Shown in pieces: positions 1 through 64,000 of a stretch of DNA of 64,000 nucleotides. A model generated the notes under the pieces. It was given only the letters and a program-made list of their open reading frames with translations. It was not told where the DNA came from and made no database searches. The translations under genes were made by a program, and so were the position numbers. The stretch is taken from positions 12,696,744 through 12,760,743 of the forward strand of contig NC_052170.1 of NCBI RefSeq assembly GCF_902713615.1. The letters run 5' to 3'. Position 1 is the first letter of the stretch; each line of letters opens with the position of its first letter. Source of the stretch: Scyliorhinus canicula (taxonomy: Eukaryota).

Positions 1-186
1 ATTAAGGGGCAATTTAGCGTGGCCAATCCACCTAACCTGCACATCTTTGGGTTGTGGGGGCGAAACCCACGCAGACACGGGGAGAATGTGCAAACTCCAC
101 AGGGAGAGTGACCCAGAGCCGGGATTGAACCTGGGACCTCGGCAACGTGAGGCAGCAGTGCTAACCACTCCGCCACCTTGCCGCCC
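1..186 (-). mobile_element. Short A-tailed SINE (HE1 head, deleted V-domain), cut by the window edge
   Basis: Matches the + strand copies. Confidence 0.85.
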
Positions 187-289
187 TACAAGAGTCATAT
201 CTTGCTTGTTCTTGAATGCATATGGAGTAGGATTTTCTGTCCCGCCAGCTGGCGGGTGAGATTCTCCACTCCCACAGCCAGCCAATGGG

Positions 290-1145
290 GTTTAGGAGGA
301 AACTGAGTTCAGGAGGAACTTCTTCACCCAAAGGGTTGTGCATCTATGGAATTCCTTGCCCAGTGAAGCAGTTGAGGCTCCTTCATTAAATGTTTTTAAG
401 GTAAAGATAGATAGTTTTTTGAAGAATAAAGGGATTAAGGGTGTTCGGGCGGGAAAGTGGAGCTGAGTCCACAAAAGATCAGCCATGATCTCGTTGAATG
501 GCGGAGCAGGCTCGAAGGGCCAGATGGCCTACTCCTGCTCCTAGTTCTTATTGTTGGCCACCCCACACCATTGGGAAATCCATGGGTGTGGATGCGCTGC
601 CGGTGGGGCGGAGAATCCCGATGATGGAGAATTCCGTAGATGATATTTTGCCGTCAACTGCTTTCAGTGGTAGCGAATTCCACAGGCTCACCACTCTCTG
701 GGTGAAGAAATTTCTCCTCATCTCTCTCCTAAATGGTTTGCCCCATATCCTGAGACTGTGACCTGATTCTGGACTCCCCTGCCATCGGGAACATCCTTCC
801 TGCATCAACCCTGTCTACTGTTAAAGTGTTATAGATTTTTATGAGAACCCCCTCATTCTTTTAAACTCCATAAAATACAATCCTAACCAATTCAACCTCT
901 CCTCATACGTCAGTCCCGCCATCTCAGAAATCTGTTGGTAAACCTTCGCTGCACTCCCTCTAGAGCAAGAACATACTTCCTCGGATAAGGAGACCAAAAC
1001 TTATTAATCAAGAACCTTTCTATCTCTGTCTTAAAGACACTCAGTGATTTGGCCTGCACAGCCTTCTGCGGCAAAGAGTTCCACAGATTCATCACCCTCT
1101 GGCTGAAGGAATTCCTCCTCATCTCTGTTTTAAAGGATTATCCTT
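290..1145. mobile_element. Cluster of CR1 (HER1-like) LINE 3' fragments in both orientations
   Basis: RRNFF(T/S)QRVV.LWNSLP motif on + (290-550) and - (655-1145). Confidence 0.85.
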
Positions 1146-1370
1146 TCAGTCTGAGGCTGTGCTCTCGGGTTCTAGTTTTATATTTGTATAGTTTTTGCTA
1201 CAAGTGGAAACATCCTCTCCATGTCCAATCTAAATAAATTGCGTTCACTGGTTCTCCTTTGTCTAACCTCCTTGTTACCTCCTTAAAGAACTCTAACAGA
1301 TTTATCAGACACGACCTCCCTTTGACAAAGCCTTGCTGACTCAGTCCTATTTTACCATGCACTTCCAAGT

Positions 1371-1708
1371 GGGCAGCATGGTAGCATGGTGGTTAGCATA
1401 AATGCTTCGCAGCTCCAGGGTCCCAGGTTCGATTCCCGGCTGGGTCACTGTCTGTGCGGAGTCTGCACGTCCTCCCCGTGTGTGCGTGGGTTTCCTCCGG
1501 GTGCTCCGGTTTCCTCCCACAGTCCAAAGATGTGCGGGTTAGGTGGATTGGCTATGCTAAATTGCCCGTAGTGTCCTAAAAAGTAAGGTTAAGGGGGTGG
1601 GGATTGTTGGGTTACGGGTATAGGGTGAATACGTGGGTTTGAGTAGGGTGATCATGGCTCGGCACAACATCGAGGGCCGAAGGGCCTGTTCTGTGCTGTA
1701 CTGTTCTA
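1371..1708 (+). mobile_element. HE1-like V-SINE, long form with CR1-derived tail
   Basis: tRNA-like head (TGGTTAGC A box, GTTCGATTC B box), V-domain GGTTTCCTCCGGGTGCTCCGGTTTCCTCCCAC, tail ending CTGTTCT; only ~4-bp TSD (AAGT). Confidence 0.9.
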
Positions 1709-2309
1709 AGTACTCCGCGATCTCATCTTTAATAATGGCCTCGAAAATCTTACCAATGACCGAAGTCAGGCTAACCGGCCTATAATTTCCTGCCTTCTGC
1801 CTCCCTCCCTTCTTAAACAGTGGTGTTACATTAGCCACTTGCCAGTCCTCTGGGACCCTTCCAGACTCCAGTGATTCCTGAAAGATCACCGTCAATGAAT
1901 GCCTCCACAATTTCCTCAGCTATCTCCTTTAGATCCCTGGGGTGTAGTCCATCCGGTCCAGGTGATTTATCCACCTTCAGAACTTTCAGTTTCCCCAGAA
2001 CACTCTCTTTAGTGTTGGCCATGACACTCACCCCTGTCCCCCTGATTCTCCTGGAGCTCTGGCATCCCACTGCTGTCTTCCACCATGAAGACTGATGCAA
2101 AGTAACTGTTCAGTTCCTCTGCCATTTCTTTGTTTCCTATACTACTTCTCAAGCCTCATTTTCCAGTGGTCCAATGTCTACTCTTGCCTCCCTCTTACCC
2201 TTTTCTATTGAAAAAAGCTCTTGCTATCTTCGTTTATCCTTCTGAAAGTCCCCAAAAAAACCATATCAACTGGCTCTCCTTCATGAACCCTACTGGTTAC
2301 ATCCTCAAA

Positions 2310-2665
2310 GAACATAGAACATAGAACATAGAACAGTACAGCACAGAACAGGCCCTTCGGCCCTCAATGTTGTGCCGAACAATGATCACCCCACTTAAAC
2401 CCACATAACCCCACATAACCCGTATACCCGTAACCCAACAATCCCCCCATTAACCTTACACTACGGGCAATTTAGCATGGCCAATCCACCTAACCCGCAC
2501 ATCTTTTGACTGTGGGAGGAAACCGGAGCACCCGGAGGAAACCCACGCGCACACGGGGAGGACGTGCAGACTCCACACAGACAGTGACCCAGCCGGGAAT
2601 CGAACCTGGGAACCTGGAGCTGTGAAGCATTGATGCTAACCACCATGCTACCGTGAGGCCCCAAA
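2310..2665 (-). mobile_element. HE1-like V-SINE, long form
   Basis: (AGAACAT)n tail on +, full body. Confidence 0.9.
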
Positions 2666-3983
2666 GAATTCCAGTAGGTTTGTCAAGCATGATTTCCCCC
2701 TTCATAAATCCATGTTAACTCTGCCCGATCCTGCCACTGTTTTCCAAGTGCTCGGGTACTAATTATTTTGCAATGTCCCTGTTGCCGATGTCATGTTGAC
2801 TGGCCCATAATTCCCTGTTTTCACTCTGCCCCCCATGAAGCAAAATGGCCAAGGATGGAGACTGAAAACTCAAAACCGCCACAACGAACTTGTGCAGTGT
2901 CAATGACTAATTTGCTGATGTCCCAGCACATCCTCATTTGTTTTATTTCAAAATCATTGAAAGCCAGTTGACAGGTACGAAAACAAACAATCAAACCAGT
3001 AATGGAATGTGGGCCTTTAATGAAATGAAAGTCGCTTATTGTCACAAGTAGGCTTCAAATGAAGTTACTGTGAAAAGCCCCTAGTCGCCACATTCCGGTG
3101 CCTGTTCGGGGAGGCTGTTACGGGAATTGAACCGTGCTGCTGGTCTGCTTTCAAAGCCAGCTATTTAGCCCTGTGCTAAACCAGCCCCTTTATCTCGAGG
3201 GAGCTGGTTTACAAAGCATGGGAGGCATGTGCTTCAATTGCATCGAGTGTCACTCAGACCCCATCAGATTCACTGGAACGTTACAAGGGATCAGGGATCA
3301 ATTTAGGAGGGCATAAACATAGCTTACGTTTGCTGGATTGAAGGTTGATTTGATCAAGGAAGGTGACACAGTGGACAGTGGTTAGCACTACTGCTTCACA
3401 GCACCTGGGACCTGGGTTCGATTCCAGCCTTGGTGACTCAGACAGTGACTGTCTGTGCGGAATCTGCACTTTCTCCCTGTGTCTCCCTGGGTTTCCTCCC
3501 AGTGCTCCAGTTTTCTCCCACAGTCCAAAGATATATAGTTTAGGTAGATTCTTCATGGTAAATTGCCCCTTAATGCCCAAAGATGTGCAGGTTAGATGCT
3601 TTTTTAAAAATATATATTTTATTCCAAACGTAAGCAATAACAACACATTCCAACAAAACAGAGTTAACAGTTTGTACATTTTTTCCCTTTGAATCCGCTC
3701 CCCCCCATGATGAACAGCTCCTCAAATATTGTCAAGAACGGCCTCCATCGTACCTCAAAGTCCTCTTCCAACCCCCTCAAGGCAAACGTAACCTTTTCCA
3801 ACTGGAGAAACCCATACAGGTCTCCCAGCAAAGCGGCGTATCCAACCTCCAGTTCAAAAGAATCCATCGCTGGACGATCAGAGAGGCAAAGCCGCAATAT
3901 CTGTATCTCCGGCACCTCCTACTACCCAAAGATTGGCACCATGGGGTCCAGCTTCACCTCAGCTCCCACTATCCTCAATAAGG

Positions 3984-4274
3984 TGATGCGACCATCAATT
4001 CACTCGAAGACTCGAGTCGAAGTAAACAGTGGTTTTAATCAGCTTACAACTTTGCCTGCCTGCGACCAGTACAATACTGAAGGCGGTCCCGCAGGTCAGC
4101 TGCTCTTATACTTCCTCTAAAGGGCGGAGCCATGGGCGGAGCCCGTACATGCTCCACATCACCCCTGTGGGTGAAGCCACACAGTGGCCCATAGATGGAG
4201 CCCACAGGGTTAATAGCATGGTATAACGCAACACAGTATACTGGTGAATTAATAGTACTTATACATTCACCACG
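3984..4274 (-). mobile_element. Solo LTR inserted in an L1 fragment
   Basis: 5-bp TSD TAAGG (3979-3983 / 4275-4279); minus-strand ends (C/T)GTGGTG...CATCA. Confidence 0.75.
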
Positions 4275-4779
4275 TAAGGTTCCAAACACCGCCTCCCCGA
4301 ACCTTTCCAACTTCCTGCAACCCCAAAACATGTGAACATGATTCACCGACCGCCCGCCCGCCCACACGTCTCACAGCCATCCGTCACCCCAGGGAAGAAC
4401 CCCTCATCCGACCCTGAGTCGTGTGTACCCTGTGCACCACTTTAAACTGAATCAAGCTCGTCCCAGCACAGGAGGAAGTTGAGGTCACTCGCCGCATCAC
4501 CTCACACCAGAGCCCCATCCTATCCCCCTCTCCAACTCCCCATCCTACTTCCGCTTAATCCTTTCCACCAGTGCCAGACCCTGCCCCCCCCCCCCCTCCC
4601 CAACCATCCGTATGTGTCCCCGATCCTGCCCTCCCCCCACCTCATCTGGGAGCAGCAGCCTCTCCAGCAGTGTGCGCTCCGGTAGTTGGGGGAACGTCAG
4701 TCGCCCCTTACGCGCAAAGTCCCAGCGGCAATGGGGCCATCACCAGAGCCCTCAAACTCAAGCCCCTACAGGACACCTC

Positions 4780-5177
4780 TGTCATAATATACACACAAGA
4801 TGGTGCATAGACAGACACTGACTGACACATTGAATGACCAATCAACACACAGAACACAGCAGCCAATCACCAGACAGGACACGGCCACTATAAAGCCAGA
4901 GGGCACTAGTTTTCCCGCTCTCTCGGGATGCAGCCTCTGAGACAGCCAGAGCCCGTGATCAGCAACACGAACATCTACCATGGGCCGGCAGGATAGTCTG
5001 GTCAGGCTAGCCTCAGGTCTCCAGTCAACTCAACATAGTGTCAACCCACAGTGCAAGCATGTTTAACAGCTCATAGTTCAATAAAATAGAGTTGTACTTC
5101 TACAAGTGTTGGTAGCCTGTCTCTCTCACTGCTCTGGTAAACGCAGTCCTCACAGACCCAGCATACCCAACATATCA
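4780..5177 (+). mobile_element. Solo LTR inserted in an L1 fragment
   Basis: TG...CA termini, 5-bp TSD ACCTC (4775-4779 / 5178-5182), CCAAT at 4838 and 4863, TATAAA at 4889, AATAAA at 5080. Confidence 0.85.
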
Positions 5178-5434
5178 ACCTCCTCCAATCTGACCCATTC
5201 CCCCCCCCCCCCCCCCCCCCCCTCCAACCCGCCAACATGCCTCACCTCCACATTCGCTGCCCAATAGTAGTGCATCAGATTCAGGAACGCCAACCCCCCT
5301 CCTCCCTGCCTCTGCCTTTGTAGCCTCCTCAACCTCGGAACCCTCCTATCCACAATATTCCAAATAAGCTCTGGTAGAAAGGGAAACACTGCGGAGAGAG
5401 TTGTCATCGGTTTAACTGCAAGTGTACTGTGTTC

Positions 5435-5486
5435 ATGGGTGTGTTTTGTGGCTGGCTCTGTTTATTGTCCTCTTGATTACAGTTCG
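5435..5486 (+). other. Possible (disrupted) leader exon of the IgSF receptor
   Basis: ATG to donor CG|GTATGT is 52 nt (phase 1, matching the V exon) but has an in-frame TGA at 5474. An overlapping frame reads VLWLALFIVLLITVR. 15 kb from the V exon; unconfirmed. Confidence 0.2.
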
Positions 5487-5809
5487 GTATGTCAGAGTCC
5501 TGGCTCGGCTCACGTGTTCATTATCCACTTTCACAGATCCTGTTTCACTATCTCAATGATCTCATAGGCTCTCACCAGCAAACCCTGATTTGTTAGTTCT
5601 CAAAAGGATTAGATGGTCAATGACGACTCGAGCGCCCTCTGCAGGCCTACAGAAGCAGTAACTTGTCTCCTTGCCTTTCGCAGTCAAAATATAAATATTA
5701 ACAGCTTCATTTCTCTAAGGACCCTTTTGTATGTAATCTATCATCCCGCAAAGGGTCAAAGCCTTCAGGAGCGGAGGAGGGGGTGAGGAGAATTAAATCC
5801 CCCTTTAGT

Positions 5810-6040
5810 TTTTCTTTTTTATTTCTTTTTATAATAAATTTAGATTACCCAATTCATTTTTTCCAATTAAGGGGCAATTTAGCGTGGCCAATCCACCTAC
5901 CCTGCAAATCTTTGGGTTGTGGGGGCGAAACCCACGCAAACACGGGGAGAATGTGCAAACTCCACACGGACAGTGACCCAGAGCCGGGATCGAACCTGGG
6001 ACCTCAGCGCCGTGAGGCAGCAATGCTAATCCACTGCTGT
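5810..6040 (-). mobile_element. Short A-tailed SINE
   Basis: T-rich tail on +, same body. Confidence 0.85.
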
Positions 6041-6645
6041 TAAAGAAGGTTAGTGAACTTTGATATGGTTTACTTTATTGTGCTGTTCCTGCTGGAGTGG
6101 TTAAAACTGCATCTGAGTGGCAGTCGAACAGCACACAAGAACTGAATTAGTATGTCCATGTCCGCTGCCTTGGATTAGTAATGGTCGCTGGGGAGGGAGA
6201 AAGGTATCCAACATCACCCTCATCCTGACGGCCATCTTTGTGTGTGTCTGCATCAAGCTGTGTATAGATCCCCGGACACACCCACACCAAGTGTCACTAT
6301 GCGCTGAGGTTATACCACTCCCCAGTGTTGTGAAGGATGGGTCTGGCCACAAGGCCGCACAGCGCTCCAAGTAGTTGGACCATGCCGTACCGCCTGTCCC
6401 TCGTGGAAACACTAATGCAGAGAAACACCTTCAGCCACAAGTCCATCAGTCAGTGGTCTGCCCGTAACGTCCCAGAGGCCCTTTGGGAAAAGGAGATGGT
6501 GGATCCTGTCGGATGGTTCCCTGAGCAGACTGTCAAGGCCATTTGGCAGAACGCCTCATCACCAGAACTTTCAAACAAGCACCGAGACCGAGCTTGGCTG
6601 GTGGTGAGAAAGGCCCTACCCTGTCAAATCCTTCATATACACCAG

Positions 6646-7254
6646 GGGCGGGATTCTCCGACACCCCCGCCGGGTTGGAGAATCGCCGGGGGGGCGCCGT
6701 GAATCCCGTCCCTGCTGGCTGCCGAATTCTCCGCCGCCGGGGATTTGGCGGGGGCGGGAATCACGCCGCGCCGGTCGGTGGCCACTGGCAGCGGCCTCCC
6801 CCTGGCGATTCTCCGGCCCGCGATGGGCCGGGTGGCCGCCCCTTTACGGCCAGTCCTGCCAGCGTAAATTAGAGTAGGTACTTACTGGGGGGACCTGGCT
6901 CCGCAGGCAGCCTCCGGGTCCTCGGGGGGGGGGGGAGCGCAGGGCGATCTGGCCCCGGGGGATGCCCCCACGGTGGCCTGGCCCGCGATCGGGTCCCACC
7001 GATCCGCGGGCGGGCCTGAGCCGTGGGGGCACTCAATTCTTTTGCGTCGGCTGCTGTCAGCCTTCACGATGGCCGACGCAGAGATGAACCCCCCTGTGCA
7101 TGCGCTGGGATGACGTCAGCACACACTGGCGCCGGCCTAGCTCCTGAAGGTGCGGAGGATTCCGCACCTTCGGGGTGGCCCGACGCCGGAGATGTTCACG
7201 CCACTCCTCAGCGCCGGTGTTGCCCGCCTTGCCGGTTCACGGAGAATCCCGCCC
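6646..7254 (+). mobile_element. GC-rich PIF/Harbinger-like MITE, copy 1
   Basis: TIR GGGCGGGATTCTCC / GGAGAATCCCGCCC; 3-bp flanks CAG/CTG; repeated internal GGAGAAT/ATTCTCC motifs. Confidence 0.75.
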
Positions 7255-7269
7255 CTGGAGTCTCACCCC

Positions 7270-7555
7270 TGATGGGCCATCAATTGCACGTGAGACGAGT
7301 TGCTGTACAAAAGTTAGGCTTTAATAAGCTAGAACTTAGCCCTGCGGTCGACTATAATAAATGGACGACCGCCAGGCGTTCTGACTATTTATACCCCGCC
7401 CTGGAGGCGGGGTTAACTAAGCCTCTCGACCAATCGGAGAGCCGTTACATGACTGGTCTCAACCAATCGGTTGAGAGGCACATGACCGACCAGGGCCAAT
7501 GGTAAGCCGGTGTTCTGCACCAATGGCAGACAGCTATGCAAATCATACCACCACA
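7270..7555 (-). mobile_element. Solo LTR inserted in a Tx1-like LINE
   Basis: TG...CA termini, 5-bp TSD ACCCC (7265-7269 / 7556-7560); ends resemble the LTR at 3984-4274. Confidence 0.85.
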
Positions 7556-8602
7556 ACCCCATTAACACGTTCCCCTCGAGGTGACTGTGATGGGGAAGAG
7601 ACCGTTGTCCATCCCCTTGTGGGACGTCCCTTTGCAAAGAAGGTCTGGAGAGAGATGAGGTGGTTTATGTCGAGGTTCATCCCAAGCAGTTCTGTGACGC
7701 AGGACTCTGCTCTACGGGCTGTTCCCAGGGACGCACACCAAGACAAATATTGGCTGTTGCTGGAGGATCATCAACTCGGTGAAAGACGCTCTTTTGTCTG
7801 CCCAAAACCTGTTGATCTTCCAGCGCAAAGAGTTGTCCATGACCGAGTGTTGCAGACTGGCACATTCCGAGGTCCACGATTACGTGCTGAGGGAACTCAA
7901 ACCTGCCGCCAAAGTGCAATCGGGAAAGGCCACTGTGCAAGGCCTTTCAGCCAATGCACACCGAGGGGCCAGTAACCGTGTAAAACCCCTCAAACTGTGT
8001 GCTTAATCCTAACCCGTATGTAACTGTATTGAAGCACTGCAGAGTGCAACATGATGTTTTGGACAGAATTGTGCTCTCTGTAATTAAAATATAGAAATGT
8101 TTCTAATGTTATCATCACTGCGTTGAAGCATCTCAGAGTACATCTTGATCTCTGTGGAAAATGTGAATTTCGTTGCACTTCCCGGTTATGACAAATTGAA
8201 ACGTTTTGCAATGTTTCTTTCAGATATTTCATGAATAAAGTATATTATTGCAAAAACATCCCGACAGCTCTGAAACACAACCTGCGATAGAACGTGACTT
8301 TTCTTCAGTCAGTATGATCCACTCTGATGCCTCGTTACAATTGCAATATTCCTGATGTTTACAACGTACACACTTGACAGCAGGGCCGAGAGATAGCGAT
8401 TCTCGTAAATAAAAGGGTCCGGTTTTGTTCAGGGGTGATGGTAGACACGGGCAAGCTGTATGTTATAGTCACGGGGATATTAGAAGGGAAAACGGTGTTG
8501 TTGGTGAACGTACATGCCCCGAATTGGGACGATGCAATGTTCATGAAGCAGTTTCCCAAGGAGTTACCCAAGGTGGGGGAGGAGTTATAGGAGGAACTAC
8601 AC

Positions 8603-9012
8603 CAGGGGTGGGCAGACTTTTCCGTGCAAGGGCCACATTCAGAAATTCACAATTTTAAAGGGCCGCATAGTATATTGAGTAAAAGAATTAATATTTAAAA
8701 TAGCCAAAATAAAAGGTTTTTAAAGAAAAAAAGCAATTAATTTTTATTAATTAATATTTTAAAGTAGAAACTTCACATGAAACACATGTTGTGCCGAGCA
8801 ATGATCACCCTACTCAAGTCAATGTATCCACCCTATACCAGTAACCCAACAGCCCCCCCCCCCTCCATTAACCTTAAAATTTAAAAAATAAAAATAAAAA
8901 TAAAAAAAAATAAAAAATTTTTTTTTTTTTTTAATTACTTGATCTTGGTGGGCCGCATAAAGACCTTTGGCGGGCCGCATGCGGCCCGTGGGCCATAGTT
9001 TGCCCACCCCTG
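8603..9012. mobile_element. hAT (Charlie-like) non-autonomous MITE
   Basis: TIRs CAGGGGTGGGCA / TGCCCACCCCTG; 8-bp TSD AACTACAC / AACTAGAC (7 of 8); contains a SINE tail fragment. Confidence 0.85.
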
Positions 9013-9334
9013 AACTAGACACTCCCTTGGAGTTGGCACCGGAACCTGAGTATTGTCGGGGATGTTGAGGGACTCCTTGGAGAGAGATGGTCTACCACAG
9101 TCGCTGGGCAAGCATCGATTTCCCTGCTCCTCAAGAAGGACAAAGACCCCGCAGAGTGCGGGTTATATCGTCCGATCTCCCTGTTAAATGTGGATGCGAA
9201 GCTTCGAGCTAAGTTGTTGGCGTTATGACTGGAGCCTTGTCCCCCCCGGCTTGTGGTGGGGAAAGACCAAATAGGGTTTGTAAAGGGACGGGTGTTGACA
9301 GCAGACATGAGACAGCTGTTGAACTTGGTGCTTA

Positions 9335-9720
9335 TAGAACCATAGAATCTTAGAATTTACACTGCATTCGGCCCATCGAATCTGCACTGGCCCTTGTAAA
9401 GAGCACCCTACCTAAGCCCACACCTCCACCCTATCCCCACACCTCCACCCTATCTCCACACCTCCACCCTATCCCCACACCTCCACCCTATCCCTGTCAC
9501 CCCACCTAACCTTTTTTGAACACTAAAAGCAATTTAGCTTTACCAATCCACCTCGCCTGCACAGCTTTGGACTTGTGGGAGGAAACCGGAACACCCGGAG
9601 GGAACCCACGCAGACACGGGGAGAATGGACAGACTCCGCGCAGACACTGACCCAGCCGGGAATTGAACCTGAGACCCTGGAGCTGTGAAGCAACTGTGCT
9701 AACCACTGTGCTACCGTGCT
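9335..9720 (-). mobile_element. HE1-like V-SINE, long form (alternative CR1 tail)
   Basis: Same head and V-domain; tail CATTCGGCCCATCGA. Confidence 0.8.
9417..9494 (+). repeat. 19-bp tandem repeat x4 (CACACCTCCACCCTATCCC) inside a SINE tail
   Basis: Directly visible local expansion of a SINE segment. Confidence 0.85.
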
Positions 9721-11039
9721 GGGGGAGGACCGGGTTCCGCAGATCACAATTCTCTTGATGCAGTGAGGGTGGACGCGACCTGGTCCTGTGCGAGGCTCAG
9801 TCTCATTCGGCTAAAAGTATGTGTTTCGAGCACAGCTCACGAAGGCTAGAATGAGCCATTTTTTTGATAGGGTGGATGATCGATGTGATCGGTGTTCGAG
9901 GGGGGCACATGTTCCTGTCGTACACATAGCTGGCGGACTTCTGGAGGTCCATTTTGGATACTGGGCAATAGCTTGGAGCCTTGCCCCCGGGTGGGGATTT
10001 GGGGGGTTACGGATGTGTCGGAACTCCGGAAGGGGGCAGACGTCCTGGCCTTTGCTGGTTGTCTAGGTTACCGACGGTATGAAGGTTGACACTTGAGTGA
10101 CTTAGTGAAGGTAAACTAAAATATTCAGAAAGGCTCTTTCATGAGGAAAATACATTGGGGAAGAATACGTAAAGATAGATGGTAAAATTAGCTCGAGCAA
10201 TTTGTAAATGGAGCAGTTTGAGATGAAATGAAATGAAAATCGCTGATTGTCACAAGTAGGCTTCAAATGAAGTTACTGTGAAAAGCCCCTAGTCACCACA
10301 TTCGGGGAGGCTGGTACGGGAATCGAACCGTGCTGCTGGCCTGCCTTGGTCTGCTTTCAAAGCCAGCGATTTAGCCCAGTGGGCTAAACCAGCCCCTGAG
10401 ATGCTGAAACATGCAACCCAATCGAATTCAGCCATGTCTGCTCTCTATTTTCTTTCACATTTTAAGAAATTACATTTGATTGGAACCAGTCCTCGTTGGG
10501 TGAGTTCTGAGCTCCATTTAAGGCCTAAAATTGCCCTGAAATGTCCTGGCTCAAGGACACCTGGGATGAGTGTATCCAATAGGACTGTGACTCTTGTCCA
10601 GAGCAGCAGTAAGTCAAATAAAGTAAGAAGGCCCCAGATCTGATTGGAGGTCTGTCTGTTGGCCATGCTCCTGAGAGAAGCCCTTTAACATGTGCTCCAG
10701 CGAGGGAAGTGATAGGGTGGAATAGGAAAGAGGAATCAGCTGAAGTTCCACCTGTAACTCCATGGTGGCTTCTGTTGGAATGTGTAATGAGAGTCAAGTC
10801 CCAGGTGGCCATAAGCTGCTTTTCCCCTAGAGCTGACTGGTGGTGATTTAACCTGAGGGTCACCACACCTCAGGCTAGGGGTGAGATTGAGAGAGCGGGG
10901 CCTTCATGAATAACCTCAGCCTGTACGGGAATTGAACCCGCGCTGTTGGCCTCGCTCTGCGTCGCGAACCAGCCGTCCAGTCGACTGAGCTAAACCAGTT
11001 CCCAAAAGGAGAAAGGACACAGGCCCAACTGCAGACATT

Positions 11040-11480
11040 ACAGAGGGATTTCCCGACTCTGCCACAGGAACGGTCATGATGAGAATCCTCCTCAACTTCC
11101 TCCTCTTAACGGCTGAAGAGCTCCTTCCTGAGCCTCAGTGCAGCTTCCGCCTATCAAGAGGCTCAATGGTAGGGCAGCACGGTGGCCTAGTGGTTAGCAC
11201 AACCGCCTCACGGCGCTGAGGTCCCAGGTTCGATCCCGGCTCTGGGTCACTGTCCGCGTGGAGTTTGCCCATTCTCCCCGTGTCTGCGTGGGTTCCGCCC
11301 CCACAACCCAAAAATGTGCAGAGTAGGTGGATTGGCCATGCTAAATTGCCCCTTAATTGGAAAAAATAATTGGGTAATCTAAATTTATAAAAAAAAAAAG
11401 AGGCTCAATGGACATGATCTTTAGCACGTGACAAATCCAGGAAACGCACAAGGAGCAGCATGGACCTCCAGGATCCAGCT
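11040..11480 (+). mobile_element. RTE-like LINE RT fragment split by a SINE
   Basis: AEELLPEPQCSFR.SRGSMDMIF...QE..KEQ remnant continues across the SINE and its TSD. Confidence 0.6.
11170..11397 (+). mobile_element. Short A-tailed SINE with 14-bp TSD
   Basis: TSD AAGAGGCTCAATGG (11156-11169 / 11398-11411). Confidence 0.93.
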
Positions 11481-11539
11481 CCCTCGAGATAAAGGGGCTG
11501 GTTTAGCACAGGGCTAAATCGCTGGCTTTGAAAGCAGAC

Positions 11540-12045
11540 TCATCTCTTAGGACATCCTCGGGTACCAACACCCCCCCCCCCTCCCTCACCCTACCTCTTA
11601 AAGGCAGCGCACGCAGGGCCTGATCCCTGGCATGGACAACCTGGCACCTTCGCACTGCCAGCTTGGCACCCCTGCAGTACCAACCGGGCACCCTAACAGT
11701 GCCAGGGTTCCAGGCTAGCAGTGCCAAGGTGCCTAAGGGCCATGGGAATGCCTAGGTGCCAGCCTACCCACAAACTGACCACCCGGGGGCCTCTGATGGC
11801 CCGGGAGACACCCCCACCCCCGCTGCCCCCACCCCACAAGGTGCCCTGGTCCACATTTGTCTGGACCAGTGCTAAACGGCGCCATGTAAAGGTCTCTACT
11901 CGTCGGGCGAGATCCAGATCGCAACGTCTCGTGAGATCTCGTTAGAACTCGCATGGCGTTCTGAACGTCGCTAATCTCGCAAGAGGCCTCTCGCAACATT
12001 TAACAGCCTTGTCACGTCACCGAGTCGAGGCCGTTTGATATCGTG
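11540..12045. mobile_element. Probable non-autonomous DNA transposon remnant
   Basis: GC-rich with repeated TCTCGCGAGA-like palindromic motifs and GGCACC/GGTGCC repeats; no TSD identified. Confidence 0.35.
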
Positions 12046-14044
12046 CCCTGTATATAAATATTCCATAAGACGTAGGAGCAGAAATAGGCCATTCGACCCA
12101 TCAAGTCTGCTCTGCCATTCAATGAGATTATGGCTGATCTATCATAGCTTAATTCTCCATGGAGGTTAGCAATGAGTTATCCCAGGGCTCTGAGGAGATG
12201 AGGTCAACGTCCAGATAATAGGTTCCATTGGGGCGATGCGTCGCTGACATTTTTGGCGTGCATCAATATTAATCTTGCACTTGGGTGCAGAAATTTAAAG
12301 TGGGCTACAAGTGTTGCTTCATTAACAGTGCAGTGACTGCTGGGATATGGTTTTTCAGTCAATTCCTCAGTTGAACTGTGCCTGAGTGAGCAGGAATTAC
12401 AGGACCTGTCCTGCCAATGAATAGCTCACTACCAGCTTGGAACACCTTCGTCCCCTTTTCGAGAAATTGATGGTAAATGCTTGCATCAGATCTTCCAGCA
12501 CTTCCTGAAGCGAACACCACATTCTTACACAGCCTCAGATTAGTCATTCCTCATACCTCTGTGGCAGCGGCTGCAATTGGAATCCTTACGAGTTCCTGTT
12601 CAATGTGCACGCTTCAGATCCAGATGAGGTCATTCCCAAAGTCTGCCACAAGACACTGCAATGATTTGGATTTAGTGTGTGTCTGTAACCAGACCCCCCT
12701 CGAGGATAAAGAATGAGGTACAATATACCCTTTATAGAACGAGGACTGTAATCAGATCAGTATTGGACGTGACTTGTTTTCTACAGACAGTTCCAAATGG
12801 ACTGGGAGCCAATATTGTGGGATGAAGTCTAGGAAACGTGATTGAAATGTTTTTGAAGAGTTTTGGGTTTTAAATTCCTCGCAGAATACACTGTAACTCG
12901 AGTATTCAAAACAAAAACACAATCTAAACAGGATCTTATGGTATAATTGAATCACGCCCCGTTGCGCAGGGGATCGAGAACTGTAAAACAAATAATTGCA
13001 CCATCACTGAGATATAACTCACACAGTCACTTTGGAGCTGGGAGGAGAACGAGTATGAATCTCCGAGCTCCCTCCGGTTGATTTGGCACTTGCCTGATGA
13101 GGTGTTTGACCTTTTTATGGGACGATCTTCCGAGAGGGTCATGTAACCTGGATAAACAATCAGGGACCCGACTGGGGGATCACAGTAGAAGAGTGGGTTT
13201 CTGTATCGGTTCGATCCTAGAATCTGACTCGTAGCCACGAGGCTGCAAGCCTCTGCATTGTAGTTATTGGGAAATAAACGTTGCCGCTGTTATTTACCCA
13301 ACTGGTGAATGGGAAATATTATATTGGCGATGAGGATAAAAGACAAAAAAGTGGTCCCAAAATCGAGAGTATTAAGTCACAATGAAGTTCAGTTTGAGTT
13401 GAGAAACAATGTTTGCAGATCGGCCCTTATTCGGACAGATAGATCCATTTGATGCCTCTGTGGAGGATCGGGCACAATACCCTGAACGTTTGGGCTACAT
13501 TTTTCCGGCCAATGGAACAGAGGAGGAAGGCAAGAGAAAGGCAATCCTTCTGAGTGCGTGTGGGACCCAGGCTTACATTTGAATACGCAGCCTCACATCC
13601 CCAAGTGTGTCCTACTCCAAGCCATTTGCTGAGATAGTTGAATTAGTGAATAGACATGGCCACCCGAAGCCATCGGTAATATTGGAGCGATTTAAGTTTA
13701 ACTCAACCGGGAGAGCCCCCTGGGGCAATTTTCTTTAGCAAGTTAACACAGATCGCAGAGCACCGCGACTTCGGAGCCACTCTCGATGACATGCTGCGGG
13801 ACCACTTAGTCTGTGGGGTTAATAATGAGGCCATCCAAAGGAAGCTATTAACAGGCAGATATAAATTTTGAGAGGTTATCTGGAGATAATGATAATGGAG
13901 AGCTGCGGGAAGGGCACACAGGAGCTTCAGAGCCCACAAAATAGCACAGTCCACCTGTTAGCTCGGGAAGCTGCAGTCAGTAGTGGCGTCAAAAATGAAG
14001 ATGTAATTTTAAAATGGGAAGCAAATACAGTAGAGCGAGAAGAT

Positions 14045-14378
14045 TTAGAACATAGAACAGTACAGCACAGAACAGGCCCTTCGGCCCTTAATGTTGTGCC
14101 GAGCAATGATCACCCTACTCAAGCCAACGTATCCACCCTATACCAGTAACCCCCCCCCCATTAACCTTATTATTTAGGACACTAAGGGCAATTCAGCACG
14201 GTCAATCCACCTAACCCGCACATCTTTGGACTGTGGGAGGAAACCGGAGCACCCGGTGGAAACCTACGCACACGCGGGGAGGACGTGCAGACTCCGCACA
14301 GACAGTGACCCAGCCGGGAACTGAACCTGGGACCCTGGAGCTGTGACGCATTGAAGCTAACCACCATGCTACCGTGCT
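14045..14378 (-). mobile_element. HE1-like V-SINE inside the Gypsy element
   Basis: Full body and tail. Confidence 0.88.
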
Positions 14379-15519
14379 GGAGTGTTAGGTGGACACGTAG
14401 GTGGAGTGTTACCGATGCGGGGGTAATCATTTCCCTAAAGCCTGCCGGTAGAAAGAGGCTGAATGTTTCTTCTGCCACAGAAAAGGTCACTTAAGGCATC
14501 GATGTAAATGTAAGTCAAGTCTACCCAGTAACAGAGTTAATAATACATCGCAAGTGTATAATATAGAAGAGTCCAGTACTCCGGTTTCAGTCATTGTTCA
14601 ATATGAAAGGGGCCAAAGTAGCCCTAATCACTGTGATTCTTTTGGTCATTGGTTGGCCCTTATTGATAGATGTTGGCACAGGAGCCTCTGCCATGGTGAT
14701 AGGAGAACATACGTTTCGATATTTACAAGGAGGCCAGCCATTCACGCTTGAGGGGTAAAACCAACAACTTACACAGGAGAAGCCATCAGGATGAAGGGTA
14801 CCAGCACAGTAGCTGCAAGCTCTCAGCAGGAGACCACTCCACCACCCAATAATAATATTGTCAGGCCAAGGGCCAAGTCTTCTGGGCCATGATTGTCTCA
14901 CAGAAATCAAGTTAAACTGGATGAAGATCCTCCAAGTAAGGGAAGAATTTGGGTTTGAGGCCTGAGTTAGTGAACAAGTTTGAGAATGTTTTTTGTGATA
15001 AGTTAGGTAAAATAAAGGGCCTCCAGGTAAAGATCTTTGTCGATCCAGAGGCAATCCCTCATTTTTTTAGAACGACACCAGTGCCATACACCTCGTGAGA
15101 AAGATGGGACATGGAATTGAAGAAATTGGAAAAACTGGGTATCATCCAGCCAGTTCAATTTGCCGGGTGGGCAGCACCCATAGTACCCGTGATAAAGCCT
15201 GACAATACCGTCTGCACCTATGAAGACTGCAAATTCACAGTTAATCAGGCTTCCAAGTTAGATAAGTATTCAATCCCCAAGATTGAAGACTTGTAAACAT
15301 AGCTGGCTGGAAATCAGTCTTCTATACAAAGCTAGATATGAGCCGTGCATATTAGCAACCTGAGTTAGACAAGGCTTCCCGAGGTTACGTTATGATAAAC
15401 ACGCACAACAGTTTGTTTCAGTATACGCGCCTACCCTTTGGTGTGTTGTCGGCATGTGCTATTTTACAGAGAACAATGGAAAGTCACTCTCTGCCATGAG
15501 TCATAGTGTACCTGGATGA

Positions 15520-15729
15520 TGTTTTGATTTTTTAAAATTTTAAGTGCCCAATTCTTCTTTTTCCAATTAAGCGGCAATTTAATGTGGCCAATCCACCTAC
15601 CTGGTGAGACCCACGCAGACATGGGGGGAATACATAAACTCCACACGGACAGTGACCCGGGGCCGGGTCCAAATCCGGGTCCATCACCACTGTGATGCAA
15701 CAGTGCTAACCACTGTGCCACCGTGCCGT
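15520..15729 (-). mobile_element. Short A-tailed SINE inserted in the Gypsy RT YLDD motif
   Basis: Flanks CCTGGATGATGTTTTGAT / CCCGGATGATTTTTTGAT (16 of 18). Confidence 0.85.
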
Positions 15730-15864
15730 CCCCGGATGATTTTTTGATAACTGGATCATTAGAGGTTGAGCACCTAGCTAACTTAGAGGAGGTGCCAAAG
15801 ATATTTCATGAGGCTGGAGGAGGGAAAATGTTACTCTTCAAACCACGGAGGTCTCACATTGATC

Positions 15865-16090
15865 GGGCGGCACGCGGCACAGTGGTTAGCACTGCTGTCT
15901 ATGGCGCTGAGGACCCGGGTTCGGCTCCCACCCTTGGGTCACTGTCCGCCTGAATTTGCACATTCTCCCCGTGTCTGTGTGGGTTTCACCCCCAGAACCC
16001 AAAGATGTGCTGGTTAGGCGGATTGGCCACGCTAAATTGCCCCTTCATTGGAACAAAATGAATCGGGCACTCTAAATTTATTTTTAAAAA
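15865..16090 (+). mobile_element. Short A-tailed SINE
   Basis: Same body; no TSD seen (adjacent deletion in the Gypsy element). Confidence 0.82.
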
Positions 16091-17054
16091 AGGAATGCTG
16101 AATTTCAAAATTCCACCTCCTTAAATGGTATCAGGGCTGCACCTTCCCACTCAGCATCCAATGGTTTGGCTGCACGAGCAGTCCAAACCTTCAAGGCCGG
16201 CATTAAGAAGCAGTCAGGGGTGACCCTGGAGACCAGACTCTCACAGTTCCTCTGGGCTATAGAACCACTCCGCACTTTACAACAGGAGGTGTTGATTGGC
16301 CGGTGTCTTTGGACAGGCGACGTCTGGTGTTTCCGAATGTGCCGGGGAGGGTAGTGATCAGATGGTGCAGCCGGAAGAACAATCATGATTGAGGCAAATT
16401 AACAAGGTGGTTGTCAGTGGAGGAAACCGTGTGTGTGTGGGAGAAACTTTGGAAGCAGCTCGAGTTGGGCCCCAGGAATTGTTGCATCAAAAACAAGACC
16501 TTTGCTTTATGAAGCGAATGTCTAAGGAAGAATCATCCGGAAGCATGTGGACCATTTACGGGGAAGAGAAATGTCCCAGCAGCCAGTATGGCCACCTGAA
16601 ACCATGTTGCCAGCAGGAAACGGTGTTGACTATCCAGCTGGTGAAGTACCGAGCCAGCCCATGACAGGCAAGTCCATCGTCCCCATGGAAACGGATGAAG
16701 CTGGGTTACCTGTACCTGAGGAGATGCCGGGTTGGTTTCTGTATGAAGCTCCCCAGTGGAGGCACCGCCGATAGAGGAGTTACACCACCCACTAGTAATC
16801 GCAAACTACCTAAAAGACTCAATTCATGATGGACTGATTGCGTGTGTTTAATGCTCCAAATCTCTGCATTGTAGTTGTGGGTAAATAAACGTTGCAGTTG
16901 TTATTTAGCGATGAATGGGAAATATGGCATCTGTCAATGGTTCGAGCTGGAATCTAACCCAATTGTTCAATGTCTACTGTGACCACAATGGTCAGATCCA
17001 CCTGTCATGACAGTGTTGCTGTTTGCGAAGGTACCCCGGGCCTCCATTGCTCCA

Positions 17055-17592
17055 CCATCGTTAACTGGGCCCCGTATCTAAGGAAGGACGTGCTGGCCTT
17101 GGAAAGGGTCCAGAAGAGGTTCACAAGAATGATCCCTGGAATGAAGAGCTTGTCATATGAGGAGCGGTTGAGGACTCTGAGTCTGTACTCAGAGTTTAGA
17201 AGGATGAGGGGGGGTCTTATTGAAACTTACAGGATACTGTGAGGCCTGGATAGAGTGGGCGTGGAGAGGATGTTTCCACTTGTAGGAAAAACTAGAAGCA
17301 GAGGACACAATCTCAGACTAAAGGGACGATCCTTTAAAACAGAGATGAGGAGGAATTTCTTCAGCCAGAGGGTGGTGAATCTGTGGAACTCTTTGCTGCA
17401 GAAGGCTGCGGAGGCCAAATCACTGAGTGTCTTTAAGACAGAGATAGATAGGTTCTTGATTAATAAGGGGGTCAGGGGTTATGGGGAGAAGGCAGGAAAA
17501 TGGGGATAAGAAAAATATCAGCCATGATTGAATGGCAGAGCAGACTCGATGGGCCGAGTGGCCTAATTCTGCTCCTCTGTCATATGGTCTTA
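17055..17592 (+). mobile_element. CR1 LINE 3' end
   Basis: KDVLALERVQKRFTRMIPG, GHNLRLKG, FFSQRVVNLWNSL, plus the 3' hairpin tail. Confidence 0.9.
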
Positions 17593-18229
17593 AGGAAGAC
17601 GTGAGAGCTCAGGGCTTGGTGCTTCTCACTAATTACATCTCAAAGGCTAGTCAAAACAGGATCTTATGGTTATAATTGAATCATACTCCATTGCACAAGG
17701 GAACAAGAACTGGAAAACAAATAATTGCACCATCGCTGGGGTTCCTCTTCCCGCTGAGGTGCATCACAGTTGCTTTGCAGAAGGAAGGAGAGCAGCATGA
17801 ATAGTCTAGCCCGCTCCCTGTTGTTTTGGCACATGTCCGTCACCAGCCTTTATTCTACAGGTACGAGTTTGACATTCTGACTTTCATTTGTCTCTTTAAC
17901 TCTACATCAACGACTCAGTTGAGTTTGGGAATGGGAAAGCACGGCTTTTGGATTTACGCCCGGGATTGAGTGGATGTTGACGTGTTCTTAAATGAATTGT
18001 GTCTAGTTGGAGGAGTGATCGTTTTATTGTGTTTTGCGGAGTGGGATACTCTGGGAATAAGACCTGAAGGTGGTGGGTTTATTCAGCTGTCACACTAGGT
18101 TCCATTTAGTCTCTCAGGTTTGATTGCACCTGTTTTAAATGGTATTCTCTTCGTTTCACTTCAGTACTTTATATTTCTATGTATTGACATAATTTGTGCG
18201 AAAGCTGACAAGACGTCGTACTGCAGTGT

Positions 18230-18670
18230 GTGCGGGAATGGCGATATATTACCATGTCAGGATAGTGAATGACTTGGAGCCAAACCTCCAACTGGTGGTG
18301 TTCCCTTGTATCCTTCGCCCTGGCCCTGCTTGGTGGTCAAGGTTGCGGGTTTGGAAGTTGCTGTCTCAGGTTCCTTGGTGAGATGCTGCCGTGCATCTTG
18401 TTAACGGTACGCACACTGCCGCCACTGTGCGCCGGTGGTGGAGGAAGCGCATGTTTAATGTGGTGGATGGATGTGCCGATGGAACAGGCTGCTTTGCCCT
18501 GGGTTTTGTCAAGTTTCTTGAGAAGTTGCTGGAGCCACACTCAACCAGGCGAGTGGAGAGCTGAGGGCGTTCCATCGCACCCCTGGGGGTGAACGGTGGA
18601 CAGGTTAGAGCAAGCCAGGAGGTGAGTTACTTGCTGCAGAATTCCCACACTCTGAATTGCTCCGGTAGCC
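18230..18670 (-). mobile_element. CR1/L2-like LINE ORF2 C-terminal fragment
   Basis: KLDKTQGKAACSIGT..LHHRRTVAAVC..KMH....PRNLRQQLPNP. Confidence 0.65.
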
Positions 18671-18783
18671 TCAGTATTTAGTGGATTGGATTTGTTTATT
18701 GTCACGTGTGCCGAAGCACAGCGAAAAGTATTTTTCTGCGATCAGCTCAAACAGATCATTTAGTACATGAAAATAAAATACAT

Positions 18784-18985
18784 CGCTGAGGTCCCAGGTT
18801 CGATCCTGGCTCTGGGTCACTGTCCGTGTGGAGTTTGCACATTCTCCCTGTGTCTGCGTGGGTTTCGCCCCCACAACCCAAAGATGTGCAGGGTAGGTGG
18901 ATTGGCCACGCTAAATTGCCCCTTAATTAGAAAAAATAATTGGGTAACCTAAATTTATTATTTTTTTTTTTTAATTTAAAAAAAA
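18784..18985 (+). mobile_element. 5'-truncated short A-tailed SINE with 15-bp TSD
   Basis: TSD GAAAATAAAATACAT (18769-18783 / 18986-19000). Confidence 0.9.
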
Positions 18986-19507
18986 GAAAATAAAATACAT
19001 AATAGGGCAACGTAATGTACACAATGTAAATACATAGACACCGGCATTGGGTGAAACATACAGGGGTGTAGTGTTAATCAGGTCATTTAGGAGTCTGGTA
19101 ACAGCGGGGAAGAAGCTGTTTTTGAATCTGTTCATGCGTGTTCTCAGACTTTTATATCTCCTGCCCTTTATCTATATGTACATATAAAGTATATATATTA
19201 CATACTTTTATATGTGACTGCTCCAGTTAATTTCTGGTGGGTGATGGTAATGCCATTGAATGTCAATGAGAGATTATTACATTTCTTCCTGTTGTGGATG
19301 GGGACTGCTTGGCATCTGTGTGTCATCAATGTTACCCACGCTACAATTTAGTAGATATGGGGTTGTGAACGGTTCGGGAAACTGTGCAGTCATCAGGGAA
19401 CACACCCCTGAGGCAGCACCCTACACAGAGAGATTGTTGTGTGTCCTCTGTGCTATTGAGGATCACCTGAGATTGATTTAGTTCGATTTTCATGAATACA
19501 TGTTGTC

Positions 19508-19739
19508 GGGCAGCACGGTGGCACAGTGGTTAGCATTGCTGCCTACGGCGCTGAGGACCCGGGTTCAAATCCCGGCCCTGGGTCACTGTTCGTGTGGAGT
19601 TTGCACATTCTCCCCGTGTCTGCGTGGGTTTCGCCCCCACAACCCAAAAGATGTGCAGGTTAGGTGAATTGGCCACGCTAAATTGCCCCTTAATTGGAAA
19701 AAATAATTGGGTACTCTAAATTTATAAAAAGAAAAAAAA
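19508..19739 (+). mobile_element. Short A-tailed SINE with 16-bp TSD
   Basis: ATGAATACATGTTGTC / ATGAATATATGTTGTC. Confidence 0.92.
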
Positions 19740-19833
19740 ATGAATATATGTTGTCCTGAAGGTGCTGACTAAAGCCATCCCTTATCTTAGCAAATTGGCC
19801 AATGAAAGATTCTGGTGAAACGTCAGAGACCTG

Positions 19834-20501
19834 GGGTGAGATTCTCCGACCCCCCCCCCCCCCCCCCCTCCACCGGCCGGGTCGGAGAATCGCCGGGACC
19901 GGTGTGAATCCCGTCCCGCAGCCCCACCGCCGGCGGCCGAATTCTCTGGCGCCGGTTTTTTTGCGGGGTCGGGGATTGCGCCGCGCCAGTTGGGGGCCGT
20001 TGGCAGCGCCCCCCCCCCCCCCGGCAATACTCCACCCCGCGATGGGCCGAGCGGCCACCCGTTTTCGGCCAGTCCCGCCGGCGTGGATTAGACCAAGTCC
20101 TTACCGGCGGTACCTGGCTCTCCGGGCGGCCTGCGGAGTCCTCTGGGGAGGGCAGGGGGATCAGGCCCCGGGGAGGCCCCATGTTGGCCTGGCCCGCGAT
20201 CGGGGCCCACCGATCTGCGGGCCAGCCTGGGCTGTGGGGGCACTCCTTTCTTCTGCACCGGCCACTGTGAAGCTCCGCGATGGCCGTCGCGGAGAGGAAA
20301 CCCCCTGCGCATGCGCCAAATCGCACCGGCTGGCGGAGGCCCTTCGCCGCCGGTTGGCGTGGCGCCAACCCCTCCAGTGTGGCCTAGCCCCCGGAGGGGC
20401 AGAGGATTCCGCACCTTCCGGGCGGCCCCACGCCGGAGTCGTTGACGCCACTCCTTCGCGCCGATACAGCCCGCCCCGCTGGTTAGTGGAAAATCCCGCC
20501 C
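19834..20501 (+). mobile_element. GC-rich PIF/Harbinger-like MITE, copy 2
   Basis: Same TIRs (diverged), flanks CTG/TTG, collinear with copy 1. Confidence 0.75.
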
Positions 20502-20574
20502 TTGCTTCTCTCTCCACAGATGCTGTCAGACCTGCTGAGAATTTCCAGCATTTGCCATTGATGTTGTAGATTTA

Positions 20575-20804
20575 GGGCGGCACGGTGGCACAGTGGTTAG
20601 CATTGCTGCCTCACGGCGCTGAGGACCCGGGTTCGATCCCGGCTCTGGCTTACTGTCCGTGTGGAGTTTGCACATTCTCCCCATGTCTGCGTGGGTCTCA
20701 CCCCCACAACCCAAAAGATCTGCGGGGCAGGTGGATTGGCCATGCTAAATTGCCCCTTAATTGGAAAAAAAAGAATTGGCCACTCTAAATTTAAAAAAAA
20801 AATT
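20575..20804 (+). mobile_element. Short A-tailed SINE with 13-bp TSD
   Basis: ATGTTGTAGATTT (20561-20573 / 20805-20817). Confidence 0.92.
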
Positions 20805-20935
20805 ATGTTGTAGATTTTCAGAATTTTGTCAAGTCTCTCGATATTATTTTGCTTTTGTAGTGAGGTGTCGTACGCTGTGATTATGATTTAGAAATACCCA
20901 TCCCATGCCCTTATTAATTTGCATTTATATTCCAG

Positions 20936-21328
20936 GGAAAATTGGTTGCAATGCTCAACTTACAAAGAAAGTTTCTGGTGTGCTGAAGGGAGATGTGACA
21001 ATCACCTGTAAGTATGCAGAGTCCATCCAGGCAACGACATTGCCACCCAAAGCGACCAGAGAAATCTCCATTGTGAGGTTGGCTGAGCAACATAATCTGC
21101 AATGGTTACATTATAAACATGACCATAAAGATGCCCAGGTCATAATCGACACCAGTATCGTACACCGATGTCCTACCCCTTCACGTTATTCAAATTCGAT
21201 GGGCTCCCTTCACACTGCCCAACTCCACATCAGAGGATTACTCGTGTCAGATGCTGGATTCTATTTCTGCGTCACAGTTAACAGCAAGCTTCAAAGAGAG
21301 CCTGATGCATCGCAGCTGGTTATCAAAG
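20936..21328 (+). CDS. IgSF receptor exon: V-set Ig domain
   Basis: Acceptor tttatattccag at 20935, donor AAAG|GTGAGT at 21329; 393 nt, phase 1-1, open frame. Motifs VTITC (B strand), LQW (C strand), AQLHIRGLLVSDAGFYFC (E/F strands, DxGxYxC). Confidence 0.88.
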
Positions 21329-21669
21329 GTGAGTGCAGGTCCGTTGAAGTCCGGTCCCCCATGGCGAGTGTGCGAGCATCACGTTCCCAATTTGGATTGA
21401 AGAGGGACTTGCAAAGTCGGGACTAACTCCGCCGAAAACAGAAAGATGCCTGGAACGCCACGACTGGTCCGGCAGTATCTGTGGAGAGGGAAAACTTTAA
21501 GAGTCACACGGTCTCCAAACGGTAACTCTGTTTCTCTCCCCACGATGCAAGTCCCCACTGACTTGCAGGGTGTTCCCGGCATCTTTCTGTATTATTTCAG
21601 ATTTCCAAAGTCTGCAGTGCGTTTCTTTTATTTTTTTGGAAATAACGTATCCCGGGATGATTGGATTTA

Positions 21670-22270
21670 AAAAAAAAAATTTTTATTAAGGTTTTCACAA
21701 AATATAAACAACAAAACAATATTAACAAAACAACCATGGTAAAAACCCAAGAACAACAACCACCCAACTACATAAGCAACTACTAAAACAAAAAAAAAGC
21801 AAACAACAAAAAGGAAAGAGATAACACCCGCCACATCCAACAAACCCATGTACACAATTCTCCCTCCCACCCAACCAAATCCCCCACTCCTCCCCCCCAG
21901 GTTGCTGCTGCTGCCGGCCTATTTCCCTACCGTTCCACCAGGAAGAACAGGAAAGGCTGCCACCGCCTACTGTACTGATCCCCTCAGGGCAAATTTCACC
22001 TCCAATTTGATGAACCCCGCCATATCATTGATCCAGGCCTCCACGCTTGGGGGCCTCGCATCCTTCCATTGAAGCAAGATCCTCCGCCGGGCTACTAGGG
22101 ACGCAAAGGCCAGAACACCGGCCTCTATCGCCTCCTGCACTCCCGGCTCCACTGCAACTCCAAAAATTGCGAGTCCCCAGCCTGGCTTGACCCTGGATCC
22201 CACCACCCTCGACACCGTCCTTGCTACCCCCTTCTTCCAAAACTCCCCCAGCGCTTGGCATGCCCAGGGA
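21670..22270 (-). mobile_element. L1-clade LINE 3' end
   Basis: LAFASLVARRRILLQWKDARPP..WINDMAGFIKLEVKFALRGS; AATAAA end. Confidence 0.8.
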
Positions 22271-23849
22271 TGATTGGATATTGGCGGACAGCCTCAGGTG
22301 TTGTCTGATGTCCATTAGTCCCAGGAACTGAGCTTTCAGTCCTCAGCACGCGAGTGGAAACAGCCTGGGCCTCCCATCCAATCTGTCAGTAAGAAAATGG
22401 ATCATCTGTTGCTGTACTGAATCCTTGAAGAGACCCATGTCAGCCCAAGAAGGCCTGTTTGACAGTGAACAGTTGAGCTCAATCCATTTTCCACCCAAAG
22501 TCCACACATTTTTTCTAGCAAGCCTCAGCCAAAGGCAGTCACAAGTGGCGATATTGTCTTGCCCCTTCCTGATCCAGTTTAATCCAATTCATTGTCCTCC
22601 CATCGCCGATTGCGACACTCCCTGGACAAGATGCAGCCAAGATGCATTAACCCTGTGGGCAGACCAGGTAATAAACCCAAACGCCTTCTTCACCTGCATT
22701 TCTCAGGAATTTCCTGAGGGATACAGCACAAGGAAGGGTTGGGGGTTTCGGCAAAGGTTGGTGTCAAACCCGGTACAGGTTTGGAGGGCCTGGGCTGTAT
22801 TGTTCTTTGTTCTCAGTTGCTCGCTGAATGAGGCGCTTAACATACAGGAATTGGGAATGATTTGTTGCCATTTCAAAAAAGTGGGCAAGATTGCCTCTCT
22901 CGTGTTTTTCTTTTTTGGGACGTTGTACGAGCGGGAAATCAGCTTGCTCCTCTTTCAGCTCGGGGAACAATGTAGGACGGATGCAGGGTGGGGGTAGCTC
23001 AGCTTACTTACAGAGTAGCCAGCTGACAGATAGAGACGAGGAAAGTCCTCCTATTTGATCCCTAGCCTGTACTGAGTTAGCTGTCAACTGTTGGAAAATG
23101 GGACCTTGGAATCCCTGACTTGGAAGGGGAAAATGGTGGATGGTTCCTGGTTATCCTCCCTATCTCTGTAATCGCCTCCATCCCCCTCAACTTCAATGCT
23201 CCTCCAATTCTGACCTCCTGTGCTTCCATGTCCCATTGTTGTGGCCGTGCCCTCAGCTGCCTCGGGCCTACGATTTGGAGATCTCTCCCTTAACCTAACC
23301 GCCATCTTATACCATTTTTTTCTTTAAAGGCACTCCTTAAAACCTCTTTCTTCAACCAATCTTTTGGCCACCCCTCCCTATATCTCATTGTGGGCCTGTA
23401 TCAAAGTTGGAAATTAAATTAAAATGAAAATCGCTTTTTGTCACGAGTAGGCTTCAAATGAAGTGACTGTGAAAAGCCCCTAGTCGCCACATTCCGACGC
23501 CTGTTCAGGGAGGCTGGTACGGGAATTGAACCGTGCTGCTGACCTGCCTTGGTCTGCTTTAAAAGCCAGCGATTTAGCCCAGTGTGCTAAACCAGCCCGA
23601 CGCACCCATGATACACCTTGGGATGCTTAACGATATAAAAAGTGCATTTTATAAATGTAGGTTGCTGTTGTCAGTAGCTGCCCATCAATCTGTGCAGGTC
23701 CGTCCGTGTGAGGACACATTCAACGTGGTTGTCGTCGAAGGCATGGAGCAACTCAATGTCTGCAAGCATCCATCAGGCTGTTTGGGTGAGGGTGCAGATG
23801 GGTACAATCGCCTGGCGTGACCCAGTACCTTTAGCGCAGGCTGGGATTA

Positions 23850-24620
23850 GAGCTGGTTAGGCCATCACTGGAATACTGCGTGCAGTTCTGGTCACCACAT
23901 TAGAGGAAGGAATTGACTGCACTGGGGAGGGTGTAGAGGAGATTCGCCAGGATGTTGCCTGGACTGGAGGCTCTGAGCTATGAGGAGAGATTGGTTATGC
24001 TTGAGGCTGTTTTCTTGGAGCAGTGAAGATTGAGAGGGGGGGGGGTCTGATAGAATGTATAAGCTTGTGAGTGGCATTGGAAGGGTCAATAACCAGGGGG
24101 CATAGAATTAAGGTAAGAGATAGAAGGCTAAGAGGGTAGTTGAGGAGAAATGTTTTCATCCAGAGGGTGGTGAGAGTTTGGAACTCGCTGCCTGAAAGGA
24201 TGATTGAGTCAGAAAACTGGTAAAATTTTAAAAGTACTTAGATCTTCACTTGTGGGCAGCACGGTGGTGCAGTGGGTTAGCACTGCTGCCTCACGGCGCC
24301 GAGGTCCCAGGTTCGATCCCGGCTCTGGGTCACTGTCCGTGTGGAGTTTGCACATTCTCCCCGTGTCTGCGTGGGTTTCACCCCCACAACCCAAAGATGT
24401 GCAGGCTAGGTGGATTGAATATGCTAAATTGCCCCTTAATTGGAAAAAATGAATTGGGTACTCTAAATTTTTTTTAAAAGATCTTCACTTGTGCTGCCGT
24501 AACCTCCAGGTCTACAGTGCTGGAAAATGGGATGAATGTAGTCAGGTATTTGTTGACCAGCATGGACACAATGGGCCAAATAGTCTCCTTCTCTGCATTT
24601 ATTAATCTATGAGAGACGAG
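23850..24620 (+). mobile_element. Degenerate CR1 3' fragment (SINE inserted at 24253)
   Basis: LEYC.QFWSP and FHPEGGESLELAA-like remnants. Confidence 0.75.
24253..24478 (+). mobile_element. Short A-tailed SINE with 15-bp TSD
   Basis: AGATCTTCACTTGTG on both sides. Confidence 0.92.
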
Positions 24621-24714
24621 AACTGATGCGACACAAGAGCAAATAACCGTTCTCAACTTTTGTATGGTATGAATGTTGTTAAATGCAAATCATGTACCTA
24701 ATTAGTTACGAATG

Positions 24715-24945
24715 TTTTTAAAAAATATATTTTAGAGTAACCAATTCCTCTTTTTTTTTCCAATTAAGGGGCAATTTAGCGTGGCCAATCCACCTACCCT
24801 GCACATCTTTGGGTTGTGGGGGTGAGACCCACGCAGACACGGGGAGAATGTGCAAACTCCACACGGGCAATAATCCAGGGCCGGGATCGAACCCGGGTGC
24901 TCAGCGGCGTGAGACAGTAGTGCTAACCACTGTGCCACCGTGCCG
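24715..24945 (-). mobile_element. Short A-tailed SINE with 13-bp or longer TSD
   Basis: CCTAATTAGTTAC (24697-24709 / 24946-24958). Confidence 0.9.
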
Positions 24946-25049
24946 CCTAATTAGTTACTAATATATGAGCTTATAGCCGGGGCCACAGTCGGAGCCAAGC
25001 TTCCGGCTCCACAAGTCCCCTAATTGTACAGGATGGGTGGAAGAGGGAA

Positions 25050-26270
25050 GGAAGAGTGATAGTGAGAGAGGATTCATTAGTGAGGGGAACAGACAAGCGT
25101 TTCTGCGGCTACAGGATGGTGTGTTTCCTCCCTGGGGCCAGGGTCAGGGATGTCGCTGATCGGATGTCAGTATCAGGCCCCCTCTCAATCTTCGCTGCTC
25201 CAAGAGAAACAGCCTCAAGCCGAACCAATCCCTCCTCATAGCTCATGGAAAAAAGGTGGAGGGCGATAGGTCAGAGGTCGTGGTACACGTTGGTGCCAAC
25301 GCGATAGGTAGAATGGACTCAGAACGCAAGGCAGCTGATTAAAAAGCAGGACCTCAAAGTTTGTTCTCTCTGGATTACTCCCAGTGCCACATGCTGGCGA
25401 GCACAGAAATAGCGGAAGAGGGGCAGATAAATGCATTGCTCAAGAGTTGGTGCAGGAGGAAGATTTATCGATTCCTGGATCATAGAACATAGAACAGTAC
25501 AGCACAGAACAGGCCCTCCGGCCCTCAATGTTGTGCCGAGCCATGATCACCCTACTCAAACCCACGTATCCACCCTATACCCGTAACCCAACAACCCCCC
25601 CTTAACCTTACATTTTAGGACACTACGGGCAATTTAGCATGGCCAATCCACCTAACCCGCACATCTTTGGACTGTGGGAGGAAACCGGAGCACCCGGAGG
25701 AAACCCACGCACACACGGGGAGGATGTGCAGACTCCACACAGACAGTGACCCAAGCCGGAATCGAACCTGGGACCCTGGAGCTGCGATTAAATAGAAATA
25801 GAACAGTACAGCACAGAACAGGCCCTTCGGCCCTCGATATTGTGCCGAGCAATGATCACCCTACTCAAACCCACGTATCCACCCTATACCCGTAACCCAA
25901 CAATCCCCCCCCCACCCTTAACCTTACTTTTAGGACACTACGGGCAATTTAGCATGGCCAATCCACCTAACCCGCACATCTTTGGACTGTGGGAGGAAAC
26001 CGGAGCACCCGGAGGAAACCCACGCACACACGGGGAGGACGTGCAGACTCCGCACAGACAGTGACCCAGCCGGGAACCGAACCTGGGACCCTGGAGCTGT
26101 GAAGCATTGATGCTAACCACCATGCTACCGTGCTGCCCGATTACTGCGATTGTTTCTGGGGAAGATGGGAGATGTACAAGCGGGACGGTCTGCACCTGAC
26201 CCAGAATGGGACCAACATCCTTGGGTTTGCTGGTGCTGTTTGGTGGAGTTCAAACTAGTTTGGCAGGGGA
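25050..26270 (+). mobile_element. CR1 ORF1 (SGNH/GDSL esterase-like) fragment interrupted by tandem SINEs
   Basis: DS.VRGTDKRFCG..MVCFLPGARVRDV, VVVHVGAN, DGLHL. Confidence 0.75.
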
Positions 26271-27870
26271 GGAGACACGGGCATTATCATAGATTATCAT
26301 AGAATTTACAGTGCAGAAGGTGGCCATTCGGCCCATCGAGTCTGCACCGGCTCTTGAAAAGAGCACCCTACCCAAAGTCAACACCTCCACCCTATCCCCA
26401 TAACCCAGTAACCCTACCCAAGGGCAATTTTGGACACTAAGGGCAATTTATCATGGCCAATCCACCTAACCTGCACATCTTTGGGCTGCGGGAGGAAACC
26501 AGAGCACCCGGAGGAAACCCACACACACACGGGGAGAACGTGCAGACGCCGCACAGACAGTGACCCAAGCCGGAATCGAACCTGGGACCCTGGAGCTGTG
26601 AAGCAATTGTACTATCCACAATACTACTGTGCTGCCCAAAAAGGACACAGTACACTACAGTAAAGGAACCAAGACAGAGGGAGTTCAGCCCTGTTGAGTT
26701 CCAAGGGAGTAAAGTGAAGCTGGATGGCCTCTAATTTAATGGTATGTATATTATAGGTCCATAGAATCCCTACAGTGCACAAGTAGGCCATTCGGCCCAT
26801 TGAGTCTGCACCAGCCTTGGAAAGAGCACTCTGTTTAAGCCCACGCGTCCACCCTATCCGCGTAACCCACCACCCCCAGTTAACCTTTTGGACACTAAGG
26901 GGCAGCCATTCCATCTAACCCGCACACCTTTGGACTTTGGGAAGAAACCGGAGCACCCGGAGGGAACCCAGGGAGACACGGGGAGAATGTGCAAATTCCA
27001 CACAGGCAGTGACCCAGGGCCGGGATCGAACTTGGGTCCTCAGCGCCGTGAGGCAGCGGTGCTAACCACTGCGCCAGTGTGCCACCCTGACAAGGGAGTA
27101 CTCGATGAATGGCAGGACACTAGGAAGTTCAGAGGAACAGCGGGATCTTGGGGTGCTTGTCCACAGATCCCTGAAGGCGGCAGGACAGATTAATAGCGTA
27201 GTTAAGAAAGCAGACGGGACACTTGCCTTTATCAGTCATGGCATAGAGCAGGGACGTTATGTTGGAGCTGTACAGGATCTTGGTTAGACCACAGCTGGAG
27301 TATTGTTCAGTTCTGGTCACCTCGCTTTAGGAAGGATGTGATTGCACTGGAGGGGGTGCAGAGGGGATTTATCAGGATGTTGCCTGGGATGGAACATTTG
27401 AGCGATGAAGAGAGACTGGTTAAGCTGGGGCTGTTTTCTTTAGAGCAGAGAAGACCGATGGGGGAATTTATTGAGTTGTGTAAGATTATGAGGGGTATGG
27501 ATAGCGTGGGATAGAAAGCAGCTGATCCTCTTACATAGAACATAGAACAGTACAGCACAGAACAGGCCCTTCGGCCCTCGATGTTGTGCCGAGCAATGAT
27601 CACCCTACTCAAACCCACGTATCCACCCTATACCCGTAACCCAACAACCCCCCCCTTAACCTTACTTTTATTAGGACACTACGGGCAATTTAGCCTGGCC
27701 AATCCACCTAACCCTCACATCTTTGGACTGTGGGAGGAAACCGGAGCACCCGGAGGAAACCCACGCACACAGGGGGAGGACGTGCAGACTCCACACAGAC
27801 AGTGACCCAGCCGGGAATCGAACCTGGGACCCTGGAGCTGTGAAGCATTTATGCTAACCACCATGCTAGT
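25482..27870 (-). mobile_element. Cluster of five same-orientation HE1-like SINEs (25482, 25795, 26290, 26760, 27537)
   Basis: Each has a tail, V-domain and head on the minus strand; the first two are head-to-tail. Confidence 0.88.
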
Positions 27871-28140
27871 TGAAGGGTCAATAACAAGGGGGCATAATTT
27901 TAAAGTGAGGGTCAGGAGGTTCGAGGGGATTTGAGGAAAGATGTTTCCACCCAGAGGGGTGCGGGAGTCTGGGACGTACTGCCCCCTGTCTGGGAGGGGA
28001 GTAGAGGCAGGAAACCTCACACCCGTTAAAAAGTACATGGATGACTTGAAATGTTCTAACCTTTAAGACTATTTGCTAGGAAGTGTTCGTCGGTGAAGAC
28101 TTGATGGGCTGAAGGACCTCTTTTGTGCTGTATGAATTTA
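27090..28140 (+). mobile_element. CR1 3' fragment (SINE inserted at 27537)
   Basis: QRDLGVLVHRSLK, VKKA.GTLAFI remnants and a 3' tail. Confidence 0.8.
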
Positions 28141-28207
28141 TGACTCAATGACTCTACTGCACAAGTCCATCAAAGTATTTTAATACTTTTCTCTTCTGTT
28201 GTTTAAG

Positions 28208-28507
28208 CTGTCTCAATTTCTGAGACTTGGTTCCTAACATCCCCGATGGAGGCGAACAAGCCGACGATTCTGCTCTTGAATGTGATCGGATTTTATCCAA
28301 ATAAGATTGAGGTGGATTGGCAGCTGGCTAAGAAACAGCTGCAAGGCAACCCTGTGTTATTGGCTAACCCTCATTGTGATGGAACCTTCAACGCTACGTC
28401 TATGATTGCATTTGTACCACAAGCAGACGATCACGATAAAACAGTTACTTGCCACATCACTCATGAATCTGCAAAGGTATCGATGACTCTAAGGCTCCAG
28501 GTTTTAT
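28208..28507 (+). CDS. IgSF receptor exon: C1-set Ig domain (B-strand Cys replaced by Leu)
   Basis: Acceptor ttctcttctgttgtttaag, donor T|GTAAGT at 28508; 300 nt, phase 1-1. Motifs GFYP, VDW, DGTF, VTCHITH are C1-set hallmarks. Confidence 0.87.
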
Positions 28508-28689
28508 GTAAGTGCTGCACAGATAGAACAACCAATTCTCCCTTCTTGGAGCTGACTCTTTGCTCGATACATAGGATCATAGAATCCCTAGAGTGCCGAA
28601 GGAGGCCATTCGGCCCATCGAGTCTCTGAAAGAGCACCCTACCTAGGTCCGCTCCGGCTTCCACTCCGCCCTATCCCATAACCGAACCT

Positions 28690-29870
28690 TTTTTTAAAAA
28701 ACTATTTTATTGAGTCATTTATATGTATACACATCAAACACAACCATAAAACAAGACAAACAGGGCTGCAAATAATCAAAACCACTAAAATACCTAACAC
28801 CCCACTATCCTGTCTCCCACACTGCAGCTCCTCTACCTCATTTTTAATCCCCCTACCCACTGCGGACATCTTAAAAGTTTTCAAAGAAGTCGATGAGCGG
28901 CCGCCATCTCCGGTCAAACCCCTTCACAGACCCTCTCAAGGCAAACTTTATCTTTTCCAGCCTGAGGAACTCTGCCCGGTCGCTCACCCAAACTCCTGGT
29001 TTTGGAGGCCCCGAGTCCCGCCATTCCAATAAGATCCGTCTCCGGGCTACCGGGGAGGCAAAGGCCAAGACCACCGGCCTCCCTCGACCCCTGGACTCCC
29101 GGGTCTTCTGACGCTCCAAAGATCGCCATTTCGGGACTCGGGACCACCTTCACCTTCAAGACCTCCGACATAACGTCGGCAAAGCCCTGCCAGAATGCCC
29201 CAACCTTTGGACACGCCCAAAACATATGGACATGATTCGCGGGCCCACCAGAGCACCGACGACACCTATCCTCCACCCCTTCAAAAAACCTGCTCACCCG
29301 GCCCACAGTCACGTGCACCGCCTTTAACTGAATACGGCTGAGCCTAGCACACAATGAGGATGCCTTCACCCTCGTCAAAACCTCTTCCAATGGGCAGCAC
29401 GGTGGCGCAGTGGTTAGCACTGCTGCCTCACGGCGCCGAGGTCCCAGGTTCGATCCCGGCTCTGGGTCACTGTCCGTGTGGAGTTTGCACATTCTCCCCG
29501 TGTCTGCGTGGGTTTCACCCCCACAACCCAAAGTTGTGCAGGCTAGGTGGATTGGCCACGCTAAATTGCCCCTTCATTGGAAAAATTAATTGGGTGCTCT
29601 AAAAAATTTTTTAAAAACCTCCTCCCACAGCCCAGCCTCCACCTCCCTCCCCAACTCTTCCTCCCACGTACGCCTCACTACCTCTATCGGGGCTCCCTCC
29701 CAGTCCATCAATTCCTTATATATTTCCGACATTTTACCCTCAGCTTCTCCGGTTATTGACACCATCTTGTCCTGTAGCCTCTGGGGTGGCAGGTGGGGCA
29801 AGGACGGCACCTGCTTACTTACAAAATCCCTCACCTGTAAATACCGGAACCCATTCCCAGCGGGCAACTC
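28690..29870 (-). mobile_element. L1-clade LINE 3' fragment (SINE inserted at 29392)
   Basis: FRYLQVRDFV, CSGGPANHVHMFWACPK, LEKIKFALRGSV..F.RRWRP. Confidence 0.82.
29392..29612 (+). mobile_element. Short A-tailed SINE inside an L1 fragment
   Basis: Imperfect TSD AAAACCTC(T/C)TCC. Confidence 0.88.
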
Positions 29871-29879
29871 AAATTCCTA

Positions 29880-30105
29880 TCCCGGAACCTAACCTGCACA
29901 TCCCTGCACACTAAGGCAAATTTATCACGGCCAATCCGCCAAACCCTCACATCTTTGGACGGTGGGAGGAAACCGGAGCACCCGGAAGAAACCCACGCAG
30001 ACATGGGGAGAAAGTGCAAACTCCGCACAGTGACCCAAAGCCGGAATTGAACCTGGGTCCCTGGTGCTGTGAGGCAGCAGTGCTAACCACTGTGCCATCA
30101 TGCCA
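29880..30105 (-). mobile_element. HE1-like SINE (older)
   Basis: Head and V-domain. Confidence 0.8.
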
Positions 30106-30249
30106 CCAATTAGCCCTGGCACGCACCAAATATTTTCTTGAGTCTTTATCATGTCGTGAGTTCTTGCGATCTGGAATGCGTCACCTGAAGGGGCGATGGA
30201 AGCAGATTCAATCCTATCTTTCAGGAGGGAGTTAGTTATGGACTTGAAA

Positions 30250-30473
30250 GGGCAGCACGGTGGCGCAGTGGGTTAGCACTGCTGCCTCACGGCGCCGAGG
30301 TCCCAGGTTCGATCCCGGCTCTGGGTCACTGTCCGTGTGGAGTTTGCACATTCTCCCCGTGCCTGCGTGGGTTTCGCCCCCACAACCCAAAGATGTGCAG
30401 GCTGGGTGGATTGGCCAAGCTAAATTGTCCCTTAATTGGAAAAAATTAATTGGGTACTCTAAATTTAAAAAAA
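30250..30473 (+). mobile_element. Short A-tailed SINE with 16-bp TSD
   Basis: AGTTATGGACTTGAAA (30234-30249 / 30474-30489). Confidence 0.93.
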
Positions 30474-31236
30474 AGTTATGGACTTGAAAACTACCAGCCC
30501 TGTGGGAGAACCAACAAGCACCTGGATTGCATCTCCATCTCTCATTGCCACTTTTCTAAGGGCAATTAAGGATGGGCGATAAACTTTGGCTTTGGCAGTG
30601 ATGCCCACTTCCCATTAAAAAAATATTTTGAAAAGAATTTTCTGGGGGAAGAGAAGGTGAAGGGGGAGTGAAACCGATTGGATGGCTCTGCCAAAGAGCC
30701 ATCCTATGCGTGATGGCCCGAATAGCCTCTTGTACTGATCCGTGACCTTCCCCGAGTGGCCAATCTTTACCTGAGGACAGTGAGCTATCCAACAGTGGGG
30801 AGGGGGGAATAACATCGCCAAGTCCAATCCTACTTTGGAAGCTGGGATTCCTGGATAATGACCTAGGACCTCGGCTGATTCTTCCCTTTCCTAGCTAAGC
30901 GGCACTGAGGCCAACTCCAGCACCATTCATGCTGCCCTCGCTAGGATTGCCTCACTCAGCACCGAGTTGACATCAGGCGGACAAGGTCCTTTTGGTCCGT
31001 TTGGCTCGTTACCAGGCTGAGGAATGATTCTGCCACCAGACTAGAGAAAAGTTACTGATAGCCACTGCTTTAATCAGGAGGTGGGCCCTTCCAGTCTCCC
31101 TGGACAGGCGCCGGAATGTGGCGACTAGGGGCTTTTCACAGCAACTTCATTGAAGCCTACTCGTGACAATAAGCGATTTTCATTTCATTTTCATTTCATT
31201 TCCTCAACCTTTTCTTCCAATGCTGTTTCCTGACAG

Positions 31237-31512
31237 ACGCTCCTCTACCTCTCACGGTGCAACCGCAGGAGGACTTTGCGAAGATGGAAGGTGACCTGCT
31301 CGAGCTGCGATGTATATCCAAAAGCAACCCTGTTGCTAAAATGTCTTGGATCCTCAATGGAAAAGTTTTGCTGGCCAAGACAACAACTCATTTGAGGATC
31401 AGAGTGGTGAACGTTTCACTCAGTGACCAAGGGAATTACAGCTGTTCTGCGGAGAACAGTCTGGGAACAAGAACTTCATCGGTGGCGGTCAACGTGATTG
31501 GCCTGCAACCCG
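31237..31512 (+). CDS. IgSF receptor exon: C2/I-set Ig domain
   Basis: Acceptor ctgtttcctgacag; splicing to the C1 exon creates the linker VL-Y-AP. Motifs LRC, SNP, SW, DQGNYSCSAENSLG. Phase-1 donor taken as G|GTTTGT at 31513, so the 3' end is less certain. Confidence 0.82.
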
Positions 31513-31875
31513 GTTTGTATCTATTGGCTTTGCACCGAAGACATCTCAGGTTTATCATATAACCCTACAATACGGAAAGAGGCTATTTGGCCTCATGTCG
31601 TTGCACTGCCTCCCTGAAAGAGCTACCAATTAGTTTCCTCCCATTCACTTCTCCCAACGCCCAGAATCGGACACAATTTTATTTTTTCCCATTTATATTT
31701 CTTTTCGATTGCCTCCTCCCAGAAGCGAGATTTATTTAACAGGTAACAGTGCTGGACACCCTCTGGCACCTCAGTCGGGCGGTAGTGGTAGCACAGTGGT
31801 TAGCATTGTTGCTTCACAGCACCAGGTACCTGAGTTTGATTCCGGCTTGGGTCACTGACTGTGCGGACCCTGCAC

Positions 31876-31906
<31 letters not shown>

Positions 31907-31924
31907 GTGGGTTTCCTCCGGGTG

Positions 31925-32760
31925 AACAAAGAACAAAGAAAAGTACAGCACAGGAACAGGCCCAACGGCCCTCCAAGCCTGTGCCAACCATGCTACCCGA
32001 CTAAGCTACAATCTTCTACACTTCCGGTGTCTGTATCCCTCTATTCCCGTCCTATTCATGTATTTGTCAAGATGCCCCTTAAATGTCACTATTGTCCCTG
32101 CTTCCACTACCTCCTCCGGCAGCGAGTTCCAGGCACCCACTACCCTCTGTGTAAAAAACTTGCCTCGTACATCTCCTTCTCCACCTGTGTTGCCCCTTTC
32201 AGTGACCTGTGGACCTGTACACCTAGATCTCTCTGACTGTCAATACTCTTGAGGGTTCTACCATTTACTGTATATTCCCTACCTGCATTAGACCTTCCAA
32301 AATGTATTACCTCACATTTGTCCGGATTAAACTTCATCTGCCATCTCTCTGCCCAAGACTCCAAACAATCTAATTCCTGCTGTATCCTCTGACAGTCCTC
32401 ATCGCTATCCACAATTCCACCAACCTTTGTGTCATCTGCAAACTTACTAATCAGACCAGTTACATGCTCCTCCAAATCATTTATATATACTACGAACAGC
32501 AAAGGTCCCAGCACTGATCCCTGCGGAACACCACTAGTCACAGCCCTCCAATTAGAAAAGCACCTTCCATTGCTACTCTCTGCCTTCTATGACCTAGCCA
32601 GTTCTGTATCCATCTTGCCAACTCACCCCTGATCCTGTTTGACTTCACCCTTTGTATCAGTCTGCCATGAGGGACCTTGTTAAAGGCCTTACTGAAGTCC
32701 ATATAGACAACATCCACTGCCCTACCTGCATCAATCATCTTTGTGACCTCCTCGAAAAAA
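31925..32760 (-). mobile_element. CR1 RT fragment with 3' tail (internally deleted)
   Basis: VDVVYMDFSKAF.KVPH, SGVPQGSVLGPLLF, KFADDTK. Confidence 0.92.
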
Positions 32761-33454
32761 AACAAAAAAACGGGTGCTCCGGCTTCCTCCCACAAGTCCC
32801 GATAGACGTGCTGTTAGGTGAATTGGACATTCTGTATTCTCCCTCAACGTACCCGAACAGGCGCTGGAGTGTGGCAACTCGGGGATTTTCACAGTTACTT
32901 CATTGCTGTGTTAATGTAGGCCTACTTGTGCCAATAATATAAATTATTAGAATAATGGAATTCAGGTCTTATCAGTGCTTCCAGGAGAAAAGAGAAACAA
33001 ATTGGTTTCAGAAGTGACTTGATAAGTCTGCATGTTGAAAGCGTTAGACGAAGGGAGCTGGAGCGAGGCTTGTGCGACACGTAAACGCCTGTAATTAATT
33101 TGTAATACGTGGAATAGAAAAGAAAGGACAAAGGAGTTGCTTTCATGTCGGATCTCTCACTACCTAAAGCACTTCAAGGTCGAACAATAGTGTTGTAAAG
33201 TGGAGAACGCAGGAGCCAATTTGCGCACAGCAGTTCTCACTGACAGCAATGTGATAAATGACCCAGATGCCCTGTTTTGGTGATGTTGACTGAGGGGTAA
33301 ACATTTGCGAGGACATAGAACATAGAACATAGAACAGTACAGCACAGAACAGGCCCTTCAGCCCTCGATGTTGTGCCGAGCTTTGTCCGAAACCAAGATC
33401 GAGCTATCCCACTCATATCCCTGTCATAGGTGTGGAATGTGTTTAATAATAATA

Positions 33455-33800
33455 TTTTATTAAGGTATTTGAAATGTTTTATAACAGTAACATAAACAAT
33501 AACATCAACATGGTAAAATAAATATTCCCCCCCCCAGCCCAATCTTCACGCACCTCAACCGTACAACAACAATCCCCCCTCCCACCCCCGGAATACTGGA
33601 TCTGCTGACATTTTAATTTTTCCCGAGGAAGCTGACGAACGGCTGTCACCTCCGGGAGAACCCGACCATTGACCCTCTTGAGGCAAACTTTATTTTCTCG
33701 AGGCTGAGGAACCCAGCCATGTCACTAACCCAGGTCTCCACACTCGGGGCTTCGAGTCCCTCCACATTAATAAGATCCGTCTCCGGCTTAGCAGGGATGC
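33455..33800 (-). mobile_element. L1-clade LINE 3' end
   Basis: Homologous to the 21670 and 28690 copies; AATAAA end. Confidence 0.7.
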
Positions 33801-34009
33801 AAAGGCCAAGACGTCAGGGAATCATCCCCAGCTCTTCCTCAAAGTCTTGCCGTGAGATCTTTTATGTCCTCCCTGAGGGAGCAAACGGAGCCTCGGTTTA
33901 ACATGTCATTCAATCAGACGACATCTCCCACAGTGCAGCGTTTCCGCCTGCCCCGCACGGGGGTGTCCACATCGTTTCCTTTTGCTGCTCAAGATCCTGG
34001 AGTGAGTCT

Positions 34010-34385
34010 TGAACCTTCAACCTTGTGACCCAGAAGTGAAACGGAGCTTTCGCTGACAGGGTTGAATGACAAACCCCCTGTGGTAGGGGCGGGATGCTTT
34101 CACCAGGCGCGCGCGATCTGGCCGGTAGAAGTGCGGCTTGCACTCCGCACAGACCTGGCAGTCTCTGGTGACTGTCATTACTTCCTCGACGGAGTAGGGC
34201 AGATTGCGGGCTTTGACCAGATGGTACAAGCGAGTGACCCCCGGATGGCAAAGGCTCTCGTGCAAGGCACGGAGCTGGTTCACTTGTGCACTGGCACATG
34301 TACCTCGGGAGAGGGCGTCTGGGGGCTCGTTGAGCTTGCCGGGGCGATACAAGATCTCGTAATTATAGGCGGAGAGCTCGATTCT
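34010..34385 (-). mobile_element. Gypsy pol fragment (RNase H end and integrase zinc finger)
   Basis: RWRIELSAYNYEILYRPGKLNEPPDALSR, then H..CHPG...CQVC. Confidence 0.88.
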
Positions 34386-34774
34386 CCACCGCAAGATTTT
34401 TTCATTCTTGATTGCGCTACACCCCGGTACCAGCCTCCCCGAACAGGCGCCGGAATGTGGCGACTAGGGGCTTTTCACAGTAACTTCACTGAAGCCTACT
34501 TGTGGCAGTAAGTGATTTTCTTTTCATTTCATTTCAAACTATGCAGTGAAGAAGCAGGCCATTCGGCCCAGCTGGTCTGTGATAACCCTCACAAAGCCCA
34601 CAGGGGATCCGTCGATTGATCTCCTGATGGGGCTCGTGCAGGACGAGTGCTCAGATTGAGCAGGAGCAAGCCGGTCCAACAGGGGCTCACTAGCGGGAAA
34701 TTAAGCACTGTGACCCAGACTCGGACTGGCAGTTCCCAATGGTCCGGGGCTGGGGCAAGAGCATTGTCCCAGGA

Positions 34775-35100
34775 CAACACGGTGGCACAGTGCTTAGCAT
34801 CGCTGCCTCACTGCGCCAGGGACCCGGGTTCGATTCCGGCCTTGGGTGACTGTCTACGTGGAGTTTATACATTCTCCCCGTGTCTGCGTGGGTTTGCTCC
34901 GGGTGCTCCGGTTTCCTCCCACAGTCCAAAGATGCGCAGGTTAGGTGGATTGGTCACAATAAAATTGATCTGTAGGTTAGGTGGGGTTACGGGGGTAGAG
35001 TGGGGGAGTGGGCAAAGGTCTAGGTAGGGTGCTCTTTCAGAGGGTGAGCAGACTCGAAGGGCTGAATGGCCTCCTTCTATACTGTAGGGATTCTATGGTT
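34775..35100 (+). mobile_element. HE1-like SINE
   Basis: Head, V-domain, tail GGGATTCTATG. Confidence 0.85.
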
Positions 35101-35369
35101 CCACGGTTGTAAGCTGTGGCTTTATTCATGGAAAGGCCTGCACTGCAGTTGTTACATGGCCAATGCTAGTGTTTAATGAGTCTCGTTCCACCCCACTTCA
35201 CCCCACCGCTATCAAAATATCCTGATCCCTTCTTCCTCGTGAGTTTATCCAGTTCCCCCTTAAGCGCGTTGGTGCTTCACGTCTCACCCACTTCCCCTGG
35301 TAGCAAGTTCCACATTCTAACCACTCTCCAAGTGCAGAGGTTCCTCCTGAATTCCTGTTTGTGCTGCAG

Positions 35370-35461
35370 GTGCGACTGATGAACAAACGTGGCTCGCCGC
35401 TGGTATCAGCATCGGTGTGGTGCTCCTCCTAATCATTGTGACATCCGTTGCCGCGTACGCT
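35370..35461 (+). CDS. IgSF receptor exon: transmembrane segment
   Basis: Acceptor cctgtttgtgctgcag, donor GCT|GTAAGT; phase 1-0; encodes (G)ATDEQTWLAAGISIGVVLLLIIVTSVAAYA, hydrophobic with no charged residue in the helix. Confidence 0.82.
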
Positions 35462-36519
35462 GTAAGTACCTTTCTGACCACCATCAGCCCCCGCCCGGTG
35501 TGTGGCGTCAACTTGCTTCTGAAGTGACTTCACCTTTCTCGGCAAGTCCCACAAGCAGCGGACGGCAACAATATTCGGGCAGGCGCTGCGGAGAAAACGG
35601 TAAAAATGGGGGAGGGGGGGGAAGAATACTGGTCTGAACTGGTCTTGTATACCTCACAAGATGGAACACCAGTAAAGAGCAGGAGGTTAGAATACTGGTC
35701 TGAACTGGCCGCATGCACCTCAAAGTGGAACACTGGTCTTAGAATGCGAGTCTCAACTGGTTCCGTATTCCTTAAAAAGGAACGTCAGTAAAAACTGGGT
35801 CATAAGAATATTGGGTTTGAACTGTTTCCGACTGGGCCTTAAGCAGGTCAGGCAGCAGCTGCGCAGGAACAGAATCAGGCGCTTGACGCTTAAGGCCCTC
35901 AGACTATTGTCCCGCGGCCTGAAACCTTGGCCGGCTGACATCTTGTTGCTCTGCAGGCCTGACTCCTGAGCATCTGTTTACAATGAGGTCGGCCAGATCT
36001 GTCAATCGCGGTTGACCCTATTTCATTTTTTTTCAGTTCGTAAGAAAGCGTAGACTGGCAGGGCGGCAGGCGGAAGAACCAGTATACGTGGTGAGTGTGA
36101 ATGAGGGAACGCAAAGCTCATCTGGGACCTCCAGACATGACTTGCAATCAGAGACATTCTGTTAATCGCCCCTTTGACTGTCCGTGCTGTAATCCTGGGA
36201 CCAACATGGCGATGACCCGCTCCAAGTGAAAGACTTCACTGAGTCCTTGTTGGTTTGTTTTCCAGACCCTGTCCTTCTCCCCGGATTCAGCCAATCCGTT
36301 TGCAACCTTGGTGTCGCGTTCAACCCCATGATGGACGCCTAGCCTCATCGCCTGCTCGGCTGCTGCCTCTGTTGGGCTCGATTATTCCAACCCACTCTTG
36401 GCTGGTCTCCCACATTCTAACCTCTGTAAACTGGAGATCACCCAAACCTCTGCTGCCGGTGTCTTACCACGCTGCAAATCCCGTTCCCCTGTCACCCCTG
36501 AGCTCGCAGAACCATGGGG

Positions 36520-36830
36520 TGGCACAGTGGTTAGCACTGCTGCATCACGGCGCGGAGACCCGGGTTCGATTCTGGCCTCGGGCGAATGTCAGTGTGGAGC
36601 CTGCACGTTCTCCCCGTGTCTGCGTGGGGCTTTCCTCTGAGTGCTCCAGTTTCCTCCCACAGTCCAAGGATATGCGGGTTAGGTGGATTGGCCACGCTGA
36701 ATTGCCCCTTAAGTTGTGTTGCAGGAATAGGGCGGGGGATTTGGCCAACGTAGGGTGATCTTTCGAAGAGGCGGTGCAGACTCGATGGGCCAAATTACCT
36801 CCTTCTCCATTGTAGGGATTCGATGATTCT
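36520..36830 (+). mobile_element. HE1-like SINE (diverged)
   Basis: Head, V-domain, tail. Confidence 0.8.
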
Positions 36831-37119
36831 ATTCTGACTCCTGGTTTAAAGATTTGCATTTTGGTTTTCAAATCCCTTCCTACTCTCGCCCTTCCCCCCC
36901 CCCCCCCCCTCCTTGATCTCCTCCAGCCCCATAACCCTCCAAGACAATTGTGCACCTCTAATTCTGGCCTCTCACGCATTCCCAATTTTGCTGGGTTTTA
37001 TCCTCCGTTTACTCCCTCTCAAACCCGTCGATGGTTGCTGAGGTGCAGTTGCACAGCTGGTTGCCCTGGTACCTCAACCAATTGGCCGCACTTCATGTGA
37101 TAACCAAGAGAGTGCATGT

Positions 37120-37570
37120 TAGAACATAGAACATAGAACATTACAGCGCAGTACAGGCCCTTCGGCCCTCAATGTTGTGCCGTCCTGTGAAACCCCTCTC
37201 AAGCCCATCTACACTAGTCCCTTATCGTCCATATGTCTATCCAATGACCATTTGAATGCGTTTAGTGTTGGCGAGTCCACTACTATTGCAGGCAGGGCAT
37301 TCCACGCCCTTACTACTCTCTGAGTAAAGAACCTACCTCTGACATCTGTCCTATATCTATCTTCCATCAATTTAAAGCTATGTCCCCTCGTGCTGGACAC
37401 CACCATCCGAGGAATAAGGCTCTCACTGTCCACCCTATCTAATCCTCTGATCATCTTGTATGCCTCAATTAAGTCACCTCTTAACCATCTTCTCTCGAAC
37501 GAAAACAGCCTCAAGTCCCTCAGCCTTTCCTCATAAGATCTTCCCTCCATACCAGGCAACATCCTGGTAA
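37120..37570 (-). mobile_element. CR1 3' end with (TTCTATG)n-type tail
   Basis: FTRMLPG..SYEERL..L.LFS, FFTQRVVRAWNALP. Confidence 0.9.
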
Positions 37571-38112
37571 AAAAAACGGGTTGTTTGACCTTAGTCTGGA
37601 AGTGCGTCAATTTTTTAAAATTCCCATAATGTTTTCAAACCCCTCCATGGCCTTGGCCCTCCTCGCTATCTGTGTAATCTCCTGTAGCTCCCGCAACCCT
37701 CTGAGATCTCGGTGTTCCCCCAATTCTTGCATCTTGCGTATCCTCAGATTTTAAACATACCGCTGGTGGCCATTAGCTGTCACGAGCCCCAAGCGCCGGA
37801 ACTTCTGACTTAACCTCTCTCTATCTCTCCCATTCGAGGACATTCTTTCAAATCCACCACTTTGACCAAGTTTTTAATCGCCTCGAATATCTGTCTGAGT
37901 GCTTTAAGTGTCAAATGTTCTATGATAACGTGACACACCTTGGGATGGTTCACTAGGTCAAAGGTGTTATGTCTGTGGAAGCCATATGGTTCCCATCTTG
38001 ATTCTGAATGCGGCCCACAGGACATTTTGTTGACCGTTGCCCAGGCGCAGGGTCGCCACATTCTGCTGATTCCCATCTATGTAGATTTTTCCTACCACTC
38101 TGACTGAAGCAG

Positions 38113-38139
38113 TTCACACGTAAAACGAAGGTGAATGAA
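38113..38139 (+). CDS. IgSF receptor micro-exon: basic juxtamembrane stop-transfer peptide FTRKTK(VNE)
   Basis: Acceptor ttttcctaccactctgactgaagcag; phase 0. Donor either AAG|GTGAAT (38130) or GAA|GTGAGG (38139). Supplies the basic residues expected after a TM helix. Confidence 0.5.
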
Positions 38140-38404
38140 GTGAGGTGTGTGCTGTTTGCTCACAACATCGACTGTGAGAGCCGTGAGCGCCAATCAAAAC
38201 GTCAATATTTATTATATTTTTGCCATTTGAAGTTGATGACAGTTCTGTTAATATATAAATGATTAAGCTTTTTCTATAACTCGTTAGGAAATATTTACCC
38301 TGTATTAAATGTATTTAATCTTATCCATGGGGTCACGGTTAGTGAACGAGCCCCGATTTCAACCTTGCGGCCCACTGAGATGGAGGAGGGTCACTCCTGC
38401 GGCC

Positions 38405-38590
38405 CACTCACTGGCCCAGGTTGCACACTCACTGGCCCAAGTTGCACACTCACTGGCCCAGCTCGCACACTCACTGGCCCAGGTTGCACACTCACTGGCC
38501 CAGGTTGCACACTCACTGGCCCAAGTTGCACACTCACTGGCCCAGCTTGCACACTCACTGGCCCAGGTTGCACACTCACTTGCCCAGTTG
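38405..38590 (+). repeat. 21-bp tandem repeat (~9 units, CACTCACTGGCCCAGGTTGCA)
   Basis: Directly visible. Variant order G,A,C,G,G,A,C,G suggests an 84-bp higher-order duplication. Intronic. Confidence 0.95.
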
Positions 38591-39074
38591 TTTTTTAAAT
38601 GCCAGGTCGGGTGGGGGAGTTGAGAGGAGGGAGGGGTTCACCATCAAATCTGATCTTGGAATCAGGCAATGTCCAGCCAGTGTCTGGATAAATCTGGTTC
38701 CATGCCCAATACGGTTTTCCGTTGTTAATATTAGGGATGACCTTTTACCCCCTCAGGTGGCCTTGAGGTTATTGCCTTGGTACAAGTTTCCTTCCTGTTT
38801 TTGGATGAGAGCTGAGTCTCAGATCTGTTGGCCATGCATCGTCAGGGGAGACTTTACATAATCAGTGTCAATTATTGGATACTTAACATAAATGAGACAC
38901 TATGGGATTAAGCCCATTACCGATAAGCCTTCCTGCCACTGAACAGGAAGTGGTGCATATTTTGAAGGGGACATGATAGGGGGACAAGGGGAAACGAGAT
39001 GGGGTTAACACTTCCGTCCGACGTAGCTATGACAAGGCCATAATTCCAAATGGTTATGTCTTTCTTCCTTTAAG

Positions 39075-39149
39075 GCGCCGTCACAACCAACTGCTGACGT
39101 CTACGAGACTCTGAATGTGGCTGATTCCCAGAAGCCCAGCACCCAAAAG
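39075..39149 (+). CDS. IgSF receptor cytoplasmic exon with YETL motif
   Basis: Acceptor tctttcttcctttaag, donor AAG|GTAACT; 75 nt, phase 0-0; APSQPTADVYETLNVADSQKPSTQK. Confidence 0.72.
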
Positions 39150-39884
39150 GTAACTAAGAGCGGACAGGAGCTGATGGGTGCGGGCACGGGGAGGTGTTGC
39201 TGGTGGGTGCCAGGGTGTGAGTCCAGGCTATTCCGTCCTCTGAGCAGTTTGAGACAGCTTTGAGCAGAGCCGCTCACCTGTCATGGGAGAGCAAAGTACG
39301 AGGACATTGGGGTGGAAAGGTATTTAACAGGGCATAGTTTGGGTGCATTATTCTGGTTGGGGGTGGGGGAGAAAGTGGATCATGTTTCAAAGTGTTGGTT
39401 CTAACGGTACGGGGCGGCACGGTGGTTAGCACTGTTATACATTTAGCTGCTGTTGTATAAAGAGTCAAAGGTTCTGCTCCTTTTCCAGAAACACCTTTAA
39501 TTTACTTCAACAGACTCTGCACAAAACATCACATCACCTGGCACAAAGGCCACCTGAAGCCCCTTTACATAATCAGTGTCAATTATTGGATACTTAACAT
39601 AAATGAGACAACTCATTGGAATGTCTCTTAACCCATTACTTAACAAGCACAGTGCCAGGGTCCCAGGATCGATTCCCGGTTTGGGTCACTGTCTGTACGG
39701 AGTCTGCATGTTCTCCCTGTGTCTGCCTGGGTTTCCTCCGGGCGCTCCAGTTTCCTCCCACAAGTCCCGAAATTCGTGCTTGTTATGTGCATTGGACATT
39801 CTGAATTCTCCCTCTGTGTACCCGAACAGGCGCCGGAGTGTGGCGACTAGGGGCTTTTCACAGTAATTTCATTGCAGTGTTAAT

Positions 39885-40282
39885 CTGCATATGATATGCA
39901 GATAATGATATACAGACAGGCAGCTAATGAACGCAGAGAACAGGACATGGCCAATGAGCAGGCAGGACACTCAGGGGTGGTATCTCACTATAAAAGGCAC
40001 GAGGCACTCACACTCCGCCTCTTTCCACTGATGAACATCTACAGAGTGAGTCAGGGTGTATGTACAGTATCACACCTCCAGCACGTGGCTAAGAGCTAGT
40101 CTGGTTCAGTCAGACAGAGTAACCACACTTAGGTCAGCAGAGAGTCGAACTCACAGAGAACTGTGCTAACTGCGCTACTGGTTCAATAAATCAGATTGAA
40201 CTAACTTCAAGATCTGGAGCATCTTTTGGTCAAAGCTGCATCCAGTTGCAGCCTGTGTTATCTCAGAGTACATAACCCAACA
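39885..40282 (+). mobile_element. Solo LTR-like element in the last intron of the receptor gene
   Basis: CCAAT ~39951, TATAAAA 39989, AATAAA 40185, 3' end CCCAACA like the LTR at 4780-5177; splits a SINE tail; 5' end has the palindrome ATCTGCATA-TGA-TATGCAGAT. Confidence 0.7.
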
Positions 40283-40552
40283 AATGTAAGCCTATGTGTG
40301 CCAATAATAAAGATTATTATTATTCAGCGCGCGGGGCTGGATTGGGTACAGTTTTTGCAGATGGATGTCTGAACGATGATGAGGTAGGGAGGGTTGGATT
40401 CTGCACAGTACATTTTCCTGGAATCTTGCTGCTTGGGGAAGCTCCTCATCTTCCATCTGATCCAGAGACTAAAAGGGGATTGTGAAACACTGAACTGGCA
40501 AGACTGTGGGCACGATCATCTCAGTGACCTCTGCTTTTTATTTTGTTTTAAG

Positions 40553-40600
40553 GTGCATGATGCCATTTATGCAAACACTGAGCAAATCGGGAAGCTTTAA
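40553..40600 (+). CDS. IgSF receptor terminal coding exon with YAN motif
   Basis: Strong acceptor ctgctttttattttgttttaag; phase 0; VHDAIYANTEQIGKL then TAA. Confidence 0.72.
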   Translation: MHDAIYANTEQIGKL

Positions 40601-40606
40601 TGTAGT

Positions 40607-42055
40607 GCCACGGGAGGCATTACCAAGGTAAGCCAAGAGGAGGCATTACCAAGGTAAGCCAAGGGGAGGCATTACCAAGGTAAGTCATGGGGAGGCATTA
40701 CCAAGGTAAGCCAAGGGGTGGCATTACCAAGGTAAGCCAAGGGGAGGCATTACCAAGGTAAGCCAAGGGGTGGCATTACCAAGGTAAGCCACGGGAGGCA
40801 TTACCAAGGTAAGCCAAGGGGAGGCATTACCAAGGTAAGCCAAGGGGAGGCATTACCAAGGTAAGCCAAGAGAGGCATTACCAAGGTAAGCCATGGGGAG
40901 GCATTACCAAGGTAAGCCATGGGGAGGTATTACCAAGGTAAGCCATGGGGAGGCATTACCAAGGTAAGCCATGGGGAGGCATTACCAAGGTAAGCCAAGG
41001 GGAGGCATTACCAAGGTAAGCCATGGGGAGGCATTACCAAGGTAAGCCATGGGGAGGTATTACCAAGGTAAGCCATGGGGAGGCATTACCAAGGTAAGCC
41101 AAGGGGAGGCATTACCAAGGTAAGCCAAGGGGAGGCATTACCAAGGTAAGCCATGGGAGGCATTACCAAGGTAAGCCAAGGGGAGGCATTACCAAGGTAA
41201 GCCATGGGAGGCATTACCAAGGTAAGCCAAGGGGAGGCATTACCAAGGTAAGCCAAGGGGTGGCATTACCAAGGTAAGCCACGGGAGGCATTACCAAGGT
41301 AAGCCAAGGGGAGGCATTACCAAGGTAAGCCAAGGGGAGGTATTACCAAGGTAAGCCAAGAGAGGCATTACCAAGGTAAGCCATGGGGAGGCATTACCAA
41401 GGTAAGCCATGGGGAGGTATTACGAAGGTAAGCCAAGGGGAGGCATTACCAAGGTAAGCCATGGGGAGGCATTACCAAGGTAAGCCATGGGGAGGTATTA
41501 CCAAGGTAAGCCAAGGGGAGGTATTACCAAGGTAAGCCAAGAGAGGCATTACCAAGGTAAGCCATGGGGAGGTATTACCAAGGTAAGCCAAGGGGAGGCA
41601 TTACCAAGGTAAGCCAAGGGGAGGCATTACCAAGGTAAGCCACGGGAGGCATTACCAAGGTAAGCCATGGGAGGCATTACCAAGGTAAGCCAAGGGGAGG
41701 CATTACCAAGGTAAGCCAAGGGGAGGCATTACCAAGGTAAGCCAAGGGGAGGCATTACCAAGGTAAGCCATGGGAGGCATTACCAAGGTAAGCCAAGGGG
41801 AGGCATTACCAAGGTAAGCCATGGGAGGCATTACCAAGGTAAGCCAAGGGAGGCATTACCAAGGTAAGCCATGGGAGGAATTACCAAGGTAAGCCAAGGG
41901 GTGGCATTACCAAGGTAAGCCAAGGGGAGGCATTACCAAGGTAAGCCATGGGAGGCATTACCAAGGTAAGCCAAGAGGAGGCATTACCAAGGTAAGCCAA
42001 GGGGAGGCATTACCAAGGTAAGCCAAGGGGAGGCATTACCAAGGTAAGCCAAGGG
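40607..42055 (+). repeat. 26-bp minisatellite array (~55 units, GGCATTACCAAGGTAAGCCAAGGGGA and variants)
   Basis: Directly visible tandem array; invariant core with quasi-palindrome TTACC-AA-GGTAA; variable part AAGGGG/ATGGGG/ATGGG/ACGGG/AAGAG. Unit count estimated from length. Confidence 0.97.
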
Positions 42056-42169
42056 AAGATGCACAGCAGGAGATAAAAGCAACATGTTGTTGAAGAACCA
42101 CCTCTCGACCTTGAAGTCTTTAATATGAGCAGCCAGTTGCTTAATTAAAAAAACAGACAGACCTTCCCG

Positions 42170-42740
42170 CTGTGGAATAGAGATGTAGCATAGAGTTTTA
42201 CAGCACAGACAGAGGCCCTTCAGCCCATCGTGTTTGCGCCGGCCATCAAGCACCTATCCCATTTTCCAGCACTCAGTCCGTAGCCATGTACGCGCTGGTG
42301 TTTCAATTGCTCATCTGAATGCTTCTTAAACGCTGTGAGGTTTCCCACCTCTTCCACCCTTTCAGGCAGCGAGTTCCAGATTCCCATCACCCTCTGGATG
42401 GAAAGGCTTTTCCTCAAATCCCCTCGAAATCTCCTGCCCCCTTACCTCAGATCGATACCCCTTGGTTATTCACCTCCCCCCCCCTACTAATGGGGGTGGG
42501 GTGGGGGAGGCATAGATTTTAAGTGACTGGCAGAAGAATGTTAGGTGGGTTGAGGAGATTTATTTTTCACCTGTGGGAGGAAAGGGTAGTAGGGGCAGAA
42601 ATCTTCATCACATGTAAAAAAATACTTGGATGTGCCTAACTTGCAAGGTTATGGACCAAATGTTTAATAGTGGAGTTGGCTGTATAGCTCTTTTTTTGAC
42701 AAGCAGAATGGGCTGAATGGCCTCCTTCAGTGCAGTAAAT
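42170..42740. mobile_element. Two degenerate CR1 3' ends in opposite orientation
   Basis: QRVMGIWNSLPERV on -, a complementary remnant on +. Confidence 0.65.
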
Positions 42741-43404
42741 GTTTTTCAGTATGAGGGATGGGGAAAACGTGACAAGGTACATTATCACCACTCTGAACTG
42801 GTGCCGAATATAGACACTGCTTTTTTTTCTTCCAATCCTCTCATACTATTCCAGTGTTCCACTCCCTCATAAACGGATGTCAATGACTCAAGTCGCAAGC
42901 TTCTCTCTCCTCACGCTCTGAGGTAAATTTCGCCCAACATGAGGAATTTATCTGGTCTTATAGATAAGGGGGTGAGGCTGTTCAGCTCTGTCAAAAAAAA
43001 ACAATCCTCCCGAATATTGGACCTGCCGATAATGGTCAGAAGTTATGACAATGCCTCCCTGCCAAGTCGGATTTTACCGCTTTTGTGAGGGCCACGAAGG
43101 ATCCTGTATGATGGATAGCTGGGAAAAGGCTAATAAAAACATAGAAAATAGGAGCAGGAGGAAGCCATTCGGCCTTCAAGCCTGCTCCGCCATCCACTAT
43201 GATCATGGCTGACTCGTGGCGCCGAGGAGCCGGGTCACTGTCCCTGTGGAGTTTGCACATTCTCCCCCCGTGTCTGTGTGGGTCTCACCCCCACAACCCA
43301 AAGATGTGTAGGGTAGGTGGATTGGCCACGCTAAATTGCCCCTTAATTAAAAAAAAGATCATGGCTGATCATCCAGCTCAATAGCCTAATCCTGCTTTCC
43401 CCCC

Positions 43405-44812
43405 ATATCATAGAACATAGAATAATCCAGCACAGTACAGGCCCTTCGACCCACAATGTTGTGCCGATCATTTATCCTCATCTAAGATCAACCTAACCTA
43501 CACCCCTTCAATTTACTGTTGTCCATGTGCCTGTCCAAGAGTCGCTTAAATGTCCCTAATGAATCTGACTCCACCACCTCTGCTGGCAACGCATTCCACA
43601 CACCCACCACTCTCTGTGTAAAGAACCTACCTCTGACATCTCCCCTATACCGTGCTCCAATCACCTTAAAATTACGTCTCCTCGTGACAGCCATTTCCGC
43701 CCTGGGGAAAAGTCTCTGGCTATCCACTCTATCCATGCCTCTCATCACCTTGTACACCTCTATCAAGTCACCTCTCTGCCTTCTTAGCTCTAGTGAGAAA
43801 AGCCCTAGCTCCCTCAACCTTTCTTCATAAGACATGCCCTCCAGTCCAGGCAGCATCCTGGTAAATCTCCTCTGCACCCTCTCCAAAGCATCCACATCCT
43901 TCCTATAATGAGGCGACCAGAACTGGATACAATATTCCAAGTGTGGTCTAACTAAAGTTTTATAAAGCTGCAGCAAAACCTCACGGCTCTTAAACTCAAT
44001 CCCCCCGTTAATGAAAGCCAACACACCATACGCTTTCTTAACAACCCTATCAACCTGAGTGGCAACTTTGAGGGATCTATGTATGTGGACCCCACGATCC
44101 CTCTATTCCTCAACACTTCCAAGAATCCTGCCTTTAACCCTGTATTCAGCATTCAAATTTGACCTTCCAAAATGAATCACTTCACATTTATCAAGGTTGA
44201 ACTCCATCTGCCACTTCTCAGCCCAGCTCTGCATCCTGTCAATGTCCTATTGTAACCTGCAGCAGCCCTCGATACTATCTAATAACAATAATAATCTTTT
44301 ATTGTCACAAGTATGAAGTTACTGTGAAAAGCCCCTAGCCACCACATTCTGGTGCCTGCTCGGGTAAGCTGGTACGGGAATTGAACCCGCGCTGCTGGCC
44401 TCGTTCTGCATTACAAACCAGCTGTCTAGCCCACTGAGCTAAACTAGCCCTCCTGAGCTAAACGCGCCCTCTACAACTCCACCAACCTTTGTGACATTGG
44501 CAAACTTACTAACCCACCCTTCCACTTCCTCATCCAAGTCATTTCTAAAAATCACAAAGAGCAGAGGTCCCAGAACAAATTCCTGCGGGACACCACCGGT
44601 TACCGACCTCCAGGCGGAATACTTTCCATCCACTACCACTAGCTGTCTTCTTTCGGCCAGCCAATTCTGTATCCAGACAGCCAGATTTCCCTGTATCCCA
44701 TCCCCCTTAACTTCCTGAATGAGCCTATCATGGGGAACCTTATCAAATGCCTTACTGAAATCCATATACACCACATCCACTGCCCGACCTTCATCAATGT
44801 GTCTCATCACAT
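43405..44812 (-). mobile_element. Longest CR1 fragment (RT to 3' tail), SINE inserted ~44281-44450
   Basis: ORFs 44439-44810 and 43488-44024 carry DFSKAFDKVPH, GVPQ..VLGP, LYKTLVRPHLEYCIQFWSP. Confidence 0.93.
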
Positions 44813-44877
44813 TCTCAAGGAATCCTTGATCCCCTTCGCCCTAAGTGCTGTATCTAACTGCTTCTTAAAAACATGCG

Positions 44878-45559
44878 GGTCGGGATTCTCCCCTACCTGG
44901 CGGGGCGGGGCGTACCGGTACCGAGGAGTGGCGTCAACCACTCCGGCGTCGGGCAGCCCGGAAGGTGTGGAATCCTCCGCACCTTCAGGGGCTAGGCTGG
45001 CACCAGCGGGGTTGGCGCCGCCCAACCAGCGCGGAAGGGCTTGGCGCGGCGCCGAACGGCCTCCGCCGGCCGGCGCGAGTTGGTGCATGCGCGGGAGCAC
45101 CAGCGTGTGCTGGGGTCATGCCAGCGCTCACGCATTGGGGTTCTTCTCTGCAGCGGCCATGACGGAGGTTGACAGCAGCCAATGCGGAGGGAAAGAGTGC
45201 CCCCACGGCACAGGCCCGCCCGCGGATCGGTGGGCCCCGATCGCGGGCCAGGCCACCGTGGGGGCACCCCCCGGGGACAGATCCCCCCTCCTCTCCCCCA
45301 AGGACTCTGCAGGCTGCCCATAGAGCCAGGTCCCGCTGGTAAGGACCTGGCTTGATTTACGCCGGCAGGACCAGCCGAAAACGGGCGGCCGCTCGGCCCA
45401 TCACGAGCCGGAGAATCGCCGGAGAGGCGTGCTTCCTGCCCCCGCCAAAACCCCGGCGCCGGAGAATTCGACAGCCGGCGTCGGGGCGGGATTCACGCCA
45501 CCCCCCCCGACGATTCTCCGACTCAGCCCGGGGGGGGGGGGGGTTGGAGAATCCCGCCC
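44878..45559 (-). mobile_element. GC-rich PIF/Harbinger-like MITE, copy 3 (inverted)
   Basis: Same TIRs, internal sequence is the reverse complement of copies 1 and 2; flanks GCG/ACG. Confidence 0.75.
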
Positions 45560-45569
45560 ACGATGTTTT

Positions 45570-45860
45570 GGCCTCAATTACTTCCTGTGGTAACAAATTC
45601 CACAGGGTCACCACCCCCTGGGTGAAGAAATGTCTCCTCACGTCTGTCCGAAATGGTCTACCGCGTATCCTCAGACTGTGACCCCTGGTTCTGGACACAC
45701 CCACCATCGGGAACATCCTTCCTGCATCTACCCTGTTAGAATTTTACAGGTTTCTATGCGATTCCCCTCACTCGTTTGATCTCCAGCGAATACGATCCTA
45801 ACCGATTCAACCTTACCTCATACGTCAATCCAGCCATTCCAGGAACCAGTCTGGTTAAAC
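45570..45860 (-). mobile_element. CR1 3' fragment
   Basis: GHSLRIRGRPFRTDVRRHFFTQGVVTLWNLLP. Confidence 0.85.
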
Positions 45861-48264
45861 CCATTCCCAGCAACATACAGATTAATGGAGGAGATACCAG
45901 TGAGATTAAAATAACAAAGAGGGGAGGCGGTGGGTGGGAGGGCGTTTCTGTGGAACCAGGGATGAAGAATGGTGCTTGAAGCTAAAAATGAAGTAAGCAG
46001 GTGCGAGACCATCAGTATAAACAGGGAATTCTGTGACAGGAATGGGTGGAATTAAGCAGGGAAGAGATGGATGTGGGGTTGGGACAGATGATGGATATAT
46101 TGGTCCACGAAGGGGCATTGGGGCCCAGAGAGATGGTCAAGGCCATCCTGTTGGATGAAAGCCATGAGCCACGCTCATTCTGAACTCCCTTCTATTTAAA
46201 TTATTTTGCAGATCGCCAAAGAAAGTTGAACAAAAGGCTCATCATCCGTATCTTGAGACTCAACAGCTCCGCTCACATTCTTCGCTCCACCACTGTCCAC
46301 CAGGGTCCAGCTGGTGGGTGGTAAAATGGATTATATCCCTTTCTACGGCCTTATCACTCATACAGAGCTTGCATGGCAATCGCAGATGTGCCTTATCGCT
46401 ATGCATTCACCCTCATTGGATGGAATTCACCCATTGTCACAACACATTGGGGCATCAAGGCTCAAAGCTACGAATAGCCGGACGGATTCGCAACCCTGCT
46501 TCCACTGTTCCCAGTCCCGGTCCCTGAGCGCAAGGGAGGGCCCCGGGGGCCAATCAAACCAGCACCGACAGATAGAACCATAGGTGCAGAAAGAGGCCGA
46601 TCAGCCCATCGTGTCTGCACCGGCCAAAAGGAGAATAAGGAATCCCTGAACTGTGTGGAGTCTGCACGTTCTCCCCGTGTCTGCGTGTGTTTCCTCCGGG
46701 TGCTCCGGTTTCCTCCCGCAGTCCCAAAGATGCGCTTCGATAATTGCCTCTTAGTGTCCAAAACGTTCAGTGGGGTTACAGGGATAGGGCGGGGGCACGG
46801 TGGGTAAGGTGCTCCTTCGGAGGGTCAGTGCAGGCTCGAAGGGCCGAATGACCTCCTTCTGCACTGTAGGTATTCGATGAACCTAATCCCATTTTCCACC
46901 ACCTGGCCCATACCTTGCAGGTTGCAGCAAGATGCAGATCCGGGTACCTTTAATATGGGGTGACCATTTCAGCCTGAGCGTGGTGAGAAGTGGACCTCTT
47001 GTCCACCTGTTGCTGTCCTGTCCTGTTCTGGGATAGCAGGAGAGAAAGACAGGAACACCTGGCATAGGGAAATTAAGCTTTTATTCAAACCATCCATTTG
47101 CATCCTTCACAACTGTACAGTCAATATTTGTCAGTGATTAAATAAACTGGTAATTCAAGTCTTGGCTGTTTGTTCCCAGGTAGGCTCCTGTTCTTTTGTT
47201 GGCATTTTCAGATTCAGTCTGGCTGGACTGTCGATGATTTCTCCTTCTATTCCAGGTTCGATGCACGGACCTGCTGTCCTAACTGATTTGCTTCTAGTTG
47301 ATCTAATTTCAGTGATAGCCCCTTCCCATTGATAATGACAGCAGCCCTTCCGTTCCACTGAAAATGACTGCTTATTCTCAACAGCAGGCAGCAGTGGCCC
47401 GGTTGATCACACTCGCACCTCTGCGTCGGAAGGTTACAGACTCATGTCCACGCTCCCAGGGGCTTGAGCACAAAGTCTGCACTGAGGGAATAATGAGCTT
47501 TCTGAGGTACCTGCAGCCCCTCTCAAATGGAATTAAGTAAAAGGATCCCACAGCACAATTGGAAGGAAAGCAGAAGAGCCTATCCCTGTTGTCCAGGCTA
47601 CTAAAGTGAAGTCACCATAGGCCCTGATGACTCTTTGAGGGGAAGAACTGACTGGTTTATTTAACCTGAGGATCACCACACCTCAGGAGAGGGACAAGGT
47701 TGAAAAGCCAGGACCTTCAGAGAATCCCTACAGTACTGAAGGAGGCCATTCGGCCTACTGAGTCGGCACTGCCCTGGGTCCCACTCCTCCTACCCCTGTA
47801 ACCCCATAGCCTCATCTAACCTTCATATCTCGCATTCAAAGTATCATCTTCATTATTGACATTGTCTATATGTGTGTTTATGGAACCCACCTCTTCACTC
47901 ACCTGAAAGTGATTCCAAACAAACCTGTTGGACTTTAACAAAAAGTTCAACCCCAGTCCAACGTCGGCATCTTCATATCGTTCAACTGTGGGAGGAGCAC
48001 CTGGTATAGGGATTGAACCTGCGCTGTTGGGCCTTGCTCACAAACCAACTGCCCAGCCAACTGAGCTAAACCCAGGCTAATATTTATCATTCAAAATGGA
48101 TTAGCTGGCCTTGTGGGTGTTTGTTGTATGTAAATTGGCTACTGTGTTTCCTTCATTACAACAATCTACTTAAGAAACAGTCATTAGGGCCCCTACCCCC
48201 ACTCACTATCTGCAGCCTCGCTACGCTGCGAATCCCCCCCCCCCCCCCCCCCCCCTCTCTTTGC

Positions 48265-49200
48265 CAATCTCACCCAGGACTGTAAACCCATAGCCACTCG
48301 CAGCAGGCGGTACAGCCTGCAGGATAGGGTGTTCATCAGATCAGAGGTCCGAAGGCTTCTCAGTGAGGGGATCATAGAGGCCAGCAACAGCCCCTGGAGA
48401 GCTCAGGTGGTGGTCGTCAAGACCGGGGGGAAATTCTGCATGGTCGTAGACTATAGTCAGACCATTAAAAGTTTTAAGCTCCTCGATGCGTACCCCCTCC
48501 CCAGGATTGCAGACATGGTGAATCAGATCGCCCAGTATCGGCTCTTTTCCATGGTGGATCTGAAGTCTGCATACCACCAGCTCCCAATCCGCCTGGAGGA
48601 CCGCCACTACACGGCATTCGAGGCCGATGGCCGCCTCTTCCATTTCCTCCGGGTTCCCTTCAGCGTCACTAACGGGGTTTCGGTGTTCCAACGAGCAATG
48701 GACCGAATGGTGGACCAGTACAGGCTGCGGGCCACGTTTCCGTACTTGGATAACGTCACCATCTGCGGCTATGATCAGCAGGACCACGACGCCAACCTCT
48801 ACCGTTTTCTCCAGACGGCTCAGAAACTAAACCTCACATATAACAAGGAGAAATGCGTTTTCCGCACGACCAGACTAGCCATCCTCGGCTATGTCGTGGA
48901 AAACGGAGTCCTGGGTCCCGACCCGGACCGTATGCGGGAGAACTCCCTCTCCCTCATTGTCCCAAGGCCCTCAAACGGTGCTTAAGATTCTTTTTGTATT
49001 ACACCCAGTGGGTCACTCAATATGCGGACAAAGCCCGCCCACTCTTTAAGGCCACACTATTTCCCCTGTCAGCCGAGGCACGCCAGGCCTTCAACTGCAT
49101 CAAGGAGGACATCGCCAAAGCAGCCATGCGGGCGGTGGATGAATCCACCCCCTTTCAGGTTGAGAGCGACGCCTCAGAGGTAGCTCTTGCAACCACTGTT
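48265..49200 (+). mobile_element. Gypsy reverse transcriptase fragment
   Basis: SPWRAQVVVV, VDYS, YPLPRI, DLKSAYHQ, PF..TN, YLDN; frameshift near 48930; truncated in the RNase H-linker ESDAS. Confidence 0.92.
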
Positions 49201-50104
49201 CATATCTCAAAGCACGTGTCTAGTGAATTGATGGTCTCATTATGATGTGAAGGGCTTAATTTCCTCGACGAGGAACTATAGTGTTCAATGGTTGTTGGCA
49301 CCTTAACTAAAAGCTGTTTGCTTTCAGGCGTATTTGATTGGTTGCAAATAACCACAGTGCGACCTGTTGCCGTGAGAACAGTCTACATAATGTGGCCTGA
49401 CACTGTTCTGCCTTAGCCAATGGAGAGACACGGCTGCATACAACACTTCCCAGCATGTCTGGGCTTGTAGCCATGCAGCCTATTCATTGAGGCTAGTGTT
49501 TGGGAACCGCGTACTGTACTGAAGTCATACGGGACCTGAGAGCCACTCACAACAAACCATCCCATGCATATAGCAACTGTGTTCAAAGCCGTGTCTCGGA
49601 GTGGTGTGAGAAGTTGGAATTAAGTGCTTGTGGTATCTTACGTGGGCCTCTGTCCAGAGCGAGTTGGTTCGAATAGGTGTTGTAGTGAATGGGCAGATAA
49701 CGGCGCCATCAACCCGGTGCCGATTGTCTCAATGCATCTCACAGCCACGTACTGTCATTTTTCTTCCCATCAAACAACCATATTTCCTCCCCTCATTTCC
49801 TGAAGGCACTAACTCCTTCATTCATTTTTCAAGTCTCTCATCCCCAGATCATTATCAATTGTAATATGGGGCGGCACAGTGGTTGGCACTGCTCCCTTAC
49901 GGCGCCGAGGTCCCGGGTTCGATCCCGGCTCCGAGTCACTTGTCTGTGTGGAGTTTGCACATTCTTCCTGTGTCTGTGTGCGTCTGTGTATTGGCCACTC
50001 TAAGTTACCCCTTAATTGGTGTTTCTTTAAAAATCAAATTTAATACGATGGTCGTAAAATGAGAATCAAGAAAGCACAAAAACAGGTGGTTCGTGCAGGT
50101 GTTT

Positions 50105-50445
50105 AGGGGCAGCATGGAGGCACTGTAGTTAGCACTGCTGCCTCACAGTGCCAGGGACCTGGGTTCGATTCCAACATTGGGTGACTGTCTGTGTGGAGTT
50201 TGCACTTTCTCTCCTTGTCTGTGTGGGCTTCCTCCTGGTGCTCCAGTTTTCTCCCACAGATATTTCAAAGATTGCAGTTTAGGTGGATTCCCCCTGAGTG
50301 TCCAAAAATGGACAGGTTAGGTGGGGCTACAGGGATAGGGCAGAGGGAGTGGGCCTCGGTTGGGGTATCCTTTCAGAGGGCCGGTGCAGACTTGATGGGG
50401 GCGAACGGCCACCTTCTGCACTGTTGCAATCCTATGGGTTTTACC
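50105..50445 (+). mobile_element. HE1-like SINE (diverged)
   Basis: Head, V-domain, tail. Confidence 0.78.
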
Positions 50446-50599
50446 TCCATGCAAGCAATTGTCCTAATGTCCACCCTGACTCCTCGTTATCCCACTTCCC
50501 TTCAATTCCCTATCTAAGGCGGACAGTTCTTCCACAATGCATCAAACTCAATTCTGTTCTCATTTAACAGTTAGACTTGTGCTTCTCACTCGGGTGGTG

Positions 50600-52357
50600 A
50601 GGGGGGGGGGGGGGGGGGGGGGTATTAACGCCCTGGAGCCCTGGAGCCCGGGAGCAGAACCCCCCCCCAGGATGACTTTACCCCATCCGAATCCAAGGAC
50701 AACTCCCAGGAACATCGCAAACACCTGATTGAACGGAGGAATTTCCTGCTCTGTCTGACTCAGTGTTTTGCTAACTGCGTCATGTCCGGAATTCCCTGGA
50801 CATTGGGATTCTTTGCATCCCGGCCCGTGGGTTTCCCGGCGGCCTGGAGCCACTTCAATACGAAATCCCATTGACAAGCGGCGGGAGTAGAGAGCCCCGC
50901 CGCCAGCGAATGGCGCGCTGCAGAGAAACACGCGGGCGGGGGGATTGGAGAATCCCACCCACCTGTATGTGGCTGGGCTCAGGGCAGAGTTTGCTTGGTC
51001 AGACAGTCACGCAACACATCCTGTAATTTCACAAACACCCGGGCGGAATTCTGCAACCCGCCTGTGGTGGGCTTGATGGTGGGCGGGAGCGGAGAATCCA
51101 GTGGGAACTAAATGGTGGGAAACTCACCTACGTAAAATTATGTTGCAATTCTCCCAATGGTGGGTTGGTCACCCCGCTGGCGCATGGCACAAAAGCCATT
51201 TGCCTTCATTTACACCTTATGAATGCTGACTAAACGTGCCAGTGTCCCGGCAGCCTTCCAATTTTGCGTCACGCCAACAGGGAATCGTGTCAGCGTCAAA
51301 CCCAATTGCTGAAGAGGGCCGTGCACCAGGCGGTCCTCAGTTCACCAGAGGCTTTGAGGTGGAGTGTAACAAAATCTTTCTGCCAGAATGCTGCGCTGCT
51401 CCCGACTGTTCACCATGCCGGTTCCTGCTCTCCGTCTCCGTGCCCAGCCGGTCTTGATAGTCAGCACCGGGCTGCTGGACTCAAGCACCCTCCTGTGTCA
51501 CTGTCTCCATGCAGTACTGCACCTGGGGTTCCCTGGTGCCACGCACCAGTGTTGACGGGGACAGCATTGTGTCGCGGGCGGGACACAGGCCAGCACCGCA
51601 ACAACGTCTCAATTTCGACCGGAGGTGGAGTACAAGGTGAGGAGGGAGATGGGAGGGGAGGGGGGGGGGCAGGGTGGGGATGGGGGTGGGGGGAGTGGGG
51701 CGATTCTGGTGGTGGCCTGACAAAGACAAGGGGGAGGACAATATGGAAGGAGGGCTGTACAAGGAGGGGGAGGGGTAGGGTGGGTGCTCACGATGGCGCA
51801 CAGAATGGCAAGGGTGAAGGATGAAGAAGATGAACAATGGAAGGAGGGGGAAGACTGAGGGCAGGGAAGCTGGACCTTGATCAGGCGCATGAAAAGCTCA
51901 CAGACAAGGGGGTCAAATGGAAGCCACGGATGGAACGGGATGGGTGAAGGCGCCAGAGGCGTTGGATTGAGGTCCAAATGGGGCATGGGCACCTCGCAGG
52001 TGATGGGCTCGAGAGGGGGGGGGGGGGGGGGGGGGGGTTGTTGAATCAACGATCAGATTTCTTCACGAGGCTGATCGCCTTTTCCCTCTGGGCTGCTGGC
52101 ATGCTGCTGCCGGCCTGGAGAGGGTGCAGGGCTGGTATTCCATTTTGGCATCGAGACCTTCGAACCCGCCAGTTGGCAGTGGGTGGATGAATCAGCTGCT
52201 GACCCACCAAGTGACTGGGAGGGGAATGCGCCTGTGCTTGATGAATGAGCTTCCAAGCACAGAATCTGGCGCAGGACCCTGCCGCTGTAGCCAGCGGCAA
52301 AGGTTCCACCACAGCCTCCCGCCACGGCACGGTCTCAAAATGAGAGAATTCCAACCC
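50600..52357. mobile_element. Cluster of degenerate Harbinger-like elements
   Basis: TIR-like ends GGAGAATCCCACCC (50960), GGGCGGAATTCT (51041), AGAATTCCAACCC (52357); faint Myb/SANT-like remnant on the minus strand ~52050-52300. Confidence 0.4.
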
Positions 52358-52844
52358 GAGGATAAAGAATGAATCTGGAATAGCCAAAACTGATTCTATT
52401 TTCAAACCATTTACCCATCGAAAAATAAATTGGGGAGCAAACTCAAGGCAGCAACAACTGGGCAAAGTGTGCAGGAAGAAAATGACATCAAATTCATCAA
52501 GTATATTTTGTCTAGACGACCTACAGTTTGCCACAGGAACCTCGCGTCCTGCCTTCCGTCTGTCTGTGTTACATCATCCATTAGTCAATGTGATCGGCCT
52601 CCGTTAGCGTTGCCACTTCCTGTTGGACATCTCCCTGGACATTTCACCCTTGACCATCTACCTCCAACCTGTTGGCCCAGTCCAATAGGATATTATTTCC
52701 CCATCTCCGATGGTTAATGAACGTGTTCAAAGAAAATGAAACAAATACAGTTTCTTCGTTTTGAGTGCGCTCCCTCTGATTTTACTCCCCAGGTTGCTCA
52801 GGTTAATTCTCATTCCTGGGGGTCCCAAGACAATAAATTAACTC

Positions 52845-53170
52845 AGGGCGGCACGCCAGCACAGTGATTAGCACTGTTGCTTCACAGCGCCAGGGACCTG
52901 GGTTCGATGCTGGGTTGGGTCACTGTCTGTGTGGAGTTTGAACTTCCTCCCCATGTCTGCGTGGGTTTCCTCCGGGAGCTCCGGTTTCCTCCCACAGTCC
53001 ACAGATGGTCAAGTTGGGTGGATTGGCCATGGTAAATTGCCCTTAGTGTCCAAAAAGGCTGTGTGGGGTTACTGGGGATAGGGTGGAGGTATGGGCCTAA
53101 GTAGGGTTCTCTTTCCAGGGACCAGTACAGATTCGATGGGCCGAATGGCCTTCTGCACTGTAAATTCTAT
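52845..53170 (+). mobile_element. HE1-like SINE
   Basis: Head, V-domain, tail. Confidence 0.82.
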
Positions 53171-53174
53171 GAAA

Positions 53175-54165
53175 TGGAATTGCAATGCAAGCAAACACGA
53201 GGACATCCACTTTGGACCTAAGTATGAACGAACAGGGTAAAATGGTGAAAGTCAATGGAGATCCAAAGACACCTGGGGGTCCAGCATCGCAGATCATTAA
53301 AATGCCATGAACAGGTAACAGAAAACAATTTGACAAGGCTAATGGAATGCTGGTCTTTATTTCTTGAGGAAGAGAATACAAGGGGGAACGGAGATGCAGC
53401 TTCAGCTACACAATGCCCTGGTTAAACCATACCTGGAATCCTGAGAGCAGTTCTGGGCACCCTACCTCAGAAAGGATATGTTGACCGTTGAGGACATACT
53501 GTGTGGATTTACGAGAATGATGCCTGAACGCTGAATTATAAGGAGAGATGACACAAAATAGGGTTACGTTCCCTGCCATTTGGTTGGTTGAGGGGCGATT
53601 TGTTTGAGGTTCTCACGGTCTTATAGGGAACAGGGAGGGTCGACAGAGGAACTCTTTCCATTGGGAGTCTAGGATTCAGGGGCACTGTATAAAAGTTAGA
53701 GCCAGGAGTGAAATTAGGAAATATTTTTTCACAGAGTGGTAGAAATTTGAAACTCAAGCCATGGTTTTCTTTTTAAATTTTAGAGTACCCAATTATTTTT
53801 TCCAATTAAGGGGCAATTTAGCGTGGCCAATCTACCTACCCTGCACATCTTTGGGTTGTGGGGGTGAAACCCACGCAGACACACAGGGGAGAATGTGCAA
53901 ACTCCACACGGACAGTGACCCGGGGCCGGGATTCGAACCCGGGTCCTCAGCGCCGTAGGCAGCAATGCTAACCACTGTGCCACCCTGCTGTCCCCATGGT
54001 TACTCTTAAAACTGAGTTTGAGAGGATTTTATTCAGGGATACTGGGTAAAGTTTAGAGGTCGATCACAGATGAGCCACAATCTCATTGATCGGCGGAATA
54101 GGCTCAGGGAGGGTGGGAGTGTGGTGGTTGTGGTGGTCTGGGCCTAAATGGCCTCCCCCTGCTTT
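53175..54165 (+). mobile_element. Degenerate CR1 3' fragment (SINE inserted at 53765)
   Basis: LYNALVKPYLE..QFWAP remnant and a CR1 tail. Confidence 0.7.
53765..53992 (-). mobile_element. Short A-tailed SINE
   Basis: Flanks share CCATGGTT. Confidence 0.85.
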
Positions 54166-54347
54166 TCCTCAATCCATTCACGGGATGTGGGCATCTCTGG
54201 CTGGGCCAGCGTTTATTCTCCTTCAGTTTCTCGGCATTGAAGAGTCAACCACGTTCCTGTGGCTCTGGAGTCACATTTAGGCGAAGATGGCAGATTTTAT
54301 TCTTCCCGAAAGGTGGATAGTTCGACAACGATTGACAATGGTTTCAT

Positions 54348-54353
54348 TTTATT
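54348..54353 (-). terminator. Candidate poly(A) signal for the Tctex-1 gene (repeat-derived AATAAA)
   Basis: First minus-strand AATAAA I found downstream of the stop, ~315 nt away; lies in a repeat tail. Confidence 0.3.
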
Positions 54354-54667
54354 GAATTCAAATTTTGCCATCTGCCGTGATGGGATTGGAAATCCTGGTC
54401 CCTGAGCATTTCCCTGGATTACTAGTCGAGTTGTGAGTTTGCACGTTCTCCCCGTGTCTGCGTGGGTTTCCTCCGGGTGCTCCGGTTTCCCCTCACAGTC
54501 CAAAGATGTGTAGGTTAGGTGGGGTCATGGGGTTATGGGGATAGGGTGGGGAAGGGTAGGCTCTTTCAGAGGGTTTGGTGCAGAGTCGATGGGCTGAATG
54601 GCTTCCTTCTGCACTGTTGGAAGTCTATGGTCCTCTGGTGATTTAACCCTATAAGCCCGAGAGCTGC

Positions 54668-55015
54668 TCATTCGCAGTACACAGCAAAGATGCTGGCCAC
54701 ACAGAACATGGCACCGCTCTCGTAAGAGTGTGAAACAAAGGTGTCTGCGTGGGAGTCCCAGAGGGCGCGGCTGGCCAGCAGAGCATTCGCGTTGTTCGCC
54801 TGGCCCACTGTCACAATGCACACCAGCTTGTACCTGGCCGGCAGCGTCCCCTTCACAAACTCCTTAATTTCGTCGCTCATCTCTTTCGAGAGCCGGCTGG
54901 CGAAGGCCGGGTTGTAACTGAGAGCTCGCAGTTTGTCAGGCAAATATTTCTCCAGGAATCCCTGGGCGTGCAGGGTGAGGAACTTCTGAGGGGGCTTCGA
55001 GGAAAATGCTGGGAC
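54668..55015 (-). CDS. Tctex-1 domain dynein light chain (DYNLT4/DYNLT5-like), last coding exon
   Basis: Minus-strand acceptor ttgcttccccacttccag, phase 0; protein has RYKLVCIVTVGQ, SRALWD, FCVASIFAVYCE*, typical of Tctex-1 domains. Confidence 0.9.
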   Translation of the reverse strand, partial: VPAFSSKPPQKFLTLHAQGFLEKYLPDKLRALSYNPAFASRLSKEMSDEIKEFVKGTLPARYKLVCIVTVGQANNANALLASRALWDSHADTFVSHSYESGAMFCVASIFAVYCE

Positions 55016-55266
55016 CTGGAAGTGGGGAAGCAAGGCCAACTGATTACATCCTGTCGCACGGAGACAATTCCACAATCTGTCACATTAATATTTGATTTTG
55101 ATTTGATTTATTATTGTCACATGTATTAGTATACAGTGAAAAGTATTGTTTCTTGCATGCTGTACAGACAATGCCTACCGTACATAGGGAAGGAAGGAGA
55201 GACTGCAGAATGTAATGTTACAGTCATAGCTAGGGTGTAGAGAAAAGATCAACTTAATATGAGGTA

Positions 55267-55490
55267 AGGGCAGCACGGTGGCCTAGTGGTTAGCACAACC
55301 GCCTCACGGCGCTGAGGTCCCAGGTTCGATCCCGGCTCTGGGTCACTGTCCGTGTGGAGTTTGCACATTCTCCCCGTGTTTGCGTGGGTTTCGCCCCCAC
55401 AACCCAGAAATGTGCAGAGTAGGTGGATTGGACACGCTAAATTGCCCCTTAATTGGAAAAAATAATTGGGTAATCTAAATTTTAAAAAAA
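55267..55490 (+). mobile_element. Short A-tailed SINE with 16-bp TSD
   Basis: AACTTAATATGAGGTA (55251-55266 / 55491-55506). Confidence 0.93.
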
Positions 55491-55509
55491 AACTTAATAT
55501 GAGGTAGCA

Positions 55510-55860
55510 TGATGTGGAGATGCTGGCATTGGACTGGGGTGAGCACAGTAAGAAGTCTTACAGCACCAGGTTAAAGTCCAACAGGTTTGTTTCAAATCGC
55601 TAGCTTTCGGAGCGCAGCTCCTTCCTCAGGTGAATGAAGAGGTAGATTCCAGAAACATTTATATAGACAAGGTCAAAGATGTAAGATGATACTTTGAATG
55701 CGAGCATTTGTAGGTAATTAAATCTTTACAGAGCCTTAACCCCAGGTTAAAGAGGTGTGAATTGTCTCAAGCCAGGACAGTTGGTAGGATTCTGCAAGCC
55801 CAGGCCAGATGGTGGGGGGGGGGGGGGGGGGGGGGGGGTGAATGTAATGGTTTAACATGT
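55510..55860. mobile_element. Penelope-like terminal fragment
   Basis: AAGAAGTCTTACAGCACCAGGTTAAAGTCCAACAGG...TTTCGGAGC...TCCTTCCTCAGGTGA; reverse-complement relative at ~47845-47985; class assignment from memory. Confidence 0.45.
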
Positions 55861-55884
55861 CATCTGACAGACGGCATCTTTAGC

Positions 55885-56200
55885 GGGCGCCGCAGTGGCA
55901 CAGTGGTTAGCGCTGCTGCCGCACAGCCTCCAGGGACCCGAGTTCAATTCTGCCCTTGGGTGACTGTCTGGAGTTCGCACGTTCTCCCCGCGTCTGCGTG
56001 GATTTCCTCTGGGCGAACGGTTTCCTACCACAGTCCAAAGATGTGCAGGTTAGCTGGACTGGCCGTGATAAATTGTCCAAAAGGTTAGATAGGGTTACTG
56101 GGTTAGGGTGGAGGCATGGGCTTAAGTAGGGTGCCCTTTCCAAGGGCCGGTGCAGATTTGAAGGGCCGAATAGCCTCCTTTTGCATTGTAAATTCTATGA
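55885..56200 (+). mobile_element. HE1-like SINE (diverged)
   Basis: Head, V-domain, tail. Confidence 0.78.
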
Positions 56201-56809
56201 ATCCAGAAGTGTCGCACTCCTTCAGTCCTGCAGGGGAGCATCAGCCTTGAATTTTGCGCTCACGTTCATGTGTGGGATTTGAACCCAAAATCTAGTAAAT
56301 CAGAGGTAGGTGTGCCACCCATTGAGCTAAAGCTGAAAATCGGGTATTGAGGAAAAAGGTGGGTGAAAAGAGGAGCCAGAGGAAGTGACTACTACTTAGA
56401 AGAGCGGGTTATGTTAAAGCACCTTGGACTACAACATCATCCTTTTGGCTAAGATTGAGCTCGAGATCAGGTGTAATGCCTGACCCTGGCAGCTTGGATC
56501 CAGGCCGTCTCTCCTGTGGGGCCCATGAATTGGATTCAATTTTAATTTGAATTTAGGGCGGCATGCGGCGCAGTGGTTAGCACTGAGACTGCGGCGCTGA
56601 GGACCCGGGTTCGAATCCCGGCTCTGGGACACTGTCCGTGTGGAGTTTGCACATTCTCCCCGTGTCTGCGTGGATTTCGCCCCCACAACCCGAAGATGTG
56701 CAGGGTAGGTGGATTGGCCACGTTAAATTGCAATCAGAGGGAGGGGCAGAGTACACAAACCCAAGAGTGGGGCAGCAGATACGGCTGGAAGTTGCACAAA
56801 ACAGTGGAA

Positions 56810-57575
56810 CTGAAGGTTCCATATCTGAATACATTCACAACAAAATAGATGAACTGACAACACATTAGAAATAGGTATGTATGATCTGATAGACATTACA
56901 CATACATAGCTACAGGTTGACAAAGACTGGGACCTGAACATTCAAGGGCACAAGACATGTAGATGGACAGGAAGCTCAGAAAAGGTGGGTGGGTGGGTGG
57001 GGGGGTGGTTGCTCCGTTAATTAAGGATCGCTTTGGCACAATGGAAAGATGACCTTAGTTCTGGAGAATCAAGATGTTGGATCAGTCTGGGCGGAGATAA
57101 GAAATAATACAGGTAAGAAATCAGTTGTGGGAGTGGTTTATTGGCCCCCGAATAGTAACCACGCTGTAGGATGAAAGAATACTGAGAAAACTATTAGAAC
57201 TGAAAGCTGACAAGTACCAGGTCCTGATGGGCTTCATCCTGGGAGCTTAAACAAAGTGGCTGTTGAAATAGAACTTGCATTGGTTTAAATTTCCAAAAAT
57301 CCCTAGATTCCGGAAAGGTCGTATCATATTGGAAAATAGCGAAAGCCACTCCCCAATTCAAGGAAGGAAGGATACCGGAAACAGGAAACTACAGGCTTAA
57401 CATCTGCCGTAGGGAAATTGCTGGAATCTATTATTAAGGAGGTCATAGCGGGGCACTTGGAAAATCTTGATGCGATCGAGCAGAGTCAACACGGTTTTTT
57501 GGAAAGGAAATCACGTTGGACTAATTCAGTGTAGTTCTTTGAAGAATTAACAAGCAACCTTAAAGGGAAATCGTA
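56810..57575 (+). mobile_element. Degenerate CR1 endonuclease and RT-start fragment
   Basis: ESVWAEIRN..G.K..VGVVY.PPNS and PGPDGLHP remnants. Confidence 0.7.
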
Positions 57576-58642
57576 GATTTCCGGAGCGTAATTGACAATC
57601 TGCCACATCATTAGTAACAACACGGGGAGCGGCTGCGTTTTCGCGACCTCTGGCTCTCCTCATCTTTTACCCATCTTTTCATCCCGGTGCACATTTCTTT
57701 TCCTGGTTTGCTTGGCTTGTGCTATGTTCGAGAAGTGTTTGACTGGTGTATCTGCGTGAATGAGTTGAGGTGGAATGTTTAAATCCTTGTTTATTTCTGG
57801 TGGCAGGAGTGGATTGGGAGGGGTACCCGCTTTCAGTGGCACAGATGCCATTGAGCGGGCCCCCACCCTGACAGTGCTGGGGGCATCAAAAGACGATGGC
57901 GGCCAACGAAGATGTTGTTCCGGCTGAAAATCTCGGCTTTACGATGCAGGATGTCAAGGCTCAATTCTAAGGGTCGCGGGATGTTTTTATGGAGGCCCGT
58001 GAGGAGGTTTGTGCATTAGTTTGTGCCCCTTGGCGGAACCCTCCTCTCTAATGTTGAGATCCTGCTGCATGGCTTGTCATTCATCCTGACAGATTCGGGA
58101 GAGAGGGGGGGATCCGCGATAGGCCTACCATTGAGCCTGGTCCTCAAGGTGAGATGGTGGAGGAGTTCCTGATTGCGTTCGAGAATTGGGTGACATGTTT
58201 CGGGGAACCTTGATATGGGGGCTGGGCGTTTGGATTCGAAGGAGCACATCTAATTCTGTCTTCGAGATCCGTGAGGGTTTGACCTTCTGGTCCTGTTCCT
58301 GATGCTAATCATGAGGGGTTAGGGTTGGCCGAATTGGTCGAGCCATCTCTCCATGTTGGATCCCAGGTTGGGGACTGCCTGGGCTCTGGTGAGATGGAAT
58401 GGTGGCAGTAATGGTATATTGTGCTTCGATTGTTGGAATCCTTGAGAAATCCTGAAGAATGCTCGCCGATCCTGCTTTATCCTTGATCTTTGCTCTGTCC
58501 ATGAAGAAGTCTTTACCCTGTGGATTTCCACAGCGATTGGTGCTTTGGCCTGAATTATTTACAATTACATCAATGATTTGAATGCAGGGGAGGTGGTGGC
58601 ATCGTGGTACTGTTACTGGACTAGTACTCCCGAGTAGGTAAG

Positions 58643-59110
58643 GGGCCGGTTTAGCTCAGTTGGCTGGACAACTGGTGCGCGATGCAGAGCGAGGCCAACA
58701 GCGTGGGTTCAATTCCCGTACTGGCTGAGGATATTCATGAAGGCCCTGCCTTCTCAACCTCGCCCCTGGCCTGAGGTGTGGTGATCGTTAGGTTAAATCA
58801 CCACCTGTCAAGGGCAGCACAGTGGCGCAGTGGTTAGCACTGCTGCCTCACGGTGCCGAGGACCCGGCTTCGATCCCGGCCCCTGGTCACTGTCCGTGTG
58901 GATTTTGCACATTCTTCCCGTGCCCCCGTGGGTGTCACCCCAAAGATGTGCAGGGTAGATTAATTGGCCACGCTAAATTGCCCCTTAATTGGAAAAAAAA
59001 GAATTGGGTACGCCAAACTTATTGTTTTTAAATCACCACCAGTCAGCTCTCCCACTCAAAGGGGAAAGCAGTCTATGATCATCTGGGACTATGGCGACTT
59101 TACTTTACTT
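58643..59110 (+). mobile_element. Third tRNA-head SINE family ((CTTTA)n tail), interrupted by a short SINE
   Basis: Head GGTTTAGCTCAGTTGG..GGTTCAATTCCCGT; body CTGAGGTGTGGTGA..GGTTAAATCACCACC; relative on - at ~10830-11003. Confidence 0.7.
58811..59027 (+). mobile_element. Short SINE with 18-bp TSD inserted in another SINE
   Basis: TTAAATCACCACC(T/A)GTCA on both sides. Confidence 0.88.
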
Positions 59111-59234
59111 TAGTAATCTGGAGAACAATGCTTTGAGAACGCAGGCTCAAATCCAACCATTGCAGATGGTGAAATTTGAATTCAATAAAAATCTGGAATT
59201 AAAAGTCTAATGATGACCATGACACCATCGTTGT

Positions 59235-59565
59235 AAGGGCAGCATGTTGGCACGGTGGTTAGCAATACTGCCTCACAGTGCCAGGGTCTCAGGCTCGATT
59301 CTGGCCTTGGGTGACTGTGTGGAGTTTGCACATTCTCCCTGTTGTGTGCATGAGTTTCCTCCGGGTGCTCCGGTTTTCTCCCATGGTCCAAAGATTTGCA
59401 GGTTAGGTGGTTTGGCCGCGCTAAATTTTCCCGTAGTGTCCAAAGATGTGCAGGTGTGGTGGGGTTACGGGGATAGGGCAAGGGAGTGTAGGGTGTCCTT
59501 TCGGAGTGTCGGTGCAGACCCGATGGGCCGAATGGCCTCCTTCTGCACTGTAGGAATTCTATGGG
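59235..59565 (+). mobile_element. HE1-like SINE
   Basis: Head, V-domain, tail. Confidence 0.82.
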
Positions 59566-59569
59566 ATTT

Positions 59570-60500
59570 TAAGGGGCCAAATGTATGGTTGCTAAATTTA
59601 GTAGTGGGAAAGTAAGTTTTGAAAATACCATAAGGGTTCTTCAAAGGGATATAGATAGGTTTAGGGAAGGGGTCAAAGATGCGACAGATGGAGGATAATG
59701 TGGGAAAATGTCAACATGTCTTCTTTGGCATGAATAATAGAAAAGCAGAAAATTACTGAAATAAAGAGAGAGAGACTGTGGAACTCTGAGGTGCAGAGGG
59801 GTCTGGGTGTCTTGGTACATGAATCAGGAAAAGTTAGTACGCAGATGCAGCAAGTGATTCGGAAGGCAAATGAGATGTTGTTGTGTAATGCATGGGGAAT
59901 GGAATATAAAGATAAGGATGTTTTGCTGTAGTTGTATAGGGTGTTGGTGAGACCATACGTGGAGTATTGTGTACTGTTTGGTGTCCTTATTTAAGACAAG
60001 AAATAAATGCAGTAGAACAGGACAGAGAAGGTTCATTTGACTGATACCTGGGTGGGGGTGGGGGTGACGCTATCTTCCGAGAACAGGCTGGGCCTACATC
60101 CATTGGAGTTGAGAAGATTGAGACGTGATCTCATTGAAACATATAAGAGCCTGAGAGGGCTTGACAGGGTGGGTGCTTAGAGGATGTTTCGCCTTGTGGG
60201 AGAGACTAGAACTAAAGGACACATTTTTAAATTCAGGGGTCTATATTTAAAATGGGGCTGAAGAGAATTATTTTTCTCTCCGAGGGCTGTGTACCTTTGA
60301 AATTCGTCCCCAGAGAGCGGTGGAGGTGGCCAATGAATATTTAAAACACCAGTTGACAATACAAATATTTTATTCCTAACAGGGGAGTCAAAGGTCATCG
60401 GGGGAATGTGGGGTTAAGGCCACAATCAGATCAGATCAGATTGAATGGTGGAGCAGACTCAAGGGGCTGAATGGCCGACTCCTGTTCCTGATTCATATGT
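59570..60500 (+). mobile_element. CR1 RT C-terminal and 3' fragment
   Basis: QVIRKANEML..., LYRVLVRPYVEYCVLFG.P remnants; CR1 tail. Confidence 0.8.
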
Positions 60501-60673
60501 TTGTTTGGGGTCATGAAAGGCGCTGTGTAAATCCCCTGCTTTCTCTCTTTTCAAAGAGCAACAGGAATGAATTCACACCCATGCTGCTCAGCATGAGAAT
60601 CGAATGTGGTGCCTGCTTTGCTGTTGTCATATGGAGGCTTGGAACCTCCCTGGGGGAACCTCCCTCCCTCACT

Positions 60674-60856
60674 GGGGCTGGTTTAGCACACTGGGCTAAA
60701 TCGCTGGCTTTGAAAGCAGACCAAGGCAGGCCAGCAGCACGGTTCAATTCCCGTACCAGCCTCCCCGAACAGGCGCCGGAATGTGCCGACTAGGGGCTTT
60801 TCACAGTAACTTAATTGAAGCCTACTCGTGACAATAAGTAATTTTCATTTCATTTC
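60674..60856 (+). mobile_element. Second tRNA-head SINE family (~180 bp, (CATTT)n tail)
   Basis: Head GGGCTGGTTTAGCACA..GGTTCAATTCC; further copies on - at ~3020-3188, 10222-10395, 23420-23598 and 44281-44450. Confidence 0.8.
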
Positions 60857-61439
60857 AGCAGAAAAGTCCATTTTAAAAATAAGAAATATGGACAGAGTTG
60901 GGTTTATGCTCCATGCTAGACGAACCCAACAATATATTGAAAGTTACAATTGAATCGCCTTTTGCCAATGAACTTAAATCTCTCTCCACTGGAAAGGATT
61001 TTGCCTTGTTTAGTCTACCATAACCTTTCATCATGGGAACTGTTTGACTTTACAATAGGTCTCTCGAAAGATTCAAACACATCCATTGAGAAGGGACTAA
61101 TGAGAGACTGTCACACTACACCCCCACTCTACTCTTGAAAGGGTGTAGTCAGAAATGTCACCGTTAGCCTGAATCATTCCTCCTTTAATCTCAGGTCCTG
61201 TGCAGCTGATACTGATTCCTTAACTCCCATAAGACTTCGGAGCAGAAGGAGGCCATTCTGCCATTCGAGTCTGACAATAAGCGATTTTCATTTCATTTCA
61301 TTTCAACCTCTCCCAGAGACGGGAAGGTGATCAAGGGTCCGCCATCACCACCCAGGGCCTGCGTCTTTCTGTTGGCATCACTGACAAGACCAGCATTTGT
61401 TGCTAAGTGCCCCAGAAGAACCCCAAATGCCCTTTGAAC

Positions 61440-61940
61440 TGAGTGGTTTGCGAGAACAGTTAAGAGTCAACCCCATTACCAGAGTATTGAAAACCAGGGG
61501 TGGCGCTGAGTCCAGAGGTGGCAATTTTTGGGGTGTCGGAAGACCTGGGAATCCAGGAGGAGGCAGATGTTCTGGCCTTTGCTTCCCTGGTAGCCCGGAG
61601 ACGGATATTGCTAGCTTGGAGGGACTCGAAGCCCCCAAAGTCGGAGACCTGGCTATCGGACATGGCGAGCTTTCTTGGCCTAGGGAAGATTAAGTTTGCC
61701 TTGAGAGGGTCGTTGTTAGGGTTCGCCCGGAGGTAGCAACCATTCATTGACTTCTTCGCGGAGAATTAATCGTCAGCGGGGTGGGGGGGTTAGGGTACCA
61801 TAGAATAGGGGGTCAAATAGGCGGGTCTTGGAGGGATGGGAGTCGGTGATTGCACTATGTTTGTTGCTCTGTGTACATTGATTTTATCTGGTGGTGTTTG
61901 CAATGCCAAAAATACCTCATTAAAATTGTTTTTTTTAAAA
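61440..61940 (+). mobile_element. L1-clade LINE 3' end
   Basis: ALSPEVAIFGVSED..VLAFASLVARRRILLAWRD..KIKFALRGS. Confidence 0.8.
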
Positions 61941-62092
61941 AGTCAACACAATTGTTGTGGATCTGGAGTCACATGTAGGTGTAAGCATGGCAGATTTCAG
62001 ACACTGGCTGGAAGTCACCCCAGTGCATCCTTTCATTTTATTAATATTTTCCTTACCTTTCAACCACCTTTTCCCCTTCTGTATTGTTTGGC

Positions 62093-62119
62093 TGTGTGTG
62101 TGTGTGTGTGTGTGTGTGT
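62093..62119. repeat. (TG)n microsatellite
   Basis: About 13 TG units. Confidence 0.95.
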
Positions 62120-62869
62120 ATAGAGAACAGAGGTAGTTGGAAAGACAGTATTGGGAAAGAGGTGTTAGATAGTCAGTTGCATTTTCTGTCAGTTTAATTA
62201 TAATACTGTACATAATAAAAGGCTCCTTGTGTTAAAATTACAAACCTAGTGACTGTAATTTATAGGGTTCAACCACGGACCGCAGGTATTTTAAGTAAAA
62301 TCAAATTAAAATCTGGAATTTAAAGTCTAACGGTGACCATGAAACCATTGTCCATTGATGTAAAAACCCATCTGGTTAATGTAAGCCTACTTGTGACAAT
62401 AAAGATTATAATGCATCCTCCCCGTGTGTGCGTGGGTTTCCTCCGGGTACTCCGGTTTCCTCCCACAGTCCAAAGATGTGCAGGTTGGGTGGATTGGCCA
62501 TGAAAAATTGCCCTTAGTGTCCAAAATTCTATGATTAACCTAGGACAAAATTTCGGCACAACATCGTGGGCCGAAGGGCCTGTTCTGTGCTGTATTTCTC
62601 TATCTCCAATGCCCTTTAGGGAAGGAAATCTGCCGTCCTTAACCTGGTCTGGCCTACATGCGACTCCAGATCCACAGCGATGTGGTTGACGCTTAAATTG
62701 CCTCGGGGTGGGCAATAAATGATGACCCTGTCAGCGCCCACATCCCATGAATGAATAAAAACATTTTTTTTTAAAACTTGTGTTGTGACTCTGGGTCAAG
62801 TGGGTCTGGAATTGACTGCACACCGAAGCAGATTGTTGTGACATTATCGAGAGAGAGAATATTACAGAC

Positions 62870-62932
62870 CTGTTCATTTATAATTTTGGTGGCTGTTGGG
62901 GCCTTCGCAGCTAGCTTCAAAGCTGTTCTTTC
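62870..62932 (-). CDS. Tctex-1 family gene, penultimate coding exon
   Basis: Branch point ctaac plus acceptor tttttacattgacag, donor CAG|GTCTGT; 63 nt, phase 0-0; ERTALKLAAKAPTATKIINEQ joins in frame to VPAFSSKPPQKF. Confidence 0.7.
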
Positions 62933-63023
62933 CTGTCAATGTAAAAACACCAATAAAGGTTAGTTTCGGGCTTTGGCAGCGAATTTGGAATTCTTTAACA
63001 TCAAATGTGCATCTTCGTGTCAC

Positions 63024-63137
63024 CTTCAAATTCTTTGTCAGTCTCCTAGCAGCAAGAATCCCACCGAAGGTGAAGGAGGGAAGATGCGCCTCTCTTAAAA
63101 TGTTCCCCAAGGAGGTTCTTCCTTTCTCTGCTCCAAG
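63024..63137 (-). CDS. Tctex-1 family gene, upstream coding exon
   Basis: Acceptor aatattctttcacag, weaker donor AAG|GTGACA; 114 nt, phase 0-0; LGAEKGRTSLGNILREAHLPSFTFGGILAARRLTKNLK; a 91-nt intron separates it from the next exon. Confidence 0.62.
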
Positions 63138-63324
63138 CTGTGAAAGAATATTGGAGTTTAATTAACGAGGTTCATCCCGGGTTTCTTACGAGGGGAGGTT
63201 GAGCCTGTACTCATTGGAGTTTACAAGAATGAGAGGGGACCTTCTAATAATAATAATCTTAATTATTGTCACAAGTAGGCTTAACACTGCAATGAAGTTA
63301 CTGTGAAAAGCCCTTAGTCGCCAC

Positions 63325-63810
63325 GGGCGGGATTCTCTGATCCTGAGGCTAAATGTTGACGCCGCTCCAGCTGCCGATCCCGGCGTCAGATGGGCGGCGC
63401 AGGTCCGCGCACGCGCAGTGGCTCCCTTCTCCGTGCCTGCCCCGACGCAACATGGCGTCGGGCTACAGGGGCCGGCGCGGAACAAAAGCAGCCCCCAGCC
63501 CGAGAGGCCAGCCCGCCGATCGGTAAGCCCCGATCGAGGGCCAGGCCACAGCGTAGCCCCCCACTGGGGTCGGAGGACCCCCCCCCACCAGGCCGCCCCC
63601 AGATGCATGCACGCCAAGGTCCCGCCGGGTAAGACCAGGTGTGAATGGCATCTTATGGGAGTTAAGGAATTAGTCTCAGCTGCACTGGATTTTTTGCGTG
63701 GCCGCTTGGCCCATCCCAGGTGGAAAATTGCCGAGGGGTGGCCGCATAGAGTGGCCCCCGACCGGTGCCGTACTGGCACCAATTCTGCTCTCCGGTGAAC
63801 CGGCGGACCG
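63325..63810. mobile_element. Related GC-rich MITE, partial
   Basis: Left TIR GGGCGGGATTCTC inserted into a SINE tail; shares internal motifs with the other copies; right end unclear. Confidence 0.55.
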
Positions 63811-64000
63811 GCACGGGGCACCCTTTCAGGAACAATCTGAAAATCCTTCTGTCTTGTCAGACTCAAAACTTATAGCAAACTGCCAACAGCGACAGTCAGA
63901 CTTGGCTCCTCCCATTAATTGCATCATCTGCATCCCACTAAGATGTCCCATGACTTGCTTAGCTAGGACTAAACACAATCCCTCAAATTATCTCCAACCA

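Follow-up and report, generated by a model that had tools for sequence, protein, structure and literature searches.

The window analysed here, a 64,000-nucleotide stretch of the Scyliorhinus canicula genome, contains a single-copy immunoglobulin-superfamily gene whose product is a type I membrane glycoprotein. The gene (17797-40600, + strand) comprises eight exons encoding 433 aa and most probably specifies an uncharacterised, so far shark-only Ig-superfamily receptor with a V-C1-C2 domain order. Splicing of the eight exons yielded a protein identical at 433/433 residues (100%) to P0027, a RefSeq/Gnomon model named "cell adhesion molecule 3-like [Scyliorhinus canicula]". The gene is therefore not hidden among repeats, as an earlier note on this DNA had put it, but is already predicted in RefSeq, under a wrong name and inconsistently named among species.

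All exons lie on the + strand, with AG acceptors and GT donors (Table 1). Re-splicing reproduced the seven exons of the earlier note with their AG/GT ends, identical phases and three N-glycosylation sequons, NAT (214), NVS (311) and NYS (319), and Pfam returned the domain order that it had proposed (V-set, C1-set and C2/I-set, the last as I-set/Ig_2), with the same assignments in 6/6 orthologs. The gene described there as complete-looking, however, lacked its leader exon, which is located upstream of the range then given and whose translation exactly matches residues 1-21 of P0027. The reading frame is open to the stop in exon 8, whose acceptor is TTATTTTGTTTTAAG, and the 3' UTR extends past the coding part. 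The transmembrane segment is without charge, as had been stated, with a Kyte-Doolittle maximum of 2.68 across residues 359-377, and the cytoplasmic tail, previously put at about 50 aa, is 56 aa long.

Table 1. Coding exons of the receptor gene and last exon of the downstream gene (positions in the window)
Feature	Position	Strand	Phase and details
Exon 1, start codon ATG and signal peptide (MNSLARSLLFWHMSVTSLYST and first base of Gly22)	17797-17860	+	phase 0-1; donor GTACGA
Exon 2, V-set domain	20936-21328	+	phase 1-1; Pfam V-set
Exon 3, C1-set domain	28208-28507	+	phase 1-1; Pfam C1-set
Exon 4, membrane-proximal I-set/C2 domain	31237-31512	+	phase 1-1; Pfam I-set/Ig_2
Exon 5, short stalk and uncharged transmembrane helix (IGVVLLLIIVTSVAAYA)	35370-35461	+	phase 1-0
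Exon 6, cytoplasmic 1: stop-transfer RKRR, first tyrosine motif EEPVYV	36037-36090	+	phase 0-0
Exon 7, cytoplasmic 2: second tyrosine motif ADVYETL (YxxL)	39075-39149	+	phase 0-0
Exon 8, last coding exon: third tyrosine motif AIYANT (YxN), stop	40553-40600	+	phase 0-stop
Tctex gene, last exon	~54671-54955	-	Tctex-2/LC2-type

The gene is real, spliced and expressed. In RNA runs X1 and X2, the fraction of C1-exon words present was 1.00, and that of words from the exon plus flanking intron was 0.27. The GT..AG joint 35461->36037, linking the transmembrane exon to the first cytoplasmic exon, was found directly in one contig from each run, 1765 nt long in X1 and 497 nt long in X2. In both runs, the contig overhangs consisted of the last 30 nt of the C2 exon ahead of the transmembrane exon and the first 30 nt of exon 7 past exon 6 (36091 on). 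The junction check proposed in the earlier note thus gave one direct joint and two neighbouring junctions by overhang match; the splices leading from the C2 exon through to the second cytoplasmic exon are used in RNA. Two other RNA runs contained no reads on the exons.

Orthologs were found in six other sharks, Cetorhinus, Carcharodon, Heterodontus, Mustelus, Pristiophorus and S. torazame. The protein databases yielded none from rays, chimaeras, carpet sharks or bony vertebrates. Sharks were the only source of relatives both in an exhaustive HMMER search, run with the V exon on 1.84 billion representatives, and in word-indexed searches covering 5.8 billion proteins; no one-to-one ortholog of a named gene emerged. 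As far as seen in protein databases, the gene is so far shark-restricted (Selachii). The family had been proposed to be chondrichthyan-specific; its restriction to one lineage holds, but the range seen is narrower, covering sharks alone. Absence beyond these sharks is weak evidence, as unannotated or strongly diverged genes could account for it. The orthologs bear automatic names of four kinds (CADM3-like, CADM1-like, Siglec-12 and Siglec-8), with nectin/CADM-type names in four species. Since other orthologs, those of Mustelus and Pristiophorus, are named Siglec, these names are only best-hit labels and are misleading. Downstream lies a Tctex-family gene in tail-to-tail orientation, and this neighbour is kept in Heterodontus. 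The earlier note had rightly placed a Tctex gene here for a synteny check, but it is of the Tctex-2/LC2 type and not Tctex-1.

Pfam, a profile search of the PDB, the predicted fold and sequence criteria from the literature all identify domain 2, encoded by exon 3, as a classical C1-set domain, in agreement with the previous designation as a true C1-set. Pfam C1-set (PF07654) scored 36.8 bits, above its cut-off of 21, and was matched in 6/6 orthologs; C2-set_2 (PF08205; nectin/CD80-type) was also above its cut-off, at 34 bits compared with 36.8 for C1-set. The top 60 PDB profile matches were all Ig C domains, UrIg2, MHC-I alpha3 or SIRP d3, with UrIg2 as the second-best match, SIRPalpha d3 at 50 bits over the longest alignment and MHC-I alpha3 at ~50 bits; a PDB search with the exon itself likewise gave classical C1 domains alone among its top 60. 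An AF2 model of the domain alone had a pLDDT of 83.7, and its best Foldseek matches were MHC-II alpha2/beta2, beta2-microglobulin, MHC-I alpha3 and SIRP d3 (TM 0.80-0.81); the top 50 were all classical C1, none coming from nectin, CADM or CD80.

C1-set domains have been defined by (F/Y)(F/Y/H)P opening the B-C loop, xVxH past the F-strand Cys and a 13-residue spacing from the B-strand Cys to Trp (Hatherley 2009, PMC2785349). Domain 2 carries FYP, DGTF and CHITH, together with an extra Cys209 ahead of DGTF and the NAT sequon. FYP is invariant in 7/7 sequences; in C-H-I-T-H, which we count as xVxH, the Cys, the final His and the Ile that substitutes for Val are invariant, and 13 residues separate Leu176, at the Cys position, from Trp190. 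The B-strand Cys is replaced by this Leu in 7/7 sequences while the F-strand Cys is kept, leaving no canonical B-F disulfide. Because Leu occupies the position in all seven sequences, the C1 domain has been without the B-F disulfide for the family's whole history.

The V-set domain, including its G strand (QLVIK), is encoded entirely by exon 2 and is non-rearranging. Its B-C loop is 31 residues long, and it keeps the canonical Cys pair C46/C133, with extra cysteines at 26 and 100. No J-type GxG or FGxG is found in its G strand, where ...EPDASQLVIK splices straight to the C1 exon. Its best PDB matches, Ig lambda V and TCR V domains, are weak, and in the PDB searches its frameworks 2 and 3 are VL-like. 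With its conserved 31-residue B-C loop, the V domain would be the part that binds ligand, and the C1 and C2 domains would serve as a stalk. We also considered a rearranging antigen receptor or VJ-C1 gene and rejected it, the single V exon encoding the full domain without FGxG.

The exon 4 domain matches Pfam I-set, Ig_2 and ig at E ~1e-14, with no C1-set match, and contains an LQVLYAP linker, an SNP motif and the sequons NVS and NYS. PDB searches and BLASTP hits to CD22 C2 repeats liken it to C2 repeats found in CD22, CEACAM and contactin. The V-C1 unit can be aligned over its full length to Ig lambda light chains, profile positions 63-251 pairing with residues 22-209 of the chain, and the third domain is CD22-like; therefore, the protein is a mosaic of a light-chain-like V-C1 unit and a CD22-like third domain with its YAP linker, and all of its Ig-domain exons are phase 1-1. 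The full-length structure model is poor (pLDDT 54.7) and gives no domain arrangement. In catsharks, houndsharks and lamniform sharks, the extra cysteines of the V C''-D loop and the C1 D-E loop co-occur. Because both loops face the V-C1 interface, the two residues may pair as an interdomain disulfide; their co-occurrence is weak evidence for it, since the joint gain is a single event on the tree.

Three tyrosines are kept in the cytoplasmic tail, within EEPxYxx, DVY(E/D)TL and (I/V)Y(A/E)N. P390 and Y392 (exon 6) are invariant in the alignment, and DVY(E/D)TL and YxN are each conserved in 5/5 full-length tails. A motif scan of the orthologs revealed no conserved canonical ITIM, ITSM or ITAM in the tail, and a regular-expression scan for [SIVL]xYxx[IVL] found none in 5/6 species. 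A Src-family kinase would phosphorylate the tyrosines, the phosphorylated YxN would dock Grb2-type SH2 adaptors, and the YxxL site would recruit either SH2 proteins or the endocytic adaptor AP-2. Because the transmembrane helix is uncharged and there is no ITAM, the receptor would signal via its own tail and not via DAP12- or FcRgamma-type partners. These motifs are short and could instead be trafficking signals. The sole exception in the ITIM-pattern scan is a lineage-specific duplicated VVYDTL in Pristiophorus.

A SIRP ortholog (V-C1-C1 with a tyrosine tail) that has diverged strongly in sharks, its third domain replaced or remodelled, is an unlikely identity for the gene. SIRP and the shark protein have in common a non-rearranging V followed by a classical C1-set domain, type I topology, an uncharged transmembrane helix and several tail tyrosines, and the shark C1 domain counts SIRP among its best sequence and structure matches: its nearest Atlas clusters are SHPS-1/SIRP C1 domains, the 50-bit alignment to SIRPalpha d3 is the longest, and the top TM scores of 0.80-0.81 come from SIRPgamma and SIRPbeta d3. 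However, MHC and Ig C domains score equally well, and the third domain is I-set/Ig_2 and not the second C1 of SIRP, whose absence the earlier note had pointed out. The shark V domain has no detectable specific similarity to SIRP V, none of which occurs among the 72 PDB matches of the V profile or the 25 significant exhaustive-search matches, and it lacks a J-like GxG; moreover, the shark tail keeps no ITIM and the C1 domain has no B-F disulfide. Rather improbable, too, is a nectin/CADM (Necl) molecule mediating cell-cell adhesion by V-domain trans-dimers, a reading that draws on the V-C-C layout with a VxYxP linker, the phase 1-1 Ig exons, the above-cut-off C2-set_2 match (34 bits), a Nectin-1 d2-d3 alignment of 53 bits and the NCBI automatic names in four species, the RefSeq name among them. 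Nectin/CD80-type domains lack classical C1 features (PMC2785349), whereas domain 2 has them (FYP, DGTF, CxIxH and the 13-residue spacing), and its top 60 PDB and top 50 fold matches are all classical C1. Sequence similarity is weak, the full-length profile search has no CADM structure among its 60 best matches, and some orthologs are automatically named Siglec instead. CADM tails carry a FERM-binding motif and a C-terminal PDZ-binding motif, but the shark tails, as read from their sequences, have neither, ending in QIGKL in S. canicula, consistent with the PDZ tail having been noted as absent, and in TLQN, AIED, TKDS and PTTA among the orthologs.

A Siglec/CD22-family lectin receptor binding sialic acid, as the NCBI names in Mustelus and Pristiophorus imply, is very improbable. 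Ranking next after the shark orthologs in the database search are CD22 and sialoadhesin from teleosts and birds, at E 1e-21 to 1e-10; the membrane-proximal third domain and LxVxYAP linker are like those of the CD22 C2 repeats, with SNP...W and GxYxCxAxN motifs, and the YENV form of the tail YxN, present in two species, is reminiscent of the Grb2 site in the CD22 tail. This similarity is nevertheless limited to the C2 domain, at 24-33% identity, and Pfam Ig_CD22 (PF24518) was matched in 0/6 members. In the Siglec V-set, a conserved F-strand Arg binds sialic acid; the shark V domain, as already observed in the earlier note, does not have it, reading GFYFC-V (S-V in Pristiophorus); in 6/6 sequences the position and its neighbours contain no Arg. 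The disulfide of the V domain is canonical, the B-F cysteines being kept. Domain 2 is C1-set, and we know of no Siglec with a C1-set second domain; nor does the tail contain ITIMs. Largely refuted is the view that the gene is decaying or non-functional, with its C1 disulfide lost and the RefSeq model merely computational. The missing B-strand Cys, the two RNA runs lacking reads and one Pristiophorus isoform model that skips the C1 exon could be taken that way, but the frame is open through eight exons with consensus splice sites, spliced RNA contigs occur in two runs, and AF2 models the C1 domain with confidence. Moreover, the Leu-for-Cys replacement is shared by all seven sequences across shark orders that split >200 million years ago, and the remaining C1 hallmark residues are all kept.

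As an uncharacterised shark receptor, the protein also invites comparison with Ig lambda light chains, to which its V-C1 unit aligns end to end, and with UrIg, which is germline-joined (PMC12227049), as the shark gene is too. Different from Ig lambda, UrIg, UrIg2 and PRARP, the shark gene has no FGxG J motif and an added CD22-like C2 domain, and its product is membrane-anchored, with a signalling-type tail and a single C1 domain without the disulfide. In UrIg and UrIg2, by contrast, the constant domains are all C1-type, and the proteins are disulfide-linked dimers.

The three large open frames found by open-reading-frame listing encode V-set, C1-set and I-set/Ig_2 domains in a Pfam scan, and the splice sites around them were located by hand and by script. 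The earlier note had described a complete-looking gene at 20936-40600. Its seven exons, their AG/GT ends and their phases (1-1, 1-1, 1-1, 1-0, 0-0, 0-0, 0-stop) were all recovered as claimed, but the leader exon lies upstream of that range; another leader candidate, at 18269-18377, was discarded in favour of the real one at 17797. With the leader, the eight exons form a coding sequence of 1302 nt, 5.7% of the 22.8-kb gene, and the translation is identical over 433/433 residues to the RefSeq/Gnomon protein model P0027 (assembly GCA_902713615.2), named by NCBI "cell adhesion molecule 3-like [Scyliorhinus canicula]". As a RefSeq prediction exists already, the gene, which had been called hidden among repeats, is misnamed rather than hidden.

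Positions of the receptor exons, the neighbouring gene and other features of the window
Feature	Position	Strand	Remark
Leader exon	17797-17860	+	
V exon	20936-21328	+	phase 1-1, AG/GT ends
C1 exon	28208-28507	+	phase 1-1, AG/GT ends
Deu-SINE-like copy	29401-29600		conserved core 29468-29517
C2 exon	31237-31512	+	phase 1-1, AG/GT ends
Putative dispersed repeat	35022-35125		intron 4
TM exon	35370-35461	+	phase 1-0, AG/GT ends
Cytoplasmic 1 exon	36037-36090	+	phase 0-0, AG/GT ends
Tandem repeat	38405-38587		intron 6; 21 nt x 8.7 copies, 93% matches
Cytoplasmic 2 exon	39075-39149	+	phase 0-0, AG/GT ends
Last coding exon	40553-40600	+	phase 0-stop
Tandem array	40612-42055		26 nt x 56 copies, 93% matches
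Open frame	43488-44024	-	retroelement-like, by eye only
Open frame	48329-48985	+	retroelement-like, by eye only
Tctex-family dynein light chain gene, last exon	54671-55075	-	found by open-reading-frame listing

Evidence for splicing came from X1 and X2, two runs of the same species labelled 'RNA?'. All sampled 31-mers of the C1 exon (100%) were present in both, while for a 1001-nt stretch comprising the 300-nt C1 exon and flanking intron only 27% were found, compared with 44-77% in DNA runs, indicating that X1 and X2 carry the C1 exon without its introns. When contigs were aligned on 34970-36500, a 1765-nt contig from X1 and a 497-nt contig from X2 both contained the GT..AG joint 35461->36037. 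Furthermore, the contig overhang before 35369 matches the final 30 nt of the C2 exon and that behind 36091 the initial 30 nt of the second cytoplasmic exon, so that one direct joint and two matching overhangs support three consecutive junctions. The TM exon begins at position 1001 of the X1 contig, a position that the V, C1 and C2 exons (969 nt) together with part of the leader upstream would fit. Judging by the length of this contig, the 3' UTR may extend about 490 nt beyond the stop codon, into the tandem array. Two oligo-dT raw-read runs yielded no reads on the receptor exons; therefore, expression of the receptor is not ubiquitous.

The second domain is a classical C1-set domain. Hatherley et al. 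define such domains by a B-C loop motif, xVxH after the F-strand Cys and a 13-residue spacing from B-strand Cys to Trp (PMC2785349), and the receptor agrees on each point, with FYP as the loop motif, the xVxH pattern following the F-strand Cys and a 13-residue gap between the B-Cys position and Trp. Only the B-strand Cys departs from the C1 hallmarks, being replaced by Leu in 7/7 sequences (the catshark receptor and the orthologs of six other sharks). Pfam C1-set scored above cut-off in 6/6 full-length orthologs. In single-sequence and family-profile searches alike, the best 60 PDB matches were only Ig constant, UrIg2, MHC-I alpha3, IgM and SIRPalpha/gamma d3 domains, and nectin, CADM, CD80 and CD22 domains were absent among them; a protein search restricted to the C1 region returned nothing beyond the protein itself among 13 candidates. 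The full-length AF2 model was poor (pLDDT 54.7), and only the C1 domain modelled alone folded well, with a confident pLDDT of 83.7; the best Foldseek matches of this model were MHC-II alpha2/beta2, beta2-microglobulin, MHC-I alpha3 and SIRP d3. The confident C1 model, the conserved Leu, the open eight-exon frame and the spliced RNA led us to reject the reading of the gene as a pseudogene.

The V domain is an orphan. An exhaustive HMMER search against 1.84 billion representatives found just 25 matches at E<=1e-3, of which three are true relatives, all from sharks, and the best PDB matches, Ig lambda V and TCR V domains, are weak and lie across frameworks 2 and 3. The B-C loop of the domain, 31 residues long, is conserved, the GxG J motif is absent, and the V-C1 pair aligns with lambda light chains end to end. 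In Pristiophorus, both canonical V-domain cysteines are missing, with Cys79 and Cys91 instead. The third domain is a standard I-set/C2 domain whose N(V/I/A)S sequon is kept in 6/6 orthologs; among named proteins it is closest to CD22, CEACAM and contactin repeats, a resemblance that accounts for the Siglec and CD22 labels.

Orthologs were sought in protein databases with the basking-shark ortholog and a six-sequence profile as queries. One copy per species was found, named automatically "CADM3-like" in Cetorhinus and Carcharodon, "CADM1-like" in Heterodontus, "Siglec-12" in Mustelus and "Siglec-8" in Pristiophorus, with a partial model in S. torazame; mean pairwise identity per domain is 50-58%. 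The next-best matches, teleost and bird CD22-like proteins (E 1e-21 to 1e-10), align via C2 repeats only. No ortholog was found in protein databases for rays, chimaeras, carpet sharks or bony vertebrates, where annotation gaps are possible. The proposal of a chondrichthyan-specific family is supported, but the range seen so far narrows to sharks. In Pristiophorus japonicus (P0011 / P0030), isoform X2 lacks the entire C1 exon, a skip that stays in frame because this exon is of phase 1-1, and in Mustelus asterias (P0029) isoform X2 has a different short C-terminus after the first tyrosine.

Orthology is further supported by a Tctex-family neighbour common to the window and Heterodontus francisci, the sole species compared: in the latter, the receptor is followed after 4 kb by a 212-aa Tctex-family gene on the opposite strand, and in the window a last exon of Tctex-2/LC2 type is found 14 kb past the receptor, tail-to-tail with it. 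The earlier note, which had proposed this synteny check, was right about the neighbour but had called it Tctex-1. The exon matches Chlamydomonas outer-arm LC2 (64.6 bits) and DYNLT2B (45 bits) better than DYNLT1 (only 25 bits), so that it is of Tctex-2 type by PDB scores, and a Tctex-1 motif search of the window gave no match.

Several known families share part of this architecture. Like SIRP, the receptor has the V-C1 order, a similar C1 domain and a tyrosine-bearing tail, but it has no second C1 domain and its V domain is unrelated to that of SIRP, which makes SIRP identity unlikely. The V-C1 unit recalls Ig light chains and UrIg-type molecules, but the J motif of VJ-C1 genes is absent. The third domain resembles that of CD22, but there is no Siglec Arg, no Ig_CD22 match and no ITIM, and the second domain is C1, so a Siglec is unlikely. 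A CADM or nectin is made unlikely by a tail without FERM- or PDZ-binding motif and by a second domain whose best PDB and fold matches are classical C1 domains, although the nectin/CD80-type Pfam model C2-set_2 also scores above its cut-off there (34 bits, against 36.8 bits for C1-set). Thus, the Siglec Arg, the CADM/nectin tail and the second SIRP C1, which the earlier note had reported missing, are each indeed absent, and its idea of a possible unclassified immune or adhesion receptor family is supported, as the receptor lacks tested defining features of Siglecs, CADMs/nectins, SIRPs and VJ-C1 genes. In the literature searched, including PMC12227049, PMC2785349 and PMC10751288, no account of a shark V-C1-C2 family turned up.

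The TM helix is uncharged, and three tyrosines are conserved in the tail, in EEP(V/L)Y, DVY(E/D)TL (a YxxL motif) and (I/V)Y(A/E)N (a YxN motif, which is of the Grb2-SH2 type). No ITAM or ITSM occurs in any ortholog tail, and an ITIM is matched only in Pristiophorus, by a duplicated VVYDTL specific to that lineage, in whose tail the VYDTLKRDEPKEPSAPAK unit is duplicated. An extra V-domain Cys (C''-D loop; C100 in catshark) and an extra C1-domain Cys (D-E loop, before DGTF; C209 in catshark) occur in the same four genera, Scyliorhinus, Mustelus, Cetorhinus and Carcharodon, and neither is present in Heterodontus and Pristiophorus. Since both loops face the V-C1 interface by standard Ig topology, the two may plausibly form an interdomain disulfide; their joint gain counts as one evolutionary event. 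The receptor is most probably a type I surface protein, predicted to be glycosylated, in which the V domain would bind ligand and C1 and C2 would serve as a stalk. The tail would be tyrosine-phosphorylated and then dock SH2 adaptors, those of Grb2 type binding YxN, while YxxL would be the site for Src-family, SHP or AP-2.

The receptor, whose gene structure, splicing, domain identities and conservation are established, belongs to the Ig superfamily, is uncharacterised and restricted to sharks, and has an unusual build of V, classical but disulfide-free C1, and C2. It adds a domain combination that we did not find described, a classical C1 followed by I-set/C2, and is a case of a C1 domain kept without its core disulfide in shark orders that parted more than 200 million years ago. 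Moreover, the RefSeq names of its orthologs (CADM3-like, CADM1-like, Siglec-12, Siglec-8) are best-hit labels that disagree with one another and are unfit for functional inference in shark transcriptomics. Nearly all C1 domains pair in cis. We consider it improbable, albeit conceivable, that an ancient non-rearranging V-C1 lineage, which arose close to Ig light chains and SIRP, survives solely as this receptor and only in sharks, having acquired its CD22-type C2 exon later through phase-1 exon shuffling; the C1 domain, lacking its disulfide, would still pair in cis, as a homodimer or with a partner chain. If true, the receptor could serve as a living model for antigen-receptor-like molecules from before rearrangement. 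Classical C1-set domains are characteristic of adaptive immunity, occurring in Ig, TCR, MHC, beta2-microglobulin, tapasin and SIRP (PMC2785349), and every V-C1 gene that does not rearrange informs the question of how antigen receptors were assembled (PMC12227049, PMC10751288).

Repeats surround the receptor exons. The Deu-SINE-like repeat gave 42 BLAST matches across the whole window; 17 copies, 72-95% alike, lie within the receptor gene (29401-29600 and 16 other places in 17797-40600), filling its introns. At the intron 4 element, contig word depth reaches about 29,000, and many RNA reads from each of the four runs match it in part, leaving loose ends at either side; it looks like an abundantly transcribed dispersed repeat that is not part of the receptor gene. 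Long repetitive open frames run on both strands of the intron 6 tandem repeat. The tandem array begins 12 nt past the receptor stop codon, and every unit holds CAAGGTAAGC, a near-consensus 5' splice site. Further downstream, the two remaining open frames resemble fragments of retroelement reverse transcriptase (...FPYLDNVTICG..., ...RFFTQRVV..WNALP...).

Follow-up and report, generated by a model that had tools for sequence, protein, structure and literature searches.

VNTRs located in 3'UTRs, such as the 40-bp repeat of SLC6A3/DAT1, have been associated with expression. In repeats of this type, as in the Scyliorhinus canicula (small-spotted catshark) array described here, the copy number of a 3'UTR minisatellite could affect mRNA output, but the SLC6A3/DAT1 units are not donor motifs and the mechanism proposed for the catshark array is a different one. 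The 37-bp VNTR in intron 7 of human F7 (Borensztajn et al. 2006, PMC1557585) is, like the catshark array, a series of tandem units with identical, functional-grade 5' splice sites in the sense orientation, and such donor arrays are tolerated there since splicing selects the site lying furthest upstream (PMC1557585). In F7, a proven coding exon-intron boundary falls within the first unit, while the rest are intronic and provide several pseudo-sites; the catshark array, in contrast, holds 56 sites after a stop codon and is directly followed by a poly(A) signal.

Retention and decay of mRNAs carrying a 5' splice-site motif in the 3'UTR have been described to proceed via U1-70K and ZFC3H1 (Lee et al. 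2015, PMC4380460; Lee et al. 2022, PMC9074902). The V5-His element used in those studies contains AAGGTAAGCC, and in a human reporter 3'UTR it leads to nuclear retention that is reversed by a GU-to-CA mutation (PMC4380460; PMC9074902). Both this element and the array motif are located past the stop codon in a terminal exon, a placement that is probable for the array, and both are subject to masking by a local stem-loop, which for the array is predicted. However, the V5-His element is a single copy on human reporter plasmids, whereas the catshark locus has 56 natural copies, each with a built-in complementary half. The motif is depleted in human 3'UTRs within 200 nt of the stop codon and of the cleavage site (PMC4380460; PMC9074902), and the catshark array occupies both of these zones. 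Donor-like sites upstream of the poly(A) signal in the last exon are also known from papillomavirus late 3'UTRs and from U1 interference (Abad et al. 2008, PMC2367729; reviewed in PMC3826338), where several U1 inhibitor sites in a terminal exon act synergistically (PMC2367729; PMC3826338). Activity in U1 interference requires a minimum of 8 contiguous bp that are accessible, whereas 55 of the 56 catshark units offer 7 bp and are predicted to be paired.

Analysis of a 64-kb window (the whole stretch of DNA that was analysed, 64,000 nucleotides) revealed a 26-bp × 56 minisatellite at 40607–42055 on the forward strand, in the sense orientation of a receptor gene and 6 nt past its stop codon. The consensus unit GGGAGGCATTACCAAGGTAAGCCAAG was obtained by reading the sequence, by Tandem Repeats Finder and from motif counts, and the unit is a quasi-palindrome of the form GGCATTACC-AA-GGTAAGCC. 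Tandem Repeats Finder placed the array at 40612–42055 with a period of 26, 56.1 copies, 93% matches and a score of 2496; a start at 40607 can be defended as well, because GCCACGGGAGG at 40607–40617 already matches the inter-unit spacer. The head-to-tail units, with a length in the range of ~10–100 bp and high inter-unit identity, place the array in the minisatellite class; 13 variants of the unit were distinguished, and the final copy is truncated.

The motif AAG/GTAAG (slash, splice position) was present in sense orientation in 56/56 units, so that, as in F7 IVS7, the units share an identical 5' splice site that is oriented with the gene. GGTAAGC was counted 55 times in the array, together with one GGTAAGT at 40680. 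Within the array AAGGTAAG occurred 56 times compared to once in the remaining 62.5 kb, while CAAGGTAAGC (54 copies) and the palindrome TTACCAAGGTAA (55 copies) were found nowhere else in the window. The 19-mer core GGCATTACCAAGGTAAGCC gave 56 matches when up to 3 mismatches were allowed; dinucleotide shuffles gave a mean of 0.03, and 0/100 reached 56. The first donor-like site, AAG/GTAAGC at 40625–40633 (+), has its GT at 40628, 27 nt past the stop; the second has its GT at 40654, 53 nt past the stop, and donors 3–56 lie further away. The sole AAG/GTAAGT unit is located at 40677–40685 (+) and the last donor-like site at 42041–42049 (+), with its GT at 42044, 100 nt upstream of an ATTAAA. The first-pass annotation of this DNA had described about 55 donors beginning 6 nt after the stop, GTAAGC in essentially every unit with one GTAAGT at 40680, first and second donors at 27 and 53 nt, and a quasi-palindromic unit; the recount brought the number of units to 56 and agreed with the other statements. 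No Rfam family was matched within the 64-kb window, and the exact two-unit pattern had 0 matches among metagenome contigs and prokaryote genome contigs.

The gene preceding the array could be identified by its translation. A chain of eight exons on the forward strand (17797–17860, 20936–21328, 28208–28507, 31237–31512, 35370–35461, 36037–36090, 39075–39149 and 40553–40600) encodes, residue for residue, the 433-aa S. canicula protein NCBI XP_038640894.1. A protein search using the aligned translations of the V, C1 and C2 exons recovered XP_038640894.1 together with its shark relatives, and the gene is a shark-only V-C1-C2 immunoglobulin-superfamily (immune-type) receptor. Its last coding exon segment at 40553–40600 (+) follows the acceptor ttttattttgttttaag/G and encodes VHDAIYANTEQIGKL before the stop codon TAA at 40598–40600 (+). 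The C-terminal AIY(A/E)NT motif is common to the Cetorhinus and Mustelus proteins, both of which end just past it. The exact match of the exon chain to XP_038640894.1 establishes that the 40553 exon and the stop before the array, both proposed from the letters alone, are real. An alternative frame, in which exon 40553 would run as coding sequence to the first donor, is open but was rejected, because the cytoplasmic exons are all in phase 0 and because the annotated protein and two orthologues stop early in the phase-0 frame; an open stretch of 25 codons has a chance of ~30%. No partial transcript-derived proteins were returned when the C2 exon and the C-terminal 94 residues were used as queries. 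The matches of an exhaustive protein search with the C2 exon were dominated by giant multi-Ig proteins. The annotated gene range, 17797–40600, extends from ATG to stop and is therefore silent on the 3'UTR.

The 3' end of the transcript was examined by a hexamer scan. From the stop codon to 42071, AATAAA, ATTAAA and 12 weaker variants were all absent, so the array has to be transcribed; an end of the transcript before the array, which the first-pass annotation had named as a way for its reading to fail, is opposed by the same absence of hexamers between the stop and the array end. The first canonical poly(A) hexamer past the stop, ATTAAA at 42144–42149 (+), is located 89 nt past the array end and is followed by CA dinucleotides and GCTGTGG, so that, if this site is used, the mRNA presumably ends near 42160–42170. 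BLAST against the window showed that the flank containing this hexamer (42056–42198, +) is unique within the window, and that interspersed-repeat sequence with acceptor-like sites, e.g. 42366, begins just past the presumed 3' end (42199–42474, no strand assigned). When the flank at 42056–42198 was compared with the local SINE, only a short A-rich tail aligned. The possibility that ATTAAA at 42144 is the tail of this SINE was rejected, since the common stretch is the short A-rich tail only. An ATTAAA placed before the transposable element (near 42199) is expected for an ancestral 3' end and would occur by chance in ~5% of cases. Most likely, as judged from these signals, the array is contained within the terminal exon, in a 3'UTR of ~1.56 kb ending past ATTAAA at 42144. 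With the array removed, this 3'UTR would form a coherent stretch of ~140 nt.

These data are best accounted for by a young, hairpin-prone 26-bp minisatellite that expanded within the short ancestral 3'UTR of the XP_038640894.1 gene and is largely self-masked, a reading to which we assign a somewhat better than even probability (roughly 0.55). The repeat is real and unusual, and replication slippage is its most likely mode of growth. An imperfect 11-nt direct repeat (GCCAnGGGAnG), with its left copy GCCACGGGAGG at 40607–40617 (+) and its right copy GCCAAGGGAAG at 42048–42058 (+), at the 3' edge of the array, was read from the sequence and probably seeded the process: slippage or unequal exchange between two such repeats, ~26 nt apart, would have amplified the intervening stretch. 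The quasi-palindrome of the unit, which is predicted to fold as a hairpin in single-stranded DNA, probably aided amplification. Multi-unit duplications may have enlarged the array later, and a recurring multi-unit block can be seen in the string of unit variants (DEBBFGHG vs DEBJFGKB). The founding unit would have carried AAG/GTAAGCC by chance, and the 56 sense-strand donor motifs would be a by-product of its amplification. MAGGTRAG occurs 5 times elsewhere on the (+) strand, in 62.5 kb, a frequency at which the motif would be expected in ~0.2% of random 26-nt units. The 56 donors are one amplified founding motif and not 56 independent events, and the array looks young.

The distribution of variants among units was also analysed. 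Variant types showed no significant depletion in the donor 9-mer (P = 0.13), and the unit variants of this single assembly gave no sign of selection on the donors. The six variant types that had spread beyond a single unit were all located in the 9-nt spacer, with 0 in the 17-nt palindromic core. This bias gave P = 0.0017 with a partition picked post hoc, and P = 0.08 when only the donor 9-mer was excluded. The absence of spread variants from the core could reflect a constraint on the core.

The strength of the donors and their exposure were evaluated separately. On a rough weight matrix, which was complemented by U1 duplex energies, the array donors outscored 6/7 of the gene's own donors. In 55/56 units, AAGGUAAGCC pairs with U1 at target positions 2–8 only, giving 7 bp, which falls short of the at least 8 contiguous bp of U1 interference; the GUAAGU unit reaches 8 bp. 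In the RNA, each donor would pair with the U1-like CAUUACC half of the same or a neighbouring unit. A single unit was predicted to fold at −7.6 kcal/mol with 96% of the ensemble and with GUAAGCC paired, and two units at −18.5 kcal/mol (z −5.3); the corresponding two-unit DNA hairpin was predicted at −8.3 kcal/mol (z −4.0). When the whole 1.6-kb region was folded, 52/55 GGUAAGCC donor sites were paired with GG[C/U]AUUACC, and a donor base was unpaired with a mean probability of 0.25. Opening the 7-nt U1 site would cost 5.2–6.5 kcal/mol, compared to −9.5 for the U1 duplex. The predicted stems thus cover the donors, while U1 interference and the retention element both need accessible sites, and self-masking is predicted to hide most of them from U1 snRNP. 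These fold predictions describe equilibrium and ignore co-transcriptional U1 loading, helicases and proteins.

The tolerance of 56 strong donors would also be accounted for if the first of them (GT 40628) were a genuine 5' splice site ending a 75-nt exon at 40553–40627. The 5' part of a 3'UTR intron would then consist of copies of the exon end and its donor, an arrangement like that of human F7 IVS7, and splicing would choose the first donor and remove the rest. Between the acceptor at 40553 and the donor at 40628 lies an ideal 75-nt exon that resembles a defined internal exon, and among identical F7 donors in a run the most upstream alone is used (PMC1557585). Downstream, acceptor-like sites with a poly(A) hexamer behind them are numerous, for example the acceptor at 42366 with AATAAA at 43132. 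A junction at the first donor would lie 27 nt past the stop, so this splicing would not trigger NMD. However, the ATTAAA 89 nt past the array, in window-unique sequence and just before a transposable element, would be placed there by chance in only ~5% of cases, and the candidate downstream acceptors lie in repeats, where a crude score does not set them apart from background. Moreover, 3'UTR introns are uncommon, being present in ~5% of human genes (PMC4380460). We therefore regard a 3'UTR intron as unlikely, although it retains an appreciable share of the probability.

The first-pass annotation had proposed that the array could act as a copy-number-tunable post-transcriptional brake on the receptor, or feed an extra 3'UTR exon. 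In the form evaluated here, the brake would be under selection, and U1 snRNP sitting on many of the terminal-exon donors would prevent cleavage and polyadenylation, or keep the receptor mRNA in the nucleus and lead to its decay, or both. Several observations are consistent with part of this reading. The array lies in sense orientation behind a real stop, its motifs are splice-grade, and it is part of the transcript. Its AAGGTAAGCC is the same 10-mer as in the V5-His element (PMC4380460, PMC9074902), and the consensus MAGGURAG of the retention element occurs 56 times in the array and would probably be carried into the mature mRNA. The last donor lies 100 nt before the first poly(A) signal without an earlier hexamer, a geometry that fits a terminal-exon U1 inhibitor if this site is used. 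Synergy among multiple U1 sites can reach 1000-fold (PMC2367729), and the palindromic core is free of variants spread between units.

The part of the proposal that requires U1 to act on these sites fares less well. With 7 contiguous bp, 55/56 sites stay below the published threshold (PMC2367729), which one site, the AAG/GTAAGT unit with 8 bp, surpasses; in U1-interference reporters, 6- and 7-nt sites gave neither inhibition nor detectable U1 binding (PMC2367729). Stems that cost 5–6.5 kcal/mol to open are predicted to enclose the donors, and stems over 5/10 nt of a U1 site abolish activity (PMC2367729). The DelD stem, which the predicted array stems resemble, abolishes retention (PMC4380460). 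The array contains 0 DRACH (m6A consensus) sites, and m6A is reportedly required for retention (PMC11629677). Variants are not significantly scarce in the donor 9-mer, the array appears young, and NCBI predicts a complete protein-coding gene at the locus. For NMD, which calls for an exon junction more than 50–55 nt past the stop, the first donor, at 27 nt, is too close, the second, at 53 nt, is borderline, and donors 3–56 lie further. Altogether, a selected brake of this kind is doubtful. For the self-masked minisatellite that we favour, the expected net effect on the mRNA ranges from none to moderate repression, and not an evolved copy-number-tuned brake.

The masking itself could be part of a structure-gated device. 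The 56 retention-grade motifs would each be closed by the built-in U1-like half. If the stems were unwound, through a helicase, an RNA-binding protein or an altered transcription speed, many U1 sites would become exposed together; the receptor mRNA would thereby be switched between two states, export on the one hand and nuclear retention or suppression of the poly(A) site on the other, with the number of units setting the gain. We consider such a device quite improbable.

A role at the DNA level, with TTACCAAGGTAA or CCAAGGTAA forming a binding-site array or with the repeat serving as a recombination hotspot, would make the donor appearance incidental. The almost invariant palindromic core is in favour of it, and CCAAGGTAA resembles YCAAGGYCA, a nuclear-receptor extended half-site; however, the half-site match is imperfect and the window contains no enhancer pointer, which leaves this role with very little probability. 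An assembly artefact, by which copy number or G-run length variants would stem from long-read assembly errors, is the least credible explanation, for although 14/55 units differ by one G in the G-run only, a typical homopolymer error, the 1.45-kb array is short compared to long reads, is bounded by unique sequence at either end and shows structured variation among its units, and such errors would alter details and not the existence of the array.

A regulatory role of the repeat is plausible, with observations both for and against it. Single 5' splice-site motifs in a last exon are known to silence mRNAs. The presence of 56 copies in zones that are depleted of the motif in humans would indicate tolerance through self-masking RNA structure, a gene under U1 surveillance, or an unannotated 3'UTR intron. 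Any of these three outcomes would inform how U1-dependent quality control reads repeated donors, and the locus offers a natural series for tests of copy number and structure.

The receptor gene preceding the array was assembled by hand from exons encoding Ig domains, a transmembrane exon and a set of small cytoplasmic exons in phase 0. Its protein match was retrieved with the aligned translations of the three Ig exons, placed behind a long non-coding open frame of the window (19802–20569) that served only as a length scaffold. The matching NCBI protein, 'cell adhesion molecule 3-like [Scyliorhinus canicula]' (XP_038640894.1; 433 aa), was identical to the translation of eight joined exons at 17797–17860, 20936–21328, 28208–28507, 31237–31512, 35370–35461, 36037–36090, 39075–39149 and 40553–40600. 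This identifies the small-spotted catshark as the source of the window. It also makes the 40553 exon the annotated last coding exon and the TAA at 40598–40600 the annotated stop. No transcript-derived sequence of the gene was found in the searchable protein collections. The scaffold frame (255 aa) and a second GC-rich, proline/arginine-rich open frame at 44730–45323 (197 aa) have motifs such as PADRWAPIAGQA in common and are probably one repeat family, not genes.

The catshark C-terminus (...AIYANTEQIGKL) was comparable to those of the basking shark (...AIYANTLQN) and the Mustelus asterias X1 isoform (...AIYENT), so that two shark orders share both the frame and an early stop behind the tyrosine motif. 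The exact stop position and the residues behind AIYxNT varied by species. In the cytoplasmic tail (exons 36037–40600), EEPVY(V/M), DVYE(T/S)L and AIY(A/E)NT were kept in all three sharks; AIY(A/E)NT has the YxN form usual for Grb2-type SH2 binding. Mustelus asterias isoform X2 had an alternative C-terminus (...EPVYMVKAKCHICSELSPV), which looks like intron read-through behind the juxtamembrane exon, its VK residues suggesting a GTAAAG-like donor; tail-less receptor isoforms are thus predicted in another shark. The +1-shifted frame of 40553–40627 was open up to the first donor (CMMPFMQTLSKSGSFNVVPREALP). Its coding use was rejected, as all upstream cytoplasmic exons have phase-0 ends and the orthologues are read in the phase-0 frame; the opening is probably chance (approximately 30% for 25 codons).

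The minisatellite spans 40607–42055, leaving a gap of only 6 nt behind the stop; Tandem Repeats Finder gave a period of 26, 56.1 copies and 93% matches (score 2496). Within it, AAGGTAAG occurred 56 times, compared to once in the other 62.5 kb of the window, and CAAGGTAAGC 54 times, compared to none in the rest of the window. TTACCAAGGTAA was counted 55 times in the array, and GGTAAGT was confined to a single unit (GT at 40680). The 19-nt core GGCATTACCAAGGTAAGCC, with up to three mismatches allowed, gave 56 matches in the array, and dinucleotide shuffles came nowhere near; the array is far beyond chance. Each unit forms the quasi-palindrome GGCAUUACC-AA-GGUAAGCC. The first-pass annotation had described the array in the same terms, and its coordinates, motif counts, quasi-palindrome and distances from the stop to the first and second donors (27 and 53 nt) were all confirmed by these counts and by reading the sequence. 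The 56 donors trace back to a single founding motif. Each unit also carried a purine-rich GGGGAGG run, 10–16 nt downstream of one donor and approximately 12 nt ahead of the following one. In such positions, G-runs are known intronic enhancers of the donor upstream. The sequence CCAAGGTAA in the array resembles a nuclear-receptor extended half-site. Owing to the quasi-palindrome, approximately 55 weaker donor-like sites, mostly TTG/GTAATG, were present on the minus strand; they would matter only with antisense transcription of the locus.

Neither AATAAA, ATTAAA nor any of 12 weaker poly(A) variants was found from the last exon through the entire array. Together with the 6-nt gap, this means that the primary transcript must enter the array. 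The first weak variant after it was GATAAA at 42072, and the first canonical hexamer was ATTAAA at 42144, 89 nt beyond the array, followed by CA dinucleotides and GCTGTGG. The flank at 42056–42198 was unique within the window, with interspersed-repeat sequence from approximately 42199; alignment ruled out that the flank is a copy of a local SINE. A SINE-like high-copy element of approximately 125 bp, ending in CCCCTTAATTAAAAAAA, was present at 43232–43356 and in at least 14 other places (e.g., 18814–18936 and 29464–29585), strewing ready-made ATTAAA hexamers over the locus in both orientations. In the mature mRNA, the array could be either kept, giving a 3'UTR of approximately 1.56 kb, or mostly spliced out. 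The 3'UTR minus the array is a coherent stretch of approximately 140 nt ending at the ATTAAA signal, and mainly for this reason an ancestral short 3'UTR invaded by repeat expansion is favoured.

The first donor (40628) may alternatively be a genuine 3'UTR-intron donor, the array then being mostly intron. The acceptor at 40553 and this donor bound an ideal 75-nt exon, and in the human F7 IVS7 VNTR splicing takes the most upstream donor and ignores its identical copies (PMC1557585). Downstream of the array, acceptor-like sites with poly(A) hexamers behind them were numerous; however, these sites lie within repeats, a crude score failed to separate them from background, and a poly(A) signal stands directly behind the array. 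A junction at the first donor would be 27 nt from the stop, too near for nonsense-mediated decay, and the tolerance of the array would be neatly explained. By a rough count of expected cases the priors of the spliced and retained arrangements were similar, and the poly(A) signal tips the balance, leaving the intron rather unlikely.

Donors were scored with a rough 5' splice-site weight matrix. On this scale AAG/GTAAGC reached 7.1 (maximum 8.7), outscoring six of the receptor gene's own seven donors; among the 3487 other GT positions in the window, only 4 scored at least as high. The array sites are strong for splicing; on whether U1 could act through them independently of splicing, the evidence is mixed. 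Abad et al. (PMC2367729) observed neither polyadenylation inhibition nor detectable binding of purified U1 snRNP with 6- and 7-nt sites, approximately 6-fold inhibition with one class of 8-nt site and approximately 13-fold with 10-nt sites, and activity was lost in every double mutant of target positions 9 and 10. In 55 units the U1 match covers target positions 2–8 only (7 bp); 8 bp was reached only by the GTAAGT unit at 40680. The array unit and the V5-His retention element of human reporters (...CGAAGGTAAGCCT..., primers of Lee et al. 2015, PMC4380460) have the 10-mer AAGGTAAGCC in common. When one copy was placed in a reporter 3'UTR, the mRNA was retained in the nucleus and decayed, and GU-to-CA mutation reversed this (PMC4380460), and the effect was later linked to U1-70K and ZFC3H1 (PMC9074902). 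Human mRNAs are depleted of the motif up to 200 nt after stop codons and up to 200 nt before cleavage sites (PMC4380460), whereas the array occupies both zones.

Structure prediction of one unit as RNA revealed a hairpin of -7.6 kcal/mol (96% of the ensemble) with GUAAGCC entirely paired. Two units folded at -18.5 kcal/mol (z -5.3) and four at -42.2 kcal/mol (z -6.8). In the predicted fold of the whole 1.6-kb 3' region, 52 of 55 GGUAAGCC sites were paired with GG(C/U)AUUACC, and the mean unpaired probability per donor base was 0.25. The computed cost of opening the 7-nt U1 site was 5.2–6.5 kcal/mol (3.3–5.0 for the first donor), compared to -9.5 for the U1 duplex. In published systems, a stem pairing 5 of 10 nt of a U1 site was enough to abolish its effect (PMC2367729), and the DelD masking stem abolished retention, with compensatory mutants tested (PMC4380460). 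Taken together, most array donors are predicted to be masked at equilibrium, in a computation that ignores co-transcriptional U1 loading.

An imperfect direct repeat was found as GCCACGGGAGG at 40607–40617, before the first unit, and GCCAAGGGAAG at 42048–42058, at the 3' edge; the two copies would have lain approximately one unit apart in the ancestral sequence, and such a repeat is a classic slippage substrate. The unit as single-stranded DNA was predicted to form hairpins on both strands. A multi-unit block recurred in the unit-variant string, suggesting that the array grew by duplication of larger segments or by unequal exchange. The six variant types that had spread beyond a single unit all fell in the 9-nt spacer, and the 17-nt palindromic core showed two singleton changes only (P = 0.0017, for a partition picked after seeing the data). 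With the donor 9-mer alone set apart, P was 0.08 for spread variants and 0.13 for all variant types. A CpG and the G-run, both mutational hot spots, lie in the spacer, and this pattern is not read as selection on the donors. Fourteen units differed solely by one G in the G-run, and some of these differences could be assembly homopolymer errors. Elsewhere in the window, five MAGGTRAG motifs on the same strand imply that approximately 0.2% of random 26-nt units would have one; chance alone should yield a few donor arrays in 3'UTRs in a minisatellite-rich multi-gigabase genome. A second minisatellite in the same gene, at 38405–38587 in the intron before the 39075 exon, had 8.7 copies of a 21-bp unit (CACTCACTGGCCCAGGTTGCA, 93% matches).

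The array had been proposed as a copy-number-tunable U1/NMD brake on the receptor mRNA. What stands is a sense-oriented array in the transcript, behind a true stop and near a poly(A) signal, with a motif experimentally validated elsewhere. Four points, however, jointly make evolved copy-number tuning unlikely, at a probability of about 0.1: the U1 match is limited to 7 bp, most donors are predicted to be masked, no DRACH (m6A consensus) site occurs in the array, and no sign of selection was seen. m6A is reported to be necessary for retention (PMC11629677). Some repressive side effect of the array on the mRNA is quite possible. A literature search found no description of a 3'UTR VNTR built of 5' splice sites; the array joins the known kinds of 3'UTR VNTR, splice-donor minisatellite and 5'SS-motif element. 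It stands out by its position right behind the stop codon, its copy number and its built-in masking half. Its function is putative, and its interest lies in offering a natural, if curious, setting in which to test U1-dependent mRNA surveillance.
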